A stretch of 64,000 nucleotides of DNA, from positions 65,306 to 129,305 of the forward strand of contig JAHDFH010000001.1 of NCBI GenBank assembly GCA_020628305.1, written 5' to 3'. Under the pieces are notes generated by a model. The model had not been told where the DNA came from. It saw only the letters and a program-made list of their open reading frames with translations, and searched no databases. Origin of the DNA: Acidimicrobiales bacterium. GTDB lineage: Bacteria; Actinomycetota; Acidimicrobiia; Acidimicrobiales; SZUA-35. A program made the position numbers and the translations under genes. Below, in pieces: positions 1 through 64,000 of this stretch (positions are counted from its first letter, which is position 1; each line of letters starts with the position of its first letter).

Positions 1-465
1 TCCAGCGTGAACAGGGAGGCGGATAGTGCGTCCGGTATTTGCAATGCCACGAGTTATCGCCTGACGAATCCACCAAGTGGCGTAAGTTGAGAACTTGAAA
101 CCCTTGCGCCAGTCGAATTTTTCAACAGCGTGCATTAGTCCAAGGTTGCCTTCTTGGATCAGGTCTAGAAGGGGAAGGCCGGAAGCTTGATACTTCTTAG
201 CAATAGAAACAACGAGCCGAAGGTTTGACTGCACGAATGCACGTTCGGCATCACGGCCTTTGCGGACTGCTCGTTTGTGTTCACGCAATTTAGCTTGATC
301 GGTGTCGCTCTCCACTTCTAGCGCAGTGGAGGCTTCTTTGCCCGCTTCGATAGCTTTGGCGAGACGAACTTCGTCGCTCTTTGTTAGCAGAGGGTACTGA
401 CCTATGTCAGTCAGATAAAGTCTGACCAAATCTTCTTCGTCACGTTCAACGCGCTCTGAAGCCAA
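1..465 (-). CDS. RNA polymerase sigma-70 family factor, first 155 codons (gene runs off the left window edge)
   Basis: Absent from the ORF track because it is truncated. Reverse-strand reading from TTG at 465 (AGAGAGGA 6 nt upstream) gives [27 protein letters not shown]...[57 protein letters not shown], which matches sigma-70 regions 1.2 to 2.4. Confidence 0.85.
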
Positions 466-566
466 ATCGGTTCCTCTCTTGCTTGCGGGTAGATATCGAA
501 CGATATCCACTCAGTTGGGGATAAACACACAGAACGACCAAGAATTTGGCTAGTTTTGAACACTAG

Positions 567-1778
567 ATGAAACAGCTTCCGATTCCAGAGCCAGGCTCAT
601 TCAAGGCCGAACTCTACGTGTCTGAACACCTACACGATCTATTTGTTGGTGACATTCGAGCATCGAGCAAGTTGCGTGGTGGGCGCACAGCAGCACTAGC
701 AGCGCTACAAAGCCTTGACGAAGATGCATATGTACAGCATCGACAGGTTGTCTTTCCAGCTGCAAAGCGCCATGACTTTGTTGTGCCAGCATACTTAGGG
801 GCTGGGTTGCTTTCGCTGGAAGAGGTATGGAAAGCCACTAAAGGCTATTCGGATAATGCAAAACGCGTGATCAGAGCTGAGCTTCTTGAAGTCGAGTACG
901 CCCGCCACTGGTATATGACATACAGCAGTCAGTTAGCTGATGGTTTTAGAGCTGAGTTTAAAGAAACTGATTTGGTAAATGATTCTCTTGACAGTTCAAT
1001 GGGCTGTGTTGAACTTACCGTAAGTGAGCTTGTTGAGGATGGTTGGCTGTCGTCGCAACAACTTGAGTGGTTCATAAGTCTGTGGGTGGGTGCGGGCAAA
1101 ACTTTGCAATCAGGTATTGATTTTATGACCCAGCATTTGATTGGCGAAGATTCGGCTGCAAATACCTACATTTGGCAAAAGGTTTCAGGACTGCTGAATC
1201 AAGACCCGTTCAGACTCACGAGATGGGAAGTTGAGCGGCAGGCTCAAGGGCTATGCGCAAGCTGTGAACTTTCAGCAGCGTGTCCGATTGAAACAGAGTT
1301 GAAGCTGCCTGAACTAATATCCAAAGAACCAGGAGCAGCATCTTCTAGGGTCTCTAGCTCTTTAGATACCGTCGAAGTTGACGCTGTACTAATAACCACT
1401 GAACATTTATCTGGAGCGCAAGCAGGAATAGTTAACCCTGATAAGCGCTGCATATTTGTGTTTGACGAAAACCAAGCAGGCAAGCGCAGCGCAAAGCAAG
1501 CTATCTTCTGGCTTGAGTCGCTAGCTGAACTAGCTTTAATTAGCCCGTTGGAGATATACAGAGGAGATCTAGGTTCGGTGTTGGAGCTTTACAGGCGTGA
1601 TGGGATCTCCGTAGCGGCTAATCAAAGGTTGGGGCACCAGGAGCAGAGCTTGCTTTTGGGCCATGTCTCGCAGGTTCATCCTTGGCCGTGGCTTGTGGAG
1701 CCCAACGACGGCGATTGCTCTACCTTTGAAGCGTGGACTCATAGCCACAAAATTGGCGTGGGAAGCGATTTAATTTAA
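567..1778 (+). CDS. cryptochrome/photolyase FAD-binding-domain homolog with an unusual domain order
   Basis: Motifs in canonical order: GGRTAALAALQSL, VPAYLGAGLLSLEEVW, YARHWY, ELVEDGWLSSQQLEWFISLW, LIGEDSAANTYIWQKVSG, DPFRL. There is no N-terminal alpha/beta domain. The C-terminal 150 aa resemble that domain. Confidence 0.5.
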   Translation: MKQLPIPEPGSFKAELYVSEHLHDLFVGDIRASSKLRGGRTAALAALQSLDEDAYVQHRQVVFPAAKRHDFVVPAYLGAGLLSLEEVWKATKGYSDNAKRVIRAELLEVEYARHWYMTYSSQLADGFRAEFKETDLVNDSLDSSMGCVELTVSELVEDGWLSSQQLEWFISLWVGAGKTLQSGIDFMTQHLIGEDSAANTYIWQKVSGLLNQDPFRLTRWEVERQAQGLCASCELSAACPIETELKLPELISKEPGAASSRVSSSLDTVEVDAVLITTEHLSGAQAGIVNPDKRCIFVFDENQAGKRSAKQAIFWLESLAELALISPLEIYRGDLGSVLELYRRDGISVAANQRLGHQEQSLLLGHVSQVHPWPWLVEPNDGDCSTFEAWTHSHKIGVGSDLI

Positions 1779-1852
1779 CCCCAATTTTGGGGTTTGAAAT
1801 TTTATTATTGCTGTACGCTAAAGAATCGGAAACATCTAGAAAAGAGGCCAAG

Positions 1853-3220
1853 GTGTCGTCTCAAAGTCCGATTAAATGTCAACCAGAAGCGTGGAGCGGG
1901 GGAGATACTCTCCTGGCGAAGGCTGTTGCTCGGCCAATGGTCAGATTCATGCGCCAAGAAGCAGCCTCAGGGGTTCTGCTGCTTATAGCTACTGCCGCAG
2001 CCTTGCTGTGGGCAAACTTTGGGGGTGACTCCTACGGAGATTTCTGGCATACCAAATTAAAGCTTTCCCTAGGCGAGACTGAGATCCTCTATGAGACTCT
2101 TGGTCATCTAGTGAACGATGCTTTGATGGTGATCTTCTTCTTCGTAGTTGGTCTAGAAATCAAACACGAACTAGCTGAAGGTGACCTAAAGGATCCTCGA
2201 GTAGCCGCTCTGCCCGCAATCGCAGCGCTTGGTGGAATGCTGGTTCCTGCCGTACTGTATTTCGCCATCAATGCTTCGGGTGAGGGATCTGGCGGTTGGG
2301 GAATCCCAATGGCAACAGACATTGCCTTCGCCTTAGGCGTGCTTGCTCTTATGGGGCCACGAGTGCCACAAAAGCTCAAATTGTTCTTGCTCACATTAGC
2401 CATCGTGGATGATATCGGTGCAATTCTTGTGATCGCTGCTTTCTATACATCTTCAATTGCATTCGGATGGCTCTCACTTGCAATGGCTGGTGTCTTGCTA
2501 ATCATCCTTATGCGTCGTCTGGACGTTTGGTACATACCGGTTTATGTCCTTGTTGGGGTTGTTATTTGGTACGCAACGCTAAAGTCTGGCGTTCACGCAA
2601 CCATTGCAGGTGTGGTTCTGGGTCTGCTCGCACCAGCTAAGCCTTTGGTGGGCAAGCATCCTTACCGGGCAGTAGAGGACATGCTCAGCGGCGATAAAGA
2701 TCACGAAACCATAGACCCTCTTGATGTTCGCGAGGCGAACTGGCATGTTCGGGAGACAGTGGCTGTAACTACACGTTTAACGCATCTGCTGGCGCCTTGG
2801 ACCAGCTTTGTAATTATTCCCCTGTTTGCGCTGTCAAACGCCGGCGTAGTACTTTCATCTGACTCAATTAGCGCGGCTCTTTCATCATCTGTTGCTCTAG
2901 GCATTGTGTTAGGTCTAGTGATTGGCAAGCCGCTGGGAATTTTCTTGGCGACCTGGATTGCGGTAAAGCTTAAGATTGCGACTCTGCCTAAGGAACTAAG
3001 CTTCTCCCATGTTCTTGGTGGAGGAGCAGTCGCAGGTATTGGCTTCACCCTGTCGCTCTTTATTGCCCGTCTGGCATTCGAAGAGGAGGCAGTGCAGATA
3101 CTTGATGAATCAATCATGGGTATCCTCGCAGCTTCAGCAGCAGCGACCTTGCTTGGGTTTATCCTCCTAAGTCGTGCTTCCAAGAAGACTAGACCAGGCG
3201 TTGCAGAGTCAAGCGTCTAG
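1853..3220 (+). CDS. nhaA: Na+/H+ antiporter NhaA
   Basis: Multi-TM protein with FMRQEAASGVLLLIATAAALLWAN and the paired-Asp motif LAIVDDIGAILVIA. Start chosen at GTG 1853 (AAGAGG 5 nt upstream). The ORF is open from 1787 and ATG 1937 is an alternative. Confidence 0.9.
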   Translation: MSSQSPIKCQPEAWSGGDTLLAKAVARPMVRFMRQEAASGVLLLIATAAALLWANFGGDSYGDFWHTKLKLSLGETEILYETLGHLVNDALMVIFFFVVGLEIKHELAEGDLKDPRVAALPAIAALGGMLVPAVLYFAINASGEGSGGWGIPMATDIAFALGVLALMGPRVPQKLKLFLLTLAIVDDIGAILVIAAFYTSSIAFGWLSLAMAGVLLIILMRRLDVWYIPVYVLVGVVIWYATLKSGVHATIAGVVLGLLAPAKPLVGKHPYRAVEDMLSGDKDHETIDPLDVREANWHVRETVAVTTRLTHLLAPWTSFVIIPLFALSNAGVVLSSDSISAALSSSVALGIVLGLVIGKPLGIFLATWIAVKLKIATLPKELSFSHVLGGGAVAGIGFTLSLFIARLAFEEEAVQILDESIMGILAASAAATLLGFILLSRASKKTRPGVAESSV

Positions 3221-3225
3221 AACGA

Positions 3226-5208
3226 CTAGTAGGCGGTAGCTCCAGCGATTTCGCAGATCAAATCGCCCTGCACATCATCGTAGAGCACAGCATCTGAGCT
3301 TCCAGTTTCGCCTGGGCTTAATAGATCGAAGAATGCGGTACCGTTGCCAACCACTGTGTTGTTGCTAACGAACCTGACATCAACTAAAGCGGTCTCGATA
3401 TCTTCAGATAGTGGGTTTGTAAGCTCCACTTGTGCGGTCCAGTATTGGCTTCCAAAGCTCTCTTCGACAGAGCATGCGGTGATAACAGCTGTTGCTTCAA
3501 CAGCCAAGCTATTGGCCTCGAAATCAGCAAAGAAATCTATATCTTCCTCGATCGGAGACAAATCAGGTTCTGCAACTGCAATCTCGTTTGCCACTGCTTC
3601 GAAGTTGTCGCTGGCGACGCTTTCAAGCAGTAGGGATCCGTCAATTTCCTGGGCGATTGCATCAATCCAGTCTTCAAATTGTTGTAGCTCTTCATCATCG
3701 ATTGCCTTGAGGATGTCGACTGCCATGTAGGTTATGGTCGGAACGCCACCGATGTACCATTTGCCATCTCGTTCAACTGCGTGGAATCCCAGTTGCTTCA
3801 TATCGTCGAAAATCTCGTCCAACTTCAGCTGATCAGCTAAGGGGTTTTCCCCAAGTCCAAGATCACATTGAACATCATCTATTGGTTCACCAAAGACTGT
3901 TCCAGTCACGACCAAACAGTCCTCTTCCACCAGCGCTTCAAAGTTGATATCTCCTTCAGAGCTCGTGGCTGTAACCAATGCGTTTTGAGCTTTTAGGTTT
4001 ATGTCTGCTTTGCCATCAAAGAATTCTTGATCCACCTCGAAAGAGAAGTCGATCACAGCGGAGCTATCGTTTGATTCAATCAGCAGGTCAAACGTAGTAG
4101 GTACTCCGTCAATAGCACCTTCACCGGTGGCGCTAAGTAGATTTTCACGAAGTTCCACATTGGCTGTGAAACCTGGTGCAGTTATATCTGCTGTCATCGC
4201 TGTTAGCCAAACCTGGGTGCGCCCGTCTCTGTTCTCTGACGCTGATTCGAATTGAACATCCCAGTCGAATCCGGATTCAGCTTTGAAATTGAGCACTTGA
4301 GATTCGACGTCCAGAGCATCACCTGCAAGCAGACTCCAGTAATTGTAAACAGCTTTGAATTCAGCTGGATCAAGCGTTGCCATCACAGCTTCCATACGTC
4401 CTTGAAGGAGGAGCTCCATCATCTGGTTCATGGCTTCTTCTGGAGAATCAGCTCCAGCCGGTTGAAGACGGCGAGCGTAACTGGGCTCTATGGCGCCTTC
4501 ATCAACGCGTATGTACTCAGCAATGGTATGGCCAAGGCTCAAGAAGTAGCTTCCAGATTCTTTCACCACCATCATTCTTAGTGGTTCATTGTTGATGGTG
4601 CTCTCACCATCTTCGATAGTTTCAACCGAAAGTGGACCGAACGTCACTTTGGATGTAGCGGGTTCAGTTCCGGGGGATTCTTCACCAAGTAGAAGTGCAG
4701 CTTCATTTTCGTCGAAAGTAATTGTTAATTGACCGTCTATAACTGTCACTTCGTACAGCTCGTCAGTTTCTTCGAAATACTGTCTGGTTTCAAATTCAAA
4801 GGGGCGAGTCACTTCGATCTTCAAAGCATCACCAAGAGAGATCTGGTCTCCGTTGAGAGTGTCTGATTCAAACACCCCAAGGCGAACAAGTTCGCCAAAC
4901 AGAGCTGTTTGCGGCTTAACCCATGCTTCGTATTCCGAGGGGGCGATAGTTTGCAAGACTCCAAGTGGATCTTCCTGGCCCAGTGCTTCAAAGAAGGCTT
5001 CTCCAGCTGCTTCTGGGGTGGCAAAGCCATCAGCCGTATCGTCTAGAACAGAAAAGTTCAGGACAACAGCGACCCCGGCGATGAGGGCAAATATGGCTAC
5101 GACCAGAGCACCGCGCCTAAGCAGCTTGCCTGAATCATCATCATTTGGCTGTGAATACGGATCGATTGGCGGGGTATAGGGGTCGGGGGTTGTTTGAAAA
5201 TTGCTCAC
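3226..5208 (-). CDS. hypothetical, very acidic, membrane-anchored exported protein (660 aa)
   Basis: Long intact ORF. GTG start with AGAGGGA upstream. Single N-terminal TM (LLRRGALVVAIFALIAGVAVVLNF) followed by a D/E-rich ectodomain. No family recognised. Confidence 0.6.
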   Translation of the reverse strand: MSNFQTTPDPYTPPIDPYSQPNDDDSGKLLRRGALVVAIFALIAGVAVVLNFSVLDDTADGFATPEAAGEAFFEALGQEDPLGVLQTIAPSEYEAWVKPQTALFGELVRLGVFESDTLNGDQISLGDALKIEVTRPFEFETRQYFEETDELYEVTVIDGQLTITFDENEAALLLGEESPGTEPATSKVTFGPLSVETIEDGESTINNEPLRMMVVKESGSYFLSLGHTIAEYIRVDEGAIEPSYARRLQPAGADSPEEAMNQMMELLLQGRMEAVMATLDPAEFKAVYNYWSLLAGDALDVESQVLNFKAESGFDWDVQFESASENRDGRTQVWLTAMTADITAPGFTANVELRENLLSATGEGAIDGVPTTFDLLIESNDSSAVIDFSFEVDQEFFDGKADINLKAQNALVTATSSEGDINFEALVEEDCLVVTGTVFGEPIDDVQCDLGLGENPLADQLKLDEIFDDMKQLGFHAVERDGKWYIGGVPTITYMAVDILKAIDDEELQQFEDWIDAIAQEIDGSLLLESVASDNFEAVANEIAVAEPDLSPIEEDIDFFADFEANSLAVEATAVITACSVEESFGSQYWTAQVELTNPLSEDIETALVDVRFVSNNTVVGNGTAFFDLLSPGETGSSDAVLYDDVQGDLICEIAGATAY

Positions 5209-5243
5209 TACTGCTCCCTCTTTGAGTACGTAACAATCGGCCT

Positions 5244-5579
5244 TTAACGCCTAGACCTTAGCGCAGTAATAGCAGCTGTGTAGGTAAGAAATAGTGCCAG
5301 GCAGATAGCTGGGCCAACCTGGATCCCAGAGAACAGCAAAACAACTAGTCCTGTTATCCCCAGAATTGTGATACAAGCCGCAACGACTCGTCGCCCAACT
5401 TTGGCTAAACCAGCCAACCAAAGGCATAGCGAAGCGATGGCAACGGCTGGCAGCATAAGCCAAACCGCTTCGATCATTGCAGCCACATTGTTGTATGAAG
5501 GACTAAAGATAATTGCTGCGTCTAGTACTTCAAAGCTGCTTCTGCCTCTAGAACCGGTGGTGAACCAAGTCAGAAACAT
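5244..5579 (-). CDS. small hypothetical membrane protein
   Basis: Hydrophobic ORF lying between the PQQ dehydrogenase and the 660-aa gene on the same strand. The track ORF extends to 5747 but overlaps the upstream gene by 119 nt, so the internal ATG at 5579 is preferred. The start is uncertain. Confidence 0.4.
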   Translation of the reverse strand: MFLTWFTTGSRGRSSFEVLDAAIIFSPSYNNVAAMIEAVWLMLPAVAIASLCLWLAGLAKVGRRVVAACITILGITGLVVLLFSGIQVGPAICLALFLTYTAAITALRSRR

Positions 5580-5628
5580 TGCGACGATTTGCCCGCCGAG
5601 AGTAGCTGTAGCTAGCGCAAACCTGCTC

Positions 5629-7047
5629 TTATCTAGTGGTTGTGGTTGCAAGGCTGTCTCCTGGGAGGACCTCGATCTCGGCGTTAGTGTTAGTGCCTGG
5701 AAGTATCGAGTTTGGTCCCAATACGCTAACACTGACTTGCGAATCAACCAGGTCTAGTCTCGAAACAGCCCCATTCGCCTCCATCAGGTAAAGCTCTTCA
5801 TGTGCTGTGCCAATGGCAACCAGCTGGTCGAGATCTCGGTCTAGCTTAAGCTCTTGAGCTTGCCAACCAGATTCATCGACCGCTGCCAAGCCTCGCAGAT
5901 CAGCGCCGCAGTAGTCGCCGTAAACATAGACTCCTTCAAGCGGTTTCAAAACTTGTCCATCAATTCGGCGAGAGATTATCTCACCACGGTAGATATGGCC
6001 ACCAACTACAGAACAGTTGCCCTCGCCGGTTTCGTAGGTGAATATTGGGGCGATCCAGTCCTGAGCTTCAGTATCAGATTCTGTTTTCTCGATACCTTCG
6101 TACGCATCCCAGCCCAGATTTGCTCCTTTGCCACGTGACAGTGCATTGTCCAAGAGGTTGATCTCTTCAAAGCTGTTGTCTCCAACGTCAGCTATCCACA
6201 AGTCACCATTGGCTGAATCAAACGAGAACCTCCAAGGATTGCGAACCCCGTATAGCCAGATCTCGGCTAACCCAGCATCTGAGTTGCTAACAAAGGGGTT
6301 GCTCGCTGGGATTGCATAAGCCTGATCACCGATCGTCTCTGGATCTATCCTCAGAATTGATCCTAATAGTGTTTGCGTGTCTTGGGCCGTACTGGCATCA
6401 TCGCCACCATCGCCGAGGGCAATGTACAAAAAGCCGTCTCGCCCGGTTTGAATTTGACCTCCATTGTGGTTGTTTGCTGGCTGATCCACGCGCAGGATTT
6501 CCCTTTCAGAGTTAGGGTCTGCTACATCGCCCACCATTTTGAACTCGGAAACTACTAAGGCGTCGTCTGTGGTGTAGCTGAGATAGATTTCGTTGCCATT
6601 TGATGAGAACTCGACACCCAGTAGGCCATTTTCGAGTTCTTGCGAAACTCGCCTGGAAAGGTCAATGACTGGCTCTGAAACTGGTTGAAAATACTCTGCT
6701 TCGAAGATTCCGTTTCTGCCTCGAGATCCGAAATCAACAACTGAACGACGAACCTGGATGACTGTACCTTGTCGCTCTGTAAACCAGAGCGAATCATCCC
6801 CGGTTCTAACCGCCAGGTCCGTAGGAAAATCTAGTTCGAAAAGTACGTTCGCAGCGAGCTCGGTTTCGGCGAATTCAGGATCAACCGGAGATGTAGTGAC
6901 AGTAGGCTCAATTTCTTCAATCGAGCCAATAGTCACTTCTTCTGGGAGGGTGTCTTTTGTTTGAGTATCTTCAGCTGAACATGAAACACCAGCTGCAAGA
7001 CCGACGGTCACAATCACCCCAGCCAGAGTTAATTTCGAGCTACCCAT
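5629..7047 (-). CDS. PQQ-dependent sugar (glucose/sorbosone) dehydrogenase family lipoprotein
   Basis: Lipobox-like LAAGVSCS. Beta-propeller motifs HNGGQIQTGRDGFLYIALGDGG, GVRNPWRFSFD and LWIADVGDNSFEEIN. Confidence 0.8.
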   Translation of the reverse strand: MGSSKLTLAGVIVTVGLAAGVSCSAEDTQTKDTLPEEVTIGSIEEIEPTVTTSPVDPEFAETELAANVLFELDFPTDLAVRTGDDSLWFTERQGTVIQVRRSVVDFGSRGRNGIFEAEYFQPVSEPVIDLSRRVSQELENGLLGVEFSSNGNEIYLSYTTDDALVVSEFKMVGDVADPNSEREILRVDQPANNHNGGQIQTGRDGFLYIALGDGGDDASTAQDTQTLLGSILRIDPETIGDQAYAIPASNPFVSNSDAGLAEIWLYGVRNPWRFSFDSANGDLWIADVGDNSFEEINLLDNALSRGKGANLGWDAYEGIEKTESDTEAQDWIAPIFTYETGEGNCSVVGGHIYRGEIISRRIDGQVLKPLEGVYVYGDYCGADLRGLAAVDESGWQAQELKLDRDLDQLVAIGTAHEELYLMEANGAVSRLDLVDSQVSVSVLGPNSILPGTNTNAEIEVLPGDSLATTTTR

Positions 7048-7098
7048 ATATCTAGGTTAGCAAGACCGCTTCTTTGCGCCTCGTTGAAACTATGATCG

Positions 7099-7518
7099 GT
7101 GAAGATGATTAACCCAGTGAAAAAACTTCTGGCTGATCCAAAACTGCTTCGCTACGGTGCGGTTTCGGTGTTCAATCTTGCAAGTCATCAGTTCTTCTTG
7201 GCACTCGGGCAACAAATACTTGATTTAGAGCCCACCAAGGCAAACCTGTTAGCAGCGACTATCACAGCGATACCGGCTTTTTTCCTTTCACGTAATTGGG
7301 TGTGGCGTGCACAAATCACGCAAGGCTCGATGCGCAATGAGGCAGTTTGGTTCTGGGTTATTGCTTTGTTGGGGTTGATCATTTCAACGATTGTGGTATT
7401 TATTGTTTCCAGAACCGTTGAAAGTTGGTTGGCGATCCAAGCAGCAAGTCTCTTTGGGTACTTTTTGGTGTGGATTGGCAAGTTCTTTGTGCTTGACCGC
7501 TTGTTCTCAAAGACCTGA
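7099..7518 (+). CDS. GtrA-family membrane protein
   Basis: 139 aa with 4 predicted TM helices. LLRYGAVSVFNLASHQ...FFLSRNWVWR matches the GtrA pattern. Confidence 0.55.
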   Translation: MKMINPVKKLLADPKLLRYGAVSVFNLASHQFFLALGQQILDLEPTKANLLAATITAIPAFFLSRNWVWRAQITQGSMRNEAVWFWVIALLGLIISTIVVFIVSRTVESWLAIQAASLFGYFLVWIGKFFVLDRLFSKT

Positions 7519-7526
7519 AGCTGTCA

Positions 7527-8315
7527 GTGTGCTCGACTACCATCTGTTCAGTGAATTATTCTGCTGACGATATTTCTTTCGACTCGCTTGGAGCAGGCGA
7601 TAAAGATTTTCTGATTTTCTGGGCGCATGGCTGGGGTCACAACAAGAAGGCTTTCTCACAAGTCGCTGAATCCTTACAAGGGGTTGCAGATTCTATTCTC
7701 ATTGACTTACCTGGCTTCGGTGATTCTCCCAAGCCTGAATCGGTTTGGGGTGTCGATGAGTATGCAAGCTCAATATGTAGCTTTGTAGACGAACGGTCCA
7801 AAGGTAAGAAGGCTATTTGGGTTGGTCATTCATTTGGTGGGTCGGTCGGGGTTGGATTGGCCGGTAGTTTTCCAGAAACCTTGGATGGTTTGGTGCTCGT
7901 CGCAAGCGCTGGCCTTCGAACAGAGCGTCCCCTTGCTCAAAGGGTCAAAGTTTGGATTCGAGTTAGAACATTCAAGTTACTCAAGAGAATTTTCAACTTG
8001 TTGGGTCGAGACACAGATTCTCTATATGCGAAGTTTGGGTCGCCAGACTACAAACAGTCAGGCGAGATGCGGCAAATACTTGTTAGAACACTAAATCAAG
8101 ACCTATCAGCTGCTGCTCAAAAAATTAGTTGCCCGACTGTGATCATTTATGGTGAGAAAGACACAGCAACACCTCCTGCAGTTGGACAGCGTTACTCGAC
8201 CTTGATTGATAACTCAGAATTTGTAGTTCTAGATACGCTAGATCACTACACGCTGCTCAGCACGGGGCGACATCAGGTAGCGAAACGCATCAAACAGCTA
8301 ATAGAAGGGCTTTGA
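7527..8315 (+). CDS. alpha/beta-fold hydrolase
   Basis: HGWGHN oxyanion region, nucleophile elbow VGHSFGGS, and a C-terminal His region DTLDHYT. Confidence 0.75.
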   Translation: MCSTTICSVNYSADDISFDSLGAGDKDFLIFWAHGWGHNKKAFSQVAESLQGVADSILIDLPGFGDSPKPESVWGVDEYASSICSFVDERSKGKKAIWVGHSFGGSVGVGLAGSFPETLDGLVLVASAGLRTERPLAQRVKVWIRVRTFKLLKRIFNLLGRDTDSLYAKFGSPDYKQSGEMRQILVRTLNQDLSAAAQKISCPTVIIYGEKDTATPPAVGQRYSTLIDNSEFVVLDTLDHYTLLSTGRHQVAKRIKQLIEGL

Positions 8316-8316
8316 T

Positions 8317-9900
8317 ATGGAACTAGTTGGACTGCTAGCAATCGCTGCCTTTGGATACTTTAGCTATCGCAGGTTGCTCAGCTACCTGCATATTCTTCAG
8401 CAAGACGATTACAACAATAAAAGGTTTATTAGTTGGCTCATTTCATCTAAGTCTTTCGATAAGTACCTGTCACTCGTCCTGGTGCTGCTGGCTGTAGTTT
8501 TTTATACGGCTGGATTCAAAACCGAGGCAACAGCTGCGGCTGCAATAGTGTTCCTAGGTTTCGCCTTTATTCAGAATGATCCAACAAAGAAGGCAAAGAA
8601 AAAGCTGGTTTTGACTCAGCGAGCTAAACGCATTCTTTACACAGGTTTGGCACTCACTACGGTCTCACCCGTTACCTGGTTGACTTTGCACAGCTTCTGG
8701 CTATGGGTTGTAGCGGTTCAGCTTATCCCGCTGCTTCTATGTGTAGGCAACTGGCTACTCAGGCCGTATGAGGCAAAGATTCAACAAGGATTTAGACAAC
8801 AAGCAGTTGACCGTCTCAACCAAGTGTCTCCAACGGTGGTGGCTGTTACAGGCTCCTATGGTAAGACTTCGGTTAAGCACATGATGGGGCATGTCCTGGG
8901 CCTCAATGCTAAAGCAGTTGTTACCCCCGGCAGTGTTAACACAGATATGGGTGTAGCCCGAATTCTTAGAGAAGACTTGCGGGATGACACAGAATTCTTT
9001 GTGACAGAGATGGGAGCTTATGGAGTTGGCTCCATAGCTAGGTTGTGTCGCTTTACTCCGCCACACATAGGCATTATTACCGCCATTGGTCCCGCTCACT
9101 TAGAACGATTCGGGTCTTTAGAAAACACAGCAAAAGCCAAGTTTGAGCTAGCAGCTGCAGTTCTAGAAAAGCCCGAAGGCCGAATGATCTTGCACGAAAA
9201 CGTTATGCAGTATGGCAATGCCTTTGACTTTATTGCTGAAAATTCTGATCGTCTGGTGATTGTGGGCGAGGGGCCAGCCAGTCACGTAAGAATTGATTCA
9301 CGCTTGCAAACCAAAGAGGGCATGGAGATTCAAGTGGCCTGGAGCGGTGCCACCTATTCATTAAGAGCGCCGCTTTATGGCTTTCATCATGGTGACAATA
9401 TGGCAACGGCGTTCGCTGTTGCTGTGACATGTGGGATAGATCCTGACAAGGTAGTAACCGCTTTACGAAGTGCGCCTCAGATTAAACATCGCCTTGAAGT
9501 GAAAAAGCAGCCCGGAAGTGCCACATATATTGACGATGCATTTAACTCCAACCCCAAAGGGTTCGTTGCTGCCTTGGAATTAATGGCCCTTTTAGCAGAA
9601 GGTGAGGGACGAGCAGTTTTGGTAACGCCTGGAGTGGTTGAGCTTGGAGATGAGCACGATATCGTCCACGCTGAACTCGGTCATGAAGCGGCTAAAAACG
9701 CTGACGTAGTTCTAGTGGTCAACCCATCCCGCATTCCATCGTTTAGACAAGCCATCGATGCGGTCGGTGAAACGGAAGTACACGAGTTTGAAACCTTCGC
9801 AGAAGCAAGTGATTGGCTGGTCGCAAACACCATAGGCGGCGACGTTGTTCTGCTGGAGAACGATCTCCCTGACCTGTTTAACGACACGCTCAATATTTAG
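8317..9900 (+). CDS. Mur ligase family protein (MurF-like middle and C-terminal domains) with an N-terminal polytopic membrane domain
   Basis: About 165 aa of TM helices, then P-loop VAVTGSYGKTSVKH, then EMGAYGVGSIARLCRFTPPHIGIITAIGPAHLERFGSLENTAKAKFEL, HRLEV and IDDAFNSNPKGFVAAL. Starts 1 nt after the hydrolase stop. Confidence 0.75.
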   Translation: MELVGLLAIAAFGYFSYRRLLSYLHILQQDDYNNKRFISWLISSKSFDKYLSLVLVLLAVVFYTAGFKTEATAAAAIVFLGFAFIQNDPTKKAKKKLVLTQRAKRILYTGLALTTVSPVTWLTLHSFWLWVVAVQLIPLLLCVGNWLLRPYEAKIQQGFRQQAVDRLNQVSPTVVAVTGSYGKTSVKHMMGHVLGLNAKAVVTPGSVNTDMGVARILREDLRDDTEFFVTEMGAYGVGSIARLCRFTPPHIGIITAIGPAHLERFGSLENTAKAKFELAAAVLEKPEGRMILHENVMQYGNAFDFIAENSDRLVIVGEGPASHVRIDSRLQTKEGMEIQVAWSGATYSLRAPLYGFHHGDNMATAFAVAVTCGIDPDKVVTALRSAPQIKHRLEVKKQPGSATYIDDAFNSNPKGFVAALELMALLAEGEGRAVLVTPGVVELGDEHDIVHAELGHEAAKNADVVLVVNPSRIPSFRQAIDAVGETEVHEFETFAEASDWLVANTIGGDVVLLENDLPDLFNDTLNI

Positions 9901-9978
9901 CTTGCGGGTGGGTGTCGCTTGCAGCGCATCGCCCTCAGCTATAATTCACACAGGGTCTATTTCTTTTAAGGAGCTCTC

Positions 9979-11184
9979 GTGAAGAGAATTGCGGTATTTT
10001 TTGGCGGTATTTCGCCTGAGCATGACGTCAGCGTCATAAGCGGAATGCAAGTAATGGATGCACTCGACCCATCTAGCTATGACGTGATACCGGTCTATAT
10101 CGCTACCAGCGGCCAATGGTATACAGACCCAACTCTGCGCCAAAGAGAAACCTATCTTCCTAGCGCTGAACAGTTTGCCAATATGCGCAAGGTGTCGCTC
10201 GATCTGTCTCGTGCTGGCAAACCACGCCTTCTTACCACTGAGAAGAAATTGTTCGGATCTCAAGAAGCAAGTATCGAATTTGATGTTGCTGTTTTGGTGT
10301 TCCATGGCTTGATAGGTGAAGATGGCAATATTCAAGGTGTGTTCGAAACAGCCAACGTTCCCTACACCGGCATGAGAACTAAGGCCTCTGCGATCACCAT
10401 GGATAAAGTCGCAACGAAGCGAATCATCGATGAGGCGGGCGTGCCAATCCTTGATTACCGTGTTATACCTAGACCTCGACGTGGCCTCATAGTTACTCCA
10501 GAAGAGCTTCAAGCTCAAATTGGTGATTTTGACTTCCCATGTTGTGTTAAGCCAAACCATCTTGGGTCCAGCATTGGTGTGGCTAGAGTTGAAAATGTTG
10601 AAGAGCTTTCTGAAGTGTTGCCTGAGATCTTCGCATTCGACGATACAGCATTGCTGGAGCCATTTGTAGAGAACTTAGTGGAGATGAATGTAGCTGTTAA
10701 ACGCAGCGGTGGCGATGTTGTGACCTCAGCAATTGAGCGCCCTAAGTTCTCAGATGAACTACTTGATTTCAAAGACAAGTACATGAGCGGCAGTGGAGGT
10801 AAGACCGGCCAAAAAGGTGGTGCAAAAACTCCGGGGCAGTCATCAGAAGGGATGCTCTCGCTGACGCGCGAACTTAACCCCGAACTGGGCGATAAAGATC
10901 AACTAATCAGGGATATGGCGGCAAAGGTATTCGAGCAGCTCGATGGCTCTGGAGCTCCAAGACTAGACTTCATTTCTAATGGCGAAACAGGAGAGATTTG
11001 GTTCAACGAACTCAACCCAATTCCTGGCTCGTTTGGCTTCTTTCTCTGGGAGGCTGCAGCCAAGCCAGTACTTTTCGCAGAACTTTTGGATGAACTAATC
11101 GCAGAGGCTATTGAGTTGCATGCAGGTAGGCAGTTGCCTAAAGATCCAACACCAGAAGCGGCTCGACTCTTCAACAAACGATAA
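9979..11184 (+). CDS. ddl: D-alanine--D-alanine ligase family ATP-grasp enzyme (long form with a loop insertion)
   Basis: GTG start with AAGGAG 5 nt upstream. Motifs VFFGGISPEHDVSVISG, FHGLIGEDGNIQGVFE, KPNHLGSSIGV and NELNPIPGSF. A Gly/Lys-rich insert of about 20 aa follows FKDKY. Confidence 0.8.
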   Translation: MKRIAVFFGGISPEHDVSVISGMQVMDALDPSSYDVIPVYIATSGQWYTDPTLRQRETYLPSAEQFANMRKVSLDLSRAGKPRLLTTEKKLFGSQEASIEFDVAVLVFHGLIGEDGNIQGVFETANVPYTGMRTKASAITMDKVATKRIIDEAGVPILDYRVIPRPRRGLIVTPEELQAQIGDFDFPCCVKPNHLGSSIGVARVENVEELSEVLPEIFAFDDTALLEPFVENLVEMNVAVKRSGGDVVTSAIERPKFSDELLDFKDKYMSGSGGKTGQKGGAKTPGQSSEGMLSLTRELNPELGDKDQLIRDMAAKVFEQLDGSGAPRLDFISNGETGEIWFNELNPIPGSFGFFLWEAAAKPVLFAELLDELIAEAIELHAGRQLPKDPTPEAARLFNKR

Positions 11185-11185
11185 A

Positions 11186-12088
11186 TTATCTGACACGAGC
11201 TAAACGAAGACCGAGTCGACGCTTTCGGCGAGCCTTGGTGTTGGCGTCTCTAGCCAACATAGCGCCAGCAATCATTAGCGAAGAACTCACAACAAGAGTC
11301 ATTGTTATAGGTTCACCTAGAAGCAAGACAGCCAACAGAACAGTGGTTGGAATCTGAATGTACAGAGACATCGTGGCAGCAAGAGTGGAGTATTTTCCGA
11401 TTGCTCTTTGATAAAGGTGATAGTAGACAGCGGTTGATATTACAGCAAGGAAGAGGATGGCAAGATAGTGCTCAGTTTGCGGGTTGGCCACGGCAGTACC
11501 AGTTGCGACTTCCGCAGCAGCGAACGGCAGTACACACAAAGTCAGAGTGAGCGAGAAGTAGAAAGTCATAACTTTAGTGCCGATATGAGGGTGTTTTTCT
11601 TGTGCTGTGCGAGAAGCAAAACCATACATCGCATAGAGAACGACCGAAGTGAGCAGTATCGCCACCCCAGCGATCGGAAGTTCTGATGTTTCGCCAGCGA
11701 AGCCCGTGAGCCCAACGACTCCAAGTAGGCCGAGGCCCATACTGCTAACGTTTCTTGCACTCAGCTCAGCTTTGTTCTGTGAAGCATAGTAAGCGAGCGT
11801 AATTACCGGGACGAGTGCAAACATGGCGGGGACGATTGCAGCGGGAACAAGGTCCATCCCAACAAAGCTTGTCATAACACTTAGACTCCCGACAACGGAT
11901 ACCCCCAGCAGAGACTTGAACTCGCCTAAGTTGATTCCAGACTTGGGAGTGAGTATTGCTGTTGCGAGAAGGACTCGGATGAACAGAGTTGTAGCCACGC
12001 CGAACTCTTCGAAACCAAGCTTGGCTACTGGCGCTCCACTTGAAGCAAATGCGACCATAATGATTAGGGCTCTGCCACGAAAATCCAT
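11186..12088 (-). CDS. EamA/DMT-family transporter
   Basis: About 10 TM helices in a two-fold repeat architecture, with a basic C-terminal tail. Confidence 0.7.
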   Translation of the reverse strand: MDFRGRALIIMVAFASSGAPVAKLGFEEFGVATTLFIRVLLATAILTPKSGINLGEFKSLLGVSVVGSLSVMTSFVGMDLVPAAIVPAMFALVPVITLAYYASQNKAELSARNVSSMGLGLLGVVGLTGFAGETSELPIAGVAILLTSVVLYAMYGFASRTAQEKHPHIGTKVMTFYFSLTLTLCVLPFAAAEVATGTAVANPQTEHYLAILFLAVISTAVYYHLYQRAIGKYSTLAATMSLYIQIPTTVLLAVLLLGEPITMTLVVSSSLMIAGAMLARDANTKARRKRRLGLRLARVR

Positions 12089-12142
12089 TCTGGAGATTTC
12101 GTGCGAAACAGCTAGAAACTGTAGCGAAAATTTGGCAGGATT

Positions 12143-12319
12143 TTATTCAGCGATCGTCTGGTTCGAGGTGTTCACAGCAGCGTCGGCTTCAGTTGCTGTT
12201 GTGTACCAAACTCCGGCAGCGACGATGCCGCATAGGAGTAGCCCAAAAAGCATTGAAACGGCCAGTCTGGAGCCTTGATCGCGGCCAACGATCGAGATAG
12301 GTTCGAATTTGTACGCCAT
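12143..12319 (-). CDS. small single-TM protein (58 aa), hypothetical
   Basis: Below the track's length cutoff. ATG at 12319 is preceded by AGGCGAGG. Sequence MAYKFEPISIVGRDQGSRLAVSMLFGLLLCGIVAAGVWYTT... Sits directly downstream of the cytochrome c gene on the same strand. Confidence 0.4.
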   Translation of the reverse strand: MAYKFEPISIVGRDQGSRLAVSMLFGLLLCGIVAAGVWYTTATEADAAVNTSNQTIAE

Positions 12320-12382
12320 TTTGCCTCGCCTTTACAAGCCCAATATTACCACTTGGGTCAATATTTACGCCTTCGCTAGGGT

Positions 12383-13234
12383 TTATTCGGCTTCTTCTGT
12401 CGAATGAGGTCCTGGGCAGGGGCGGTTCTCTGGATCATCTGATCCTTCACCGGTCGCTCCAGGAGTGAAATTGGGGTTGGCGCAGGCTAGAAGGAAGTCA
12501 AAATCGATCTCTGTTTCGGCTCCTGATTCAGCCGCTTCTCGTACGTGTTCTGCCCATTCAGCGTTAGCTTCGGTAGACATATCTTCGCCGCTGAGCGTAG
12601 CCCGTTCGTGGTATATGACCAATTCAAGCTCTTCTTGGGTCAGAGCGTTTAGCTGTGCAGGCATTTGACCAAGTGTTCCAGATACTCGGCGATTGCCATC
12701 TGTACGCTCAGCGCCATAAGCTTCTCCGTTGATTGCTCCTGAACCCCGAGCGACGTGGACCATCATGTCGATAGCTTCCGGAAAGGTTTGAAGCACCTCT
12801 CCATCTGAAAGCTGGTAGCCGGAACCGCCACCACCGTTAGCCCCGTGGCATCCGGCGCAACCTGCGGCAACATAAATTTCTGCTGATTCAACAACTAGCG
12901 GATCTTCTGTTTCAGGCTGTTGAAGAGTCCCAGCTAGGCCATATGCCCAGACAGGGGCTGCAAGCACAACGGGCATGGCCCAGAATGGTATTTTCTTGCG
13001 AGAAGTGTAAGCCTTTATGTATTCGGGCGTTGGTTTGCTTGGCTCTGGTTCTGGATCAAGATAGGGAAGGTCTGCAGTTGGCACAACTGCTGCAGCAGTA
13101 GCAGGAGTCGCTGCAGTAACTGCTGTTGAAGCAGCGGTATCGGCTGCAGGGGCGTCGGCTTCAGCTGGCTTGCCAGTGGCCTTGCTCTTTGCTGCTTTGC
13201 TTCTTTTCAGAAGATGTTCAGGTATTTCGCTCAA
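12383..13234 (-). CDS. membrane-anchored monoheme c-type cytochrome
   Basis: One CAGCH heme motif plus a distal GQMPA Met. TM anchor IPFWAMPVVLAAPVWAYGLAG. Start chosen at TTG 13234 (AAGAGG 6 nt upstream). The ORF is open to 13267. Confidence 0.8.
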   Translation of the reverse strand: MSEIPEHLLKRSKAAKSKATGKPAEADAPAADTAASTAVTAATPATAAAVVPTADLPYLDPEPEPSKPTPEYIKAYTSRKKIPFWAMPVVLAAPVWAYGLAGTLQQPETEDPLVVESAEIYVAAGCAGCHGANGGGGSGYQLSDGEVLQTFPEAIDMMVHVARGSGAINGEAYGAERTDGNRRVSGTLGQMPAQLNALTQEELELVIYHERATLSGEDMSTEANAEWAEHVREAAESGAETEIDFDFLLACANPNFTPGATGEGSDDPENRPCPGPHSTEEAE

Positions 13235-13350
13235 CGTCTGCCTCTTGTGTATAAACCTTCCGCCCAAGAGGCTACCGCGCTGGGCGATTCAATGCACAAC
13301 ATTCGCTTCTGAATCGCGGCATAAGGAACGGTGCAGATCCAGCTGACCAA

Positions 13351-14331
13351 CTATCTGGCAAAGCTTTCCGGTGGCCCGGTTGTCACCGTGAAGTTGTCGA
13401 ACCGGGCATAAGTGGTCTTGCTGGGGGCCCAATCTTGTGTACTGCCGCCATAGAAGGACGAGTAAAGGAATACATCTACGTTAAAGTCGCCACTGGTGCG
13501 CCACAGAATGTCTTTCTCAAGTAGTCGGTGCTCACCATCGACCCAAATTTCAACTTCCCCATTTGAGACGTTCTTGTCATTGATTTTGACCCGCTCAACG
13601 ATTCTGTACCATTGGCCGGCTTCGTAGCGACCGCTAATTGGGTAGCCAACGCCATAGATTGTTGGACGGTTGGGGTGGTAGGCATAAACCGTGAGTTCGC
13701 CATCTGGGCGCCACATGAGTCGGGCTGAGAAACCGTCAGTTCCATCAGCACCTTTGCCTCCCGTTGGGTGGGTGCCGCCAGCAAGCCCTGGAAGCTTTCC
13801 CCCTTTAACCCATTCCCAGCCTGGCTCAAAGAAGACGTCGTAGGTGAGATAGAGCTCGTCTGACCCGGGAAGGTTCTTGGTAGGGGCACTGACACGCGGC
13901 GAACCCTTTTCATAGGGGGTGTAAGCCTGTTTGAGGTATCCGTCTTCGATTGTTAGGGCTTCGTTTGCTGCAAGGTGGTCAAACTCGTAGCCGAAAAGTC
14001 TGGCAAAAAGGTCCTCTGTTACGGGGCCTGAAACAGTTTCGAAATCGACACTGAAGATGGTTTGAGAGCTGGGGGAGGTAGGTGGTTTCGGAGCGGTCGA
14101 GCTTGCTGTGGTTTCCTTACTCGTCGACGTAGTTGTTTCCTCAGGTAGGGGTTCTGTGGTTGTTGGCTGAAATAGTGTTGTGGCTGAACGAGTCTGGATT
14201 GCTGGCCGGATAGTTGAGCTGGCAGTTATTAGCTGTTCAGACGTCTCTTCGGTAGAGGTCGAGGCTGGGGTGCAACCGAAAGCACAGAGCAAAGCAATAC
14301 TGATTGCTAATTTGTAGAACCTTGGTTTCAT
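13351..14331 (-). CDS. secreted lipoprotein with a polysaccharide-lyase-14-like (concanavalin-fold) domain
   Basis: Lipobox LLCAFGC, a Thr/Ser/Pro linker, then GGKLPGLAGGTHPTGGKGADGTDGFSARLMWRPDGELTVYAYH and FYGGS...WAP, recalled as the PF14099 pattern. Confidence 0.45.
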   Translation of the reverse strand: MKPRFYKLAISIALLCAFGCTPASTSTEETSEQLITASSTIRPAIQTRSATTLFQPTTTEPLPEETTTSTSKETTASSTAPKPPTSPSSQTIFSVDFETVSGPVTEDLFARLFGYEFDHLAANEALTIEDGYLKQAYTPYEKGSPRVSAPTKNLPGSDELYLTYDVFFEPGWEWVKGGKLPGLAGGTHPTGGKGADGTDGFSARLMWRPDGELTVYAYHPNRPTIYGVGYPISGRYEAGQWYRIVERVKINDKNVSNGEVEIWVDGEHRLLEKDILWRTSGDFNVDVFLYSSFYGGSTQDWAPSKTTYARFDNFTVTTGPPESFAR

Positions 14332-14489
14332 ACGCCGCCCTTGCAATCAGTTTAGACGATCTGCGCCAATAGATCCATGAAGATGGTTCTATTGGCCCTG
14401 TGGTGCGGGGCAACTTCACATGGAGCAAGCTGAAGCAAAATACTTACGCGAAGATCGCTCACTTTCAATTCAGAACTAGTAGATTATTC

Positions 14490-14975
14490 ATGGCAGTATT
14501 CACTGAGTATTCTTTTGGGTCACCTGTGGTTGCATTTATCTCCTCGCTAATAATTTCATTTCTCATGACGGGTGCCATCTTTTGGTACGCCAAGCGACGC
14601 CCCGTAGGAACCCCGCTGACATGGGGCGAAGCGATGCTTGCATCGGCGTATGTTTTCTTCTTAGTTTTCGTTATCTATGGTGTCGTTCCTCATCAGTGGT
14701 TAACTTGGGCTGAGAACGAGCAAGGTTGGCGCCCCGACAGGCTCTTCTTCGGCTGGGGCGACATTGTGAAGCCCAAAAGTCAGGGCGGGTGGTTTCCCTT
14801 CGACATTACTTACCGGGCGATCTCAGACACGGTGGCCGTTGTAATATACGGCATTTTCTTAAGTGGTCAGATCTGGGTGTGGGCAAAATGGCAGAACCGT
14901 GGCGATGATTCCAAAGCTAAAGCTGCGTTGGTGAAGAAAAGCACTTACGGCAGACCTTTGGTAAAGCAGGGCTAA
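14490..14975 (+). CDS. hypothetical polytopic membrane protein, first gene of the Rieske/cyt b cluster
   Basis: 161 aa from ATG 14490 (track ORF opens at 14400). 3-4 TM helices. Stop lies 3 nt before the ferredoxin gene. Confidence 0.55.
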   Translation: MAVFTEYSFGSPVVAFISSLIISFLMTGAIFWYAKRRPVGTPLTWGEAMLASAYVFFLVFVIYGVVPHQWLTWAENEQGWRPDRLFFGWGDIVKPKSQGGWFPFDITYRAISDTVAVVIYGIFLSGQIWVWAKWQNRGDDSKAKAALVKKSTYGRPLVKQG

Positions 14976-14978
14976 GGC

Positions 14979-15395
14979 ATGGCCGTTACGGATGCTAACC
15001 CTCCACTGCCGGAATTTAGGGACGACTATCTCCTGGTTGAGGTAGATAAGGACTACCTATCTAAAGCGGTTAAGCCCAAGCAGTTCATTCATATCGATCA
15101 GTCGGAGTGTATTGCCTGTGAGGGTTGCGTGGATATTTGCCCTTGGAAGTGTATTCACATGCAGCCAGTTGACGTCATAGAGGAAAGCTACGGCGTTGCT
15201 AAACCAGGAGAAGACCCTGGTGATGCGTTTATATTCACTATTGACGATGATGTCTGCACGCGTTGTGCGCTCTGTGTCGATCGTTGTCCCACGGGCGTGA
15301 TTATTTTAGGAAAGATCGAAGAACCTAAGGGTGGGGGAGATTTGCATCAGAGAACTACCTCTTATGGTTACGGATACGGAATGCGGTTGACGTAA
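14979..15395 (+). CDS. 2x[4Fe-4S] ferredoxin-fold protein
   Basis: Two complete CxxCxxCxxxCP motifs: CIACEGCVDICP and CTRCALCVDRCP. No signal peptide or TM helix. Confidence 0.85.
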   Translation: MAVTDANPPLPEFRDDYLLVEVDKDYLSKAVKPKQFIHIDQSECIACEGCVDICPWKCIHMQPVDVIEESYGVAKPGEDPGDAFIFTIDDDVCTRCALCVDRCPTGVIILGKIEEPKGGGDLHQRTTSYGYGYGMRLT

Positions 15396-15437
15396 AAGCG
15401 TCACATTAGGAAACACACAAAGTAGGATTTGACTTAC

Positions 15438-16229
15438 ATGGCCAGTCCACAAGTTCAAAAAAAATCAATAGCGGAGAGAGTGAGCGACAGCGTAGGCTCT
15501 TTGAGTGATAACGTGCAAGGCTCTCAGGCCTGGAACTCTATTTTTCGTCCAGGCTCAGTCTTCCGCAAAGGCTACACAGACAGTCCTAGAAACCGTTCGT
15601 ATGTGATTATGAACTCTGTTTTGTATCACCTGCATCCGGTGAAGGTGAAAAGGCACGCTGTCAAAGTGAGCTACACGCTATGTCTTGGTGGGTTGAGTTT
15701 TTTCCTCTTCATCTTGTTGACTATCACCGGCATCTTCCTGATGTTCTTCTATACCCCGGATGCCGCTAGAGCTTACGACGACACCTACACAATTGTCTCT
15801 GAAACGTCTCTCGGTTTGATGTTGCGAAATATGCACCGCTGGGGAGCCCATTTAATGGTTATTTCAGTTTTCTTGCATATGGCTCGCGTTTTCTATCATG
15901 GAGCTTACAAAGCTCCTCGAGAGTTTAACTGGGTGATTGGTGTCATTCTCCTCACTTTGACTCTCTTGCTATCTTTCACCGGGTATCTGCTTCCGTGGGA
16001 TCAGCTTGCGCTTTGGGCAGTAACTGTGGGCACTAACATGATGGGCTTTACTCCAGTCATTGGTGACCAGGTTAAGTTCGTTCTTCTCGGCGGTTCGGTT
16101 ATTGGCACAGAGACGTTGCTGCGTTGGTATGTGCTGCACGTACTGTTTGTACCGTTCGTGACGGTAATTTTCATGGCAATTCACTTCTGGCGTGTACGTA
16201 AAGATGGCGGCATCTCAGGACCGCTATAG
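15438..16229 (+). CDS. cytochrome b, N-terminal four-helix (b6-like) subunit
   Basis: His pairs in RNMHRWGAHLM and YVLHV...AIHFWRV. Also FTGYLLPWDQLALWA. Ends after helix D, as in PetB. ATG 15438 is preferred over TTG 15429. Confidence 0.9.
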   Translation: MASPQVQKKSIAERVSDSVGSLSDNVQGSQAWNSIFRPGSVFRKGYTDSPRNRSYVIMNSVLYHLHPVKVKRHAVKVSYTLCLGGLSFFLFILLTITGIFLMFFYTPDAARAYDDTYTIVSETSLGLMLRNMHRWGAHLMVISVFLHMARVFYHGAYKAPREFNWVIGVILLTLTLLLSFTGYLLPWDQLALWAVTVGTNMMGFTPVIGDQVKFVLLGGSVIGTETLLRWYVLHVLFVPFVTVIFMAIHFWRVRKDGGISGPL

Positions 16230-16236
16230 GAGAACA

Positions 16237-16980
16237 ATGGCCGACATTCCAGATCATCTCAAACAGCGTGCCAAAGCCGCTAAAGAAAAAGCAGAAGCGG
16301 CCAAGTCTGATTCTGGCGGTTCTGCCTCTGCGTCTGGTATCCCAGAACATTTACTGAAGCGCTCAAAAGCAGCGAAGTCAAAAGGTGATTCTCCATCTTC
16401 TGATTCTGTAGTTGCCTCAGCTGGCACCGCTCCGGCTGCAGGTGGAGGCGACACCGGTGCTGCCGCAATCCAAACCGGACCCGGTGGCCATACCCAAAGA
16501 CTTCTTACAGTTGTCAAAGCAGGGTCAATTCAAGACATCAAGTCCAAACCACTAGATAAAGTCCACACCTGGCCGCATCTCATAGTGGTGGAATTTGGGG
16601 CAATGCTCGCAGTTACTGCGTTTCTGATCGTGTTCTCAATCTTCGTCAATGCTCCACTCCAACGTCTTGCTGATGTGAACGCTACGCCTAACCCTTCGAA
16701 AGCGCCGTGGTACTTTCTAGGACTTCAAGAGTTGCTCACGCTATTCCACCCTATGGTCGCTGGGGTAACCATTCCGGGAGTTGGACTTTTCGCTTTAATG
16801 CTTGCCCCATATATTGATAAAACAGTTAGCAACAAGCCTGAAGATCGTAAGTTCGCAATTTCCGTATTTACTTTCTTCATGATGTTCTGGGCAATTCTTT
16901 CAATAATCGGCTCTTTCTTTAGAGGCCCCGGTTTCAACTTTGTGTTCCCCTGGGAAGAAGGGATCTTCTTCGAACTCTAA
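16237..16980 (+). CDS. cytochrome b C-terminal part / subunit-IV-like protein with a long N-terminal tail
   Basis: ATG 16237 has AGGAG upstream. KAPWYFLGLQELL (variant of the PEWYF motif) and 3 TM helices. The N-terminal 110 aa are low-complexity and carry two IP(D/E)HL..R.KAAK motifs. Confidence 0.85.
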   Translation: MADIPDHLKQRAKAAKEKAEAAKSDSGGSASASGIPEHLLKRSKAAKSKGDSPSSDSVVASAGTAPAAGGGDTGAAAIQTGPGGHTQRLLTVVKAGSIQDIKSKPLDKVHTWPHLIVVEFGAMLAVTAFLIVFSIFVNAPLQRLADVNATPNPSKAPWYFLGLQELLTLFHPMVAGVTIPGVGLFALMLAPYIDKTVSNKPEDRKFAISVFTFFMMFWAILSIIGSFFRGPGFNFVFPWEEGIFFEL

Positions 16981-16993
16981 GAGGGTGTGAATT

Positions 16994-17842
16994 ATGGTAG
17001 TTTTTTATGCAGTAGGCGCAATAGTTCTTCTGGCTGTGGTTGCAGCTGTGGTTTTGTTTAGAAGGCAAGATCGCGAATTGGCCACCGGTTCTTTGACTGG
17101 AGTAGAGGCTGATCGAAAGAGAATAATTAGAGACAAAGGCGATCTCGAAGGTAAAGACTTTGAAACGCAGGCTCTCGAAAAACGCTCTCAAGAGCTAGCG
17201 CCAGCAGAGCCAGATGGGCCAGTTATCATCCCACCAATGGATCCCGACCAACTTGGTGAGGCAAGACGAGCCTTCCTCAACCGCAGCATCATTGGGGCTG
17301 CAAGCTTAGGGCTAGCGATGCTCGGTGGGGCTATTTTGAAAACCCTTTGGCCGAGTGCAAGTGGTGGATTCGGCGACAAAATTGTCGTTGGTAACGTTGA
17401 CTCGATCAAAGAATCAATTCGCGACAGTGGAGGCTTCTTCTACTTTCCGCTTGGCCGGATGTGGATTACCGAGTATCCGACTTCAGCTGTTGTTAAGGCA
17501 GAAACAAGTTATGGTTTCTACCCTCAGGTAGAGCAGGGGCTAAAGGCTGGAGTGGTTGCTCTATTCCAAACTTGCCCTCACCTGGGCTGCCGAGTTCCTG
17601 AATGTGAAACATCTCAGTGGTTCGAGTGTCCATGTCACGGTTCGCAATACAACAGAGTTGGAGAGAAAAAGGGTGGTCCTGCTCCTCGAGGCATGGATCG
17701 CTTTCCCATGGAAGTTTCCTCTGATGGAGTGCTTACGGTTGATACTGGAACAATCATTCAGGGTCCACCTATTGGCGTAAACACAACTGGTCAAGAAGCG
17801 GAAGGACCAAATTGTCTTTCTGATGGTGGAGGTGAGCACTGA
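16994..17842 (+). CDS. Rieske [2Fe-2S] subunit
   Basis: CPHLGCRV and CPCHGSQY boxes. N-terminal TM helix. Confidence 0.9.
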   Translation: MVVFYAVGAIVLLAVVAAVVLFRRQDRELATGSLTGVEADRKRIIRDKGDLEGKDFETQALEKRSQELAPAEPDGPVIIPPMDPDQLGEARRAFLNRSIIGAASLGLAMLGGAILKTLWPSASGGFGDKIVVGNVDSIKESIRDSGGFFYFPLGRMWITEYPTSAVVKAETSYGFYPQVEQGLKAGVVALFQTCPHLGCRVPECETSQWFECPCHGSQYNRVGEKKGGPAPRGMDRFPMEVSSDGVLTVDTGTIIQGPPIGVNTTGQEAEGPNCLSDGGGEH

Positions 17843-19509
17843 TGGAAGCGCTTTTACTCCAAACAAACTACAGATCAATCGGCATTGCCTTTGCCCTGAT
17901 AACTTTCATTGGCTTTGTTATCATCTTCTTCGCCAACAGTCGTAAAGCTCGTAAAGAAATCGGTAACGAGATTGAGCTTGCTGCCAACCGCAAAGAATAT
18001 TACGACGACGAGGATATGGAAGGCCTGCGCCTTGATCGTTCTTTGTCCTTCGCTTTAGTGTCGTTGTTGTTCATTGCTCTGTCATTTGGTTTCTACATGA
18101 TTGCCGAGCCAGGCCGCCAAGAAGGTGCGGTTCAAAACAAGATCGAGACTTTCCAAAGGCGCGGTGAGGACACCTACGTTAATGGAGCACAATGCGTCAA
18201 CTGTCACGCAGCTGATGGCTCTGGTGGTGGGGCAGCGTATGTGCTCCAAGACGCTGATGGTCAATTTATAGCAAACGCTAACTGGATGGCTCCTGCGTTG
18301 AATAACGTGTTGCTTCGCTACTCAGAAGAAGAGATCACTTACATCCTTAACTTTGGTCGGAATGGCTCGCCGATGGCCGCATGGGGCACGCCTGGTGGAG
18401 GGCCGTTAACCTCTCAAGCTGTACAGAACGTTATTGAGTATTTGAAAACCCTTCAAGTCCAAAGCATCGAACCAACCGACATTGCAGCTGCCGGCAATGA
18501 GAACCCCGATAACAGCGAAAACGATTTGGACGACGAAGAATCTCAAAAGGCTCAGGAAGAAGCCGACCGTCTAACAGCTTCGGTTAGGGCTGAGGTTGAT
18601 AGGTCGCTCGCCGATGGTGAGTTTGCGACGGTCGGGGAGGCCGTGTTTAACCTGGGACTGTACTCAGGGTTTGGAGCGGGATCCTATTCTTGTGCCCGCT
18701 GTCATACATCGGGCTGGTCGCTCGGAATTGATGCGTCCCCGAATGTTCTAGATGAAGGTGTGGCCGCCTGCGGTGGTGGGACGACCGGTATTGGGTTCAA
18801 CTTGTGTGGCGGTTCGATCGAAACTCGCTTCCCCAATGACACTTGGAAGATGCCTGACGGCTCTTGGATGCCGCCCGAAGGCTTAACTAATGACGATGGC
18901 GAATCGATAGTTCTTACAATGGATGGTACTGAAATTGTTCTTGATGAACGAGGCCGCCCAGTCGATGCAGATGGTAACCCGTATCTTGTCTTAACTGATG
19001 GTTTGATTGATGCCCGCTCTGCGGCCCCTGCGGTGGATGAACCAGCTGAAGAGGATGAAATCATCGATGATGAGACTACCGCTGCGGTTGCTGCAGAAGT
19101 CGAAACAGGATCAGCTTTGCTCGGATTGGCTGGGGATTTAGCACAGTGTGACTTTGTTTCAGAGCTGTATACGCCCGCTGACGGAGCAACATATCCAGTG
19201 GATCCAGATTCTGAACCTGTGGTCGGTGAAGACGGTGAGCTCTCTTCACCTGAAGCTTTGAATCCTGATGATTTTTCAGAGCCTGTTTACACTTTGGATT
19301 CTGGACGTCTGGCAAGCGGTTGTGAAATTATCGAGATGCCGGAAAGAACTAGCGACGCCCACTATGACTTCATCTACGATGGGGCTAACGCCGGGCAAGG
19401 CTACGGAAATGGCGGCATGTCGAGCGCTGGTATGATGCCTGGTTTTGGCAAAATGCTACCTCCTGAGTACATCCAAGCAGTAGTCGACTATGAGCGAGGT
19501 CTTGAGTAA
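17842..19509 (+). CDS. membrane-anchored diheme c-type cytochrome (555 aa)
   Basis: Heme motifs CVNCH and CARCH. N-terminal TM helices. Long acidic insertions. The start overlaps the Rieske stop (TGATG). Confidence 0.85.
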   Translation: MEALLLQTNYRSIGIAFALITFIGFVIIFFANSRKARKEIGNEIELAANRKEYYDDEDMEGLRLDRSLSFALVSLLFIALSFGFYMIAEPGRQEGAVQNKIETFQRRGEDTYVNGAQCVNCHAADGSGGGAAYVLQDADGQFIANANWMAPALNNVLLRYSEEEITYILNFGRNGSPMAAWGTPGGGPLTSQAVQNVIEYLKTLQVQSIEPTDIAAAGNENPDNSENDLDDEESQKAQEEADRLTASVRAEVDRSLADGEFATVGEAVFNLGLYSGFGAGSYSCARCHTSGWSLGIDASPNVLDEGVAACGGGTTGIGFNLCGGSIETRFPNDTWKMPDGSWMPPEGLTNDDGESIVLTMDGTEIVLDERGRPVDADGNPYLVLTDGLIDARSAAPAVDEPAEEDEIIDDETTAAVAAEVETGSALLGLAGDLAQCDFVSELYTPADGATYPVDPDSEPVVGEDGELSSPEALNPDDFSEPVYTLDSGRLASGCEIIEMPERTSDAHYDFIYDGANAGQGYGNGGMSSAGMMPGFGKMLPPEYIQAVVDYERGLE

Positions 19510-20408
19510 TGGGTAACACTTTCCTGGCCTTCATCGATGGAGTTGATTTTAATATCTTCTTCAGAGGGCTCTTGTCCACTTTGACGATGTTCGTTGTTCT
19601 GTGCGGTGCTACTTACATGATCATCGCTACCAACGTTGGCGTTCGTAAAGGCATGTTAGTAGCATCAGCTGGATTCTTTGGCTGGATGTTTCTGATGGGA
19701 ATAATATGGACCATTTATGGAGCGGGTTGGGTTGGAGCGACACCAACGTGGGAACTGGTTGAGATCAACCGAGGAGATTTAAGTGTCGCAGAGACTGAGG
19801 AATCTAACGCCCTTGCTGGAGTCGACCTCTCAGAGCTAGTAACGGAGCAAGACCCAGATCTTGCCCAGGCTCAGGCTTTAGAGATCTCTAGAACTCAAGA
19901 TCTATCTGGCTGGGATTTTCTGCCAGCCTCTAACTCCACTCGAGGCGAAGCCCAGTCATCAGTCGATGAATACCTTCTCGAAACAGGTGCCTACGGTTCA
20001 ACTGAGGAATACGTAGCGCTTCAGTTCGGGGCATTCACAACTGGCGGAAAGCCAAAACTGAAAGACGACCCAACTGCAGTTGATAGATTCGTGCATTTCT
20101 TCGACGAGACATTTGCTAATCCGCTTCATAAACAAGAGCTAATAATGATCCAGGTTCAGGGAGCCAAGGATGTGTTCTCTTTCACAGGTGGGACCCCTCC
20201 TGTGGCTGAGATTGACTCCAATAAGGATGTAGTCAGCGTCATCATGGAACGTAATCGTGGTGGCCCAATTCCATCACTAATTAGTGGCTTGAGATTTACG
20301 CCGTTCATGTTCACTGTGGTCAATGGATTGATCTTTCTGATCTGTTCATGGGCGTTGCACAAACGAGATAAGAGAGAAGCGTTGGCCTTGGCGGGAGCGG
20401 CTGCTTGA
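19509..20408 (+). CDS. hypothetical membrane protein linking the bc cluster to nuoA
   Basis: 299 aa with 2 N-terminal TM helices, 1 C-terminal TM helix and a soluble middle. TAATG overlap with the cytochrome c gene and TGATG overlap with nuoA. Confidence 0.6.
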   Translation: MGNTFLAFIDGVDFNIFFRGLLSTLTMFVVLCGATYMIIATNVGVRKGMLVASAGFFGWMFLMGIIWTIYGAGWVGATPTWELVEINRGDLSVAETEESNALAGVDLSELVTEQDPDLAQAQALEISRTQDLSGWDFLPASNSTRGEAQSSVDEYLLETGAYGSTEEYVALQFGAFTTGGKPKLKDDPTAVDRFVHFFDETFANPLHKQELIMIQVQGAKDVFSFTGGTPPVAEIDSNKDVVSVIMERNRGGPIPSLISGLRFTPFMFTVVNGLIFLICSWALHKRDKREALALAGAAA

Positions 20409-20884
20409 TGGAACAGTACCTTCCAATCTTTGCTCTGTTGGTCTTAGCAGTGCTGTTCGCTGCGATCTCGTTTATTGCATCCCGTTTGCTAAGCCCGAGC
20501 CTTTCCACTGTTGAGAAATCAGCGCCGTATGAATGTGGCATAATCCCTAACCAGGAACCATCGGAGCGGTTTCCAGTCAAGTTCTATCTTGTTGCAATGC
20601 TCTTTGTAATATTCGACATTGAGATTATTTTCTTGTACCCATGGGCCGTTGAGTATATGAACTTGGGTGCCGCAGGCTATTTCGCGATTCTGTTGTTCTC
20701 CGCACTAGTTTTCGAATCGTTTATTTATCTGATTTCAAAAGGCGCCCTCGATTGGGGTCCTTTGCAACTCAACCGTAATCAGTCGGCGATAGCTGGAAAG
20801 CCAAACGCTTTTTCTACTGCCACTGCTGGTGTCCGCATCGTTGGCACTGAAGGACGTTTCGAACACGCGAAAGAAGTAGCTTAG
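20408..20884 (+). CDS. nuoA: NADH-quinone oxidoreductase subunit A
   Basis: YECGI...FPVKFYLVAMLFVIFDIEIIFLYPWA. C-terminal extension of about 40 aa. Confidence 0.9.
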   Translation: MEQYLPIFALLVLAVLFAAISFIASRLLSPSLSTVEKSAPYECGIIPNQEPSERFPVKFYLVAMLFVIFDIEIIFLYPWAVEYMNLGAAGYFAILLFSALVFESFIYLISKGALDWGPLQLNRNQSAIAGKPNAFSTATAGVRIVGTEGRFEHAKEVA

Positions 20885-21460
20885 ATGGGCATCTCGGACA
20901 TTCAGAGCCAGGGGATAGAAGGCCTTGACCATAACTTCTTGACAGCGCCCCTTGAAAAGCTTGTTAACTGGTCACGAGCAAGGTCTTCGTGGCCAGCAAC
21001 TTTCGGCCTCGCTTGTTGCGCTATCGAAATGATGGCTACTGGTGGTTCTCATTACGATCTTGCTCGTTTGGGCATGGAAGTATTTAGAGCTTCTCCAAGA
21101 CAGGCAGATGTGATGATTGTGGCGGGACGAGTTAGCCAGAAAATGGCCCCGGTCCTTAGACAGATTTATGACCAGATGATGGAACCTAAGTGGGTTATTT
21201 CCATGGGAGTTTGCGCATCCTCTGGAGGAATGTTCAACAACTATGCAATTGTTCAGGGTGTTGATCAGATTGTGCCGGTCGATGTGTATGCGCCTGGTTG
21301 TCCTCCAGGCCCAGAGACACTGCTTCATGCAATCACAACGCTTCACACTCAAATCGAAAATGGTGAACTTCTCAAACGGCGAGAGGCTAACGGTGGTGCC
21401 GGAGCCGGCATGTACATAGAACAACTAGACGGACAAACGCTAAGCATCGGAGCGGCATAA
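20885..21460 (+). CDS. nuoB: NADH-quinone oxidoreductase subunit B
   Basis: N2-cluster Cys motifs: [19 protein letters not shown] and PGCPP. Confidence 0.95.
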
Positions 21461-21464
21461 GTTC

Positions 21465-21543
21465 GGTAGGGGCGGTCCTATCCGGCTTTTGCTGTCATCC
21501 CTCGGCATCAAGCCTCAGGGAATGACTTGGTGGTCAGGTGTGG
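21465..21543 (+). repeat. bipartite intergenic repeat (module A + module B), copy 1
   Basis: GGTAGGGGCGGTCCTATCCGGCTTTT followed by GTCATCCCTCGGCATCAAGCCTCAGGGAATGACTTGGTGGTCAGGTGTGG. The B half is nearly identical to 38681-38734 and the A half to 39513-39539. Confidence 0.8.
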
Positions 21544-22352
21544 CGTACCCATCCTTCAGGGGAACCCAAATTAGGCATGGCAGTTTCGCCCTGAGCGTCA
21601 GGGGAAGACCGATAGCAGCGCACTCGGTTTACCTTCTCCTTGACACCTGAAAGCCAGAGAGATTCTTTGACTACTAAGCGGCGTTCAGCAATTTCCTCCT
21701 TCAAGCGCCCAGCAGCACCGTGTTCGAGGTTCCAGTTCTCCGTAGCATCTCCGAGTACCACCTCAGCTAGCCGCGTTATTTGAGCGTAACGTTCCATACA
21801 GACGGTGGCGATTTCGCTGAACAATACGTGATCTGTGGTTGTAAAGGCGATGTAGCACAGAAGCTCAGCAACTAGATCATCTAGCCTCAATTTGCTGGTG
21901 GTATCCAGCTCAGGTCGAAGAGCAACTTCCAGCTCGACTTTCGGGAAGGCCTCAGCTAGATCGACCAAAATAGTCACCCACCAAGTTGAGCCTTCGCTCG
22001 AAAAGGCATAGTTCTGGACGAGTGAGTCAAGATCAAGACCTCTTTTGAGGCGAGGGGAGAAGAGCGTGAAGCCTAGGCCCGAGGCTTGGAGAGAGTTGAG
22101 TGTTAGTTGTCTTGATTTATCGTCAAGGTTCAGAAGCGATACATTGTGTTTCAGCATTGCCCTGGATGTTCTTTCCAACCGTTCGAAACCCAGGAGGGCT
22201 AGGACGAGGTCCTCATACGGAATTCTGCCATGTCTGAGTAGCTTGAGGAATTCATCACGGTCGTCGTTAAAGAGCCTAAGATGGTCCTCAATTCCCCTCC
22301 ATGCAGCAATGGTGATTATCGGTTCCGCCATTAGTCGAAGTCTAGACAGCAA
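21534..22352 (-). CDS. hypothetical protein (272 aa), antisense to the nuo operon
   Basis: Intact ORF with no recognisable motif. The last approximately 10 nt of the ORF, including its stop codon, lie within repeat copy 21465-21543. Confidence 0.55.
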   Translation of the reverse strand: MLSRLRLMAEPIITIAAWRGIEDHLRLFNDDRDEFLKLLRHGRIPYEDLVLALLGFERLERTSRAMLKHNVSLLNLDDKSRQLTLNSLQASGLGFTLFSPRLKRGLDLDSLVQNYAFSSEGSTWWVTILVDLAEAFPKVELEVALRPELDTTSKLRLDDLVAELLCYIAFTTTDHVLFSEIATVCMERYAQITRLAEVVLGDATENWNLEHGAAGRLKEEIAERRLVVKESLWLSGVKEKVNRVRCYRSSPDAQGETAMPNLGSPEGWVRHT

Positions 22353-22450
22353 ACATCGAAAAAGTACCTATATCAGTGGTCAGAAATGTTGGTCAGGGTA
22401 GAGTTGAGCTCTGTGATCCGCCAAGCTAGTTTGTCAGTCCTGGAGAATCG

Positions 22451-22990
22451 ATGAGCGATTCAATTCCAGAGGTTGAAGATGTCGAAATTGAGATCCATGG
22501 AAGCAATTCTGAGGTGCTATTTGGCTGCCCCGTAAGCTACTCGATGGGTCAGACTGTTATCCACCCAAGTAGGAGTCACTGGCTTCAGGTCGCTACTAAC
22601 TTGCTTAACGACGGCTATAACATGTGTGTCGATTTGACTGCCGTTGACTACTTATCCAATGACACTAGGGAACTGCCAGAAGGCATAGTTCTTGAACGGT
22701 TCGAGGTTGTAGCTTCGTTTGTATCCCATGAAAGAGCTGAGCGCCTTAGGGCTCGAGTGCAAATTTCTGGATCTGATCCGACTATCGATTCCCTCTACGA
22801 GATTTATCCAGGAACAGACTTTCTAGAACGAGAAGTTTATGACATGTTTGGCATCACTTTCGAAGGCCATCCTGATTTGTCCCGAATCTTGATGCCAGAA
22901 GAGTGGCAGGGGCATCCACTGCGCAAAGACTTTGATGTTGGGGCTATCCCAGTGCAGTTTAAGTATCCACAGGGTGAGAAATATGATTGA
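22451..22990 (+). CDS. nuoC: NADH-quinone oxidoreductase subunit C
   Basis: EREVYDMFGITFEGHPDLSRILMPEEWQGHPLRKDF. Confidence 0.9.
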   Translation: MSDSIPEVEDVEIEIHGSNSEVLFGCPVSYSMGQTVIHPSRSHWLQVATNLLNDGYNMCVDLTAVDYLSNDTRELPEGIVLERFEVVASFVSHERAERLRARVQISGSDPTIDSLYEIYPGTDFLEREVYDMFGITFEGHPDLSRILMPEEWQGHPLRKDFDVGAIPVQFKYPQGEKYD

Positions 22991-24272
22991 TTCACCTGAG
23001 AAGCAGGTAGTTACTTCCCAGCTTGGGAAGCTTCCGAAGCTAGATTCTGTTCTTCGTATGTCTGAGGTGCAGGCGGCTGAAGCTGGCTCTTCTGCTTATC
23101 AAAACGATGACGAGACCATGATTATCAACATGGGGCCATCACACCCCTCAACGCACGGTGTGCTTCGTTTAATGCTCGAGCTTAAGGGTGAAATGGTGCT
23201 TCGGTCCAAGCCAATTATGGGGTACCTCCATACTGGCATGGAAAAAACCGGCGAAGAGCTTACCTACTTGCAGGGTGCAACAAATGTCACCCGCATGGAC
23301 TACGCCTCGCCTCTCTTCAATGAGCTAGCGTTTTCTCTGGCCGTTGAAAAACTTGTCGGGATGGAAATCCCAGAGCGAGCTACCTGGATTCGCATGCTGA
23401 TGTGTGAGCTCAACCGCATCTCCTCTCATTTGTTGTTTATGGCAACGAATGGCATGGATTTGGGTGCTGTGTCAATGATGATCTACGGCTGGCGAGAACG
23501 AGAGCAAGTTCTTCGATTCTTCCAAAAAGTTACAGGCCTGAGAATGAATCACAACTACATCCGCCCAGGGGGAGTGGCAGCCGATTTGCCACCGGGTTGG
23601 GAAGAAGATGTCAACTCCTTGATGGAGATGCTTCCTCCAAGGCTCGAAGAGTATGACACGCTAATGACGAACCAGCCGATTTGGCGGGAACGCCTTCAAG
23701 GTGTTGGGTTCTTAAGCAAAGAAGAGGCACTGGCTTTGTCGATTACTGGGCCACTCTTACGCTCTGCTGGGGTTGCCTGGGATTTGCGCAGCACAATGCC
23801 TTATCTTGCATATGACCAAGTTGATTTCGATGTTTTGGTTGGTAGTTACGGAGATTGCTTTGACCGGTACTCCATTCGCCTCAACGAAATTCGTGAATCG
23901 ATGAAAATCGTAAAGCAGATCGTCGAGAAAATGCCGGAGGGTGACTACCGTGTTCAGGATAAAAAGATCACGCCGCCACCTCGAGCTCGGATTGATGAGT
24001 CGATGGAAGCTTTGATCCACCATTTTAAGATCTTTACAGAGGGCTACAAAGTTCCGGCAGGCGAAGTATATGTGGCAGTAGAGTCTCCACGAGGCGAGCT
24101 GGGCTGCTACATAGTTTCAGATGGCTCATCAAAGCCTTACCGCATGCATATTCGTGGCCCTAGCTTTGTCAACCTTCAAGTGCTTCCACATATGTTGGCC
24201 AACTCTCAGATTGCTGATGCAGTAGCCATTCTTTCAAGTGTTGATCCAATTCTTGGCGAGGTAGATAGATGA
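22983..24272 (+). CDS. nuoD: NADH-quinone oxidoreductase subunit D
   Basis: NMGPSHPSTHGVLRL and C-terminal SVDPILGEVDR. ATG 22983 overlaps the nuoC stop. The track ORF's earlier start lies inside nuoC. Confidence 0.95.
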   Translation: MIDSPEKQVVTSQLGKLPKLDSVLRMSEVQAAEAGSSAYQNDDETMIINMGPSHPSTHGVLRLMLELKGEMVLRSKPIMGYLHTGMEKTGEELTYLQGATNVTRMDYASPLFNELAFSLAVEKLVGMEIPERATWIRMLMCELNRISSHLLFMATNGMDLGAVSMMIYGWREREQVLRFFQKVTGLRMNHNYIRPGGVAADLPPGWEEDVNSLMEMLPPRLEEYDTLMTNQPIWRERLQGVGFLSKEEALALSITGPLLRSAGVAWDLRSTMPYLAYDQVDFDVLVGSYGDCFDRYSIRLNEIRESMKIVKQIVEKMPEGDYRVQDKKITPPPRARIDESMEALIHHFKIFTEGYKVPAGEVYVAVESPRGELGCYIVSDGSSKPYRMHIRGPSFVNLQVLPHMLANSQIADAVAILSSVDPILGEVDR

Positions 24273-24907
24273 GTCGTTTAACTTCTGCTGCCGTGATTGA
24301 AGCTGAGGAGATTATTGCCCGCTATCCGAGGAAGAAATCGGCCCTCATTCCTTTGCTGCATTTGGCTCAGGCTCAGGATGGTTACGTCGCTGACGACGCA
24401 ATGGAACACATTGCGGAGTTGCTGGATATCACACCAGTCGAAGTTCTTGGGACGTGCTCATTCTATGAAATGTTTAAGAGAGAGCCTGTTGGTAAGTATC
24501 TAGTAAACATCTGCACCAATATTTCGTGCCAGCTGATGGGTGGCGAAGAGCTCCTCCACCATGCAGAAAAGACGCTAGGGATCAAGTCTGGTGGAACAAC
24601 TGAAGACGGCATGTTTACCATTGAAGATGTTGAATGTATTGCAGCTTGTACCGAAGCTCCCTGTATGCAGGTGAACTATCGCTATGCCGGACGTTTGGAC
24701 GAGGTCCGTTTCGACAAGATAGTTTCTGAGATAAGAGAAGGCAAGCTTGCCATACCAGCCCACGGCAATCTTGGTGATGTGAAACAGCACATCCCACAAG
24801 AACGCGAGTCTGGCATCAAGCCTCCAGAACAAACTGAAGCTCCTGCCTGGTTTGTTCGCCGCATGTCAGAATCTGAGAGTGAGGTAACTATCAATGCCAA
24901 CAAATAA
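24269..24907 (+). CDS. nuoE: NADH-quinone oxidoreductase subunit E
   Basis: 2Fe-2S Cys pattern: GTCSFYEMF, CTNISCQLMG, CIAACTEAPCMQVN. Confidence 0.9.
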   Translation: MSRLTSAAVIEAEEIIARYPRKKSALIPLLHLAQAQDGYVADDAMEHIAELLDITPVEVLGTCSFYEMFKREPVGKYLVNICTNISCQLMGGEELLHHAEKTLGIKSGGTTEDGMFTIEDVECIAACTEAPCMQVNYRYAGRLDEVRFDKIVSEIREGKLAIPAHGNLGDVKQHIPQERESGIKPPEQTEAPAWFVRRMSESESEVTINANK

Positions 24908-26285
24908 CTACCTCCCTCACCTTGATGGCTATGTGGACAACGAAGGTCCAAAGATTGTCACCTCAAGATTTAACGATCCAAACAACTACAAGATTTCTAA
25001 CTACAAAGCCTCCGGCGGTTACCAAGCTCTTGAATCAGCACTCGACATATCACCGGATGCTGTAGCCGCTGAGATCAAAGATGCGATTCTCCTCGGTCGT
25101 GGGGGTGCGGGCTTTCCTGCTGGCCTTAAGTGGGGCTTCCTGCCCGATGTCTACCCGCGTTACCTCGTGGTCAATGGTGACGAATCTGAACCTGGAACCT
25201 ACAAAGATAGACTCTTGATGGAGCATGATCCTCACCAACTTATTGAGGGTTGCCTGATTACTTGCTATGCGCTGGGTATTGAGACTTGCTTTCTTTATGT
25301 GAGGGGCGAGATGGCTCTTGCTCAAGAAAGGCTTGCCCAAGCCCTAAACGATGCCTACGCTCAAGGCTATATTGGCAAAAACATCTATGGAACTGACGTT
25401 GGAATCGACATCGTTCTGCACTGGGGAGCTGGAGCTTACATAGTTGGCGAAGAAACAGCACTGATTGAATCACTCGAAGGCAATCGTGGGATGCCTCGCC
25501 TTAAGCCCCCTTTCTTTCCAGCGGTGAAGGGCGTCTACATGAAGCCAACCATTGTTAACAATGTTGAGACGCTTTCAAACGTGCCTTGGATTGTTACTAA
25601 CGGTGCTGATAAGTACAAGGAGTTTGGTTCGGAGGCGTCTCCTGGTTCGCGCATGTTGGCCATCTCAGGTCATGTGAATAGGCCTGGCGTGTACGAAGTG
25701 GAACAGGGCGAAGTGACATTTAGGGAGCTTTTCTACGGTGATAACTACTGTCAGGGCATCCGAAACGATGGAGATGTCAAGATGTTCATCCCCGGCGGAG
25801 GCTCAGCCCCATGGTTCTTTGAAGAACAACTCGATCTGCCTTTAGAAGCTAAAGCTGTTGGAGCGGCAGGTTCTATGCTTGGGTCGGGAGCCATTGTGGT
25901 GATGGATCAAACAACTGACGCGGTTAAGGCCTGTTTGCGAGTAGTTCGTTTCTTTGCAAGAGAATCGTGTGGTAAGTGCACTCCCTGTCGTGAAGGCACT
26001 TCTTGGGAAGAGAAGATTTTGCAGCGCATTCTAGATGGTGCTGGCCGCCCAGAAGATCTCGATTTGCTACTTGATGTTGGTTCACAAATTTCTCCAGGAG
26101 ATTACCCGAAAGCGGCTTGGGAAGCTGAAGGTCTTGAAGCGGTTCCGTTCCCACCCAAGCAAACCACCATCTGTCCGTTGGGGCCATCTTCTGTAGCTCC
26201 AATCACTTCAGCCTTACGCCGCTTCCGGCCAGAGTTTGAAGCTAAGATTGCCGCCGGACGCACAACAGTTGGGGCGAGTTCATGA
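24894..26285 (+). CDS. nuoF: NADH-quinone oxidoreductase subunit F
   Basis: GRGGAGFPAGLKW, NGDESEPGTYKDR (FMN/NADH site) and ESCGKCTPCREG (N3 cluster). Confidence 0.95.
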   Translation: MPTNNYLPHLDGYVDNEGPKIVTSRFNDPNNYKISNYKASGGYQALESALDISPDAVAAEIKDAILLGRGGAGFPAGLKWGFLPDVYPRYLVVNGDESEPGTYKDRLLMEHDPHQLIEGCLITCYALGIETCFLYVRGEMALAQERLAQALNDAYAQGYIGKNIYGTDVGIDIVLHWGAGAYIVGEETALIESLEGNRGMPRLKPPFFPAVKGVYMKPTIVNNVETLSNVPWIVTNGADKYKEFGSEASPGSRMLAISGHVNRPGVYEVEQGEVTFRELFYGDNYCQGIRNDGDVKMFIPGGGSAPWFFEEQLDLPLEAKAVGAAGSMLGSGAIVVMDQTTDAVKACLRVVRFFARESCGKCTPCREGTSWEEKILQRILDGAGRPEDLDLLLDVGSQISPGDYPKAAWEAEGLEAVPFPPKQTTICPLGPSSVAPITSALRRFRPEFEAKIAAGRTTVGASS

Positions 26286-28699
26286 CAGCAACTGAATCCA
26301 GCGCAGTAAAGGCTACGACAGGCGTTCCATTTACGCTTAACGGTCAAGAACTTCATGCTGAAGAGGGTGAACTGCTGATTGAAGCTTGCGACAAGAATGG
26401 CGTGCACATCCCAAGGTTCTGCTACCACAAGCGTATGGAATCGGTTGGCATGTGTCGCATGTGTATTGTCGAAGTCGACACTGGCAGGGGTCCAGCTTTA
26501 CAGCCAAGCTGCATGCTGACAGTTACCCCCGAGATGAAAGTCGAAACCGAGTCTGAAGCAACTAAAGACGCCCAAGATGGGGTGCTTGAATTACTCCTGG
26601 CGAATCATCCTCTTGATTGCCCTGTCTGCGATAAGGGTGGTGAGTGCCCGCTGCAAGATAACGCTTTTGCGTACGGGCCGGGTGAGTCTCGCTTTGTTGA
26701 AGAGAAAAGGCATTTTGAGAAGCCAATTCCAATTTCTGATCTGGTCAAACTAGATCGTGAGCGTTGCATACTTTGTGATCGCTGCACCCGCTTCGCCTCA
26801 GATGTCGCTGGTGACTCCCTTATCCACTTTATTGATCGCGGCTCATCCACTCAGGTAAATACGTTTCCAGATCATCCGTTTGCGTCTTACTACAGCGGCA
26901 ACACAGTTCAGATCTGTCCCGTTGGGGCATTAACAGCTGCTCCCTACAGGTTTAAAGCACGCCCTTGGGATTTAACAGGATCGCCGTCTACTGCAACGGT
27001 TGATTCCAGCGGTTCACGAGTTCTTGTGCAGTCTTCTCAAGACAAGGTGGTTCGTATCCAAGGCGTTGACTCAGATGCAGTGAACTGGGGTTGGCTCAGC
27101 GACAAAGAACGCTTTATTTATGAGGCAAATGTTTCTGAGGATCGTATTTTGCAGCCAATGCGACGAGCTGTAGATGGATCCTTAGAGCCAATGCGCTGGA
27201 ACGATGCGCTTAAGCAAACTTCTGAAGCGCTTGGTAAGAAAGCTGCTGCAATTGGTGGTGCTCGCTTAACGCTTGAAGCGCAACACGTTTGGCAAAAAGT
27301 TTTAGCCGATGAGTTCTCGGTTGTGTCTTATGATGCTTCATTGGGCGACGATGTTTCGGCAGACGTAGTTGATTCACTCCCTAAGGCAACTTATGACTGG
27401 GCTTTCAACGCCGGATCTGTAGTGGTCGTGGTTGGGCAAGATTTGAAAGAGATCTTGCCGAGCATCTATCTGAGGCTCCGAGGTGTGGTTAAGGACGGAT
27501 CAGTTGAACTCGTGGAGTTCAATTACAAGTCCGGCAGCCTGGCGAAATTGGCTCGTAAGTCTGTTCAAAGCAGACCAGGTGAGTTAGCCAAAGATGTTAA
27601 GCAAGCCTTTACCGCAACTCCAGGCGAGCGCTCCAGTGATTTGAATTGTCTGGTAGACACCGACAAGCCATTGACTGTAATTTTCAGCCGACCAAACGTT
27701 GCTGAATCAGCTGACTATTTAACTGAGGCTTTGCAAGTGATTCAGTCGGTAAGACCTGACGCTCATTTCTTGCCGGCGTTCAGACGAGGTAACACTGTAG
27801 GCGCTCAACTAGCCGGCTTGACCCCAGGAGTCAGAGAGGTCGCTACTGAAGATGAGATCATTGTCGAGCAAGTTGCAGTAGTTGGACGCCCAACCGCAGA
27901 GATCCTCCAAGAAGCTGCTAACGGCGAGGTAGAAACTTTATTGCTGCTTGGCGCTGACCCTATTTCTGACTTCCCTGACAAAGCGTTGGCAGAAGCCGCA
28001 CTCGATGCTGTGAATACAGTCATTGCCGTTGACTGTTTCGAAAATCCATCCGTTGCATCGGCGAACGTTATATTGCCTGTTGCCATGTATGGAGAAGTTA
28101 ACGGTCACTTTGTTAACTCAGAAGGTCGACTTTCCCCGCTTGGAGCTAGGGTCACAGCCCCTGGATTGGTTCGCTCAGATTTGGAGATAGCTGCTTCATT
28201 AGCCAAGACAGCGCCGCAGTCAAACTCTGACGCACAAAGCTCTTTAGAAACTAGCCACATGCTTGGCTCAGAGCCAATTGCGTGGGATTTACTTGAACTC
28301 TCGAGCGAAGGCGCTCGCATCAAGACGCCAACCAAGCCAATTCAGCGTGTCAAGGCCGACGTTCCAACTGTAGCTGATGGCCTGCGACTGGTGATTGGCA
28401 ATAAGCTCTGGGATCAGGGAACTATCGTCGAAAACTCTCGGACCCTCGCCGGTCTTTGTGAGACTTTCAAAGTACGAATCAATCCTGCTGATGCAGATCG
28501 GTTTGGTTTGACAGCCGGTGCTGAGATTGTAGTTAAGAACGCTAAGGCCACAGCCTCTGTTCCGTTTATCACAGATTCATCAGTTGCTGAAGGTGTTCTC
28601 TGGGCCCCAGCGAATGTTAGAGGGTTTGATCCACGCTCGTTTGTCACGTTCTCCGAAAGTGTTTGTTATGTCGAGGTAAGTGCTGGAGAGCAGAAATGA
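26282..28699 (+). CDS. nuoG: NADH-quinone oxidoreductase subunit G
   Basis: N-terminal 2Fe-2S/4Fe-4S Cys clusters: CYHKRMESVGMCRMC, HPLDCPVCDKGGECPLQ, CILCDRCTRF. Molybdopterin-like C-terminal domain. Confidence 0.9.
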   Translation: MTATESSAVKATTGVPFTLNGQELHAEEGELLIEACDKNGVHIPRFCYHKRMESVGMCRMCIVEVDTGRGPALQPSCMLTVTPEMKVETESEATKDAQDGVLELLLANHPLDCPVCDKGGECPLQDNAFAYGPGESRFVEEKRHFEKPIPISDLVKLDRERCILCDRCTRFASDVAGDSLIHFIDRGSSTQVNTFPDHPFASYYSGNTVQICPVGALTAAPYRFKARPWDLTGSPSTATVDSSGSRVLVQSSQDKVVRIQGVDSDAVNWGWLSDKERFIYEANVSEDRILQPMRRAVDGSLEPMRWNDALKQTSEALGKKAAAIGGARLTLEAQHVWQKVLADEFSVVSYDASLGDDVSADVVDSLPKATYDWAFNAGSVVVVVGQDLKEILPSIYLRLRGVVKDGSVELVEFNYKSGSLAKLARKSVQSRPGELAKDVKQAFTATPGERSSDLNCLVDTDKPLTVIFSRPNVAESADYLTEALQVIQSVRPDAHFLPAFRRGNTVGAQLAGLTPGVREVATEDEIIVEQVAVVGRPTAEILQEAANGEVETLLLLGADPISDFPDKALAEAALDAVNTVIAVDCFENPSVASANVILPVAMYGEVNGHFVNSEGRLSPLGARVTAPGLVRSDLEIAASLAKTAPQSNSDAQSSLETSHMLGSEPIAWDLLELSSEGARIKTPTKPIQRVKADVPTVADGLRLVIGNKLWDQGTIVENSRTLAGLCETFKVRINPADADRFGLTAGAEIVVKNAKATASVPFITDSSVAEGVLWAPANVRGFDPRSFVTFSESVCYVEVSAGEQK

Positions 28700-29985
28700 T
28701 TGGCGCTCAACCATACCTAGCAGATGGCGTCGACCTTGGTGACATCGTGCTAGCCGTAAGCAAGGCCACCATTGCGTTTGTAGTTCTTTTAGTATCAGTG
28801 ATGTTGATGGTCTGGTTTGAGCGTAAGGTTGTGAGTCGCTTACAAAACCGTATTGGACCTAATGTTGCTGGACCGTTCGGAATCTTTCAAACACTTGCTG
28901 ATGGTATAAAGCTGTTCTTTAAAGAAGATCTCATTCCGGAAAGATCAGACCCACTTATTTTTAAACTTGCACCGTACTTGTCGCTGGTTCCCGCGTTTTT
29001 AACTTTCACAATTGTTCCTATCGCTGGGGATTTCAACGCAGATAACAATGGATCAGTAACCATCTTTGGGCGTGAAACTTTTCTTCAAGTAGCTGACGCT
29101 CCGGTTGGTGTGTTGCTGTTTCTTGCAATGAGTTCAGTTGGAGTTTACGGAATTATGCTTGCTGGTTGGGCTTCAGGTTCTAAATATCCTCTCATAGGAT
29201 CCGTCAGAGCTACAGCACAAGCCATCAGTTACGAAGCTGCACTTGGTCTATCTTTAGTTTCGGTCATCATTTTGTCGGGCTCATTGAGTACTAACGCTAT
29301 TGTTGATGTCCAAGCCGGCGCAGGCGCGGGATTCTTACCAAATTGGCACCTGATCACATCTGCATTCGTGCCATTTATAGTTTTTGTTATTGCAGGAACT
29401 GCAGAACTGAATCGTCCACCGTTCGACTTAGTCGAAGCAGAGCAAGAACTCGTCGGAGGTTTCCACACAGAGTACTCATCCATCCGTTTTGCACTTTTCT
29501 TCTTAGCTGAGTTCATGAATACAGTCACCATGTCAGCGATTATTGTGACTCTATTCCTGGGCGGACCAGCTGGCCCTAACCTTGGACTGCTGCCAGGCTG
29601 GGCTTGGGGCTTTGTCTGGTTCTTTGCGAAGCTTCTTGTATTCTTGTTTATGTTCGTATGGTTCAGAGCAACGCTTCCTCGTCTGCGATACGACCAGCTA
29701 ATGAACCTGGGCTGGAAGGTGTTGATTCCCGTATCGCTTGGCTGGCTATTGCTGCTATCTGGCCTACGCTTAGCTTCAGAAAATTCTGCTGGAGTAACTG
29801 AACTTCGTTTTATAGACTCTGACTCATTCAACACGGTGGTGTTCGCTGGCTTAGCAGTCTCAATTTTCTTGGTTGCCACTTTGTTGCTTTCAACGGCATT
29901 GCGAGACTCTAAAAAGAACAGACTCAAAGAACATGGCCTTGTAATGGTCGATGGCTCAGAGCCAATCAACACGGGAGCTTCGTAA
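28696..29985 (+). CDS. nuoH: NADH-quinone oxidoreductase subunit H (with a C-terminal extension)
   Basis: RKVVSRLQNRIGPN, GWASGSKYPLIGSVRA, ELNRPPFDLVEAEQELVGGFHTEYS. ATG 28696 overlaps the nuoG stop. Confidence 0.95.
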   Translation: MIGAQPYLADGVDLGDIVLAVSKATIAFVVLLVSVMLMVWFERKVVSRLQNRIGPNVAGPFGIFQTLADGIKLFFKEDLIPERSDPLIFKLAPYLSLVPAFLTFTIVPIAGDFNADNNGSVTIFGRETFLQVADAPVGVLLFLAMSSVGVYGIMLAGWASGSKYPLIGSVRATAQAISYEAALGLSLVSVIILSGSLSTNAIVDVQAGAGAGFLPNWHLITSAFVPFIVFVIAGTAELNRPPFDLVEAEQELVGGFHTEYSSIRFALFFLAEFMNTVTMSAIIVTLFLGGPAGPNLGLLPGWAWGFVWFFAKLLVFLFMFVWFRATLPRLRYDQLMNLGWKVLIPVSLGWLLLLSGLRLASENSAGVTELRFIDSDSFNTVVFAGLAVSIFLVATLLLSTALRDSKKNRLKEHGLVMVDGSEPINTGAS

Positions 29986-30620
29986 TGGGTTACCTAGCTG
30001 GATTTCCAATCACTCTTAAGAAATGGTTTGAAGGTGTTACAACCAAAAACTATCGTGCTGGTAAAGGTGGCAAATCAGATGTGAAGGCTCCCAAGCCCGA
30101 TCGTCTACATGGTCGACATGTGTTGAACCGCTACGAAGATGGCTTAGAGAAATGTATTGGCTGCGAACTTTGTGCGGGTGTTTGCCCAGCAAAGTGTATA
30201 TATGTTCGAGGTGCCGACAACAATCCCACAGATCCAACATCTCCTGGTGAGCGTTTTGGATTTGTATACGAGATTAACTATTTGCGTTGTATTCACTGCG
30301 ACTTGTGCGTTGAAGCCTGCCCAACTGAGGCGATCACAGAATCAAAGCTGTTCGAATTTTCCTTCGAAGATCGCAAGAGTGCGATTTATACGAAGAACGA
30401 GCTTCTTGTAGACGAAGACGGCAAACCTCAGCAGCTCCCTTGGGAAGATTGGCGTGAAGGCGAAGACAAAGCAACATCTGGTTGGATGAGAGCAACCGCT
30501 CCATCGGGGGATTCCAATTATGTTGGCAAGGTTGCATGGTCGGGAGAGCTTGGCTACGGCGTGCGTCAACCTGAGTCAGTTGAGCTGACCATTAAGCCAA
30601 AGTCAGGAGACAGTAAATGA
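29985..30620 (+). CDS. nuoI: NADH-quinone oxidoreductase subunit I
   Basis: CIGCELCAGVCP and CIHCDLCVEACP. Confidence 0.9.
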   Translation: MGYLAGFPITLKKWFEGVTTKNYRAGKGGKSDVKAPKPDRLHGRHVLNRYEDGLEKCIGCELCAGVCPAKCIYVRGADNNPTDPTSPGERFGFVYEINYLRCIHCDLCVEACPTEAITESKLFEFSFEDRKSAIYTKNELLVDEDGKPQQLPWEDWREGEDKATSGWMRATAPSGDSNYVGKVAWSGELGYGVRQPESVELTIKPKSGDSK

Positions 30621-31180
30621 TTGATGTTGTTGTCTTCGGAGTTTCAGCCATCATCGTCTTGGGTGGAGCGCTTGGTGTGGTCTTATCTAAGAACCCAGTT
30701 CGAGCAGCGTTGAGCCTCGTAGCGTCGTTCCTCGCAGTGGCAGTACTGTTTGTTATTCAACAAGCTCACTTCTTAGCATTGGTTCAAGTAGTGGTATACG
30801 GCGGAGCAATTGTTGTTCTCTTCTTGTTTGTTATTATGCTCCTGGGCGTTGACAAAGTAGAAGATTTAGATCTTCCTGAACGGTCACAGGTTGTGGCGGG
30901 CATAGTTTCGGGTTTGGCCTTCTTTGGACTGATTTGTGCAGGTCTCTTTGTCTCAGGACCTGGGGGAGATGAAGGCAACGTAGCGCTTACTGGGCAGATT
31001 GGGCGCAACCCGATTGATTCAACAGATGATATCAACCAGTTGGCGGCCGATATCTTCACTCGCAATCTTGTGCCATTTATGGCTACAGCTTTGTTGCTTA
31101 CTATTGCAACTATCGGTGCGGTTGTAATGGTGAAAAATTCAGAAGCTGACTCTTCGTTACCAGAAGCTGAGGTCAACTAG
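30617..31180 (+). CDS. nuoJ: NADH-quinone oxidoreductase subunit J
   Basis: Position in the operon. TM pattern with VQVVVYGGAIVVLFLFVIML. Confidence 0.85.
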   Translation: MIDVVVFGVSAIIVLGGALGVVLSKNPVRAALSLVASFLAVAVLFVIQQAHFLALVQVVVYGGAIVVLFLFVIMLLGVDKVEDLDLPERSQVVAGIVSGLAFFGLICAGLFVSGPGGDEGNVALTGQIGRNPIDSTDDINQLAADIFTRNLVPFMATALLLTIATIGAVVMVKNSEADSSLPEAEVN

Positions 31181-31485
31181 TGGAACTGACCGAAACATGG
31201 TTTCTGCTGCTGAGCGCAGCGCTTTTCTCAATTGGACTGGCAGGCATCCTGATCCGCAAGAATCCTTTGATTATGTTCATGTGTGCAGAACTTATGCTTA
31301 ACGCAGTCAATATCGCATTCATAGCATTCTCGGAGCGGCTGCAAGATATAGCTGGGCAGTCTGCGATTCTTTTTATTCTGGTCGTTGCCGCCGCCGAAGT
31401 AGTAATCGGTCTGTCGCTAGTAGTTTTGTTGCAGCGACGCAACAGAGACCTGGTAGTCGATGATCTATCGGAGCTGAGGGGGTAA
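31180..31485 (+). CDS. nuoK: NADH-quinone oxidoreductase subunit K
   Basis: 101 aa with 3 TM helices. MCAELMLNAVN...AAAEVVIGLSLVV. Confidence 0.9.
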   Translation: MELTETWFLLLSAALFSIGLAGILIRKNPLIMFMCAELMLNAVNIAFIAFSERLQDIAGQSAILFILVVAAAEVVIGLSLVVLLQRRNRDLVVDDLSELRG

Positions 31486-31488
31486 GAG

Positions 31489-33426
31489 ATGTTAGAACTT
31501 GCGTGGCTCATCCCTGGTTTTCCGCTTCTTGGAGCGCTCCTAAATCTTGCGGTGGGTCGAAGACTTGGCGAGCCTTCATCGGGTTGGCTAGCAGCAGCGG
31601 CATCAGGAGCGAGTTTTGTTACCACGGTTCTTGTATTCAACGAGCTCAGGAGCTTAGAAGCAGGGGAGCGCTTCCATATCGAGAAGTTGTTCGACTGGAT
31701 AACAGTTGGATCTTTCGATGTCGATGCTGGACTTTTGATAGATCCCCTGTCAATTACGATGGCATTGTTCATAACAGGTGTCGGATCCTTAATCCACGTT
31801 TACTCAGTTGGGTATATGCATGGCGACGCGAATTTTTCTAAGTTCTTCATCTACCTGAACTTATTCGTCACTTCAATGTTGTTGCTAGTTTTGGGCGACA
31901 ACCTACTTCTAACCTTCCTAGGTTGGGAAGGTGTCGGGGCTTGCTCATATCTGCTGATCTCATTCTGGTTTACAGATAAAGCCAATGCTACTGCCGGTAA
32001 GAAAGCCTTTGTTACTAACAGGGTTGGTGATTTTGGCTACATGCTGGCGTTGTTCTTGGTGTTCGAATCTTTGGGCTCGATAAAGTACGACGACATCGTT
32101 GCTGGAGCGTCAACACTGGCTCCAGTCACAGCAACCGCTATTGTATTGCTGTTCTTGTTGGCTGCTACTGGAAAATCTGCTCAGCTTCCACTCTTTGTAT
32201 GGCTTCCGGACGCAATGGCCGGTCCAACGCCTGTCTCAGCGTTGATTCACGCAGCCACGATGGTTACCTCAGGGGTGTTCCTTTTAACAAGGCTTAATCC
32301 AATTTTGGCAGAAGCGCAGGTGTGGGCACTTGGCACGATCGCGTGGGTAGGTGCCATTACAGCTCTAGTTGCGGCCACAGCGGCCGTTGCCCAAAACGAT
32401 ATAAAGAAGGTATTGGCGTACTCGACAGTCTCTCAGCTTGGTTACTTGTTCTTGGCTATTGGTTCAGGGGGATACGTTCCAGCGCTGTTCCATATGATCA
32501 CACATGCGTTTTTTAAAGCGTTGCTGTTCCTTGGCGCAGGATCAGTCATCCATGGCATGCATCACGAGCAAGACATGCGCAAGATGGGTGGCCTACGTAA
32601 GCTCATGCCAATCACGTCGGCCACCTTTATTGTTGGTTGGCTAGCTATCGCCGGTGTTCCTCCGTTTTCAGGATTCTGGAGCAAGGATGAGATCCTGCTG
32701 TATGCGTATAACGCAGATGCCGTTGGTGGCAAGGCGCTTTGGGTTATTGGTCTAGCAACAGCTCTGATCACTGCTTTCTACATGACTCGCCAAGTTCTAA
32801 TGACATTCTTCGGTAAGCCTAGATTTTCTGAGGATGTTCATCCGCATGAATCTCCAAAGACTATGACGACGCCACTCATCGTATTAGCTGGATTGGCAGC
32901 GGTAGCCGGGCTGTTGAACCTTCCGTTTAAGGGCATGCATTACTTGCAAGAATGGCTAGAACCATCGCTATTTGGGAACGAAGTTCATCTTGACGCTTCA
33001 TCAAATTCAAAGATTCTGCTGGCGTTGATTGCAACATTGGTCGCTGTTTCTGCGATTCTCATGGCTCGAAAGGTCTACGGGACATTGGGGACGGGGTCAT
33101 TTGTCCCAGCCTCTGGTAGCGAAGACGAGGGTAAGCCCATGACAGTGGCCCAGAAAATTGAGAAGCCAATTCTGGCAAGAGCTTGGGGCATCGACGAGGC
33201 ATATTCAAGACTCTTTGGACAGTTAGGAGAGAAGCTCTTTCACAAGTTCGCTTCCTTTGACCGTAGCGTCATAGATGGCGCAGTAAATGGGGTTTCTAAG
33301 TTGGCTAGCGGAGTTGGAACGACTCTTCGAGTCACCCAAACAGGCTATGTTCGCAACTACCTACAGTTCATGGCTTTTGGTGTGATTGCTCTTGGGGTTT
33401 GGCTCCTATGGAGGTTGTTTATATGA
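31489..33426 (+). CDS. nuoL: NADH-quinone oxidoreductase subunit L
   Basis: WEGVGACSYLLISFW, WLPDAMAGPTPVSALIHAATMV, FSGFWSKDEIL. Confidence 0.95.
   Translation: MLELAWLIPGFPLLGALLNLAVGRRLGEPSSGWLAAAASGASFVTTVLVFNELRSLEAGERFHIEKLFDWITVGSFDVDAGLLIDPLSITMALFITGVGSLIHVYSVGYMHGDANFSKFFIYLNLFVTSMLLLVLGDNLLLTFLGWEGVGACSYLLISFWFTDKANATAGKKAFVTNRVGDFGYMLALFLVFESLGSIKYDDIVAGASTLAPVTATAIVLLFLLAATGKSAQLPLFVWLPDAMAGPTPVSALIHAATMVTSGVFLLTRLNPILAEAQVWALGTIAWVGAITALVAATAAVAQNDIKKVLAYSTVSQLGYLFLAIGSGGYVPALFHMITHAFFKALLFLGAGSVIHGMHHEQDMRKMGGLRKLMPITSATFIVGWLAIAGVPPFSGFWSKDEILLYAYNADAVGGKALWVIGLATALITAFYMTRQVLMTFFGKPRFSEDVHPHESPKTMTTPLIVLAGLAAVAGLLNLPFKGMHYLQEWLEPSLFGNEVHLDASSNSKILLALIATLVAVSAILMARKVYGTLGTGSFVPASGSEDEGKPMTVAQKIEKPILARAWGIDEAYSRLFGQLGEKLFHKFASFDRSVIDGAVNGVSKLASGVGTTLRVTQTGYVRNYLQFMAFGVIALGVWLLWRLFI
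33079..33107 (+). repeat. G-rich-loop hairpin repeat, in-frame inside nuoL
   Basis: GGGACA-TTGGGGACGGGGTCATT-TGTCCC. It encodes GTLGTGSFVP in a lineage-variable part of NuoL. Confidence 0.6.
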
Positions 33427-35051
33427 ATCCCGCTCAGCCGATAAACGCAGATCTTGTGCTTAGCGCTCTAGTTATAGTTCCAGCAGTGTCTGCATTGCTG
33501 TGTCTGGCCGTTCCAAGACACATGGCTAAATTTGCAGCTCTTCTCGGGTCTGTACTCACCGGAATGATTTCGATGTTGATGTTAGCCAACTTTGACTCAA
33601 CAGTCGGGGTTTACCAGTTTGTCGAATCTTATGATTGGTTTGGTGGTATCTCCTGGAGCCTTGGAGTCGATGGCATATCGCTATTTCTGGTGGTGCTTGC
33701 AGGTCTGTTATTCCCAATTGCTATTGCGGCGACTGAGACCCCTGAGAACCAAGGTCGTTTCTACAGCTATGTGATGATGCTGCTTGCAGGTTCAATGGGC
33801 GCCTTTCTAAGCCTTGACCTAATACTCTTCTTTGCATTCTTCGAAGTGGTCCTCGTTCCGATGTATTTCCTGATTGGTGGTTGGGGACACGGCGACCGAA
33901 TCTATGCAGCGATGAAGTTCTTTTTGTATACCATGGCAGCTTCAGCTCTAATGCTGGTAGGAATTTTGGCTCTTGGCGTTCTCACGGCTGGCGATTCTGG
34001 AATTAGCTTCCATATAGAAGACATTCGCTCAGCACTAGCAGCGAATCCATTATCCGACACAGCTGCAATGTTGATATTTGTTAGTTTCATGATTGCGTTT
34101 GCTGCCAAGGTGCCTGTCGTGCCAGTTCACACTTGGTTGCCAGATGCACACACCGAAGCCCCAACTATTGGATCTGTAATTCTTGCTGGTGTCATGTTGA
34201 AGCTAGGAACTTACGGCATGATCCGCTTTGGCTTGGCGCTCTTCCCAGAAGCAGCGCTTGAGCTGGCGCCGGTCTTTTTGACTTTGGGCGTAGTTGGGAT
34301 TGTTTACGGCGCTGCTGTTGCAACCGTGCAGAAAGACCTCAAGCGGCTGGTGGCTTACTCCTCAATTGCTCACATGGGTTTCATTGTGCTTGGAATCTTT
34401 GCTTTCAACTCACAAGGTATTTCGGGGGCTGTCATTCAGATGGTCAACCACGGTATCTCTACCGGGGCACTGTTCATCCTCGTTGGCTGGATATACGCAA
34501 GACGTCACACTCGCCAAATTGCTGAACTGTCAGGTTTGCAAAAAGCTGCTCCCGTCTTTGCGGGTGTTATGACACTAGTGGTTCTTTCTAGTATCGGGCT
34601 TCCTGGCCTGAATGGTTTCGTCGGCGAGTTTCTAATTCTCATGGGTGCTTTCAACTCAGCTCGCTGGTGGGCAGTTGTTGCAGTAAGCGGGGTCATCTTG
34701 GCAGCGCTCTACCTTCTCTGGGCATATCAGAGAACGTTCCATGGCAGCCCAGAGGGTAATAACGCAACGATGCCTGATTTATCGATCAAAGAGCGTCTCG
34801 CCATCGCACCCCTTTTAGTTATGATTATCGGCCTCGGTGTCTATCCAAACTTTATGTTGGAGCGGATAGAGCCCACTGTTGATGTGTTGATTGCAAGTAT
34901 TGAGGAAGCAGATCTCGACTCTGGTCAGTTTATTGAAACCGAACCTGAGGCTCCAGCCAGTAGAGCTGGCAAAGATGGTCTGATAGAGGAGCTTGAGAAA
35001 GCTGAAAGTAAGAGTGAAGGCTATGGAGATGATCACGGAGGTGATTCATGA
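33423..35051 (+). CDS. nuoM: NADH-quinone oxidoreductase subunit M
   Basis: HTWLPDAHTEAPTIGSVILAGVMLKLGTYG. ATG 33423 overlaps the nuoL stop. Confidence 0.95.
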   Translation: MNPAQPINADLVLSALVIVPAVSALLCLAVPRHMAKFAALLGSVLTGMISMLMLANFDSTVGVYQFVESYDWFGGISWSLGVDGISLFLVVLAGLLFPIAIAATETPENQGRFYSYVMMLLAGSMGAFLSLDLILFFAFFEVVLVPMYFLIGGWGHGDRIYAAMKFFLYTMAASALMLVGILALGVLTAGDSGISFHIEDIRSALAANPLSDTAAMLIFVSFMIAFAAKVPVVPVHTWLPDAHTEAPTIGSVILAGVMLKLGTYGMIRFGLALFPEAALELAPVFLTLGVVGIVYGAAVATVQKDLKRLVAYSSIAHMGFIVLGIFAFNSQGISGAVIQMVNHGISTGALFILVGWIYARRHTRQIAELSGLQKAAPVFAGVMTLVVLSSIGLPGLNGFVGEFLILMGAFNSARWWAVVAVSGVILAALYLLWAYQRTFHGSPEGNNATMPDLSIKERLAIAPLLVMIIGLGVYPNFMLERIEPTVDVLIASIEEADLDSGQFIETEPEAPASRAGKDGLIEELEKAESKSEGYGDDHGGDS

Positions 35052-36613
35052 TCACATTTCAGACAGTCGCTAACCCGGATGCTTTCGAAGTCCCTATTGT
35101 TGAATGGGGAGCGCTCAGCCCTCTGTTAATTATGGCATTGGCGCCGATTCTGTTGGTAACGGTCAGCTCAGTTGTTCCCTCATTTAAGAAGGCATCTCTG
35201 CCAACGGTCTATACAGCCGGTGCTGCTTTACTATCTGCGGCTGTGACCGCAACATTATGGTCCGACAATAGGTTGTTGATGGACGGGGCACTAACCATCG
35301 ACCGCTTCACCTTGGTTGGCTGGTTGATTATTGCCGTAGGTGTAGCTGCAATAGCCATGCTCTTAGACAACTACATTGTCAAGCAGGGCTATTTTGAGCA
35401 GATCATTGAGTGGAACGTACTTCTAATGATTTCAGCTGCTGGTGGCATGATCGTGGTAGCTGCACAAGACTTAATTGTGTTATTTGTCGGCATTGAAGTG
35501 CTCTCCATAGCTACATATGTATTGGTTGGTCTGCATTTGCGAAAGCCAATAGCGCAAGAAGCAGCCTTCAAATACTTCATTCTGGGGGCAGTATCTTCCG
35601 GAGTATTCGCTTACGGGATAGCTCTGGTTTACGGCGCAACGGGTTCAACCTATTTATCTGAAATAGCAACCTCTGGTCGCAACTCACTAGGGTTGAACCC
35701 GGTAGTTGACTCATCGCTCATGCTCGTAGGAATTGCTCTAATGCTTGGCGGGTTTGCTTTCAAGGTTGGTGCCGCTCCGTTTCATTCTTGGACCCCTGAT
35801 GTTTATCAAGGGGCTCCAACCCCGATAACCGCTTACATGGCTAGCGCCGTAAAAGTGGCAGCTGCGCTTGGATTCGCCAGAGTTATGCACGACGCTTTTG
35901 GTGAGTTCTCTGTTGACTGGCAGCCATTGGTTTCAGTGCTTGCAGTACTTTCATTGGTGGCTGGTTCTTTCATCGGTCTTGCTCAGAAGAATCTCAAACG
36001 CATCTTGGCCTATTCTTCCATCAATCACGTTGGCTTTATATTGATTGCCATCTATGCGCTAGATGAGGGTGTTGAAGCGCTGTTGTTTTATTCAGCGAGC
36101 TATGCATTTACCGTTATCGGAAGCTTTGGCATTTTGATGATGATGACTCAAACTGAACCTGTTTTAGCTGAGTCTGATGACGAGAAGATGGTGATGATTG
36201 GGGCCAACAAGATTAGAAACCTGGAATCGGCTGACGGCATGACTCTCGATGATCTGGCGGGAGCCTCGAAACGGCATCCTCTGCTGGCGGGCCTATTCGC
36301 TGTGCTTCTGTTTTCTCAAGCTGGCGTGCCCTTTACGGTTGGCTTCTGGGCGAAGCTGCAAGCGATTCTCGCAGCAGTGTCTGTAGAGGCATACTTGCTA
36401 GCTGGGTTTGCCATTCTCGCTGCGGTCGTGGCAGCAGTGCTTTACTTGAGAATAGTCGTTGCTATGTATCTCAAATCTGATGACTCTGAACCGGCTCGCA
36501 CAAACTACTCAAAGCTTTCCCTCATCGCAGTCGTCGCTTGCGTGCTGCTAACCGTCGGCCTCGGAATCTATCCAGAGCCACTCTCAGATTTAGTTACCAA
36601 CGCCGGTAGCTAG
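35048..36613 (+). CDS. nuoN: NADH-quinone oxidoreductase subunit N
   Basis: FHSWTPDVYQGAPTPITAYM. Last gene of the operon. Confidence 0.9.
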   Translation: MITFQTVANPDAFEVPIVEWGALSPLLIMALAPILLVTVSSVVPSFKKASLPTVYTAGAALLSAAVTATLWSDNRLLMDGALTIDRFTLVGWLIIAVGVAAIAMLLDNYIVKQGYFEQIIEWNVLLMISAAGGMIVVAAQDLIVLFVGIEVLSIATYVLVGLHLRKPIAQEAAFKYFILGAVSSGVFAYGIALVYGATGSTYLSEIATSGRNSLGLNPVVDSSLMLVGIALMLGGFAFKVGAAPFHSWTPDVYQGAPTPITAYMASAVKVAAALGFARVMHDAFGEFSVDWQPLVSVLAVLSLVAGSFIGLAQKNLKRILAYSSINHVGFILIAIYALDEGVEALLFYSASYAFTVIGSFGILMMMTQTEPVLAESDDEKMVMIGANKIRNLESADGMTLDDLAGASKRHPLLAGLFAVLLFSQAGVPFTVGFWAKLQAILAAVSVEAYLLAGFAILAAVVAAVLYLRIVVAMYLKSDDSEPARTNYSKLSLIAVVACVLLTVGLGIYPEPLSDLVTNAGS

Positions 36614-36644
36614 CGCGGCATTAGGGACGCGGTCACTTGCCGCG
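36614..36644 (+). terminator. hairpin after nuoN (related to the G-loop hairpin family); candidate terminator
   Basis: CGCGGCA-TTAGGGACGCGGTCACT-TGCCGCG followed by TTTGG. It lies between convergent genes. Confidence 0.4.
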
Positions 36645-36649
36645 TTTGG

Positions 36650-36946
36650 CTACAGCGGCGGATACTGCTTCTTCACCAGCAGCCAACTGAGGTCGTCTTC
36701 GGTTGATGTTCTATTGGGTTTTTCATGACCGCAGCTGGTGCAGCGATGCAGAATGCGAAACTGATCTTTGGCGTCTACCTCGATACGGATCGGTTCCATC
36801 AGTCCCCGACAGCCACTGGAGCGGTCACCTGGTTCAACATCCACATGCAGAGACCAGAGACAACAAGGGCAGTGGTTTGTATAGCCATCGCCAACGACCT
36901 CTGATGCGCAGTTGCCGCACGTGAAGTTCTCTACAACGCGCTTCAC
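36650..36946 (-). CDS. RNHCP-domain zinc-ribbon protein
   Basis: FTCGNC...YTNHCPCCLWSLHVD...CTSCGH. GTG start immediately after the dus stop, with GGAGG upstream. Confidence 0.6.
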   Translation of the reverse strand: MKRVVENFTCGNCASEVVGDGYTNHCPCCLWSLHVDVEPGDRSSGCRGLMEPIRIEVDAKDQFRILHRCTSCGHEKPNRTSTEDDLSWLLVKKQYPPL

Positions 36947-38074
36947 TTAGCCTCCAGAGGCTGATGAATCGCCCTCAGGGTTGGCGATTAGATCATCAAA
37001 TGGGTCAGCAAGCCAGTTATCAGGCAACGCCACTTTCTGTGGGCCTCGGGTATGGCCCCTCATGTTTCGGTAGTTCTCTGCTGGGAGTTCGTGCAGCTCA
37101 AGTGTCCCGAGATGCGTTTCGAGTTCTTCGAGACTCTCGACTTTGCCGAGTCTGCCCCGAATCTCGCCACCAACGGGATAGCCCTTCAAATACCAGGCGG
37201 TGTGTTTGCGGAACTCGCGTATGCCTTTGTAGTCGCCAAACCATTCGATCAACTCCGAAGCGTGACGAACCATTAAGTCTGCTATTTCTAGAGTGTTCGG
37301 CGCTTTCGGTATCTCTTTACCTTTGAAAGCGGCAGCAAGTTGTCCAAACAGCCAGGGACGACCTAAACAACCTCGACCGATAACAACACCATCGCAGCCA
37401 GTTTCTGCCATCATTGCTAGAGCATCATCAACCACCCAGATATCGCCGTTTCCAAGCACTGGGATGGAGGTAACGGTCTCTTTGAGCTTTGCGATTGTGG
37501 ACCAATCAGCGCTTGGAGCGTAAAGTTGCTCAACGGTTCTGCCGTGGAGGGCTACTGCAGCGACACCTGAATCTTCAGCAACTTTGCCTGACTCTAGATA
37601 GGTTTCATGCTGAGCATCTATGCCAACCCGCATCTTTACTGTGACCGGAATTTCGCCGGCTGCTTGTACAGCATTTTCAACAATGCCCTTAAAGAGGTTA
37701 CGTTTGTAGGGGAGAGCACCGCCGCCTCCATTGCGGGTAACTTTGCGGACTGGGCAGCCAAAGTTGAGATCAATATGGTCGACTGCGTTAGTTTCAACCA
37801 ACATCGACACCGCCTTGTAGGCAATCTTGGGATCTACAACTGCTAGTTGAAGACTGCGAGGGCTCTCATCTGGCGCAAAATCAGCTAGGCGAGTGGTCTT
37901 TTCGTTCATCTCAACCAAAGCACGGGCCGAAATCATCTCAGATACATACAAACCAGCGCCGTAAGACCGGCAGATGCGGCGGAACGGCGAATTGGTAACT
38001 CCGGCCATCGGAGCCAACACCACAGGAATATCAACCTCAATAGGTCCAATTTTAAGCAGTGAAGAACGCACCAC
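36947..38074 (-). CDS. dus: tRNA-dihydrouridine synthase
   Basis: LAPMAGVTNSPFRRICR, DLNFGCPVRKV, ALHGRT. Confidence 0.9.
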   Translation of the reverse strand: MVRSSLLKIGPIEVDIPVVLAPMAGVTNSPFRRICRSYGAGLYVSEMISARALVEMNEKTTRLADFAPDESPRSLQLAVVDPKIAYKAVSMLVETNAVDHIDLNFGCPVRKVTRNGGGGALPYKRNLFKGIVENAVQAAGEIPVTVKMRVGIDAQHETYLESGKVAEDSGVAAVALHGRTVEQLYAPSADWSTIAKLKETVTSIPVLGNGDIWVVDDALAMMAETGCDGVVIGRGCLGRPWLFGQLAAAFKGKEIPKAPNTLEIADLMVRHASELIEWFGDYKGIREFRKHTAWYLKGYPVGGEIRGRLGKVESLEELETHLGTLELHELPAENYRNMRGHTRGPQKVALPDNWLADPFDDLIANPEGDSSASGG

Positions 38075-38090
38075 CTAATTGTAAAGGAAT

Positions 38091-38125
38091 ATCTGGACGT
38101 TGGGGACGGTACTAAGTGTCCAGAT
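38091..38125 (+). repeat. G-rich-loop hairpin repeat
   Basis: ATCTGGAC-GTTGGGGACGGTACTAA-GTCCAGAT (8-bp perfect stem) in the divergent dus/ybaK intergenic region. Confidence 0.7.
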
Positions 38126-38168
38126 TTGACTGCCTGTTAACTCATCGCCGAGACGTTAGCATTGCAAG

Positions 38169-38657
38169 ATGAGTGACCAAGTCAGAGAAGAGCTTCAAGC
38201 CAAGCTAGATGAGTTTCAGATTGAAGCAAAGATCATGGATTGTGACCCAGAGTTGGCGGACACAGCCCAGTTCTGCGAGCATTACGGCTTCGAACTAGAT
38301 GATTCAGCCAACACAATACTGGTTGCGTCAAAGACTCAGCCCAAACAGTTTGTTGCGTGCATGGTTCTAGCCACGGACCGGTTGGATGTTAACTCCAAGG
38401 TGAGGAAGAAGATGGAGGTCAGGAAGGTATCTTTTGCCTCAGCAGAAGAGACTAAAGAGCTCACTGGCATGGAAATTGGAGGAGTAACTCCTATCGGGTT
38501 AGATACAAGCTTAAAGCTGTGGATTGATGAGAGAGTTCTCGCCAGAGAGAAGGTTGTAGTCGGCGGGGGAAGCAGAAGTCATAAGGTGATTCTTGCAGCT
38601 AGCGAGCTGCTCAAATTACCAGCCGCTATTGTGGCCGATATTACCAAGGCGACATAG
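38169..38657 (+). CDS. YbaK/aminoacyl-tRNA-editing (deacylase) domain protein
   Basis: About 160 aa with the MEIGGVTPIG motif and a typical YbaK/ProX-like layout. Confidence 0.65.
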   Translation: MSDQVREELQAKLDEFQIEAKIMDCDPELADTAQFCEHYGFELDDSANTILVASKTQPKQFVACMVLATDRLDVNSKVRKKMEVRKVSFASAEETKELTGMEIGGVTPIGLDTSLKLWIDERVLAREKVVVGGGSRSHKVILAASELLKLPAAIVADITKAT

Positions 38658-38734
38658 GGGGCGCTGCGTCCCGTAGCACTAGAGATTCTCCCTCGGCATC
38701 AAGCCTTTGGGGAATGACGTGGTGGTCAGGTGTG
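38655..38734 (+). repeat. bipartite intergenic repeat (A-like + module B), copy 2
   Basis: TAGGGGGCGCTGCGTCCCGTAGCAC followed by TAGAGATTCTCCCTCGGCATCAAGCCTTTGGGGAATGACGTGGTGGTCAGGTGTG. Confidence 0.8.
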
Positions 38735-38777
38735 TTGCGGGAGCTCGAACGCATCCGACTGAGATGGTCAACTCGCG

Positions 38778-39476
38778 TTACAACCCCAGCAAGAACTCAG
38801 CAGTATCACCATCCACATCACCGATACTGGGAGCTTCGGCCAGCGGTCCAACGATCGCTTCTGTAATCTCAAGGGCTGCGACATAGCTGCCAGTCTCTGA
38901 CGCGTGGGAGCCATCGGCGTTATATAGCTCAAGGTCGCTTCCACTAGCTTTCACTGCTGCGAAAGCATCGCCTGCACGGGCGATCTTTCCACCGTTATCA
39001 GAAGCGATTCTCTCATACGATGCAGACACAGCATTTTGCATCGATTCATAAGTAGGGAATCCTTGATCTGGGAAGCCATTCTTCCATCCCCAGGTCTGAT
39101 ACCAAATAACTTGAGCTCCAGCTCGGTCAGCTAAGTGGTCTAACTGCTGAGCCGCAGGGTAAGTATTGACCGAAGCAAATTGAGGGATAGCAGGTGCAAC
39201 CGACTGCTCCTGAAAGATGATTATGTCGTAGGTTCCAGAGTTGATCGTTTCAACAACCTCATCGTTCTCAGCATGTTCATGAAGGTATGTGCCATTTGGA
39301 GCGATCATATGGGTGTCGATAGAAACCCCATTAGCGTCAGCAATCTCTTCAACCATGTCTGGCATGTCGTTGTACCAGGTGTGACTGTTGCCTATAAATA
39401 ACACGTTGTGGTCAGCTTCGCCGCCGCACCCCGCCAGTGCCATCAGAGCTATCAAGCCCAGCAGTAATCGCATCAT
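38778..39476 (-). CDS. SGNH/GDSL-like hydrolase lipoprotein
   Basis: Lipobox LMALAGCG. Block I VLFIGNSHT. C-terminal DGSHAS (Asp/His block). Confidence 0.5.
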   Translation of the reverse strand: MMRLLLGLIALMALAGCGGEADHNVLFIGNSHTWYNDMPDMVEEIADANGVSIDTHMIAPNGTYLHEHAENDEVVETINSGTYDIIIFQEQSVAPAIPQFASVNTYPAAQQLDHLADRAGAQVIWYQTWGWKNGFPDQGFPTYESMQNAVSASYERIASDNGGKIARAGDAFAAVKASGSDLELYNADGSHASETGSYVAALEITEAIVGPLAEAPSIGDVDGDTAEFLLGL

Positions 39477-39507
39477 GTGAGTGTATCGGCAACATATTTA
39501 CTTCTTT

Positions 39508-39539
39508 TAGGACGGTAGGGACGGTCCTATCCGGCTTTT
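39508..39539 (+). repeat. module A repeat, solo copy
   Basis: TAGGACGGTAGGGACGGTCCTATCCGGCTTTT. Contains the hairpin TAGGAC...GTCCTA. Confidence 0.75.
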
Positions 39540-39603
39540 ACCCGCCGATCAGTCTCGTTCCAGCTTTGGCCTGATCGATCAAGATCGACTAGGCTCTGTT
39601 GCA

Positions 39604-40950
39604 ATGCCTTCAACAAGAAAAAAGCCTAGAACTGAGCTGCGAGCATTTGGTTCAAGCAAACGAGAATCGCACGACTCATCCCAGTTCTATGACCGGTTTG
39701 AAGACATTGAGATTATTACCTCCGACGAGGTAAATCGCCCCGAAGAGCTGGTTGAACAGCTAGGGCTTGGCAAGAACTACGTAGGTGACAGTCGCAACCT
39801 GGCTTTCATCCCAGAGAACTCAATTGCATTGGTTGTGACCTCGCCTCCATACTTCGTGGGTAAAGAGTACGAAGAAGGCGGCTCTAAAAGCTATAGCGAG
39901 CACCTTCAGTTGTTGGCCGATGTCTTTAGAGAGTGTTATAGGGTTTTGGAACCGGGCGGTCGCATATGTGTCAACGTTGCTAACCTAGGGCGCAAACCCT
40001 ACCGCAGTCAATCAGCTGATGTTATTCAGATCCTGCAAGACCAGATCGGTTTTTTGCTTCGTGGTGAAATTGTTTGGGAGAAGTCTAAGACTTCATCTGG
40101 GTCTTGTGCCTGGGGTAGTTTCGCAAAAGCAAGCAACCCTGTGCTCCGAGACATGACAGAGAGAGTGATTGTAGCCAGCAAAGGTCAGTTTGATCGCGCC
40201 ATATCAGTATCGGCAAGAGAGAATGAGGGCCTGCCGCATCGCTCAACTCTTACCAACGATGAGTTTATGGATGCAACAACGGATGTTTGGACCATAGCCG
40301 CAGAATCGGCTAGAAGGGTTGGACATCCCGCTCCATTCCCTGAAGCTTTACCGGCCAAGCTCATCAACTTGTACACCTATGAAGACGATCTAGTGTTAGA
40401 TCCTTTCGCCGGGGTTGGTACCACAGTGATCGCAGCAGCCTCTTTGGGTCGTGTCGGGATCGGAATCGATAACGAGCTGAGCTATGTCGAAGCTGCGAAC
40501 CAGCGTCTCGAAGAGTTCGCCCAATCCGACCGTTTGTTTAGAGTCGATCAGAATCAGACTTATACCGAGGCCCTGCAAGCAGGTATGAAGCTTGGAGATT
40601 TAGCCGAGCGCTATTTGACTGATGAAGGTTTCACACTCGACACCTCGGCAAAGTCATGCAGTCATGCGGGTATCAGATTCGACTATCTCGCAACCCAAGA
40701 CGATAGGGCACAGCTTGTGGAAGTGGTTGGTCAGTATCTGTTAAACGGACAAGGCGTAACTGCCACCGATGAAGCTCTCGCAATTGTTGGGCGGGCGGCG
40801 CTTGTATTGGGCGTAACTTCATCACCAGTGCTTGTGTTAACCGCAGCTCTTCCTCCTGCTGGCAGCAAGGCTCGCAAAGTATTGACCTCGGCAGAACAGC
40901 AAGGTCTGATAGAGCTGCGCAAGATTCAGATTTGCTCAGGCGAAGATTAG
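39604..40950 (+). CDS. beta-class DNA methyltransferase (N4-cytosine/N6-adenine family; the SPPY motif favours m4C) with an extra C-terminal domain
   Basis: Motif IV VVTSPPYF precedes motif I LDPFAGVGTT. About 130 aa of unassigned C-terminal sequence. Confidence 0.85.
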   Translation: MPSTRKKPRTELRAFGSSKRESHDSSQFYDRFEDIEIITSDEVNRPEELVEQLGLGKNYVGDSRNLAFIPENSIALVVTSPPYFVGKEYEEGGSKSYSEHLQLLADVFRECYRVLEPGGRICVNVANLGRKPYRSQSADVIQILQDQIGFLLRGEIVWEKSKTSSGSCAWGSFAKASNPVLRDMTERVIVASKGQFDRAISVSARENEGLPHRSTLTNDEFMDATTDVWTIAAESARRVGHPAPFPEALPAKLINLYTYEDDLVLDPFAGVGTTVIAAASLGRVGIGIDNELSYVEAANQRLEEFAQSDRLFRVDQNQTYTEALQAGMKLGDLAERYLTDEGFTLDTSAKSCSHAGIRFDYLATQDDRAQLVEVVGQYLLNGQGVTATDEALAIVGRAALVLGVTSSPVLVLTAALPPAGSKARKVLTSAEQQGLIELRKIQICSGED

Positions 40951-42017
40951 CCTTCGACATAAGAAGTTGGAGAATCAGCTTGAGGTAGAAGAAGTTCTGG
41001 TTCGGCCGTTTCATCGGCAATGTCAAGACTCCAAATGTCCCACTCTGGTTGGAGCTGGGTTTCGGCATCTTCATCAACATGTAGCGCATAGGCAATGGTG
41101 TCATCGTTGAGCCATTCGACTTGGTCATCGACACTACGAGTCTCAGCTAGGCGAGTGGTCTCGTTCGTTTCTAGGTTGAGGGCAACAAGTTCAAAGCCAT
41201 TAGCGGTTGACTCTTTGAACACTAAGGTCTTGCCATCGGGAGATAGCGATGGGCAAGATCCAATCAGATCGGTCAACTCGAGGGTCTTGTCAGCGTAGGA
41301 TCCTTTGACAATTCGGATCTCTTCTTCGTTGCCCCAAGTGACGTAGAAATCGCCATCGTCTCCCCATGTCACGCCCCAGAATTTGCCTTTGATATCAGCC
41401 AGGAGTGCTGCGTCTTCGTCTGAGTAGTCAAAGTCACTAAGTCGAACTCTGTTTAGAGGGTCATCGGTTTCGAATACTTCAATAACAGTCACGAATGAAC
41501 CAAGATCCTGATAACCAGTGCCGCTGGCGAACGAAGTGTAGCTTGCGTACTGCCCGTCGTCGGATATTCGAGCTCGGGAGGGAAGTGTTACACCCCAAGA
41601 CAGAACATCGTTGTTGACGTTCTCCGATACATCATACAAAGTTGCTTGATAGCGCTGCTCTCCAGCCTTCCATAGGCACAGCCCGTAGTTTCCGGAGGCG
41701 TGGTAGCGTTCGCAACGGACGTTTGGAACAAAAGTTCTGGATCCGTCGGAGTTAATGGTGATTACTCGACCGTAGTCATCACCCGGGATGCGGTTAATTG
41801 CCAGCTGGTCGCCATCTTGTAGAACAACGACTTCTTCGGGTTCGGTATCGACTGCTGCTAGCTGGTCTACAAACTCGCCTGCTCTTCGCTCAGCTTCAGC
41901 ATTACGGGTTGATAAATCCTTTGATTGCTGAACGAAAGTGAAACCAACATAGCCAATGGCAACTGTCATGACAAGAGCTGAGATGGTGGCGAGTTTTCTG
42001 TTAGGAGACATCCGCAA
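40947..42017 (-). CDS. membrane-anchored beta-propeller (TolB/WD40-like) protein, hypothetical
   Basis: N-terminal TM helix. Repeated beta-strand pattern including SLSPDGKTLVF. Confidence 0.4.
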   Translation of the reverse strand: MRMSPNRKLATISALVMTVAIGYVGFTFVQQSKDLSTRNAEAERRAGEFVDQLAAVDTEPEEVVVLQDGDQLAINRIPGDDYGRVITINSDGSRTFVPNVRCERYHASGNYGLCLWKAGEQRYQATLYDVSENVNNDVLSWGVTLPSRARISDDGQYASYTSFASGTGYQDLGSFVTVIEVFETDDPLNRVRLSDFDYSDEDAALLADIKGKFWGVTWGDDGDFYVTWGNEEEIRIVKGSYADKTLELTDLIGSCPSLSPDGKTLVFKESTANGFELVALNLETNETTRLAETRSVDDQVEWLNDDTIAYALHVDEDAETQLQPEWDIWSLDIADETAEPELLLPQADSPTSYVEG

Positions 42018-43293
42018 GCTCCTCGGCGCCAGCTCTGTGGGTTAGAAGATTTTTCAAACCTATAGCTCCTACAATAGTCGCAATTACAACTGCTGCAGCG
42101 TACCAACGCAGTACCACTTCAGGGTTCTGCGTTTGGCTCCAGGCAAATCCAAACACAAGCGCCGAAGCGAACTTGGCAAGTGCAATACACATACTGATTG
42201 CTCCGAGCGTTGTTCCTCTGTTGTTTGGTTTCGAAATAGCTGATCCGAGCGCTGCTAGGACTCCATCGGTGCAGGCATAGTAGATGCCCAGAATTCCTAG
42301 CACACAAAGGATGCTAACAGATCCAAGTTGGCTGCCGCTTAGCCATAAATACAGTGGGGCTAAAAGGATCTGGCCAAAAAGAAACACCTTAACGAAACCG
42401 ACTCTGTCTGAGATAATGCCAATCGGAACTGCTGTGAGGACAAACGTTATGGCAGTGCCTGCATAGAGAAGAGGAAACCAGGCTGGATCCATGTCAGCGG
42501 TCTCAAAGATGTACAGATAGATCAATGGGTCACCTATTGTTGTCACTGCTAGAACCCCAGACAGCAAAGCAAGCCGCAGCACTAAGGGTTGGTTAATAGC
42601 CTGCCAAAGAGATACTTGTTCTTCTTCTGTGGACGAGGAGTCTTTTTGTGTGACTTCTTTGGGGTTTTTGACAACAAGAATGAGAATCGAGAAACCAATA
42701 ATTCCGGCCATCGTCGAAACTAAAAATACAGAGTCAAAAGCCTTTGGAGTGAGAGCCAAAATAGCAAACGCTGCGATTGGTCCTAGTAGCGCACCGGTTG
42801 TGTCGAGAGTTCTGTGCACACCAAATGCAGTGGCAAGTTTTGTATCGTCGACGCTACGAGAAATGATTGTGTCGCGGGGAGCTACACGAATTCCTTTGCC
42901 GACTCTATCAAGCAGAAGGAACGGCAGCGCCAGAGTTTGGCCGACAAAGGTCGAAAGGAACAGACCCGCACGGGTGAGAGTTGAAAGCCCATAGCCCCAA
43001 GCTGAGATTTTCTTTGGATCGGCTGATCGGTCAGCTACACGTCCACCAGCAAGCCGGAACGCTGCAGAAGCAGTTTGGTAAAAACCTTCAAAGGCTGCGA
43101 ACCCAAGGATGCCGAAACCTAATGAAGTAGTCAGAAAGAGCGGCAGAACAGCCACCACCATTTCGGAAGAAATATCTGTAAACAGACTGACGAAACCAAA
43201 CGCCAAAACGTTGCGCCCACCAGCTGAACGCAAGAAGCCTGTTTTGGATTCGCCAGCAGCTCCAAGGTTGCTGCGAATGTCAGTCAGATACAT
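42001..43293 (-). CDS. MFS transporter
   Basis: 12 TM helices. LAGGRVADRS loop motif. Confidence 0.8.
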   Translation of the reverse strand: MYLTDIRSNLGAAGESKTGFLRSAGGRNVLAFGFVSLFTDISSEMVVAVLPLFLTTSLGFGILGFAAFEGFYQTASAAFRLAGGRVADRSADPKKISAWGYGLSTLTRAGLFLSTFVGQTLALPFLLLDRVGKGIRVAPRDTIISRSVDDTKLATAFGVHRTLDTTGALLGPIAAFAILALTPKAFDSVFLVSTMAGIIGFSILILVVKNPKEVTQKDSSSTEEEQVSLWQAINQPLVLRLALLSGVLAVTTIGDPLIYLYIFETADMDPAWFPLLYAGTAITFVLTAVPIGIISDRVGFVKVFLFGQILLAPLYLWLSGSQLGSVSILCVLGILGIYYACTDGVLAALGSAISKPNNRGTTLGAISMCIALAKFASALVFGFAWSQTQNPEVVLRWYAAAVVIATIVGAIGLKNLLTHRAGAEELADVS

Positions 43294-43382
43294 CCATGCC
43301 TATCGGCCAAAACAGCTGCTTTTCAACCCAGATGTCTATGTAAGGTCTAGACTGATCGCAGCACAACCAGAGGAGCTCCAGA

Positions 43383-44078
43383 ATGTCTCTAGCATCAGCC
43401 GAAAAAGCGACAGAATCACAATGGCCAAGCGAAATCTCAAACAGGGAGTCTAAGGAGAAGATTGCAGCTTCTCTAGCTGAGAATCTTCAAGACGGCCAGG
43501 TAATCGGCGTGGGGTCTGGAACTACTTCATACCTCACTTTGCTGGCGCTGCAAGAAAGAGCTGAAACTAATGGGTTTGATTTCTCAATAGTAGCAACTTC
43601 GGTTGAGCTGGCTCGCACGGCAATGGCACTTGATGTGACAGTTCTGCAGCTAGGTCAAGTAGAAGTAGCGTGGGGTTTCGACGGAGCGGACGAGGTCTGC
43701 CCAGAAGGTCGCCTTATAAAGGGACGTGGCGGAGCGATGTTTAGAGAAAAGCTACAGATTGCTTCCCAGGCCAAGACATTTATTGTTGCTGATGAATCAA
43801 AAAAGGTGTCGAGGCTAGGGGAGAAGTTTCCAGTGCCTGTCGAAGTGGTGCCTCAAGCGATCGACTTAGTTCGTGACCAGCTGGGTTCATTAGGAGCAAC
43901 CGAAGCCCCAACACGCGCAGCGGGCGGGAAAGACGGGCCGGTCATTACAGAACAAGGAGGAGTGATCTTGGATGTTCGGTTCGACACCGTACCTCACGAA
44001 GCTGAGATTGAAGCTATTCCTGGCGTTTTAGCTTGTGGAGTGTTCGAGCGCTGGCCATACGAACTAGTGATGGTGTAA
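43383..44078 (+). CDS. rpiA: ribose-5-phosphate isomerase A
   Basis: GVGSGTTSY, DGADEV, IKGRGGAMFREK. Confidence 0.85.
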   Translation: MSLASAEKATESQWPSEISNRESKEKIAASLAENLQDGQVIGVGSGTTSYLTLLALQERAETNGFDFSIVATSVELARTAMALDVTVLQLGQVEVAWGFDGADEVCPEGRLIKGRGGAMFREKLQIASQAKTFIVADESKKVSRLGEKFPVPVEVVPQAIDLVRDQLGSLGATEAPTRAAGGKDGPVITEQGGVILDVRFDTVPHEAEIEAIPGVLACGVFERWPYELVMV

Positions 44079-44615
44079 GTGCTTGCTGAAAGCTACGAGA
44101 CCGAACGCCTCACGCTTGCCATTTTGCGGCAACGAAATGTTAATCAAATAGCTGACCTCGTTAAGAAGAATATAGCTCACCTGTCGCCTTGGATGCCCTG
44201 GGCGCATCCGGATGTAGTGGCTGAGACTGACTATGAAGAACTCGTACGGATTTGGGACGCCAAGCTCGAGTCTGGAACGGACCATCATTACGGCATATTT
44301 CTGTCTGCAAGTAGTGAATTAATAGGGGCTATGGGCGTTCATCAACGCGTCGGGCCCAACGCCCTGGAGATTGGCTACTGGATAGATCAAGATTCAGAAG
44401 CTAACGGTTATGTAACTGAAGCTGCCGCCAAGATCACAGAAGAGTGCCTCAAACTAGTGCCCAAGGTGGTAATTAAGCACGAAGCCGAGAACGTTAAAAG
44501 CCGTCGAATTCCCGAAAAGTTGGGTTATGTCGAAGTTGGTGCTGGGACCTGCCATGATGGCCGAGACTCAGTAGATTGGGTCAAGGAGCGAGCCGAGAGA
44601 GCCCCTACTAGCTAG
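44079..44615 (+). CDS. GNAT N-acetyltransferase (RimJ/RimL-like)
   Basis: GTG start abutting the rpiA stop. LEIGYWIDQDSEANGYVTEAA and SRRIPEKLGY. Confidence 0.7.
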   Translation: MLAESYETERLTLAILRQRNVNQIADLVKKNIAHLSPWMPWAHPDVVAETDYEELVRIWDAKLESGTDHHYGIFLSASSELIGAMGVHQRVGPNALEIGYWIDQDSEANGYVTEAAAKITEECLKLVPKVVIKHEAENVKSRRIPEKLGYVEVGAGTCHDGRDSVDWVKERAERAPTS

Positions 44616-44653
44616 AGATCCTCCTTCGGCGTTGAGCCTTGGAGGATGACGGG
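44614..44653 (+). repeat. module B hairpin repeat
   Basis: AGAGATCCTCCTTCGGCGTTGAGCCTTGGAGGATGACGGG. Stem ATCCTCC/GGAGGAT. Confidence 0.8.
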
Positions 44654-44734
44654 CAGGTTTGTTGGTGACCTGTGAGGATGGCGGGACACGTGTTGATCGT
44701 GGTTTGCGCTTGTTGGAGGGTGACGGGCATGTTT

Positions 44735-44788
44735 TGTGTGTGGTTTGCGTCATTCTAAGGCGCCTCGATGGCGCCGAGGAATCTCTAT
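44735..44788 (-). repeat. 54-nt perfect direct repeat, copy 1 (module-B variant in inverse orientation)
   Basis: TGTGTGTGGTTTGCGTCATTCTAAGGCGCCTCGATGGCGCCGAGGAATCTCTAT, identical to 45240-45293. The reverse strand reads GAGATTCCTCGGCGCC...GGCGCCTTAGAATGACG. Confidence 0.9.
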
Positions 44789-45114
44789 TCAACATCGGGA
44801 GGCATAAGATCTTGCCACTCAGGATTGTCCTGTGTTACGAGTTTAATCTTCTTTGAGCGAGAGTAATGTTTGAGTGTTTTTTCAGCAGCTATTGCTTCGG
44901 TCATAGTGGGAAAGTGTTCAGTCCAGACAAGCTTGTAAATGTTGTAGCGAGCTGTGAATCCAGTGTTTTGTTCAGAGCGGTGAGCTTGAATGCGTTGTAC
45001 TAGGTTCGCTGTTACTCCGACGTACAGCACAGAGTTAGCCTTGTTTGTCATTATGTAGGTGCACGGTTGTTTATCCATGTGACTCTTAAGCGCTTGTTGG
45101 ATCGGTTGAGTCAC
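44785..45114 (-). CDS. small stand-alone GIY-YIG nuclease family protein (UPF0213/YhbQ-like)
   Basis: YIMTNKANSVLYVGVTANLVQRIQAHR...YKLVW...AIAAEKTLK. Confidence 0.85.
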   Translation of the reverse strand: MTQPIQQALKSHMDKQPCTYIMTNKANSVLYVGVTANLVQRIQAHRSEQNTGFTARYNIYKLVWTEHFPTMTEAIAAEKTLKHYSRSKKIKLVTQDNPEWQDLMPPDVE

Positions 45115-45143
45115 ATTTTGAGTTCTCTGAGATGAAAGCTAGT

Positions 45144-45184
45144 TAGGGATCCTCCTTCGGCTTCGAGCCTCGGAGGATGACGGG
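45144..45184 (+). repeat. module B hairpin repeat
   Basis: TAGGGATCCTCCTTCGGCTTCGAGCCTCGGAGGATGACGGG. Confidence 0.8.
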
Positions 45185-45239
45185 TTTGGTGTGGGCCATT
45201 TTTGTGGACTTTGTGGGGTGTGATTTTTTGGAGGTTTAG

Positions 45240-45293
45240 TGTGTGTGGTTTGCGTCATTCTAAGGCGCCTCGATGGCGCCGAGGAATCTCTAT
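45240..45293 (-). repeat. 54-nt perfect direct repeat, copy 2
   Basis: Identical to 44735-44788. Confidence 0.9.
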
Positions 45294-45314
45294 CGAACTC
45301 TGGGTTGATGGTGC

Positions 45315-45358
45315 TAGAGGTCCTCTCCCTTGGCGTTGAGTCTGGGAGGATGACGTGG
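45315..45358 (+). repeat. module B hairpin repeat (diverged)
   Basis: TAGAGGTCCTCTCCCTTGGCGTTGAGTCTGGGAGGATGACGTGG. Confidence 0.7.
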
Positions 45359-45385
45359 ACGCGTTAAATAGCTCAGAAGCTTTGC

Positions 45386-45784
45386 TTGAGTACCTTTGGT
45401 GCATTAGAGTTAGGATTCGTGTCCGAATTCTTTAGAGAATATCTCATAGTCTTCTTCTTTATTCTCTTAGCAGTAGCTGCTGTAGGCGGCTTAATTGGCT
45501 TATCCTCGGCGATTAGGCCAAATCGTCCTTCAAAAGGCAAGATAAAAAACTATGAAAGTGGTGTGGACCCAACCGAGGGCGGCTGGTCACAAAGTCAGAT
45601 TAGGTACTACATATTTGCGCTTCTTTTCGTCATGTTTGACGTTGAAGCGGTTTTCATCTTTCCATGGGCGACCGTGTTGGAAGAGCTTGGCTGGTTTGGT
45701 CTTGTCGAGATGGTCATATTTATCTTTATTCTTGCTCTAGGGTTGGGTTATGCTTGGCGGAAAGGGGTGCTCAAATGGGCTTAG
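45386..45784 (+). CDS. nuoA: NADH-quinone oxidoreductase subunit A, second operon
   Basis: YESGVDP...[24 protein letters not shown]. Start uncertain (TTG 45386 or GTG 45419). Confidence 0.85.
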
Positions 45785-46275
45785 TCGAATCCGGCAAGAT
45801 CCCCAAAGGGTTGGGTACCCTCCTCAACATGAGCCGCAAATACTCACTCTGGGTTTATCAGTGGGGTCTTGCATGCTGCGCTATCGAAATGGCTGCCACG
45901 CTTGCATCGCCTCGATATGATGTGATGCGCCTTGGCGTTATTCCACTCCCTGCCAGTCCTCGTCAGGCCGATCTAGTTATCATCTCCGGAACCGTTACAG
46001 ACAAAATGGCTCCAGCCGTTCGACGACTGTATGAGCAGATGCCAGAGCCTAAATATGTGATTTCGATGGGCTCATGCGCTAACTGTGGAGGCCCTTACTG
46101 GGATAGCTACTCGGTCACTAAAGGTGTCGACCAGATCATTCCTGTAGATGTCTATGTGCCAGGGTGTCCGCCACGTCCAGAGGCCTTGTTAGAGGGTATT
46201 GTCCTTCTCCAAGAGCTGATTCAAAACGAGGATATGGCCGAGAAATGGAAAGGGGATCCCCTTGCCATCAGCTGA
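45775..46275 (+). CDS. nuoB: NADH-quinone oxidoreductase subunit B, second operon
   Basis: [31 protein letters not shown] 45775 overlaps the end of nuoA. Confidence 0.9.
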
Positions 46276-46975
46276 GGAAGAAGTAGCAGAAGTCCCTAAA
46301 GTCGACCACATCCGTCAGGAGCTCCTTGAAGAAGTCAAAAACCAGCTTGGCTCTGCTGTGATCGGCGAGCACCTTAGCCCTGGGAAAGACTTGTGGGTGA
46401 GAGTGCAGACGCAGAAATGGGCGGAGTTCGCACGAGTGATGAAAGAAAAGCTGGGGTTTGAGTTCTTTGATTTTCTCTCGTGTATCGACTGGAAAGATTC
46501 TCCCTATGGTAGAAGCTTGAGCTCTGCTGTTGATATTGAGCTAGGTAACACAGAACAAGAACCGCCCGCTGAAGCTCTAAGTACTGGAGTTGCCGGTGGA
46601 GATACCCGCTTTCAGATGATCGCCCGAGTCTACTCAATCAAGCACAACGTTGGAATTACCGTCAAGGCTGATCTTGGCGAATCAATGGCCATCGAGTCTT
46701 GGGCTGGGATTTTCCATGGTGCGGCGTGGCACGAACGCGAAGCTTACGAGATGTTTGGCGTTTCGTTTCAAGGTCACGACAACCTACGCAACATCTATTT
46801 GCCAACAGGTTTTGAGGGCAATCCGCTGCGTAAGGACTATCCGTTAATGGCTCGACTTGTAAAGCCTTGGCCAGGAATCGTAGATGTTGAACCTATGCCG
46901 GAGGTTGCCGAGCCAGCCAAGACGACACCGTCGGGCGCCTCAACTCAAAACCCAGACGCTGGAGGGGCTCCATGA
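46262..46975 (+). CDS. nuoC: NADH-quinone oxidoreductase subunit C, second operon
   Basis: [37 protein letters not shown]. Confidence 0.85.
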
Positions 46976-48144
46976 CGGCACAAATGGACCCTCAGCATGC
47001 TCAGTATGTTGCCGCTCAGGTAGCTGATGCTCGTGTTAATGTGGAGCTCGAAACCGAGGGGATGACCCTTAACATTGGCCCTCAGCACCCAGCTACCCAC
47101 GGAACTTTACGAATTATCGTACGCCTAGATGGCGAGCAGGTAACTGAAGTTGATCCCGTTCTTGGTTACATGCACAGAGGTTATGAAAAGCTCGCCGAGG
47201 TGCGTACCTATCCACAGGTCACAACCTTGATCAACCGTATTGACTGGGTTGGAAGCTTTGCTAACGAAGTACCATTTGTACTAGCTTCTGAGCAGCTCAT
47301 GGATATCGAAGCGCCAGAGCGGGCGCAATATATTCGCACGATTCTGTTTGAGCTGGGACGAATTGCCAACATTGTCCTCTTCCTTGGAGATATGGGAGTG
47401 CAACTCGGGGCTGTGACTCCAATGTTTTATGCTTTGCGAGACCGAGAGCTTATTCTCAATCAGATCGAGTCAGCTACAGGTGGGCGTTTTCATCCCAACT
47501 TCAACCGCATCGGGGGTGTAAAGGATGATCTTCCAGCGGGTTGGCTCCAGGACACAAAGTCAGCCATTGCAAAGATCATGAGTTTCTGCGATCAAGCGGA
47601 GGGTCTAATTGTTGGCAATGAGATCTTCCAGGAGAGAACCAGGGGTGTTGGTGTTATTCCGGCTGATGTTGCCCTCACTTACGGTCTAACCGGAGCAAAC
47701 GTCAGAGCATCAGGAGTTGACTGGGATCTTCGTCGAGACTCTGAGTCTCCTTTGCCTTATGACAAGGTGGATTGGAAAGTTTGGACCCACCCAGATGGTG
47801 ATTCTTTTGCTCGTTACTGGGTGCGCCTTCAAGAAGTAAGAGAGTCGTGTCGGATTGTAGATCAGCTTCTTGACTCGCTTCCGTCTGGACCAATAATGGC
47901 TAAAGTGCCGCGCATTATTAAAGTTCCGGCGGGCGAAGCCTACGTAGCAACCGAAAACCCTCTGGGTGAGATGGGTTACTACGTTGTGTCCAAGGGGGGA
48001 CTAGAACCGTTCCGTGTCAAGATTCGCACAGCAAGTTTCTCTAACATGTCAATCACGCCTTGGCTCCTTAAAGGTGCCTACATGCCAGATGTTGTAACCA
48101 TTTTGGCGTCGCTGTATTTCATTCTGGGAGATCTGGATCGCTGA
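46972..48144 (+). CDS. nuoD: NADH-quinone oxidoreductase subunit D, second operon
   Basis: NIGPQHPATHGTLRI, YFILGDLDR. Confidence 0.9.
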   Translation: MTAQMDPQHAQYVAAQVADARVNVELETEGMTLNIGPQHPATHGTLRIIVRLDGEQVTEVDPVLGYMHRGYEKLAEVRTYPQVTTLINRIDWVGSFANEVPFVLASEQLMDIEAPERAQYIRTILFELGRIANIVLFLGDMGVQLGAVTPMFYALRDRELILNQIESATGGRFHPNFNRIGGVKDDLPAGWLQDTKSAIAKIMSFCDQAEGLIVGNEIFQERTRGVGVIPADVALTYGLTGANVRASGVDWDLRRDSESPLPYDKVDWKVWTHPDGDSFARYWVRLQEVRESCRIVDQLLDSLPSGPIMAKVPRIIKVPAGEAYVATENPLGEMGYYVVSKGGLEPFRVKIRTASFSNMSITPWLLKGAYMPDVVTILASLYFILGDLDR

Positions 48145-49190
48145 TGCTCGGATTAGAACTCGCATACTGGCAGGAAACCATCATTAAGTTAGTTCTAGCG
48201 TTTGGCGTGGTCCTGGTTCCAGCTGGCGCAACTGTCTATCTTTATCTGTTCAAGATGGTTTCGTTTATGCAGAGCCGGCTAGGGCCAATGGAAGCAGGGC
48301 CTTACGGTTCGCTTCAATTGCTTGCTGAGCTTGGAAAATCGGCGCAGAAAGAAGATATTTTCCCAGAAAGGGCTGACCGATTTGTTTTTGCGGCGGCGCC
48401 CTATGTTGTGATTATTTCCTCGTTTCTGCTCGCTCTAGTGGTTCCATTCGGCCCTGATGCAATGTTCGTCAATTTCGATACAGGTATCTTTTTTGCTTTA
48501 GCAGTTTCGTCTGTTTCAGTTATTGGTGTTCTGATGGCCGGTTGGGCAAGCGCCAGTAAGTATTCGCTCATGGGTGGTCTGCGTGCTGCTGGCCAGTTGA
48601 TAGCGTATGAACTTCCTCTCGTTTTAGCGGTAGTTGGTGTTGTTATCCAGGCTGGCACATTGAATATGTCCAAGATCGTTGAAGCTCAGATCGAGGGTGA
48701 GATATTTGGCTGGGGAGCAATTGGTAACCCCTTCATTCTTACCCAGTTCGTTGCTTTCTTTATCTTCTTCATAGCTGTTCAAGCTGAGCTCACCCAAACC
48801 CCTTTCGACATGCCAATTGCGGAATCTGAACTTGTAGCGGGGTACATGACCGAGTACTCAGGGTTCCGTTTCCTCATGTTCTTTATTGGTGAGTTCGCAA
48901 CGGCAAACATTTTTGCCTTTCTCGGAGCGACCTTATTCTTAGGAGGCTGGTCTGTTCCTCCATTCGTCACCGATCTAATTGGTATAGATCCATACTCAGA
49001 AGCGTTCAACTACATCGGGCCAATCGTGATGATCACAAAGATGCTGCTCATCACCTTTGTGATTTACTGGGTGCGTTTCACCTACCCACGTTTTCGTGAA
49101 GATCAGCTGCAACGCTTTGCGTGGAAAGTTCTCATTCCATTGGCATTAGCCAATATCGCTGTAACCGGTGTAGCAAAGGTGGTTTTTTAA
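48144..49190 (+). CDS. nuoH: NADH-quinone oxidoreductase subunit H, second operon
   Basis: [49 protein letters not shown]. Directly follows nuoD, with no nuoEFG. Confidence 0.9.
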
Positions 49191-49191
49191 G

Positions 49192-49692
49192 ATGGCAATT
49201 CTTCCAGGTGTTATCAAAGGCCTTGGTATCACCTTTAAAGAGCTAACCAAAACCATGGTGAAGGGTGCTGAAACTGTTCAATATCCTCACGAGAAGGAAG
49301 ATCCAGCTCCACGCGCTCGAGGAGTTATTGCACTTCATGAAGACAACTGCACTTCGTGTATGTTGTGTGCCCGAGAGTGCCCAGATTGGTGCATATACAT
49401 AGAAGGCCACAAGGAGCTAGCACCGCCAAGGCGTGCCGGTGGTAAACCTCGCTCTGTTAACAAACTCGATCGTTTCGATATCGATTATTCACTTTGCATG
49501 TATTGCGGAATTTGTGTCGAGGTTTGTCCTTTTGAGGCATTATTCTGGTCACCAGAGTACGAATACTCTGAGCCAAAGATTGCTGACTTGCTTCACGACA
49601 AGTCTCGTTTGGGGCAGTGGATGGAAACCGTTCCAGAATTTGAACCATATGAGGCTGGCACTGAAGTCAAACTAAAGAAGGTGCCACGTTGA
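49192..49692 (+). CDS. nuoI: NADH-quinone oxidoreductase subunit I, second operon
   Basis: [12 protein letters not shown] and [12 protein letters not shown]. Confidence 0.9.
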
Positions 49693-50228
49693 ACCTTCTT
49701 CTCCAAGCCGAAACAGCGCTATCTGAAACAGGTGAATGGATTGCTAATGGTTTCTTCTATCTCATAGCAACTGTTGCTGTGGTGGCAGCGCTGAAGATGG
49801 TCTCTACAAAAAATGTTGTTCACGCAGCTCTGTATCTGTTGGTTGTGTTGTCGGCTGTGGCCGCAACATATGTGATTCTGGGTGCAGAGTTTGCGGCCGC
49901 TACGCAAGTTCTTGTTTATCTTGGAGCCATTATGGTGTTGATGCTCTTCGGTGTGATGTTGACTAGAGCTAAGCTTGGTAATGATGAAGAGCTAGATCAT
50001 GACCAACGTTGGATTGGGTCCTTGGTAGGTGTGGGAATGTTGGCTGTTATGAGCTATTCGTTATGGGAGTTCTACCAAGGTGAGCGCCTTCCCAGCGAAC
50101 AATCGCCGCAACGTACTCAAGAAGTAGCTTTGGAGATTTTTTCAACCTATATCGTTGCATTCGAAGCGCTGTCGGTTCTTCTGTTGGCAGCATTGATCGG
50201 CGCAATTGTTGTAGCGAGGAAGGATTAG
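49689..50228 (+). CDS. nuoJ: NADH-quinone oxidoreductase subunit J, second operon
   Basis: Operon position. [21 protein letters not shown]. Confidence 0.8.
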
Positions 50229-50232
50229 TCGG

Positions 50233-50532
50233 ATGTTTTTGAATCAGTTCCTTCTCTTTGCCGCAGTGCTCTTCTCGATTGGTGTTTACGGAGTTCTAAC
50301 CCGACGCAACGGTGTGTTAGTCCTAATGTCAATTGAGCTTATTTTGAACGCTGTAAATATCAATCTGATTGCCTTTGCTGCCTACAACCAGGATCTATCT
50401 GGTCAGGTCTTTGCTCTGTTCATAATTGCTGTTGCAGCAGCAGAAGTTGGTGTGGGGCTAGCGATTGTGTTGTTGATCTATAGAAACAGACGAAGCATTG
50501 ATATCACCGAGCAGAATGCGTTGAGGGGGTAG
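50233..50532 (+). CDS. nuoK: NADH-quinone oxidoreductase subunit K, second operon
   Basis: 99 aa. [11 protein letters not shown]...[12 protein letters not shown]. Confidence 0.9.
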
Positions 50533-50535
50533 CCG

Positions 50536-52818
50536 ATGTTGGGTGCAGAACTAGTAACACAAACCCCTTGGATTTTCGAAACCGTGTGGCTGATTCCTGG
50601 AATCATGGCGGCATCTTTCATGCTGATTCTGTTCTTTGGTAAACGCCTACCTCAAAAGGGTGCCGAGATTGGAATAGCCGCAATAATCGCGGCCTTTGCC
50701 CTATCTAGTTTTGCCACATACACATGGATTAGCGAAATCAACTCTGGTTCTGAGGCAGAATCTTATGAAGCTCTACCAGCAGCTACAGCCCCCATTGGAT
50801 TTGGCTCAGCTGTAGTTGAACCCATTGCATTCGCAGGGGAAGAGGGCGTAGTTCGGGGAGCGCCGATCATCACCGAATATGAGTGGTTTAGTGTTACTGA
50901 TCCGATGCAAGAGTCGGTTGCGGCCAAGTCCAGTGCACCTGCGATTGGTATTGGTACTTGGGTTGATGGCCAGTCGATAATGATGTTGTTCGTAGTGACC
51001 TTCATTTCCATGTTGGTACACATTTACTCAACTGAGTATGTGTCAGGTGATCGTCGCTACACCCACTATTTCGCCTTCTTATCGCTTTTCACAGCCTCCA
51101 TGCTGTTCATGGTTCTTTCAACTAGCACCATTCAGTTAATTGTCGGCTGGGAGCTAGTCGGTGTTTGCTCGTTTGCATTGATTGGTCACTGGTGGGAGGA
51201 CAAACCAAACTCAGACGCAGCACTGAAAGCCTTCTTGACTAACCGTGTTGGTGACATTGGCTTGTTAGTCGGCATGATAATTCTGTTCTTCGCAGCTGGT
51301 AACTCCTTCAGTATCGAAAAGATCAATCAAATGGCCGTTTTATCTGGTGAAGACGGGGGTATCTCCCAAGGTGTCTTGCTAGCAGCTTCTCTCTGTCTGA
51401 TGGCTGCTGTGATGAGCAAGTCTGGTCAGTTTATTCTCCATACTTGGTTGCCAGATGCTATGGCTGGTCCAACTCCAGTTTCGGCTCTGATTCACGCAGC
51501 CACAATGGTTGTTGCTGGCGTATATATGATTGGCCGCCTTTACCCGGTGTTCTGGGAAGGTCTGTCAATCTACGGATCTAACATCAATGCAATGGCTTTC
51601 ATTGGTGGTCTAACTACCGTTGGTGGCGGGCTGTTGGCTTTCGTGCAGCGTGACATCAAGAAGGTCCTGGCGTATTCGACCGTGTCGCAGCTTGGTTACA
51701 TGGTTATGGCTTTAGGCGTGGGAGCCTATACAGCCGGCATGTTCCATCTCTTCACCCACGCGTTTTTCAAAGCCTGTTTGTTCCTTGGTGCAGGGTCTTT
51801 GTCGCATGCCTGTCACCACAGCTTCGACATGAAAAAGGACATGGGTGGGTTGCGTAAAAAGATGCCACTCACGTTCGCTACCTTTATGATCGGATCGCTT
51901 GCTTTGGCTGGTCTTCCACCGCTAGCTGGCTTTTGGAGCAAGGACGAAATCTTGGTTGGAGCCGGCGTCTGGCCTGGCACTGAAGGTAACGGAACGTACC
52001 ACATTCCATTTATCTTTGGTTGCATCACCGCAGCGCTGACAGCAGCGTACATGACACGAGTGATATGGCTAACTTTCTTTGGTAAGTACCGCGGTCACGA
52101 AGAACCACACGAGTCCAGCTGGCGTATCAGAATGCCGCTGGTCCTGCTCGCTGGGTTTGCGACGGTGGCAGGTTTTCTAAATATGCCATCTGGTTTTGTT
52201 TCAGCAGTTGGCCTGCCGAAGAGCTGGGCTCACAAGTTTGAAGATTGGGTAGAGCCAGAAGGCGTTTCAACTTTCGTGTCTAAAGCCCAAAACGGTTTTA
52301 CTCACGCTAAGCCAAGCCTTTCGCTGGCGATTGTCGCATCTGGACTGGTTCTTATCTCAATCGCTGTTGTCTGGACTTACTACAAGAAATTGTTTGCCAA
52401 GGATGAAATGGCGACCGAGTACACAGACGGTTTTATGTCTCGTATGCCGTTGCTTGCAACAGGTCATAAGATCCTTACCAATAAGTACTATCTTGATCAT
52501 CTCTACACTGACAAGATTGCTGGAACTACCAAAGGTTCTTTGGCAAAGGTCTCATATTGGTTTAACCAAAACGTGTTGGATGCCATCGTCAACTCTGCTG
52601 GTTCAGTATCTGCAGCCGCTGGTCGAGCGCTTTACAAGCATTTCGATCAGGGTGTTATTGATAACGCAGTTAATTCTAGCGCTGGAGCCGCATCGTCTTC
52701 GGGCGGGGTATTGCGCAGACTGCAATCTGGTCAGGTGCGTCAGTACGCATCGCTGATGTTTGGTGCAGCAGTTTTGATAGCGGTTGTATTCGTATTCGCT
52801 CTCGGAGAACGAGGTTAG
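50536..52818 (+). CDS. nuoL: NADH-quinone oxidoreductase subunit L, second operon (long, 760 aa)
   Basis: WELVGVCSFALIGHWW, WLPDAMAGPTPVSALIHAATMV, LAGFWSKDEIL. Large loop insertion after the second TM helix. Confidence 0.9.
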   Translation: MLGAELVTQTPWIFETVWLIPGIMAASFMLILFFGKRLPQKGAEIGIAAIIAAFALSSFATYTWISEINSGSEAESYEALPAATAPIGFGSAVVEPIAFAGEEGVVRGAPIITEYEWFSVTDPMQESVAAKSSAPAIGIGTWVDGQSIMMLFVVTFISMLVHIYSTEYVSGDRRYTHYFAFLSLFTASMLFMVLSTSTIQLIVGWELVGVCSFALIGHWWEDKPNSDAALKAFLTNRVGDIGLLVGMIILFFAAGNSFSIEKINQMAVLSGEDGGISQGVLLAASLCLMAAVMSKSGQFILHTWLPDAMAGPTPVSALIHAATMVVAGVYMIGRLYPVFWEGLSIYGSNINAMAFIGGLTTVGGGLLAFVQRDIKKVLAYSTVSQLGYMVMALGVGAYTAGMFHLFTHAFFKACLFLGAGSLSHACHHSFDMKKDMGGLRKKMPLTFATFMIGSLALAGLPPLAGFWSKDEILVGAGVWPGTEGNGTYHIPFIFGCITAALTAAYMTRVIWLTFFGKYRGHEEPHESSWRIRMPLVLLAGFATVAGFLNMPSGFVSAVGLPKSWAHKFEDWVEPEGVSTFVSKAQNGFTHAKPSLSLAIVASGLVLISIAVVWTYYKKLFAKDEMATEYTDGFMSRMPLLATGHKILTNKYYLDHLYTDKIAGTTKGSLAKVSYWFNQNVLDAIVNSAGSVSAAAGRALYKHFDQGVIDNAVNSSAGAASSSGGVLRRLQSGQVRQYASLMFGAAVLIAVVFVFALGERG

Positions 52819-52843
52819 AAATGTTAGATGTTAGGAACTTACC

Positions 52844-54379
52844 ATGACTGATTTCTTAAACGACTGGGGCATCACCCTCATGGTGTTCACACCGCTGGTT
52901 GCAGCTTTTGCAATGATGCTGCTTCCGGGTAAACCAGACATAATCCACAAACAGGTTGCACTGGGAGCGTCAACCCTTACCGCTGTCTGGGGTGCTCTGT
53001 TGTTGTTCAACTTTGACTACGATTCAGCGTCGGTAATGCAGTTTGGTGTTGATCGCTCATGGATCGATGTTGTGAATGCACGGTATGACGTTGGTATAGA
53101 TGGCATATCGCTTCCACTGATTGCTCTGACGCTGTTCGTGGTGCCGCTTGTCATCCTTTACTCTTGGAATCATATTCCTAAACCCGGTAACGCCAAAGCG
53201 TTCCTTATCCTTACCCTGATTCTCCACACTGGTATGTTGGGAACGTTCGTTGCAAGAGATCTAGTTCTGTTCTTCGTTTTTTTCGAAGTTGTGCTTCTGC
53301 CAATGTATTTCATGATCGGTGTTTGGGGAGGGGAGCAGCGCCTCTATGCAGCAATAAAGTTCTTCCTCTACACCTTGTTTGGCTCTGCTTTGATGCTCGT
53401 ATCATTCCTAGCGCTGTACTGGTTGACCGGTTCAGAAACGTTCAACATGGCGCAACTAGCAGAGCTTGTCTCTACTTCAGATATCGCACTTGGCACTCAA
53501 GTTCTGATCTTTGGTGGCATGTTTATGGGCTTTGGAATCAAGGTGCCAATGTTTCCATTCCATACATGGCTGCCCGATGCGCACACTCAAGCACCGACGC
53601 AGGGTTCTGTAATTCTCGCAGCGGTACTCTTGAAGCTGGGGACCTATGGCTTCATCAGAATAGCGTTACCCATCTTGCCTGATGCGGCAGTTGAGTGGGC
53701 CCCTTGGATTGGTCTTCTAGCCGTGATTGGCATCATCTATGGCGCTCTGGGCTGCCTGGCACAGACAGATATGAAGCGCTTGATTGCGTTCTCATCTGTA
53801 GCGCATATGGGCTATGTGATGCTTGGAATCTCAACTCTCACGAGCTTCGGTATTTCTGCTGCAATCTTTGGCATGGTGGCTCACGGGCTTATCACTGGGA
53901 TGTTGTTCTTTATCGCCGGTTCGGTTAAGGATCGTTACCACACCCTTGAGATTAGTCGCCTTGGAGGTCTGCTTGTGCAGGCGCCACGCATGGGTTGGAT
54001 ACTTGGGTTCACCACGATGGCATCTCTCGGACTCCCTGGCTTGGCTGGCTTCTGGGGCGAGTTCCCAGCGATCTTGGCTGCCTACAACCCGGGTGGAGGA
54101 CTATCACAGCCGTTGTTCAGGGTTTACATGGTTGTGGCTGCTATTGGTACCGTTCTGGCAGCTGCTTACTTGCTGTGGCTGCTGCAGCGAACGGCTTTTG
54201 GTAACCCGTCGGAGGAGTTTGCTGATAACCCAGAGATCACAGATGCATCTAAATTGGAATACATATCCTGGGTACCATTTTTGATCATGATCGTGGTGCT
54301 CGGATTCGTGCCAGGACTAATTTTTGATGTTGCTGATGCTCCTGTTTCGGAGATGGCCGAAGTTTGGGTCGTTAAATGA
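52844..54379 (+). CDS. nuoM: NADH-quinone oxidoreductase subunit M, second operon
   Basis: HTWLPDAHTQAPTQGSVILAAVLLKLGTYG. Confidence 0.9.
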   Translation: MTDFLNDWGITLMVFTPLVAAFAMMLLPGKPDIIHKQVALGASTLTAVWGALLLFNFDYDSASVMQFGVDRSWIDVVNARYDVGIDGISLPLIALTLFVVPLVILYSWNHIPKPGNAKAFLILTLILHTGMLGTFVARDLVLFFVFFEVVLLPMYFMIGVWGGEQRLYAAIKFFLYTLFGSALMLVSFLALYWLTGSETFNMAQLAELVSTSDIALGTQVLIFGGMFMGFGIKVPMFPFHTWLPDAHTQAPTQGSVILAAVLLKLGTYGFIRIALPILPDAAVEWAPWIGLLAVIGIIYGALGCLAQTDMKRLIAFSSVAHMGYVMLGISTLTSFGISAAIFGMVAHGLITGMLFFIAGSVKDRYHTLEISRLGGLLVQAPRMGWILGFTTMASLGLPGLAGFWGEFPAILAAYNPGGGLSQPLFRVYMVVAAIGTVLAAAYLLWLLQRTAFGNPSEEFADNPEITDASKLEYISWVPFLIMIVVLGFVPGLIFDVADAPVSEMAEVWVVK

Positions 54380-55902
54380 TCTCATTTGATCTGCTAGCCA
54401 ACACGGAGCTCGCATTTGAGCGGCCAGCAATTGATTGGCATGCAGCTGCGCCTGAGCTTGTGCTTCTCGCTTGGGGTGCTTTGGTAACGCTTGTTGATCT
54501 TGTCTGGCTAGAAAAAGCCCGCCGGTTCATCCCAACACTCACAGGCTTTGGCTTTCTAGCTGCACTTATACCGGTAGTGACTCTTTGGGCAGATTCGGAT
54601 GCTTTGCCAAGGCAGATGTTTGATGGGGCTTATGTGACTGACGAACTTGCCCTTGTGTTCAAGGGGCTGTTCTTGTTGAGCGCTTATGTCGTTGTACTAT
54701 TGGGCGCTAACTATCTCAACGATGGCAATTACTATGATTCTGAGTTTTATCAGCTGATTTCTGCATCCGTGCTGGGCATGTTGATCATGGCATCAGCGAG
54801 AGACCTGGTGCCTATTTTCATTGCGATTGAGCTTGTTTCAATCCCGGCTTATCTGATGGCGGCGTGGCGTAAGAGAGACCTTAAATCGAACGAGGCTGGG
54901 CTGAAATATATGCTGATGGGTGTTTTCGCGTCGGCGATCATGCTTTATGGAATGTCGCTGCTTTACGGCATGGCTGGTAGTACCCAGATTTCGGCTATTG
55001 GAGAAGCTTTAACAGGGCTTAGTGACCGTCCACTGGTTATTCTTGGTGTGCTGTTTACGCTTATTGGTTTCGGTTTCAAGGTTTCGGCTGTGCCATTTCA
55101 CACATGGGCCCCCGATACTTATGAAGGTGCCCCAACTCCGCTCACAGCGTTCCTAGCGGTCGCATCAAAAACGGCAGGGTTTGTGGCGTTGTTGACGGTT
55201 ATTCTGATTGGCTTCGAATCTAAGTCAGAGCTTGTTGAGCCGTTCATGTGGGTGCTTGCTGCTGCCACTATGACCATCGGTAATCTGATTGCTCTACGTC
55301 AAACCAATATCGTTCGCATGCTTGCGTATTCTGGCGTAGCGCAAGCTGGCTACATGCTGGCTCCGTTGGCTGTGTACTCAGCGAATCCTGAGCTGTCTCG
55401 TTCAGCTGTAGTCAACTACCTGCTCATTTACGCAGCAATGAATCTGGGCGCTTTCGCAGTTGTGATTATCGCTGCACGCAAAACTAAGTCGGGGGAGATA
55501 TCGTCTTTTGGTGGCATGTTTCAGTACGCTCCAGGGTTGACCGTCGCCATGACGATCTTCTTATTCTCGCTTGCTGGGCTTCCACCTGTCGGGGGCTGGT
55601 TAGCCAAATGGAGGGTCTTTGAATCGTTACTCTTCTTTGGTGAAGGATCCACGGCACCAAGCCTTGCAGGAGTCTTACTAGCAGTGCTTGTTGCACTCAA
55701 CTCTGTAGTGGCAGCTTACTATTATCTGAGCGTTGCGAAGCAAATGTGGTTCATGCCTGCCGTCAACGATGACAACTCAACCATCAAGATCCCGTCAGCG
55801 CTCACCATAGCTTTGGCTATTGCAGTTGTCATCACCGTCGTCTCTGGCGTCACCAACCTCATGCCAGAGCTTTCCACCGCTGACTTCGGCTTAGGCCAGT
55901 AA
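54376..55902 (+). CDS. nuoN: NADH-quinone oxidoreductase subunit N, second operon
   Basis: FHTWAPDTYEGAPTPLTAFL. Confidence 0.9.
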   Translation: MISFDLLANTELAFERPAIDWHAAAPELVLLAWGALVTLVDLVWLEKARRFIPTLTGFGFLAALIPVVTLWADSDALPRQMFDGAYVTDELALVFKGLFLLSAYVVVLLGANYLNDGNYYDSEFYQLISASVLGMLIMASARDLVPIFIAIELVSIPAYLMAAWRKRDLKSNEAGLKYMLMGVFASAIMLYGMSLLYGMAGSTQISAIGEALTGLSDRPLVILGVLFTLIGFGFKVSAVPFHTWAPDTYEGAPTPLTAFLAVASKTAGFVALLTVILIGFESKSELVEPFMWVLAAATMTIGNLIALRQTNIVRMLAYSGVAQAGYMLAPLAVYSANPELSRSAVVNYLLIYAAMNLGAFAVVIIAARKTKSGEISSFGGMFQYAPGLTVAMTIFLFSLAGLPPVGGWLAKWRVFESLLFFGEGSTAPSLAGVLLAVLVALNSVVAAYYYLSVAKQMWFMPAVNDDNSTIKIPSALTIALAIAVVITVVSGVTNLMPELSTADFGLGQ

Positions 55903-55912
55903 CTATTGGTAA

Positions 55913-55936
55913 CCATTGGGGACAGGTCTCGGTCGT
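55913..55936 (+). repeat. direct repeat, copy 1, flanking orphan gene 55959-56609
   Basis: CCATTGGGGACAGGTCTCGGTCGT. Matches 56686-56710 except for one extra G. Confidence 0.8.
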
Positions 55937-55958
55937 CCAGCTAATTGGTGCCTTGATC

Positions 55959-56609
55959 TTATCTGCCAATGAACAGTCCAAGGTTGCTCTCTTTATTAAT
56001 CGGCCCTGGAATCACCAAGGTCGGCAGGTCGAAATCTTTGTACTTGATTGATGGAGTCATAGGTCTGTCGGAGTTAAAAATTGTTGGTCGCCTATTTGTG
56101 GTGACGCGAAGTGCGTAAACTGTGCGGCTGGTAGTTAGCCAAGGAACAGAGTGAAGAAAGTTGTTATCAAGGATGGCAGCGACAAACGGGAGCACAGATA
56201 CAAGTCCATGCATAGGTACGTCTCTTGGGGGGCTACTCATTGGTGCAACTGGGAGGAAGGGCAACAGGGGTTTTCTGAGTGGAACGAGCTCGAATAGTTC
56301 TTCATTTTGGACTACCTTAAAGCTTTTGCCTTTGGGAAAGTCGTTGGAGCTTGTCGGAACCAACACGGTCCCGGCAGGTTGTTCTGAGGAGTTTGGAATG
56401 GTGACGATAATTTGGAAATCTGACTTATCGTGGTGAACAATGATGTCGGTTAGTGGTCCAGTCGAGTTATAGATATCGAGTAGGGGTTCCACTCCAAACA
56501 GATCTTGAGCTAAAGCCCGCATGGCTTCTTCTAAACTGATTTGCCCAGAATCCAACAACTCTCGCAGATCGACTAGGAGTGCGTTACTGGTCACTTGTTT
56601 TTTCTGCAT
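55959..56609 (-). CDS. hypothetical protein (orphan)
   Basis: The ORF is open to TTG 56741 (260 aa), but its first 44 codons run through a copy of a noncoding-looking direct repeat (56686-56710). ATG 56609 is therefore preferred. No motif recognised. Confidence 0.4.
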   Translation of the reverse strand: MQKKQVTSNALLVDLRELLDSGQISLEEAMRALAQDLFGVEPLLDIYNSTGPLTDIIVHHDKSDFQIIVTIPNSSEQPAGTVLVPTSSNDFPKGKSFKVVQNEELFELVPLRKPLLPFLPVAPMSSPPRDVPMHGLVSVLPFVAAILDNNFLHSVPWLTTSRTVYALRVTTNRRPTIFNSDRPMTPSIKYKDFDLPTLVIPGPINKESNLGLFIGR

Positions 56610-56685
56610 CAATAGGTCCGCCTGGTCAACTTCTACGTTACCACGGTTCAGCGAAGTCCTAAACGCGTGTTGAGGAGGCCCATAG

Positions 56686-56710
56686 CCATTGGGGGACAGG
56701 TCTCGGTCGT
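56686..56710 (+). repeat. direct repeat, copy 2, flanking orphan gene 55959-56609
   Basis: CCATTGGGGGACAGGTCTCGGTCGT. Confidence 0.8.
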
Positions 56711-56876
56711 TGCGTAAAGTTTCGCCGGAGGACGGCACCAATCCGCAATCGTTGGATGTAGTGTCATTCAGCGAGGCAGAGGCCTCTGCACACCACCATC
56801 ACAAAACGGCGTCTTGTGAGGCTTATTGTTGAGGGGGGCTGTAACGAATATGGGTTTGGGTCGTCAAAGGATGTTC

Positions 56877-56916
56877 GAGATCCTCTGCGATCGTCGCGGC
56901 ATTGAGGGTGACGGCG
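56877..56916 (+). repeat. module B repeat, degenerate copy
   Basis: GAGATCCTCTGCGATCGTCGCGGCATTGAGGGTGACGGCG. It shares the GAGATCCTC head and the GAGGGTGACGG tail. Confidence 0.45.
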
Positions 56917-56929
56917 CTGATATTTGGGT

Positions 56930-57754
56930 TTACTCGTCTCGAAGTAGATCGTTCAATGCTGTTTTAGCTCTGGTTTGAGCATCAACGGTCTTGACAATAA
57001 CTGCAGCGTAGAGGCTGTGGCTACCATCTTTAGAAGGTAGCGAACCTGGCACAACAACTGAGCCTGATGGCACTCGACCGTACGTTATTTCGCCAGTCTC
57101 TCGGTTGAAGATCTTGGTTGACTGTCCAATGAAGACGCCCATTGAAAGAACTGATCCTTCTTCAACTATTACACCTTCAACGACCTCTGAACGAGCTCCA
57201 ATAAAGCAGTTGTCTTCAATAATGGTTGGGGATGCTTGAAGTGGCTCTAACACGCCACCAATTCCTACACCACCTGAAAGGTGAACGTTCTTGCCAATTT
57301 GTGCGCAGCTGCCAACTGTGGCCCAAGTGTCGACCATGGTGCCTTCATCGATGTAGGCACCAATGTTTGCATAGCTTGGCATGAAAACAACGTTAGGTCC
57401 GGCATAGACACCTCGGCGTACGTGAGCGTTTGGAACAACTCGTGTTCCTTCAGCTGCAAATCGCTCTTGGGTGTAGTCTGCATACTTGAGAGCTACTTTG
57501 TCGAAATACTTGGTGTGGCCAGCATCAATGAGTTGGTTGTCGTGTAAACGAAATGAGAGTAGAACAGCTTTTTTAGCCCACTCGTTAACTTGCCAGCCAG
57601 AATCTGTTGGCTCGGCTACTCGAAGATCACCAGACTCAAGCTGGGCGATAACAGAATTAACAGCATCTAGTTCTGGACCAGGACCTGCAGATAAGCCATC
57701 TCTGGCTTCCCAAGCTGCCTCAATAGTTGCCTGAAGTTCTGTATTGTCTGCCAT
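56930..57754 (-). CDS. dapD: 2,3,4,5-tetrahydropyridine-2,6-dicarboxylate N-succinyltransferase
   Basis: 274 aa with a hexapeptide-repeat core: [78 protein letters not shown]. Confidence 0.9.
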
Positions 57755-57790
57755 TGCATGCCTTTCGTAACGATTGACTCTGAGTCTATC

Positions 57791-57819
57791 GGGACATTGG
57801 GGACGGGGGTAGATGTCCC
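57791..57819 (+). repeat. G-rich-loop hairpin repeat
   Basis: GGGACAT-TGGGGACGGGGGTAG-ATGTCCC in the divergent dapD/lipoprotein intergenic region. Confidence 0.7.
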
Positions 57820-57881
57820 AACTAGCCCCGTCAAAGTTGGGTTGACATCAGTACGTCCCGCAGTACAACTACACTTATGGG

Positions 57882-58877
57882 GTGCGGAAACTTGTTCTAG
57901 CAATATGCGTTTCAACCATCGCCTTAGCGTGTGGTGAATCTGGCGAAGTGGCTCTTGAGACACAGTCTTCGTTAGTAACCACGCCGGATGCTGGTGAAGA
58001 AAATCTTTCTGAAAAACCTGGCAGTAGCTCTAGTGCGAACGATCAGACTACAATCTCGATCTCGACAACTCTTGATACCCAACAGTTGACTTCATCCTCG
58101 AGCACATCGTCATCGACCTCGGCAGTTGCACCCACCACAACAGCGACGACTGTAACAAGCAGCACAGCAGGCACAGCTAGCCCAGTCGCTGGCGGCTCTG
58201 GATCCGACTCATACTCAATCTCTAATATTCCCGGCGGCAAAGTATTGAGTGTTGACTATGCAACAGCCAATCTCGGAACTTCAACAAGTCGCTGTTCTGT
58301 GGCTTCTATTAACGCTAACTGGATGACTACAGCAACCAAAGACACGGCTAGCCCGAATCACTTGGGTATTGCTGTTGTGGACGGTGTAGTTATCCAAGGC
58401 ACCGACCCTGAGTACAGGGGAGTGTTTGGAGAACGAGTCACTTCTTTAAGCAGCAACGTAACTGACGACTGGTCCGGAAAGACGATGGTCAGTAGAACCC
58501 TGCGTAAAGGAAACTCGATTATTGAGAATCATTATGCGTGGTACACAACGGATACTTCAGGATTCAGCTGGGCAGTGTCTGGAGTGCCGCTTGTTGTAGA
58601 TGGAGAATATGATCCGAATCTGTCTACCTCAGCGCAAAGTAACTACACCTATGGTGCTGGGAATCACTCATTCATTGCGGTAAATCCGAACGGAACGCTT
58701 TCGTTTGGAGCGACGAACTCGCTGACAGCAAGGGCGCTGGCCGATCTCTTAGTTGCCCAAGGCAACGTTGATGTAATGATGTTAGACGGTGGCGGGTCGA
58801 CAGAGCTCAACATCGGCGGGCAACCTGTGGTAGCTGGTACTTCACGCAAACCAATCTGGTTTGGCATGGGCTGCTGA
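57882..58877 (+). CDS. secreted lipoprotein, phosphodiester glycosidase (NAGPA)-like domain
   Basis: Lipobox TIALACG. Ser/Thr-rich linker. C-terminal MMLDGGGSTEL motif. Confidence 0.5.
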   Translation: MRKLVLAICVSTIALACGESGEVALETQSSLVTTPDAGEENLSEKPGSSSSANDQTTISISTTLDTQQLTSSSSTSSSTSAVAPTTTATTVTSSTAGTASPVAGGSGSDSYSISNIPGGKVLSVDYATANLGTSTSRCSVASINANWMTTATKDTASPNHLGIAVVDGVVIQGTDPEYRGVFGERVTSLSSNVTDDWSGKTMVSRTLRKGNSIIENHYAWYTTDTSGFSWAVSGVPLVVDGEYDPNLSTSAQSNYTYGAGNHSFIAVNPNGTLSFGATNSLTARALADLLVAQGNVDVMMLDGGGSTELNIGGQPVVAGTSRKPIWFGMGC

Positions 58878-58880
58878 AGA

Positions 58881-58910
58881 TGGGACAATTTACCCCGTCC
58901 CCATTGTCCA
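58881..58910 (-). repeat. G-rich-loop hairpin repeat (inverse orientation)
   Basis: The reverse strand reads GGACAAT-GGGGACGGGGTAA-ATTGTCC. Confidence 0.7.
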
Positions 58911-58925
58911 GATAAGCTAGGCCAG

Positions 58926-59888
58926 GTGACATCCGTTCGCTTTGATGATTTTATGCAGAAGGCATTGTATGGAGATGGCGGCTTTTACACTTCTGGTTCG
59001 GTGACAACCGGTTCTAGAGGTGATTTTATTACCAGTCCAAATGTTGGTCCTCTGTTTGCTGAAGTCGTAGGACGGTACTTTGAAACTGTTTGGCAGCAGT
59101 CTGGCCAGGGTGAAATAACAATCTATGATGTCGGCTGTAACAAAGGTGACTTTCTAAACGCTCTATCAAAGAGCGACGTTGCTAGAGACAAACCCTGGAG
59201 ACTGGTTGGAGTGGACTACCTGCATGGCGACTTAACACCTGAAGAGTTTAATGAAGTCAATCTGGCCAACTCCATCGTGTTCGCTAACGAACTGCTCGAC
59301 AATATGCCGTTTCGAGTGTTGAGGAAAGTAGGAAAGGAACCATCGGGGACAGGTCCAAATGGTGCTTTTCAAGAACTGTTTGTGGTCAGTGGTCAACGCA
59401 CCTGGCAATCTACAAATGACTTTCCTGCGTGGGTGTCGAGCCTAGTACAGGAGCTAGAGATCGGAATAGAGTTTCCAGTTCATCAACAAGCAAGGGCCTG
59501 GGTTGAACAAGTGCTTGAACGAAAACCACTTAGCTTGCTTTGTATCGACTACGGCATGGCATCTAGCGCCGAACTAGCGGATCGTGGAGATTGGCTAAGG
59601 CTGTACCAAGACCATCAAGTGTCAACCGACTCAACTAACCTCAACAGCTCTGCCGATATCACCACCGATGTAAGTTTCGATCAGCTGCCTAAGGCCGTGA
59701 ACCTTCAGACACAGGCTCAATTTTTGAAAGAGCACGGAATTGATGAGCTTGTAGCTGAAGCAGAAAAACTAAATCCAGCAGATGCGCTAGCCAACCTGGC
59801 AGCTATGAAGATCAAAAGCAGAATCAGTGAGTCAGCGACGCTACTTGACCAAGCTAGTTTTGGTAGTTTTCTAGTGGCTGGTTGGTAG
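58926..59888 (+). CDS. class I SAM-dependent methyltransferase, MidA/NDUFAF7 (COG1565) family
   Basis: FDDFMQKALYGDGGFYTSG...GDFITSPNVGPLFAEVVGRYF and IYDVGCNKGDF (SAM motif I). Confidence 0.7.
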   Translation: MTSVRFDDFMQKALYGDGGFYTSGSVTTGSRGDFITSPNVGPLFAEVVGRYFETVWQQSGQGEITIYDVGCNKGDFLNALSKSDVARDKPWRLVGVDYLHGDLTPEEFNEVNLANSIVFANELLDNMPFRVLRKVGKEPSGTGPNGAFQELFVVSGQRTWQSTNDFPAWVSSLVQELEIGIEFPVHQQARAWVEQVLERKPLSLLCIDYGMASSAELADRGDWLRLYQDHQVSTDSTNLNSSADITTDVSFDQLPKAVNLQTQAQFLKEHGIDELVAEAEKLNPADALANLAAMKIKSRISESATLLDQASFGSFLVAGW

Positions 59889-60039
59889 CTGTTAGCTGCG
59901 AACCTGCATACCGGAAAGCGCTTGTTAGGGGCCATCTATCTTGTCCCTTGGCGTAGGAGGCTGTGCCTAAACTAGCTAAAAGGAATGATGATCTACTGAA
60001 GTTTGGTTGAACGTCATCGATCAAACTGTAGAGGAAGAA

Positions 60040-60074
60040 GCAACCCCGAAAGTGTTGAGGGTGGCGGGGGTTGC
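60040..60074. terminator. candidate bidirectional terminator hairpin between convergent genes
   Basis: GCAACCCCG-16 nt loop-CGGGGGTTGC (9-bp GC-rich stem). No clear U-tract on either strand. Confidence 0.35.
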
Positions 60075-60075
60075 G

Positions 60076-60861
60076 TTAGTGAGTCGGTCTCGTGCTTGTG
60101 GGGGTGAATAGAGATTCAACGCCACGTGGTAGGTCTGATGCTACGGAGTATTGAGAAGGGTCGGTAGGGGCGAATAGTGGTGCGAGGCCGCGTGGTAGTT
60201 GATTAACTTGGTCTAGGTCTGGTGCAGAGTCCTGAGTATGGTCGGTGAGAGAACGAACGTACTGGCTAATGGCAGCGCCAAACAAATCTTTTCTAAATCT
60301 TCTGAGGAGCTTTTGAGCTTCAGATGCACCTAAGGCAAACTCTGTAAGGAGCGGTACCTCGACGGTCCTATCTTTCAGCGCTCTATCTTTGGCGTCCATA
60401 ACCTCTTTAAGTATTTCCCAACACTCTTGGCCGTTATTTGTCCCAGTCAAGTCGCGGTACATAGCTTCAGCATTTAATAGAGCGCGACCAGATAGGTCTT
60501 GGCGATCTTCGTCACTGAATGGGATTTGCTTAGGCTTTATCAGGTGTGCACCTGCCGCAATCAAAATAAGGACGTGAATGGGTGCTTGTCCAGTGTCAAT
60601 GATCCTTCTGAGATTAACAAAATCAGAACAAGCAATGCTATCGATTACATTTTGCTCTAGAGATAGTTCTTTTCTTGGAGTAGTTCGATGCAGCTCCTCC
60701 CTCAAAGCACGCCTTAATGCTAGGGGGTTACCTCCGGCGGCCTTGGTGTCTCTTACCTTGGCTGTGTCACTGGATGATGTTGAGGGCGCAAGGTCGACGA
60801 TGGATCGCTCATCTGTAACAAACCGTTTGATAACCGTTATTTCATCAGGGGTGTAAATCAC
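60076..60861 (-). CDS. hypothetical protein (261 aa) with a tandem C-terminal LPRGxxxLFxPT motif
   Basis: Intact ORF with a predicted helical body. C-terminus reads ...QLPRGLAPLFAPTDPSQYSVASDLPRGVESLFTPTSTRPTH. Confidence 0.5.
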   Translation of the reverse strand: MIYTPDEITVIKRFVTDERSIVDLAPSTSSSDTAKVRDTKAAGGNPLALRRALREELHRTTPRKELSLEQNVIDSIACSDFVNLRRIIDTGQAPIHVLILIAAGAHLIKPKQIPFSDEDRQDLSGRALLNAEAMYRDLTGTNNGQECWEILKEVMDAKDRALKDRTVEVPLLTEFALGASEAQKLLRRFRKDLFGAAISQYVRSLTDHTQDSAPDLDQVNQLPRGLAPLFAPTDPSQYSVASDLPRGVESLFTPTSTRPTH

Positions 60862-60909
60862 TTGATGATTTTATCTAGTCTGAGAGGATCTTGAGCATTA
60901 AAATTTGAA

Positions 60910-61572
60910 CTATTTCAGTGTTTTTGTTGGCTGAGTGGGTGGAATCCTTACACTTTGTTGAGCCCTTTGAACCTTTATGCGATTCATCTGCCTTGCAGCT
61001 TCAGTTCTGAGTCGTGAGGGAGCACCGTTCATGCGATTGATTTTGCCTAAAGTGTGAATTCTGTCAGGCATGGATAAGCGGGCGTTGGCTGCTGCTTCGT
61101 CACGATCTTTGGCGTGTAGGAACTTGTCCATGTCATCAAACGTTGCCGAGTCCGCCCGCAGCTTGAGTGTTAGATATGCACGTCCAGCTAGAACGTTATC
61201 ATCTGTAGCAGCAGCGATAAACGCAACCACTAGATCAGGAGTCTTAATATTGTGGATTAAAGCTTTGATCCTTTCTTTGTTGGGTTTTCGTTTGCTGAAT
61301 TCCTTTAAACATACATCTAGCAGTGCAGTATCAAGTTCTTCCCCAACTACTCGCTCACATGCGAGAAGAAGGCCCGGTGCGTGCGGTGAGTCGCTGGCAC
61401 TCAGAAAACGAACCGTCTCAGAGTGCAGGGCCCAGGAGGGGTGCCACTTGTTCGCAAGCTCTTCCCATCTTGTTGGGTTCTCAGCAATCTCTCTATGGCT
61501 GAAGACGCGAAACTCTTGCTGCACAAGCTCTGCTATTACAGATCTAAATCCATGATCGATAATCTCCGCCAC
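60910..61572 (-). CDS. hypothetical protein (220 aa)
   Basis: Intact ORF immediately upstream of 60076-60861 on the same strand. No motif recognised. Confidence 0.5.
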   Translation of the reverse strand: MAEIIDHGFRSVIAELVQQEFRVFSHREIAENPTRWEELANKWHPSWALHSETVRFLSASDSPHAPGLLLACERVVGEELDTALLDVCLKEFSKRKPNKERIKALIHNIKTPDLVVAFIAAATDDNVLAGRAYLTLKLRADSATFDDMDKFLHAKDRDEAAANARLSMPDRIHTLGKINRMNGAPSRLRTEAARQMNRIKVQRAQQSVRIPPTQPTKTLK

Positions 61573-61621
61573 CTAAACATTGTACCGAAGTAGCATCTCG
61601 CATGGTAATCGCCTATGCGCT

Positions 61622-61688
61622 GTAGGGGATGTCTATCCGTGGCTTGTTAGAGATCCTCCTTCGGCGTTGAGCCTCGGAGGATGACCGC
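61622..61688 (+). repeat. bipartite intergenic repeat (A-like + module B), copy 3
   Basis: GTAGGGGATGTCTATCCGTGGCTTGT followed by TAGAGATCCTCCTTCGGCGTTGAGCCTCGGAGGATGACCGC. Confidence 0.8.
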
Positions 61689-61697
61689 TAAACAATC

Positions 61698-61718
61698 GAA
61701 TAGGACCGTCCCTACCGG
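61698..61718 (-). repeat. module A repeat, inverted copy
   Basis: GAATAGGACCGTCCCTACCGG is the reverse complement of CCGGTAGGGACGGTCCTATTC (compare 39513-39533). Confidence 0.7.
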
Positions 61719-61719
61719 T

Positions 61720-63159
61720 CTAAACAACTACTTCTGGGTAGAGCGGGTAGTTGGCTAGTAGCTCAGCGCAGCGTTTGCGGCAGCTTTCCACTACATCAGC
61801 ATCGATGTTGTACTTGGCTTTTGAGTCTTGACCGTTCTCATCAACTTGTGGACTAGTAGCTTTCAAAACAGTGGCAATAATGTCGGCAACTTCTTCCATG
61901 TCAGCTGGAGTCATACCAAGTGTTGTTAGAGCTGGAGTGCCGAGTCTCACACCAGAGGTGTACCAAGCGCCGTTCACATCGTTTGGTACAGAGTTGCGGT
62001 TACAAATAACGCCCGCATCTTGTAATGCTGCTTCCGCATGACGGCCAGTAAGGCCAAACGAAGTTACGTCAACAACGCAAAGGTGGTTGTCGGTTCCGTC
62101 TGAAACTAAACGAGCGCCTCTAGCTTTGAGACCTTCAGCCAAAGCGTATGAGTTGTCTGCAATGCGTTGAGCATATTCTTGAAACTCTGGTTTACGAGCC
62201 TCTGCAAATGCAACTGCTTTGGCCGCCATGATGTTGGCGAGCGGCCCGCCAAGAACCATAGGGCAGCCCTTGTCAATGAACTTGGCTAGTTCAGCGTCGT
62301 TAGAAAGAACAATACCACCACGAGGTCCACGCAAAGACTTATGAGTAGTCGATGTCACAATATGTGCATGCGCTACCGGATCATAATCGCCAGTGAGGAC
62401 CTTGCCTGCAACAAGACCGGAGAAGTGAGCCATGTCAACCATGAGCACTGCACCAACCTCGTCAGCAATGGCACGCATCTTAGCAACGTTAACTCTGCGA
62501 GGGTGAGCTGAATATCCAGCTACAAGAATAAGTGGCTTAAACTCTCGACAAAGGTTAGCTACCTCTTCATAATCGATCTGCTCAGTTTCCGGATCTACAC
62601 CGTAGCTCCGCTGGTCAAACATTTTTCCTGAAATGTTGTGACGGAACCCGTGCGTAAGGTGTCCACCGGCATCGAGGGACATACCTACCAGGCGTTGATT
62701 GCCGAAACGCTTTCTTAGCTCAGCCCAATCAGCATCAGACATCTCGTTGACGTTCTTCAAGTTAAGATCGGCCAGCATTGGCGCTTCAACTTTTTGTGCC
62801 AGAATCGCCCAAAAAGCTACCAGGTTGGCATCAATTCCCGAATGAGGCTGAACATAGGCATAGTCTGCACCGAAAAGCGCTTTTGCATGATCTGCAGCAG
62901 CAGTCTCTACCTTGTCGATGTACTCACAGCCCGCATAGAAACGGCGCCCAGGGTTGCCTTCTGCATACTTGTCACTCAGCCAGTTACCCATTGCAAGAAG
63001 TGTCGCTGGCGAGGCATAGTTTTCAGAAGCAATCAGCTTGAGCTGGCTGCGCTGGTTGTCTAACTCACCACGGATGTGATCGGCAATGTTTGGTTCTACA
63101 GCTGCAACAACCTCAAGGGCGGATTGAAAAGCTTGTGATTCGATACTGAGCTCGGGCAT
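61720..63159 (-). CDS. glyA: serine hydroxymethyltransferase
   Basis: [41 protein letters not shown] and [14 protein letters not shown] (PLP Lys). ATG 63159 has AGAGGA upstream. The ORF is open to 63240. Confidence 0.9.
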
Positions 63160-63263
63160 GGTGTGTTCCTCTGTCATGGGTTGAAATTTCTTCGCCCAGG
63201 CGCTCGGCATATGTCTAGCTGTTCCCTGGTGGTGAACCACCTTAACGCCAGTAGCAGCTATGT

Positions 63264-63884
63264 ATGAGTGTAGTTGATTCTCGAGTGCTGTCCAATCATA
63301 ATTTGGCTATGTCGAAGAGTAATTCACCCCAAGGTTTAGTTCTGTTTCATGGAGCGGGGGGAGATAAAAATCATTCCACGCTTATCGCTTTAGAGCAGGG
63401 CCTAGACCTGGCAGTAGCTCGACATAACTTTCCATACAGAGATAAGAACCCCGGAAAGCCTGCTGGGCCCAACGCAATGCCGACCTTGGTCAAGACAGTT
63501 GTTGCAGCAGTAGAGCAAGCAGCCGCAAACTTGGGAGTGCCAACCTCTCAAATAGCAGTTGGTGGGAGATCGCTAGGAGGCAGAGCAGCTTCAGTTGCAG
63601 TTTCTGAAGGGCTAGAAGTTGCCGGTCTTTTGCTATTGAGCTACCCTCTGCATCCGCCTGGCAAGCCCGAACGGCTCCGAACTGAGCATTTTGGAAGAAT
63701 TAGCTGCCCGATTTTGGTGATTCAGGGTAAATCTGACCCCTTTGGTAAGCCTGAAGAAATTGAGAAGCATTTCGCAATATTTGGCCGAAAGTCCACTCTC
63801 AAAGCGGTTATTGGGGCGCACCAACCTAAAGATCAAGACAAGCTGATAGTCGAGGCGACCCAGTCGTGGATGGGTAGCTTGTGA
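63264..63884 (+). CDS. alpha/beta-fold hydrolase (COG3571-like)
   Basis: VLFHGAGG, nucleophile elbow [23 protein letters not shown]. Confidence 0.6.
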
Positions 63885-64000
63885 AATAGAGGCAAAAATT
63901 GCTCCAGGGGCGTAAAAATAGCAGGCATTTCACCGATAGTTTTAGGTGAGCCAGATTGACGTCACAGAGGAGAATTCAGACAGCCTTGATCATGATCTCC

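What the first reader, a model, noticed from the sequence alone, without database searches (positions are those of the whole stretch)
21461..22450. nuo operon split between nuoB and nuoC by an antisense orphan gene plus a repeat element
What the sequence shows:
- nuoB ends at 21460 and nuoC starts at 22451.
- All other nuo junctions in this operon are overlaps or gaps of 3 nt or less.
- The 990-nt gap contains the bipartite repeat (21465-21543) and a 272-aa ORF on the opposite strand (21534-22352) with no recognisable motif.
- The last approximately 10 nt of that ORF, including its stop codon, lie within the repeat.

Inference:
- This looks like an insertion into an otherwise compact operon, with the repeat marking one boundary.
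- It separates nuoAB, which are coupled to the bc cluster, from nuoC-N. The latter would then need their own promoter within 22353-22450.
Basis: partly seen in the sequence, partly recalled or inferred. Interest (0 to 1): 0.55.

Follow-up and report, generated by a model that had tools for sequence, protein, structure and literature searches.

The report
Orphan gene inserted inside complex I operon
In one uncultured marine-type Acidimicrobiia species, a 1-kb insert sits where nuoB and nuoC normally overlap; it carries a real but completely unrecognisable gene on the opposite strand plus small hairpin repeats, differs sharply between two strains, and is an unusual but not unprecedented kind of accessory-gene insertion.

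Summary
nuoB ends at 21460 and nuoC starts at 22451. Every other nuo junction is an overlap or a gap of 3 nt or less. The 990-nt gap holds two juxtaposed small repeats and an antisense ORF, best read as 265 aa (21534-22331).

The insertion reading is supported. About 45 Acidimicrobiia loci have nuoB and nuoC contiguous, with no homologue of the ORF and none of the repeats. These include the closest NuoC relatives in 5.8 billion protein clusters (70-73% identity) and relatives with the same bc-nuo synteny.

The ORF is a real gene: dN/dS is 0.17 against its only known homologue. That homologue lies at the same position next to nuoC in a second assembly of the same species. There the flanks are 99.4-100% identical, but the gene body is only 67% identical, with a sharp breakpoint at 22255/22256. 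The sequence beyond repeat A also differs. This marks a strain-variable islet.

The protein's function is unknown. All family, defence, phage, plasmid and PDB searches were empty, and AlphaFold confidence was below 40.

Hairpin repeat A, which has a U-rich tail, sits 5 nt after the nuoB stop. Weak promoter-like motifs lie in the 119-nt region between the ORF and nuoC. Together these fit a split into two transcription units, but this is untested. Interest is moderate to low.

The parts
20885..21460 (+). nuoB, with its native C-terminus retained. It is the last gene of the translationally coupled bc-complex-nuoAB block.
   Evidence: Pfam Oxidored_q6, E=5.7e-28. The C-terminal tail aligns with relatives.
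21464..21490 (+). Repeat family A. It is an imperfect 7-8 bp hairpin (GGTAGGG-GCGG-TCCTATCC) followed by GGCTTTT, a terminator-like module, and starts 5 nt after the nuoB stop.
   Evidence: Copies at 39513-39539 and 61697-61716(-), 3 against 0 expected. Hairpin fold. The same element follows stop codons in L001 and, twice, in L082.
21495..21542 (.). Repeat family B. It is a conserved hairpin with a GGTGGTCAGGTGTG tail. The tail overlaps the last 9 nt and the stop codon of the antisense ORF.
   Evidence: Family D1/D10. Seven-copy alignment with a conserved 10-pair stem, one pair compensated. Minus-strand fold z=-2.9. Absent from the allele in L001.
21534..22331 (-). Orphan protein-coding gene, 265 aa, ATG start. 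It has only one known homologue anywhere.
   Evidence: Only P0001 (self) and P0002 found in 5.8 billion clusters and in the 1.84 billion-representative HMMER search. dN/dS 0.17, and mismatches by codon position 71/47/116. All family searches empty.
22255..22256 (.). Breakpoint between the divergent body of the gene (67% nt identity to the other strain) and the near-identical right flank.
   Evidence: Last mismatch at 22255, next at 22748. P of about 7e-8 for zero synonymous changes in the first 25 codons, given pS=0.65 elsewhere.
22332..22450 (.). 119-nt divergent control region. Candidate leaderless -10 for the ORF: TAGACT at 22344-22339(-), 7 nt before the ATG. Candidate nuoC promoter: TGGTCA at 22377-22382, 16-nt spacer, TAGAGT at 22399-22404. 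Ribosome-binding site: GGAGA at 22442-22446.
   Evidence: Read from the sequence. 100% identical in L001. Inference only; the consensus scan did not call the nuoC candidate. No Rfam match.
22451..22990 (+). nuoC, first gene of the nuoC-N block (22451-36613).
   Evidence: Pfam Complex1_30kDa, E=1.4e-38. The start codon context ATGAGCGA is shared with relatives.

Best explanation
A segment of about 1 kb was inserted at the ancestral overlapping nuoB-stop/nuoC-start (ATGA/TGATG) in one species-level lineage of Acidimicrobiia.

What the insert contains:
- One real, selectively maintained gene on the opposite strand. It encodes a 265-aa soluble protein with no detectable relatives.
- Lineage-specific small hairpin repeats, of REP-like or terminator-like type.

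How it most likely works (inferred, not shown):
- Transcription of the bc-complex-nuoAB unit and transcription of the orphan gene converge on hairpins A and B. These act as a two-way terminator or insulator.
- The orphan gene and nuoC-N are then transcribed divergently from the 119-nt region 22332-22450. The orphan gene is probably leaderless.
- The formerly single, translationally coupled bc-nuo unit would thus become two units.

Strain variation (shown with the caveat of short contigs): the locus behaves as a small strain-variable islet. A second assembly of the same species has near-identical nuoB and nuoC, but a 33%-diverged allele of the gene, no B repeat at the gene's end, and different sequence beyond repeat A. 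This points to allele or cassette exchange by homologous recombination, anchored in the conserved flanks and in the gene's first 25 codons.

Function (inferred, low confidence): the deep allelic divergence under purifying selection suggests a strain-specific accessory role of the conflict or niche type, rather than a role in respiration.
For: Insertion:
- nuoB and nuoC are contiguous in all relatives, with no ORF homologue.
- Repeats A and B are absent from the relatives scanned: L083, L084, L086, L087, L189 and L190.

Real gene:
- There are 265 codons with no stop or frameshift in either allele.
- dN/dS is 0.17, and third-position mismatches are enriched. All other frames are full of stops.

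Orphan status: only two family members were found in the word-indexed search and in an exhaustive HMMER profile search.

Strain variability:
- L001 is 100% identical over 22256-22450 and 99.4% identical in nuoC, against 67% in the gene body.
- L082 is 99.3-100% identical through nuoA and nuoB. It then has two A repeats, followed by unrelated, repeat-rich sequence.

Terminator-like role of repeat A: hairpin plus CTTTT, placed 0-5 nt after the stop codons of nuoB, the SHMT-like gene (minus strand), the L001 surface-protein gene and L082 nuoB.

Promoter and ribosome-binding candidates were read from the sequence.

Composition: the gene's codon usage and GC3 lie within 1.2-1.5 SD of host genes, so it is not recent foreign DNA of different composition.
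Against: - There are no expression data. The promoter candidates are weak (8 of 12), and the consensus scan called neither them nor a terminator at repeat A.
- Strain variability rests on two contigs of 1.5-1.7 kb from one metagenome-assembled genome. Their divergent parts begin at or near a dispersed repeat, so assembly chimerism is not excluded.
- The nearest insert-less relatives are distant (NuoC 70-73% or less; synonymous sites saturated). The time of insertion is therefore poorly bounded.
- No transposase, integrase, terminal inverted repeats or clear target-site duplication explain how the segment arrived.
- The proposed conflict or niche function has no direct support. PADLOC found nothing.
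Confidence: 0.7

Rival explanations
1. The locus is not strain-variable. L001 and L082 are mis-assembled short contigs, joined across the dispersed repeat A or across a conserved stretch of a paralogous or orthologous gene from another population. The species would then have one fixed insert.
For: Both contigs are only 1.5-1.7 kb and come from one MAG. Their non-homologous parts begin at repeat A, a multi-copy element. No third strain is available.
Against: - The repeat shared at the junctions is only about 18-20 nt, shorter than the usual assembly k-mers.
- On its right side, L001 switches from 67% to 100% identity inside the gene, at 22255/22256, not at a repeat.
- A chimera there would still need another genome that carries a diverged copy sharing an exact k-mer with the window's gene. 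No such genome exists in 15 billion proteins.
Confidence: 0.15
2. The ORF is a lineage-specific accessory or assembly factor of complex I or of the bc-nuo supercluster. It would be comparable to the extra reading frames interspersed in the Paracoccus and Rhodobacter nqo/nuo clusters (my own knowledge, not verified here).
For: Its position is inside the nuo cluster. It is under purifying selection. It shares a fully conserved control region with nuoC.
Against: - It lies on the opposite strand.
- It is absent from every relative that has the same bc-nuo synteny.
- It is 33% diverged between strains whose Nuo proteins are nearly identical. A partner of conserved subunits would be expected to co-vary little.
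- The protein has no membrane segment or cofactor motif recognisable by Pfam.
Confidence: 0.07
3. The segment is a mobile element (IS, MITE-borne cargo or homing-type selfish gene), and the ORF is its mobility enzyme.
For: - The insertion sits precisely at a gene junction without damaging either gene.
- Small repeats lie at one end.
- An 11-nt imperfect direct repeat, TGGTGGTCAGG/TGTTGGTCAGG, brackets the ORF at 21528 and 22387.
Against: - There is no transposase, integrase, HUH, HNH, GIY-YIG or LAGLIDADG match.
- No terminal inverted repeats flank the segment.
- The ORF is single-copy in the window, and only two copies are known in all databases. This is unlike any successful mobile element.
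- An 8-11 nt direct repeat within 1 kb is expected by chance.
- There is no hit in phage or plasmid collections.
Confidence: 0.05
4. The ORF is a non-functional chance ORF or a decaying remnant, and the gap is simply non-coding spacer with repeats.
For: No homologues with a known function. AlphaFold confidence is very low.
Against: Two alleles with pS=0.65 keep an intact 265-codon frame. dN/dS is 0.17, and substitutions show a third-position excess.
Confidence: 0.03

Closest known systems
Flexible genomic islands or islets of marine bacterioplankton: strain-variable segments between conserved core genes, exchanged by homologous recombination in the flanks
   Same: - Near-identical core flanks (nuoB, nuoC) bracket a segment whose content and sequence differ between two conspecific assemblies.
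- The segment is absent from related species.
- A cell-surface (LAxTG-like anchored) protein gene lies next to the allele in the second strain.
- Assemblies fragment at the locus.
   Different: - It is tiny: one gene in the window.
- It sits inside an essential, normally translationally coupled respiratory operon, not next to a tRNA gene or between operons.
- Only two strains are known.
- One recombination breakpoint lies inside the variable gene itself.
Unidentified reading frames interspersed in the nqo/nuo clusters of Paracoccus denitrificans and Rhodobacter capsulatus (own knowledge, not verified here)
   Same: Non-nuo ORFs of unknown function lie between the structural genes of complex I.
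   Different: Those ORFs are co-oriented and co-transcribed with the nuo genes and are conserved among related species. This one is antisense, species-restricted and strain-variable.
REP/BIME-type repeated extragenic palindromes and intrinsic terminators
   Same: - Families A and B are short imperfect palindromes and multi-copy. Family C is also short, palindromic and multi-copy.
- They are almost always intergenic and often lie directly after stop codons or between convergent genes.
- Family A has a T-rich tail.
   Different: - Their sequences are unrelated to any Rfam family.
- No RAYT transposase is seen in the window.
- One family C copy lies in frame inside nuoL.
- The T-tract is short (4 T).

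Membership tests
Insertion sequence / transposon | Encodes a recognisable transposase or recombinase | tested here: not met
   Pfam, NCBIfam and PHROGs gave no hit for either allele.
Insertion sequence / transposon | Terminal inverted repeats and multiple copies | tested here: not met
   No flanking inverted repeats. No second copy in the window. Only two copies in the databases.
Flexible genomic islet | Variable content between conspecific strains, with conserved flanks | tested here: met
   Flanks are 99.3-100% identical, against 67% in the gene body and unrelated sequence beyond repeat A. Caveat: this rests on two short contigs from one MAG.
Flexible genomic islet | Absent at the homologous site in related species | tested here: met
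   nuoB and nuoC are contiguous in all relatives examined.
Complex I accessory gene (nqo/nuo-cluster URF type) | Co-oriented with the nuo genes and conserved in relatives that have the same cluster | tested here: not met
   The gene is on the opposite strand and absent from syntenic relatives.
Known anti-phage defence systems | Match to a PADLOC model | tested here: not met
   No family matched at E up to 10.
Intrinsic terminator (repeat A) | GC-rich hairpin directly followed by a U-tract, placed after a stop codon | tested here: inconclusive
   A 7-8 bp hairpin plus GGCUUUU lies 5 nt after the nuoB stop. It fails the scan's criterion of 5 T in 8. No transcript data.
REP-like extragenic palindromes (repeats A, B) | Short imperfect palindromes, multi-copy, extragenic | tested here: met
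   Family A has 3 copies and family B 6 copies in 64 kb, all intergenic. The B stem is conserved, with one compensated pair.
REP-like extragenic palindromes (repeats A, B) | Associated RAYT (REP-associated tyrosine transposase) in the genome | not testable with these tools
   Only 64 kb of the genome is available.

The most novel reading that the evidence does not exclude
The orphan gene founds an undescribed single-gene conflict system (defence, immunity or toxin-like). Its alleles would be kept diverse in the population and swapped by recombination, with the essential and highly conserved nuoB and nuoC genes serving as homology anchors. An essential respiratory operon would then serve as a hotspot for exchanging a hypervariable gene.
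Probability: 0.12. Interest if true: 0.6.

Novelty: new member of a known kind. Interest (0 to 1): 0.33.

Why it matters
The nuo operon is among the most conserved and compact gene clusters in bacteria. In this clade it is also fused to the cytochrome bc genes. A lineage where it is cleanly cut by an antisense, strain-variable gene is a natural experiment. It shows how much transcriptional and translational coupling complex I biogenesis needs.

The inserted gene belongs to a family with only two known members among about 15 billion proteins, yet it is clearly under selection. That makes it a clean example of a functional ORFan.

Beyond that, the finding is a local curiosity in an uncultured organism, with no function assigned.

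Tried and rejected
Searches with the ORF that found nothing:
- Family searches against Pfam, NCBIfam, PADLOC and PHROGs.
- PDB sequence profile search.
- tblastn against phages and plasmids.
- Related-locus scans of JGI metagenomes and IMG/VR.

Spurious hit: the exhaustive HMMER search gave one extra hit, P0003 (E=3e-4). It is a PATR-repeat, PEP-CTERM surface protein. It matches only a short 'VTLGDATNN' unit that recurs in the protein, so I rejected it.

Structure prediction: two AlphaFold runs gave pLDDT 39 and 36, with contradictory secondary structure in the N-terminal 100 residues. I ran no fold search because the matches would be meaningless.

Metagenome scan with the repeat-A core: it returned about 100 unrelated contigs, mostly one unrelated repeat in the Ga01263xx samples. 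None resembled the window.

Search with the partial surface protein of L001: no hits.

Exact-protein look-ups of the window's NuoD and NuoE, meant to find more strains: nothing on record.

GC content and codon usage do not set the insert apart from host genes.

Rx4H (HEPN-like) motifs at residues 12-17 and 57-62: considered and dismissed, because about this many are expected by chance.

Integron attC-like reading of the hairpins: rejected, because the core sites do not fit GTTRRRY.

Literature searches: nothing specific turned up.

Full report
**1. The observation**

nuoA (20405/20408-20884), nuoB (20885-21460) and nuoC (22451-22990) are identified by Pfam: Oxidored_q4, Oxidored_q6 and Complex1_30kDa. 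The gap between nuoB and nuoC is 990 nt.

All other junctions of the 14-gene cluster (20405-36613) are overlaps or gaps of 3 nt or less. nuoA itself overlaps the last gene of an upstream ferredoxin-cytochrome b-Rieske-cytochrome c block (TGATG).

The gap holds a minus-strand ORF at 21534-22352 (272 aa from TTG). The deposited protein and its only homologue both start at the ATG at 22331, giving 265 aa.

The repeat at 21465-21543 is real but is two elements, not one:
- Family A (21464-21490) recurs at 39513 and, inverted, at 61697. That is 3 hits against 0 in shuffles.
- Family B (about 21495-21542) recurs at 38675, 44608, 45139, 45312 and 61643.
- The ORF's last 9 nt and stop codon lie in the B tail.

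**2. Is it an insertion?**

A scan of 185,579 species-representative genomes with NuoC returned 80 loci. In each of the roughly 37 Acidimicrobiia/Actinomycetota loci that include both genes, nuoB abuts nuoC, and none has an ORF homologue.

Loci whose NuoB falls in the same 90% cluster (L083-L088) have the same bc-nuo synteny, and nuoB overlaps nuoC by 4 nt (ATGA).

A search of 5.8 billion protein clusters with NuoC showed that the nearest relatives are only 70-73% identical. The two I inspected (L189, L190) again have the same synteny, with a TGATG overlap.

The window's NuoB tail (..LSIGAA*) is homologous to the tails in relatives (..LVKIGKRA*), and nuoC begins with the same ATGAGCGA. So the extra DNA sits exactly at the ancestral stop/start overlap and damages neither gene. 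Repeats A, B and C are absent from the close relatives scanned: L083, L084, L086, L087, L189 and L190.

The insertion reading is therefore supported. One caveat applies: the nearest insert-less genomes are distant, with synonymous sites saturated.

**3. Is the ORF a gene?**

The word-indexed search and an exhaustive HMMER profile search of 1.84 billion cluster representatives found only one relative, P0002 (66% amino-acid identity). A third hit is a repeat artefact.

The two alleles compare as follows:
- Both keep an intact 265-codon frame.
- pS is 0.65, pN is 0.22, and dN/dS is about 0.17.
- Mismatches by codon position are 71/47/116.
- All other frames carry 7-17 stops.

This is a selected protein-coding gene, and a true ORFan.

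**4. The second strain**

P0002 lies on a 1673-bp contig (L001) of GCA_020628595.1. Compared with the window:
- L001 is 99.4% identical over nuoC and 100% identical over the 119-nt intergenic region and the first 76 nt of the ORF.
- From 22255 leftwards it drops abruptly to 67% identity.
- Zero synonymous changes in the first 25 codons has P of about 7e-8, given the rest of the gene.

Left of the ORF', L001 has no B repeat and no nuoB. Instead it carries an A repeat overlapping the stop codon of an acidic protein. That protein has an IAFTG, hydrophobic, RRRR C-terminus, which I read as sortase-signal-like.

The same MAG has a 1513-bp contig (L082) with nuoA and nuoB 99.3-99.8% identical to the window. 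These are followed by two tandem A repeats and then unrelated sequence made of further small repeats, D4-like and B.

The simplest reading is a strain-variable islet between constant nuoB and nuoC. One recombination breakpoint lies in the ORF's 5' end and the other at repeat A. Chimeric assembly cannot be excluded, but it is disfavoured: the shared repeat is only about 18-20 nt, and the right-hand breakpoint is not at a repeat.

**5. How it probably works (inferred)**

Repeat A is a 7-8 bp hairpin followed by GGCTTTT. It sits 0-5 nt after stop codons in four of its five known contexts. Repeat B is a conserved hairpin directly after the ORF's stop. Together they lie between the convergent nuoB and ORF, the position of a two-way terminator.

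In the 119-nt divergent region:
- TAGACT lies 7 nt before the ORF's ATG, with no Shine-Dalgarno sequence. This fits a leaderless mRNA, which I know to be common in Actinobacteria.
- TGGTCA, a 16-nt spacer and TAGAGT, then GGAGA 5 nt before the nuoC ATG, is a weak candidate promoter and ribosome-binding site for nuoC-N.
- The consensus scan did not call it.

No Rfam family matches the region. None of this has been tested by expression data.

**6. Function of the protein**

Function is unknown. Pfam, NCBIfam, PADLOC, PHROGs, PDB, phage and plasmid searches were all empty. AlphaFold gave pLDDT 39 and 36. Codon usage and GC3 are within 1.2-1.5 SD of host genes.

The alleles are deeply diverged yet under purifying selection, and they sit between identical flanks. 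This pattern is seen at loci under frequency-dependent or strain-specific selection. I therefore favour, with low confidence, an accessory conflict or niche role over a respiratory one.

**7. Comparison with what is known, and verdict**

The feature is best filed as a very small flexible genomic islet: an ORFan plus REP-like or terminator-like repeats. What is unusual is its location inside the bc-nuo supercluster and its antisense orientation.

- It is not an IS or transposon. It has no transposase, no terminal inverted repeats and is single-copy.
- It is not a known defence system.
- It is not like the co-oriented URFs of alphaproteobacterial nqo clusters.

The kind of event is known, while the gene family is new. 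Interest is moderate to low.

Noticed in passing
window 33079-33107: A copy of hairpin repeat family C (GGGACATTGGGGACGGGGTCATTTGTCCC) lies in frame inside the nuoL coding sequence, encoding ..YGTLGTGSFVPAS... The other C copies are intergenic: 36615 just after nuoN, 38093, 57791 and 58882 (inverted).
   Followed up: partly
window 45386-55902: A second nuo-like cluster has 11 genes and lacks E/F/G homologues. Its nuoB- and nuoL-like genes share 74-85% nt stretches with the first cluster.
   Followed up: no
window 44600-45400: An 800-nt non-coding, repeat-dense stretch lies upstream of the second nuo-like cluster. It holds three B-type hairpins and two 97%-identical 59-nt D4 repeats spaced 505 nt apart. 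The tail of L082, downstream of nuoB in the other strain, is built from the same repeat types.
   Followed up: partly
window 38675-40950: A DUF4886 gene (38778-39476, minus strand) is bracketed by a B repeat with the same GGTGGTCAGGTGTG tail (38675-38734) and an A repeat (39513-39539). An N6/N4 DNA methyltransferase gene follows directly (39604-40950). This may be another small accessory insertion.
   Followed up: partly
window 63187-63265 (-): A ZMP/ZTP riboswitch (Rfam RF01750, 53 bits) overlaps the 5' end of the GTG-started SHMT-like ORF 61720-63240 (506 aa; the Pfam SHMT match begins at residue 182), so the real start is probably downstream and the riboswitch would then be its leader. Adjacent B and inverted A repeats follow the gene's 3' end.
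   Followed up: no
window 14979-20884; loci L083-L088, L189, L190: The ferredoxin, split cytochrome b, Rieske, dihaem/trihaem cytochrome c, unknown membrane protein and nuoA genes form one conserved, translationally coupled supercluster. It joins complex III-like and complex I genes across this Acidimicrobiia clade.
   Followed up: partly
L001 1297-1671 (-): A partial gene encodes a highly acidic protein ending in IAFTGATTPLF, a hydrophobic stretch, then RRRRQPVL (LAxTG-like sortase signal). It lies next to the ORF' allele in the second strain. It has no homologue in the protein database.
   Followed up: partly

Follow-up and report, generated by a model that had tools for sequence, protein, structure and literature searches.

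To which class of elements do the short repeats scattered in the intergenic regions of an actinobacterial DNA belong, and is there a gene that serves them? The stretch analysed (64 kb, hereafter the window) hosts two modules, A and B. An earlier note had regarded them as a REP/MITE-like element family or a family of small structured RNAs, and had been unable to name the family. A named family does exist, and a partner gene, located at 44785-45078 on the minus strand within the densest cluster, had been overlooked. Module B is most probably the cognate hairpin repeat (Ssn-related motif, SRM, or CGTC-tagged REP) of the Ssn-family nuclease encoded by this gene.

Repeats of the window

Module B is found in eight clear copies and a decayed one in the window, where none is expected by chance. 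The 30-nt core has three window sites at no more than 3 mismatches, and zero in 100 shuffles. A nhmmer profile search retrieves eight copies (E<=2e-8). A covariance model trained on seven window copies, searched against the 64 kb with filters off, recovers all seven at E<=3e-13 and matches the untrained copy at 21489-21533 at E 0.002; the copy described as degenerate (56870-56919) reaches E 1.3 only, and no further credible copies were found by this model in the 64 kb. The family is real, and the coordinates reported by the earlier note are correct within a few bases. In the sense adopted there, module B includes six plus strand copies and two inverted variants (B'), 97% identical to each other. 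That canonical copies all lie on the plus strand holds in the window (7/9), but the ratio alone is not significant, and a sister-strain contig, which adds two copies, has one per orientation. All the window copies are extragenic. Whole-collection scans did not find module B in any other genome or metagenome.

The features are listed below; strands of B and B' copies refer to the CGTC sense, which is opposite to that of the earlier note.

44785-45078, minus strand: ssn-like gene, 97-aa single-domain GIY-YIG nuclease, ATG at 45078
45138-45188, minus strand (same as ssn): B copy (candidate SRM), CCCGTC-ATCCTCC GA GGC TCGAA GCC GAA GGAGGAT-CCCTAA, about 60 nt upstream of the ssn ATG; covariance E 2.3e-17
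44742-44793, plus strand: B' copy (candidate SRM), TGCGTC-ATTC TAA GGCGCC TCGAT GGCGCC GAG GAAT-CTCTAT, antisense to ssn and directly downstream of its stop; covariance E 1e-14
44609-44657, minus strand: B copy (candidate SRM), facing B' 44742 head-to-head, with a tail whose TAG serves the GNAT gene 44079-44615 as stop codon; covariance E 1.6e-17
44658-44741, minus strand: GT-rich spacer (CA-rich on the CGTC strand) with truncated half-sites (tag plus 5' arm) CCCGCCATCCTCAC and CCCGTCACCCTCC, spaced by about 37 nt, upstream of the full copy; its half-site region 44708-44731 has covariance E 2.7
45247-45298, plus strand: B' copy (candidate SRM), 97% identical to 44742-44793, head-to-head with 45138 and tail-to-tail with 45310; covariance E 4.2e-15
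45310-45361, minus strand: B copy with a small stem duplication; covariance E 2.9e-13
38676-38725, minus strand: B copy of the ATTCCCC-stem subfamily, tail GGTGGTCAGGTGTG, between convergent genes; covariance E 1.1e-14
21489-21533, minus strand: divergent B copy, tag AGTC, no C after the palindrome, inside the nuo-14 operon between nuoB and a reverse ORF of unknown function; covariance E 0.002
61642-61692, minus strand: B copy, tag GGTC, lying between a diverged and an inverted A copy; covariance E 7.4e-17
56870-56919, minus strand: decayed B copy retaining CCGTCA...GAGGATCTCG; covariance E 1.3
21465-21490, plus strand: A copy (GGTAGGGGCGGTCCTATCCGGCTTTT) flanking B 21489 at its tail
39514-39539, plus strand: A copy, alone in a divergent intergenic region
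61622-61647, plus strand: diverged A copy
61697-61724, minus strand: inverted A copy, 89% complementary to 39506-39533

Module A counts three to four copies in the window. It matches exactly at 21465 and 39514, with zero matches expected, and the inverted copy at 61697-61724 also belongs to the family; the 61622 copy is diverged, and the segment at 38655, reported as A-like, is loosely similar at best. Its fold is weak (about -4.5 kcal/mol, z about -1.4), so that structured describes it poorly. The statement that A precedes B at three loci is firm at 21465, less so at 61622, where A is diverged, and loose at 38655. Module A, a near-palindrome distinct from B and sometimes found on its tail side, has no known partner and is regarded here as an accessory part of the mosaic. 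Other structured sequences of the window are an intragenic hairpin at 33078, which belongs to a repeat family different from module B, and a ZTP riboswitch, the single match to Rfam at gathering score.

Hairpin structure, tag and strain variation

On the CGTC strand module B has the organization CGTC-AT[interrupted hairpin]AT-C-TCTAG. The consensus over nine copies is xxCGTC-AT...AT-C-TCTAG, from which single copies deviate: the tag is CGTC in 7 of the 9, with GGTC and AGTC in a single copy each, and the C right after the stem is found in eight, being missing in 21489-21533. GTAG is not conserved at the ends of module B. The CGTC tag at one end and the CTCTAG tail at the other are not mutual inverted repeats. 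The palindromic part spans about 30 nt and includes an internal loop. When arms are compared in register 91% of cells pair, vs 33-59% when slid, and compensatory changes occur at two positions. The stem is interrupted both in B (7 bp, internal loop, 3 bp) and in B' (4 bp, loop, 6 bp), and the hairpin loop is 5 nt long; the continuous 8-9 bp stem which is a criterion for CGTC-tagged REPs was found in neither.

Folded as single-stranded DNA, module B is predicted to leave tag and tail unpaired, and the same unpaired 6-nt tag and tail are obtained in folds of the gonococcal NTS repeat and of a short copy from a relative. The copy at 45310-45361 folds poorly, and is therefore probably decaying; in 56870-56919 the hairpin fold is lost. 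Module B features the hallmarks by which SRMs are defined, namely an oriented unpaired (H)GTC tag, a stem starting with A-T/T-A pairs and a C after the stem.

The repeat content varies among strains. Between the sister-strain contig and the window identity is 99.6% as far as the end of nuoB; right after its stop codon, where the window has A+B, the contig has a pair of B copies tail-to-tail together with two copies resembling A. In relatives at about 72% DNA identity module B was not found, and no conservation was seen at syntenic sites; three syntenic spacers measure 80, 2 and 8 nt in one relative (L018) vs about 770, 36 and 188 nt in the window. Two of the relatives at about 72% identity (L019 and L021) host short hairpins of the classical CGTC type, for example CGTCATTCCCAACTCGATTGGGAATCTAG, and such repeats therefore occur in related genomes. 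Stems are continuous and 8 bp long in L019, and both relatives carry a repeat cluster inside nuoL. The covariance model built only on window copies also scores the relatives' short copies, at E 0.007.

The GIY-YIG nuclease gene and its flanking repeats

B copies flank the ssn-like gene on either side, within the densest cluster of these repeats. Its mechanical ORF extends to a GTG at 45114 (109 aa), and its TAG stop codon coincides with the TAG of the TAGAGAT tail of the adjacent repeat. A Pfam GIY-YIG domain spans residues 17-90 of the 109-aa ORF (E 2.3e-17), and no other domain was found. The 97-aa product fits in this the description of Ssn proteins, which carry a single GIY-YIG domain, are about 90-150 aa long and have no extra DNA-binding domain. 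Membership in the Ssn family (CDD cd10448) is assigned by blastp to Neisseria SsnA at E<1e-10 and coverage of at least 75% (PMC11893778). Aligned to the 94-aa gonococcal SsnA ortholog, taken as reference in place of N. meningitidis CAX49033.1, the protein is 48% identical, ungapped, over 88 of 97 residues (E 5e-31), values within the published limits. The gonococcal ORF carries Y6, Y17 and E64, as the published SsnA; Y8, Y19 and E66 of the window protein align with these residues and are invariant in seven homologs. In a tblastn search of a plasmid collection the top match is a chromosome-sized N. gonorrhoeae record; other matches are from Rhizobium, Sinorhizobium, Sphingobium, Azospirillum lipoferum and Novosphingobium, genera overlapping the CGTC-REP hosts named by Di Nocera (PMC3733652). 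No NCBIfam model is specific to the protein, which also weakly matches (E 6e-7) the solved UPF0213 protein 1ZG2.

Repeats flank the gene in a defined order, a sense copy upstream and an antisense copy downstream. Hairpins of 20-50 nt within 500 bp at both the 5' and 3' side of ssn are a feature of SRMs, and are represented here by 45138-45188 and by 44742-44793, which abuts the stop; three more B copies are found within 300 nt of the gene. The same repeat-gene-repeat layout was found at three independent loci encoding homologs (L047, L056 and L058, 50-54% identity), where hairpins have the form CGTCATTGCGAG...GAAGCAATCT(CT). The gonococcal gene is similarly surrounded by seven NTS copies, and the window-only covariance model scores gonococcal NTS at E 0.01, with six more below 0.7. 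In contrast to these results, the published SRM pattern, HGTCWYN(0-2)YYVSBRHN(0-5)WNVSBRGN(0-2)RNCYNB, has zero matches in the window, in the sister-strain contig (L014), in L019 and L021, and at the three homolog loci. The implementation is valid, since the same script recovered seven NTS matches in the 1.66-kb gonococcal locus. The pattern misses module B because the hairpin is longer and interrupted; it is too short and too NTS-specific for a 30-nt interrupted hairpin.

The 97-aa protein is most probably the partner enzyme of module B, and homology with Neisseria SsnA suggests how the two may interact. The functional strand would be the one carrying the unpaired (C)CGTC tag, the A-T/T-A stem start, the C after the stem and the TCTAG tail. 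By analogy with SsnA, the protein would bind the folded hairpin only when this strand is single-stranded, as may happen in replication, in repair or in incoming transforming or conjugative DNA, and would cleave it within a few nucleotides of the tag, on the 5' side, with no action on the complementary strand, on double-stranded DNA or on RNA. Single-stranded recombination substrates might be trimmed beside the repeats as a consequence, and repeats might turn over fast at the edges of strain-variable segments. According to a published hypothesis, the repeat-ssn-repeat unit has a domesticated, IS-like origin. Module A and a third hairpin family are left unexplained by the Ssn model.

Alternative readings and known systems

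Small RNAs, 3'-UTR stabilisers or non-canonical terminators could also be made of structured hairpins, and the conservation of the B hairpin through compensatory changes would fit transcribed elements. So would the location of copies right after stop codons (21465/21489, 38676, 44609 and 44742), the CTTTT that follows A, and the ability of REPs of other bacteria to act in 3' UTRs. Nevertheless, neither gathering nor permissive thresholds gave an Rfam match to module B, the comparison that the earlier note had called for, and nothing credible was seen around the main cluster at E<=10. Terminator scans of the window gave sites at chance level, leaving both modules unflagged, and B has no T-run, in keeping with the earlier view that the repeats are not simply terminators. 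Copies are found in divergent and antisense contexts, their orientation is independent of neighbouring genes, and syntenic sites of relatives are not conserved. The unpaired tag and tail are moreover those recognized by SsnA on single-stranded DNA, on which the homologous system acts, RNA being not bound (PMC11893778). The proposal of a small structured RNA family is hence very unlikely, though module B may have side effects at the RNA level.

Mobility could be invoked instead. Module B is a short imperfect palindrome with a conserved unpaired end, extragenic, variable between strains and, as in BIMEs and REPINs, present in inverted pairs that involve two subtypes of sequence; it could be a classical REP that owes its mobility to a RAYT, a REP-associated tyrosine (Y1/HUH) transposase whose gene lies elsewhere in the genome. 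This is most unlikely, given that the tag is CGTC and not GTAG, that CGTC REPs have no dedicated transposase in the survey by Di Nocera et al. (PMC3733652), that window ORFs of at least 90 aa contain no Y1 or other transposase domain, and that the gene which the repeats do enclose encodes a GIY-YIG nuclease with homology to SsnA. Miniature inverted-repeat elements that a DDE transposase moves by cut-and-paste are barely credible. At 61622-61724 a diverged A and an inverted A bracket B and resemble terminal inverted repeats, but the A-B-A arrangement occurs once only: other B copies lack A or have it on one side, and A is also found alone (39514). Neither terminal inverted repeats of module B nor target-site duplications are seen, and no transposase is encoded by window ORFs of at least 90 aa. 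Of the proposals made earlier, the REP-like family is the one that stands; the reverse complement of module B corresponds to a CGTC-tagged REP (PMC3733652) or SRM (PMC11893778).

The favoured reading, a hairpin repeat with an Ssn-type partner, is best appreciated by comparison with known systems. In GTAG-tagged REPs (BIMEs, REPINs) and RAYTs of Proteobacteria, as in the window, short single-strand hairpins carry an unpaired tag that is conserved, repeats form inverted doublets, and the partner gene has copies of its own repeat on either side. They differ in the tag and in the enzyme, a HUH/Y1 transposase instead of a GIY-YIG nuclease; no strand-transfer activity is known for Ssn.

With the CGTC-tagged REP superfamily (families CGTC-1 to CGTC-4; Di Nocera, De Gregorio, Rocco, BMC Genomics 2013, PMC3733652) module B has in common the tag, A-T/T-A as first two stem pairs, the 5-nt loop, the unpaired tail, head-to-head dimers with 20-100 bp spacers and heterodimers. 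The stem is instead continuous (8-9 bp) in CGTC REPs and split by an internal loop in B (7+3 bp) and B' (4+6 bp), and the tail is CCA vs CTCTAG. The survey covered Proteobacteria, Chlorobi, Bacteroidetes, Spirochaetes and Thermotogae, the phylum of the window host being not reported, and no partner enzyme was known for CGTC REPs. Some of these are intragenic, as in L019 and L021. The Rickettsia palindromic elements RPE-4 and RPE-6 correspond to CGTC-4 and CGTC-1 (PMC3733652), and are hairpins that can be placed in frame within protein-coding genes, like the nuoL cluster of the two relatives and unlike the extragenic B copies.

Among the closest systems is that of Neisseria, in which NTS (CGTCATTCCCGCGMAVGCGGGAATCYRG), an oriented subset of dRS3 repeats, is paired with the ssDNA-specific GIY-YIG nuclease SsnA, and, more broadly, that of SRMs and the Ssn family (Chenal et al., Nat Commun 2025, PMC11893778). 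SsnA is, like the window protein, a single domain of about 95 aa with the same catalytic residues, and its gene is bracketed by its own hairpin repeats. NTS share with module B the unpaired CGTC tag, the AT stem start, the C after the stem, a CTAG-like tail and the dispersion in intergenic clusters beside variable genes. Differences concern the hairpin, about 30 nt long and interrupted in B vs 20 nt in NTS, and the two stem subtypes B and B', which pair as heterodimers, unlike NTS. As module B matches a known class, the novelty claimed for it largely falls. Ssn homologs are mostly from Gram-negative species (PMC11893778), whereas the window host is an Acidimicrobiia-type actinobacterium. An Ssn-type system, described in Neisseria in 2025, would now be seen in an actinobacterium of marine type.

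The module B family

The module B hairpin repeats reported in the earlier note form a real family: a 30-nt core is present at 3 sites (at most 3 mismatches) versus 0 in 100 shuffles, and the coordinates assigned to the repeats proved correct on re-reading the window. Six plus strand B copies were grouped independently by a repeat search of the window, which also paired the inverted stem variants, B', at 44735-44793 and 45240-45298 (mutually 97% identical). Eight B copies are detected by an nhmmer profile at E<=2e-8. A covariance model, run with filters off, recovers all seven copies used for training (E<=3e-13), and also, at E 0.002, the copy 21489-21533, which is outside the training set. The copy 56870-56919, previously described as degenerate, keeps the tag/tail signature, but scores just E 1.3 and is predicted to fold no longer as ssDNA. 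Beyond these copies, the model finds nothing credible for B in the window. A match to the B' stem at 42020-42047, located in coding sequence and lacking tag and tail, was dismissed as chance.

Read in the CGTC sense (the strand on which an unpaired CGTC tag precedes hairpin and tail), all nine window copies feature xxCGTC-AT...AT-C-TCTAG. The tag deviates to GGTC in one copy and to AGTC in one, and a C directly follows the stem in eight of the nine. The palindromic part, about 30 nt long, is interrupted (7 bp, internal loop, 3 bp, 5-nt loop); the B' stem is made of 4 bp, a loop and 6 bp. Alignment by MAFFT followed by RNAalifold gave the inner 3-bp helix alone, because the stems of the two subtypes are out of register, and a hand-specified structure was used instead. 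In this, 91% of cells are paired in register versus 33-59% with partners slid, and compensatory changes are found at two positions. The ssDNA fold predicted for canonical B, B' and the 21489 copy leaves the 6-nt tag and the tail unpaired; gonococcal NTS (the Neisseria repeat cognate to the nuclease SsnA) and a short copy of a relative are predicted to fold alike, tag and tail being again unpaired. Copy 38676 has the same predicted shape, although weaker (z about -1), and copy 45310 folds poorly. Poor folding of the latter and loss of the fold in 56870 would fit decay. The TAG inside the conserved TAGAGAT tail is the stop codon of two genes:

44613-44615, plus strand: stop codon of the GNAT acetyltransferase gene
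44785-44787, minus strand: stop codon of ssn, a nuclease gene located among the B copies

A degenerate B pattern matched 13 singletons in 185,579 species genomes, in line with a rough estimate of ~9 by chance, and tag and tail are missing from all three singletons inspected. The same pattern had one match in metagenomes, by chance, and viral contigs gave zero matches to either the B or the A pattern.

The ssn gene, its homologs and rival identities proposed for B

The densest B cluster, 44609-45361, encloses a small minus strand ORF, ssn, having GIY-YIG as sole domain. In the ssn direction, the elements are ordered as follows:

45310: sense B
45247: antisense B'
45138: sense B
44785-45078, minus strand: ssn (97 aa)
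44742: antisense B', abutting the ssn stop codon
44609: sense B

In a tblastn search of a plasmid collection, the best match of the ssn protein was found in a chromosome-sized record of N. gonorrhoeae (47.7% identity, E 8e-21). Further matches were found in Rhizobium, Sinorhizobium, Sphingobium, Azospirillum lipoferum and Novosphingobium aromaticivorans, genera overlapping the hosts of CGTC REPs named by Di Nocera et al. (PMC3733652). The gonococcal locus hosts a 94-aa ORF with Y6, Y17 and E64, surrounded by NTS copies. BLASTP aligns the window protein to this ORF over 88 ungapped residues at 48% identity (E 5e-31), a similarity by which PMC11893778 would assign it to the Ssn family. An alignment of 7 proteins shows no variation at its residues Y8, Y19 and E66. 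Searches of NCBIfam and of solved structures did not assign the nuclease to any specific named family.

The homolog encoded at L047, a locus from an unrelated metagenome, is 53% identical to the ssn protein (50% in the 7-protein alignment). Units of CCACCGTCATTGCGAGGAGCAAAGCGACGAAGCAATCT are arranged in a tandem array just 5' of its gene, and GGATTGC...GCAATGAC hairpins are found on both gene sides; reverse-complemented, these end as module B does, AGAT-hairpin-ATGACGG. Two more independent homolog loci, L056 and L058, give the same picture:

upstream hairpins: CGTCATTGCGAG...GAAGCAATCT(CT)
downstream hairpins: AGAGATTGC...GCAATGA(C/T)GG

In the Bacteroidota-like L047, L056 and L058, CGTCATTGCGAG...GCAATCT hairpins clearly flank the Ssn homologs.

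The pattern for Ssn-related motifs (SRM) given in PMC11893778 has zero matches among the copies of the window, of these three loci and of L019, a relative; the same implementation detects seven NTS copies within the gonococcal locus of 1.66 kb. The covariance model built on the window only also scores gonococcal NTS (E 0.01, and six more at <0.7) and the copies of relatives (E 0.007). Since the pattern is blind to the window and to the Bacteroidota-like loci, it may under-count SRM-bearing genomes outside the NTS-like group, and the published counts may be underestimates.

The identification of B as a RAYT-type REP is at odds with its tag and with the enzyme bracketed by the repeats, which is of the GIY-YIG and not of the Y1 type; no Y1 transposase was found among window ORFs of 90 aa or more. 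A structured RNA, as proposed in the earlier note, is disfavoured by the lack of any Rfam match and by inconsistent orientation. Terminator scans stayed at chance level, and the statement that the repeats are not simply terminators is thus upheld. Units formed by B and module A, a separate repeat, could in principle be MITEs, as had also been suggested, but terminal inverted repeats and target duplications were not found, and an A-B-A arrangement occurs just once, at 61622-61724. Resemblances to kink-turn, hammerhead, group II domain V and integron attC were rejected as well: the respective motifs are not conserved among copies, and Rfam searches found nothing at the repeats.

Companion repeats, gene content and strain variation

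Module A is found at two exact sites in the window, where none is expected, and an inverted copy was detected at 61697-61724 by the repeat search. It is a weak near-palindrome, TAGGGAC/GGTCCTA; the structure attributed to it holds in weak form only (about -4.5 kcal/mol, z about -1.4), and the segment at 38655 reported as A-like resembles it loosely. At two or three loci A neighbours B on its tail side; it stands alone at 39514, and is arranged in tandem in L014, a contig of a sister strain. It fits neither GTAG- nor CGTC-tagged REPs, the stem after the tag being 4 bp with a 1-nt loop.

A third hairpin family, C, corresponds to YGGGACA-TTGGGGACGGGGTnAnT-TGTCCCR:

33078-33108, plus strand: copy in frame inside ORF 31489-33426 (NuoL-like, nuo-14 operon), 87% identical to 57790
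36614-36644, plus strand: copy
38093-38123, plus strand: copy
57790-57820, plus strand: copy
58878-58914, minus strand: copy
55914-55943 and 56688-56717: partial matches

The stem features compensatory changes (GCGGCA/TGCCGC at 36614) and the loop is conserved. The in-frame copy encodes ...YGTLGTGSFVP..., in the C-terminal part of an antiporter-like subunit, and gene 57882-58877 is bracketed by an inverted pair. Family C has no match in Rfam and no copies in relatives; the spacer 36614-36649 has a counterpart of merely 2 nt in the relative L018. The 25 matches to the C pattern in viral contigs all derive from an unrelated phage gene.

In three unrelated lineages, tandem truncated units made of tag and 5' arm are found directly upstream of a complete hairpin (CGTC sense):

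window 44658-44741: half-site array, ~37 nt period
L019 13960-14190 and 2520-2650: half-site arrays, 21 nt
L047 4618-4925: half-site array, 28 and 81 nt

No description of such arrays was found in the available text of PMC11893778; they are possibly the footprint of cleavage followed by slipped repair.

A GACGG (CCGTC) core is common to A (GGGRCGGTCC), B (GATGACGGG) and C (GGGGACGGGG). In B this core forms the tag, 5' to the stem; in C it belongs to the loop of the covarying hairpin, and in A it is part of the near-palindrome. The observation is post hoc and may be a coincidence. It seems rather improbable that the tag is a target of the Ssn nuclease in various structural settings, with cuts and subsequent slipped repair generating and spreading the repeats. 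If true, a multiplication mechanism would be supplied for CGTC-type REPs, and A and C, instead of being unrelated repeats, would represent Ssn substrates of new classes.

The window is a compact stretch of an Acidimicrobiia-type actinobacterium; the best named NuoD homologs, ~80% identical, are from Acidimicrobiia or Acidimicrobiales MAGs. It hosts a 14-gene and an 11-gene nuo operon, cytochrome bc-type genes and housekeeping genes. Intergenic spacers are mostly <100 nt, and repeats are found in most of the longer ones. Two complex I operons are thus present in 64 kb:

20405-36613: 14-gene nuo operon, including nuoE, nuoF and nuoG
45386-55902: 11-gene nuo operon, missing these three genes

Between the two operons, short stretches of the antiporter-like subunits are 71-79% identical in DNA sequence. 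A ZMP/ZTP riboswitch (63187-63265, minus strand; 53 bits vs a gathering score of 39) is located upstream of a serine hydroxymethyltransferase gene. Riboswitch and mechanical 506-aa ORF 61720-63240 overlap at the 5' end of the latter, and the real start of this ORF is probably located more downstream.

The 1.5-kb contig L014, which belongs to the MAG of a sister strain, matches the window at 99.6% identity as far as the stop codon of nuoB and is completely divergent past this point, its segment 1205-1513 being wholly different from the first base after that codon. There, L014 has a tail-to-tail pair formed by a B copy and a B-type copy of opposite orientation, plus two A-like copies; in the window, nuoB is followed by A+B and a reverse ORF of no recognised family:

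window 21461-22450: variable segment between nuoB (20885-21460) and nuoC (22451-22990), nuo-14 operon

Along with A+B, this 272-aa ORF on the opposite strand interrupts the 14-gene operon. It has no Pfam or NCBIfam match, and NCBIfam searches were empty also for the other ORFs without recognised family adjoining repeats.

No copies of B, A or C were found in relatives at ~72% DNA identity (88-90% for NuoD). Syntenic spacers of L018 and of the window compare as follows:

GNAT to nuoA: 80 nt in L018 vs ~770 nt in the window
second spacer: 2 vs 36 nt
third spacer: 8 vs 188 nt

The relatives L019 and L021 host classical short CGTC hairpins, such as CGTCATTCCCAACTCGATTGGGAATCTAG, and such repeats are therefore present in related genomes; the version of the window appears lineage-specific. 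At 13960-14240 in L019 and 13920-14200 in L021, two independent assemblies of one related organism, three CGTC hairpins and half-site arrays lie in frame within nuoL. The cluster adds ~100 residues to the hydrophilic loop after the first transmembrane segment, the ORF being 868 aa long vs 760 aa in the window.

Proposed working and likeness to published systems

By homology, the hairpin would fold when the CGTC strand is single-stranded, and the Ssn homolog would bind it and nick 5' of the tag. Nicking would likely result in the trimming of ssDNA recombination intermediates beside repeats, and likely in a fast turnover of repeat clusters. The cleavable strand, assigned by homology, is the minus strand in seven of the nine window copies, a bias not significant at n=9. 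The GC skew of the plus strand is positive across the whole window; this strand is presumably the lagging-strand template, so that in most copies the cleavable strand would not be the one exposed as template.

The Ssn/SRM nuclease-repeat system is extended by these data to a poorly sampled, compact-genome actinobacterial lineage of Acidimicrobiia type, with a hairpin variant, longer, interrupted and of two stem subtypes, which is invisible to the published pattern. In annotation, the repeats account for inflated intergenic regions and mark strain-variable places, among them a complex I operon with an insertion separating nuoB from nuoC. In terms of applications, any new Ssn/hairpin pair is a candidate sequence-specific ssDNA nuclease of new specificity.

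According to Chenal et al. 2025 (PMC11893778), SsnA, a GIY-YIG nuclease of 94 aa and a single domain, binds oriented Neisseria NTS (CGTCATTCCCGCGMAVGCGGGAATCYRG) in the ssDNA form and cuts a few nt upstream of the tag; reverse strand, dsDNA and RNA are not cleaved. Binding depends most on the C that directly follows the palindrome, and cleavage on the three bases that precede it. A degenerate SRM pattern detects one or more motifs close to ssnA homologs at 71% of loci, and motifs on either side at 42%; the system makes N. meningitidis less transformable by DNA carrying NTS. The same paper advances as origin a domesticated IS-like repeat-ssn-repeat unit.

REPs have been split by Di Nocera et al. 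2013 (PMC3733652) into GTAG- and CGTC-tagged superfamilies. CGTC REPs combine the tag with a stem whose first two pairs are A-T, a loop of 4-5 nt and a short tail. Most of them form head-to-head dimers, and they had no known transposase. In Neisseria, members of other repeat families are interspersed in clusters of CGTC elements, and the spacers of some REP dimers hold small stem-loops (PMC3733652); by analogy, module A may be of the same kind. The NTS palindrome is 20 nt long, that of B ~30 nt, and the stems of the Di Nocera families are continuous (8-9 bp), in contrast to the interrupted stems of B (7+3 bp) and B' (4+6 bp). As its hairpin is longer, interrupted and missed by the SRM pattern, B is filed as a variant within the SRM/CGTC-REP kind rather than under one of the listed families.

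Follow-up and report, generated by a model that had tools for sequence, protein, structure and literature searches.

Hairpin repeats in an Acidimicrobiales genome as probable REP/TIR-type elements associated with a Y1 transposase

Four short hairpins in the 64-kb stretch of Acidimicrobiales DNA analyzed here (hereafter the window) are most probably non-autonomous repeats of the REP/TIR type, belonging to a multi-phylum family whose cognate enzyme is a Y1 (HUH) single-stranded DNA transposase from the RAYT/TIRYT branch, in which PF01797 is joined to a C-terminal HTH. Hairpins of this family flank such transposase genes in other genomes, their stems covary, and a covariance model built from the transposase-flanking copies ranks the four window copies first; therefore, we regard the window elements as probable REP/TIR-type repeats like those of TIRYT genes ("TIRtrons", published motif GGGGWSAS), and as selfish mini-elements rather than gene regulators. 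We infer their mobility from their distribution.

Hairpins in the window

All four copies combine a stem of 6-11 bp with a 13-nt loop that opens with GGGGACGG, and GGAC/GTCC is common to their stems; they differ in stem length and in the 3′ half of the loop. Three had been noticed in a sequence-only reading of the window and are present as described: copy 2 at 38091-38125 (+), ATCTGGACGTT-GGGGACGGTACTA-AGTGTCCAGAT, with an 11-bp stem (counting G-T pairs) and a 13-nt loop; copy 3 at 57791-57819 (+), GGGACATT-GGGGACGGGGGTA-GATGTCCC; and copy 4 at 58881-58910 (-), GGACAAT-GGGGACGGGGTAA-ATTGTCC, whose G-rich loop is on the minus strand. An equally good fourth, copy 1 at 33079-33107 (+), GGGACA-tt-GGGGACGGGGTCA-tt-TGTCCC, lies inside nuoL and had been overlooked.

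The hairpins in the window are real, and their core is non-random: three occurrences of GGGGACGGGG compare with 0.09 expected (approximately 30-fold), and three or more were reached in 0 of 100 shuffles. By itself, the shorter GGGACGG shows no enrichment in the window (6 found versus 4.4 expected). Predicted stability is weak, from -4.4 to -5.6 kcal/mol as DNA (z from -0.4 to -2.2), the lower end of both ranges being that of copy 2 (-5.6 kcal/mol, z -2.2). A conserved GTAG tag was not found at the foot of the palindromes; chance occurrences of GTAG are confined to some loops, e.g., GGGGGTAG in copy 3.

Of the window sites, one is inside nuoL, two occupy spacers between divergent genes and one comes after a stop codon; the flanking genes of the two divergent sites had been correctly named in the earlier reading. 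Copy 2 is located between dusB (36947-38074, -) and a ybaK-like gene (38169-38657, +). Copy 3 starts 37 nt from the start codon of dapD (56930-57754, -) and ends 63 nt upstream of a lipoprotein gene (57882-58877, +; 331 aa, NAGPA phosphodiester glycosidase domain). Copy 4 starts approximately 4-6 nt past the stop codon of the lipoprotein gene (58877), is antisense to this gene, and ends 16 nt ahead of a Methyltransf_28 gene (58926-59888, +). The lipoprotein gene is bracketed by copies 3 (+) and 4 (-), the geometry seen around the Y1 transposase gene elsewhere. In the nearest relatives (L116-L119), dapD directly adjoins the Methyltransf_28 gene, with neither lipoprotein gene nor hairpin between them. 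The one near-identical relative available (L204) has the same copies in the same places. The window copies are orphans, as no Y1 transposase homologue was found in the 64-kb window (tblastn, E≤1), and they may be old and immobile.

Copy 1 sits within the nuoL reading frame (31489-33426), where it encodes GTLGTGSFVP. It is included in a 13-codon in-frame insertion (approximately 33079-33117) that is missing from 13 NuoL homologues, and the alignment gap falls exactly at GTLGTGSFVPASG. This copy is identical at 26 of 29 positions to a hairpin directly adjoining a Y1 transposase gene's stop codon in another genome (L037:4905-4937). In-frame copies within genes are known REP/RPE behaviour (PMC3733652).

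Association with a Y1 transposase

Scanning genome contigs for the exact pattern GGACNNTGGGGACGGN8GTCC yielded at least 115 loci (L001-L115), against a chance expectation of approximately 70 over the whole collection by our own estimate. Because this pattern was derived from the window, the likeness of these loci to the window copies is partly built in. Homologous Y1_Tnp genes were directly bracketed by hairpins in 4 loci (L085, L105, L037 and L088) among the 115 listed.

An independent set of 80 metagenome loci (L120-L199) was chosen by protein similarity alone and is free of window-pattern bias. A hairpin with the exact core was present within 400 bp of the transposase gene in 54 of these 80 loci. 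Relative to the gene, upstream hairpins were on the same strand in 41 cases and on the opposite strand in 1, and downstream hairpins on the opposite strand in 44 and on the same strand in 4; median distances were 51 nt upstream and 6 nt downstream. Orientation is thus almost absolute. The home arrangement is an upstream hairpin with its G-rich loop on the coding strand and a downstream hairpin on the opposite strand past the stop codon.

The transposases are proteins of 248-277 aa with PF01797 at residues 13-123, weak matches to HTH_23, HTH_31 or HTH_38 at residues 222-260, and conserved HUH (NHVH) and tyrosine (RY(I/V)HNNP) motifs. They match NF047646, "REP-associated tyrosine transposase", with 69-89 bits (cut-off 80), and their sole solved relative is E. 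coli TnpA-REP (4ER8, E 1.5e-5); a weak match to NF033573 (IS200) was seen for 1 of 4 proteins tested. Judged by domain architecture alone, the enzyme apparently corresponds to TnpA-Y1 subclass 2.1 of Quentin. The gene was not multi-copy in the loci seen, and repeats far outnumber it (4 Y1 genes in the 115 hairpin-bearing loci listed).

Covariation and covariance model

Covariation was assessed on 102 distinct 33-mers around the cores of protein-selected loci, unselected for pairing, in which GGGGACGG is invariant (102 of 102) by construction. Pairing was found in 68.5% of cells versus 42.9% in shuffles, and the covariation score was 0.632 versus 0.206 in shuffled sets (reached in 0 of 500) and 0.12-0.18 in slid controls. 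All four Watson-Crick types were used at stem pairs 5-9. Stem variation with preserved pairing, noted in the earlier reading, is only faint within the window, given the shared GGAC/GTCC, and emerges as real covariation only across genomes. The arms covary rather than staying conserved, which suggests intrastrand pairing and not dimer contacts on double-stranded DNA.

A covariance model, R1, was trained solely on transposase-flanking hairpins of protein-selected loci. Run over the window (128-kb search space), it placed the four copies at ranks 1-4: copy 3 (21.5 bits, E 6.4e-5), copy 2 (19.2 bits, E 4.4e-4), copy 4 (17.8 bits, E 0.0015) and copy 1 (17.5 bits, E 0.0019). The fifth-ranked hit, after a gap of approximately 5 bits, scored 12.8 bits (E 0.1).

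Two sequences that the sequence-only reading had grouped with the hairpins fall outside the family. The supposed looser relative at 36614-36644 is a real hairpin of a different kind, with no R1 match even at E≤10; it is much stronger (-12 kcal/mol, z -3.3), lies between the convergent nuoN and RNHCP genes, and is a separate terminator-like structure. Kinship with Module A (GGTAGGGACGGTCC) is not supported either (R1 10-11 bits, E 0.5-0.9). Module A forms a repeat of its own, with three copies at 21465, 39514 and 61700, and was absent from all 204 other loci fetched.

The hairpin family in other genomes

Hairpins of this family are multi-copy in Firmicutes, Actinobacteria, Chloroflexi, Gemmatimonadota and others. 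Among the matches listed, several copies within single genomes were seen in Lachnospiraceae, Coriobacteriia, Propionibacteriales, Micrococcales, Syntrophomonadaceae, Tissierellia, Gemmatimonadota and Chloroflexi, and many matches were at contig ends or formed inverted doublets. Of 265 occurrences of GGGGACGG in the same listed matches, 160 had a stem with a score of 5 or more around them, versus approximately 5-30% for unrelated 8-mer shuffles, and the flanking ORFs were unrelated (152 Pfam families among 103 ORFs). The 13-nt loop, GGGGACGG(TTCTN or GGTNN), is kept from Firmicutes to Actinobacteria and Chloroflexi, and the 6-12 bp stem covaries freely; a core variant, GGGGACAG, was seen in Flexilinea copies. 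Across 106 hairpins, the 8-nt flanks outside the stem contained no conserved position, and no cleavage site, guide sequence or target duplication was identified.

A mobile mini-element had been among the first suggestions for these hairpins and is supported by their inverted placement around the Y1 gene in many genomes, their dispersal beside unrelated housekeeping genes and the in-frame insertion in nuoL. Protein binding, suggested at the same time, is plausible solely in the sense of a transposase substrate.

Alternative explanations

It is unlikely that the hairpins are RNA elements (terminators, attenuators, mRNA stabilisers or protein-binding sites) that regulate adjacent genes. Many Lachnospiraceae and Clostridia copies are located a few nt past a stop codon with a T-run behind them, copy 4 is likewise placed 4-6 nt past a stop codon, and classical REPs are described as stabilising or terminating transcripts (PMC3733652, PMC12306157). 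However, no preference was detected in tandem contexts (26 sense versus 18 antisense; gene ends 24 versus 20) or between convergent and divergent ones (15 versus 15). In addition, 2 of the 4 window copies lie between divergent genes, one is within a coding sequence and copy 4 is antisense; their stems are weak, their 13-nt loops are not followed by a T-run, and a terminator scan called none of them. The strict mirror layout around the transposase gene is, moreover, a DNA-level signature. In Rfam, the sole gathering-score match in the window is a ZTP riboswitch and no family matches the hairpins, and an E-value scan of 12 hairpin-rich loci gave just spurious long-hairpin miRNA matches. RNA-level regulation, as first proposed, and promoter regulation are thus not supported.

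Intrinsic (Rho-independent) terminators have a G+C-rich stem, a 3-8 nt loop and a T-run and lie downstream in sense orientation; the window copies differ from them in loop size, T-run and context.

A still smaller probability attaches to the view that the window copies are local look-alikes, generated by chance or slippage of GGGAC-rich sequence and unrelated to the transposase-associated family. GGGACG-type sequence does recur in the window (Module A, the loop at 36614), copies number just four and the window has no transposase gene, but R1, whose training set consisted of unrelated metagenome sequences, picks out precisely the four copies at E values of 6e-5 to 2e-3. Each copy has a loop of exactly 13 nt, as in the rest of the family, and both the 26/29 identity of copy 1 to a transposase-abutting hairpin and the excess of the 10-mer argue in the same direction.

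Least credible of all are operator sites for a host transcription factor reading GGGGACGG or GGGAC direct/inverted repeats in promoters: two copies do lie in divergent promoter regions (dusB/ybaK and dapD/lipoprotein) and the shortness of the conserved core recalls an operator half-site, but the arms covary instead of being conserved, one copy is within nuoL, the consistent partner of the motif is a transposase gene, and genes of 152 Pfam families in at least 6 phyla adjoin it, so that no single regulon explains its distribution.

Comparison with known repeat systems

The reading as REP/TIR-type repeats can be compared with several described systems. TIRYT genes are flanked by inverted repeats with a common GGGGWSAS, some of which form repeat families (PMC3733652), and TIRYTs have been equated with TnpA-Y1 subclass 2.1, which bears a C-terminal HTH (PMC6006769). 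Similarly to TIRtrons, a RAYT-like Y1/HUH gene with a C-terminal HTH is here bracketed by inverted repeats at fixed short distances; a G-rich octamer is present (published GGGGWSAS, GGGGACGG here); the repeats form moderately abundant dispersed families in some genomes, often as dimers; and the taxonomic spread is very wide and patchy. Compared with the published consensus, GGGGACGG agrees with GGGGWS and carries G instead of A at position 7, and the Flexilinea variant GGGGACAG fits GGGGWSAS. Unlike in published TIRtrons, each repeat here forms a hairpin of its own, whose 13-nt loop is invariant and whose stem covaries, and the window (64 kb) has no TIRYT gene. Di Nocera et al. 2013 (PMC3733652) described the TIRtron repeats as TIRs "rather than typical secondary structures", and REP-like sequence was not found beside subclass 2.1 genes by Quentin et al. 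2018 (PMC6006769).

The hairpins also resemble the classical REP/REPIN and RAYT systems (REPtrons) of Gammaproteobacteria, being short, dispersed, mostly extragenic palindromes that occur as singlets and inverted doublets, with a single-copy Y1 gene flanked in inverted orientation, a protein whose sole solved homologue is TnpA-REP and which matches NF047646, and occasional in-frame intragenic copies, which are known for REPs. Classical REPs, however, are species-specific and bear a conserved GTAG at their 5′ foot; their bulged stem is largely conserved and their small loop is variable. In the present family, by contrast, no conservation extends beyond the stem, the stem itself is variable, and it is the large loop that is kept across phyla. 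The protein is also longer (approximately 250-280 aa with the extra HTH versus 165 aa for E. coli TnpA-REP).

IS200/IS605 elements (IS608, ISDra2) share the Y1 HUH transposase enzyme, and their subterminal hairpins are recognised in single-stranded DNA. Their left- and right-end hairpins are on the same strand, whereas the flanking hairpins here are on opposite strands and the repeats far outnumber the gene; an IS200/IS605 insertion sequence was therefore rejected. The nuoL copy recalls Rickettsia palindromic elements (RPE) and CGTC-tagged REPs, small palindromes found in frame in conserved genes without destroying them, but our hairpins are unrelated to these in sequence and loop size. CGTC REPs lack a dedicated transposase and combine stems of 8-9 bp with loops of 4-5 nt and a terminal CGTC tag (PMC3733652).

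Proposed mechanism and implications

With IS608 TnpA and E. coli TnpA-REP as models, the hairpin would be expected to fold in single-stranded DNA, e.g., on the lagging-strand template at the replication fork, where the transposase could bind it by shape and read the loop sequence, and then cut and rejoin nearby single-stranded DNA. Through such cutting and rejoining, solo hairpins and inverted doublets may reach new intergenic sites and, now and then, genes, which they would enter in frame. Any effect of the hairpins on neighbouring genes would be incidental.

Hairpins of the window and their conserved core

The three principal stem-loops named by the sequence-only reading, at 38091-38125(+), 57791-57819(+) and 58881-58910(-), are present as described. 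Gene calls bore out their settings, which lie between dusB(-) and a ybaK-like gene (+), between dapD(-) and a lipoprotein gene (+), and between the lipoprotein gene (+) and a Methyltransf_28 gene (+). The 7-mer GGGACGG was not enriched in the window (6 found versus 4.4 expected). The 10-mer GGGGACGGGG occurred three times against an expectation of 0.09, a count that none of 100 shuffles reached, and one of these occurrences is a new site at 33079-33107(+), within nuoL. All four are built to one fixed plan, GGAC-NN-TGGGGACGG-N8-GTCC, with a stem of 6-11 bp and a 13-nt loop beginning GGGGACGG. Their stability as free DNA or RNA is low (-4.4 to -5.6 kcal/mol, z -0.4 to -2.2). No relevant Rfam family was detected in the window (gathering scan) or in 12 hairpin-rich loci (E-value scan), and literature searches for TGGGGACGG, CCCCGTCCCC and related strings matched only unrelated eukaryotic primers and promoters.

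Copies in other genomes

When the genomes of 185,579 species were scanned for exact matches to a window-derived pattern of 17 specified bases, at least 115 loci were found, compared to our own whole-collection chance estimate of about 70, and the matches are non-random. Among the matches listed, the two unspecified stem positions paired with their partners in 62 of 120 cases, versus approximately 14% expected. In the loci listed, 160 of 265 GGGGACGG cores lay in a stem scoring 5 or more, versus about 5-30% for unrelated 8-mer shuffles. Further copies had quite different stems (GTGACA, GACGTGAA, GGAAC, TGTCAA). Among the matches listed, many genomes were represented by more than one locus, including several Lachnospiraceae, Micropruina sonneratiae, a Micrococcales MAG from termite gut and one Coriobacteriaceae MAG. 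Cultivable hosts rich in copies include Halobacillus fulvus and strains of Butyrivibrio and Oribacterium. Inverted doublets with a separation of 15-25 nt were frequent, and many matches were located at contig ends, where such hairpins break metagenome assemblies.

The earlier reading suggested a protein-binding or RNA-level regulatory hairpin and noted two window copies in divergent promoter regions. Among the matches listed, the neighbors were unrelated housekeeping genes (152 Pfam families in 103 ORFs), and no orientation preference was observed in tandem gene contexts (26 sense versus 18 antisense). Convergent and divergent placements were equal in number (15 versus 15), and positional enrichment near start codons was absent, 24 copies being nearer the upstream stop codon and 20 nearer the downstream start codon. 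With no preference for orientation or position and no Rfam family, the regulatory reading is not supported.

Several other repeat structures were observed in these loci. Several Firmicutes have, just upstream of the hairpin, 2-3 direct repeats of a 9-nt unit (GGGACANTG) that consists of the 5' arm and TG (L074 ~409-440(-), L032, L034 ~100-130 and L018 ~3535-3550), suggesting slippage or staggered recombination on the 5' side of the element. In Oribacterium, the 13-nt loop was identical and stems extended to 23-24 bp (GTAGCAGTTCAGCCGGTGGACCAT...; L052 3714-3774, L075 4913-4973 and L097 5286-5344); in this genus the hairpin is part of a larger palindromic unit. A Micrococcales MAG (L031 5769-5889) contained five head-to-tail 30-nt units, each with TGGGGACGGTTCT, which form a tandem array rather than dispersed hairpins.

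Association with a Y1 transposase gene

PF01797 (Y1_Tnp, IS200-like) was detected twice among flanking ORFs of the loci listed. By all-against-all blastp and tblastn of hairpin loci, we identified, among the matches listed, four homologous Y1 genes with 34-45% mutual identity, each bracketed by hairpins: L085 (Gudongella; gene at 4398-5177), L105 (Bacillota), L037 (Coriobacteriaceae; gene at 4160-4903) and L088 (Flexilinea). All four proteins have NHVH as their HUH motif and RY(I/V)HNNP as their tyrosine motif. These Y1 proteins contain PF01797 followed by a weak C-terminal HTH, match the NCBIfam model 'REP-associated tyrosine transposase' at about its cut-off, and have E. coli TnpA-REP (4ER8) as their sole solved relative. 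A phmmer search of the loci with an approximate IS200 TnpA query gave no match, the family being too distant or the query imperfect. In L105 (7016-7846), the Y1 ORF runs through both downstream hairpins and thereby gains a repetitive tail, ..GQKEPSPVSETGQKEPSPLSS.

As an independent test, 80 metagenome loci were fetched through protein similarity alone. In 54 of these 80 loci, a hairpin whose core is exactly GGGGACGG was present within 400 bp of the Y1 gene; where flanks were available, an upstream hairpin was found in 36 of 70 and a downstream hairpin in 38 of 64. The arrangement was mirrored almost without exception in this set, with upstream hairpins on the plus strand (41, versus 1 on the minus strand) and downstream hairpins on the minus strand (44, versus 4 on the plus strand). 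Median distances were 51 nt ahead of the start codon and 6 nt past the stop codon. The window-type loop variant, GGGGACGGGG(T), flanks the Y1 gene in L138, L186 and L196. Negative distances occurred in several of the protein-selected loci, where the 3' end of the Y1 gene and the downstream hairpin overlap. The window itself has no Y1 homologue within its 64 kb (tblastn).

Covariation and membership of the family

Covariation was assessed in 102 distinct core-centered 33-mers near Y1 genes, chosen without pairing as a criterion and scored on a 10-bp stem and a 13-nt loop. Paired cells amounted to 68.5%, compared with 42.9% in shuffled sets and 31-40% in slid controls, and the covariation score was 0.632, compared with 0.206 in shuffled sets (0 of 500 reached the observed value) and 0.12-0.18 in slid controls. 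In these 33-mers, stem pairs 5-9 were 71-88% paired and used all four Watson-Crick types, and the loop GGGGACGGTTCTN was nearly invariant. Outside the stem, no conserved motif that could mark a cleavage site or serve as a guide was found. Such covariation between freely varying arms argues for intrastrand pairing, since a dimer binding duplex DNA would conserve the arms.

A covariance model of the family (R1) was trained on the protein-selected set alone. In an unfiltered run on the window, it ranked the four hairpins first to fourth: 57789-57821(+) with 21.5 bits (E 6e-5), 38092-38124(+) with 19.2 bits (E 4e-4), 58880-58912(-) with 17.8 bits (E 1.5e-3) and 33077-33109(+) with 17.5 bits (E 1.9e-3). 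The next match scored 12.8 bits (E 0.1).

Two structures that had been grouped with the family do not belong to it. The hairpin at 36614-36644, previously taken for a looser relative, folds differently, is far more stable (-12 kcal/mol, z -3.3) and is missed by R1. It is located directly past the nuoN stop codon, ahead of a convergent gene for an RNHCP-domain protein (36650-36946, -), and resembles a common terminator hairpin, with no relation to the GGGGACGG-loop family. Module A, for which kinship through the GGGACGG core had been proposed, is a separate three-copy repeat, GGTAGGG(A/G)CGGTCCTAT, at 21465-21481(+), 39514-39530(+) and 61700-61716(-). Approximately 30 nt can be aligned, with a chance expectation of 0 copies; R1 gave merely 10-11 bits, and the repeat was absent from the 204 other loci. 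Two of its copies lie in sense orientation 4-5 nt past a stop codon, with CCGGCTTTT or a similar sequence behind them.

An in-frame insertion in nuoL

The new copy lies in the nuoL ORF (31489-33426). When 13 NuoL homologues were aligned (approximately 47-53% identical; those with names are from Acidimicrobiia), all had a 13-residue gap exactly at GTLGTGSFVPASG of the window protein (33079-33117), right behind a conserved VY. Judged from this alignment, the hairpin repeat is a 39-nt insertion that keeps the reading frame and falls in the C-terminal third of NuoL, because the gap coincides with GTLGTGSFVPASG in every homologue. The 13 additional residues are an inserted repeat rather than a functional motif specific to the lineage. 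In-frame intragenic insertion is known for Rickettsia RPEs and REPs (PMC3733652). The nuoL copy is identical at 26 of 29 positions to the L037 hairpin, which starts 4 nt past the Y1 stop codon.

Of the readings offered earlier, that of a mobile mini-element is supported, given the mirror-image hairpins at the Y1 gene, the dispersal next to unrelated genes and the in-frame intragenic copy. The hairpins are most probably a REP/TIR repeat of a Y1 transposase.

NADH-quinone oxidoreductase-type genes form two separate clusters in the window, 29985-36613, in which nuoL and nuoN were confirmed, and 46972-55902. In addition, a ZMP/ZTP riboswitch (RF01750, 53.1 bits, above the gathering score of 39) was detected at 63187-63265(-). 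It lies at the 5' end of a 506-aa ORF (61720-63240, -) whose mechanical GTG start probably over-extends into the riboswitch.

The lipoprotein unit between dapD and the methyltransferase gene

In the nearest recoverable relatives (DapD 76-80% identical), dapD adjoins the Methyltransf_28 gene with a spacer of 136-306 nt (L116 9541-9846; L117 2645-2780) that contains no hairpin. The window spacer (57755-58925) measures 1171 nt, of which 1120 nt are a hairpin(+)-lipoprotein gene-hairpin(-) unit. One hairpin lies 63 nt ahead of the gene and the other about 6 nt past it, mirroring the geometry at the transposase gene. This arrangement suggests a hairpin-bounded insertion. The idea that the two hairpins are the inverted ends of an IS with the 331-aa ORF as its gene was rejected, since the ORF is a NAGPA-domain lipoprotein and no transposase. 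The unit could be a TIRtron (a RAYT-like gene flanked by inverted repeats) in which the transposase was swapped for cargo; if true, such a cargo TIRtron would mean gene mobilization through hairpin pairs. We consider this reading improbable because lipoprotein homologues elsewhere are not hairpin-flanked (the homologue loci L200-L203 gave one unrelated R1 match in 91 kb) and because L204, the sole close relative, shows 100% identity with the window and is thus uninformative on insertion polymorphism.

The L116 spacer also contains about five head-to-tail 22-nt units (tttgtcattcccagctctcgat; ~9570-9700), unrelated to the hairpins. The organism is probably an uncultured, Acidimicrobiia-like member of the Actinomycetota: homologues of NuoL and of the lipoprotein suggest Actinomycetota or Acidimicrobiia, but the best named DapD relatives are Gammaproteobacteria (74% identity).

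Relation to known systems and implications

The closest description is that of TIRtrons and TIRYTs (Di Nocera et al. 2013), RAYT-like genes flanked by inverted repeats sharing GGGGWSAS, some occurring as dispersed families (PMC3733652). Compared with that consensus, the core here is GGGGACGG, with G instead of A at position 7, and each 'TIR' is a demonstrable stem-loop with a conserved loop. Classical REPs carry a GTAG tag that is absent here, and the end hairpins of IS200/IS605 lie on one strand whereas those described here lie on opposite strands; the elements are therefore members of neither group. The CGTC-tagged REP superfamily, considered for the loop GACG, was rejected, as those repeats have 4-5 nt loops and terminal tags.

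Quentin et al. (2018) equated TIRYTs with TnpA-Y1 subclass 2.1, characterized by a C-terminal HTH/Bac_DnaA_C, and found no REP-like sequence beside subclass 2.1 genes (PMC6006769). We tentatively raise the possibility that subclass 2.1/TIRYT, the largest and most widespread RAYT-like group, has in this hairpin the cognate structure that it had long lacked. Group 1 RAYTs were reported as the largest group, found in 21 bacterial classes including Clostridia, with merely modest flanking 16-mer counts (Bertels et al. 2017). If Group 1 corresponds to subclass 2.1, a repeat with a variable stem could give rise to just such counts.

By analogy with IS608 TnpA and E. coli TnpA-REP (PMC6006769, PMC8266576), the hairpin would form in single-stranded DNA and be recognized by the Y1 enzyme, and cleavage and rejoining nearby would mobilize singlets and doublets. 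The hairpin logic would be inverted relative to classical REPs, in that the enzyme would read the invariant 13-nt loop while the stem varies freely. Rolling-circle Rep proteins likewise read a conserved origin loop. If true, loop reading could be the reason why one enzyme lineage is able to take its repeat across at least six phyla.

REP/RAYT systems best exemplify a transposase that is domesticated or co-evolving, together with its non-autonomous repeats, and their largest protein group was previously without a recognized structured substrate. A structured and searchable candidate is now at hand: a 33-nt hairpin with an invariant loop, a covarying stem and a fixed geometry at the gene, which R1 finds in any genome. 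In annotation, these hairpins belong under repeat elements and not regulatory sites. As a substrate, the hairpin would permit biochemistry of DNA choice by the Y1 enzyme, and the horizontal spread of enzyme and repeat between phyla would become traceable.
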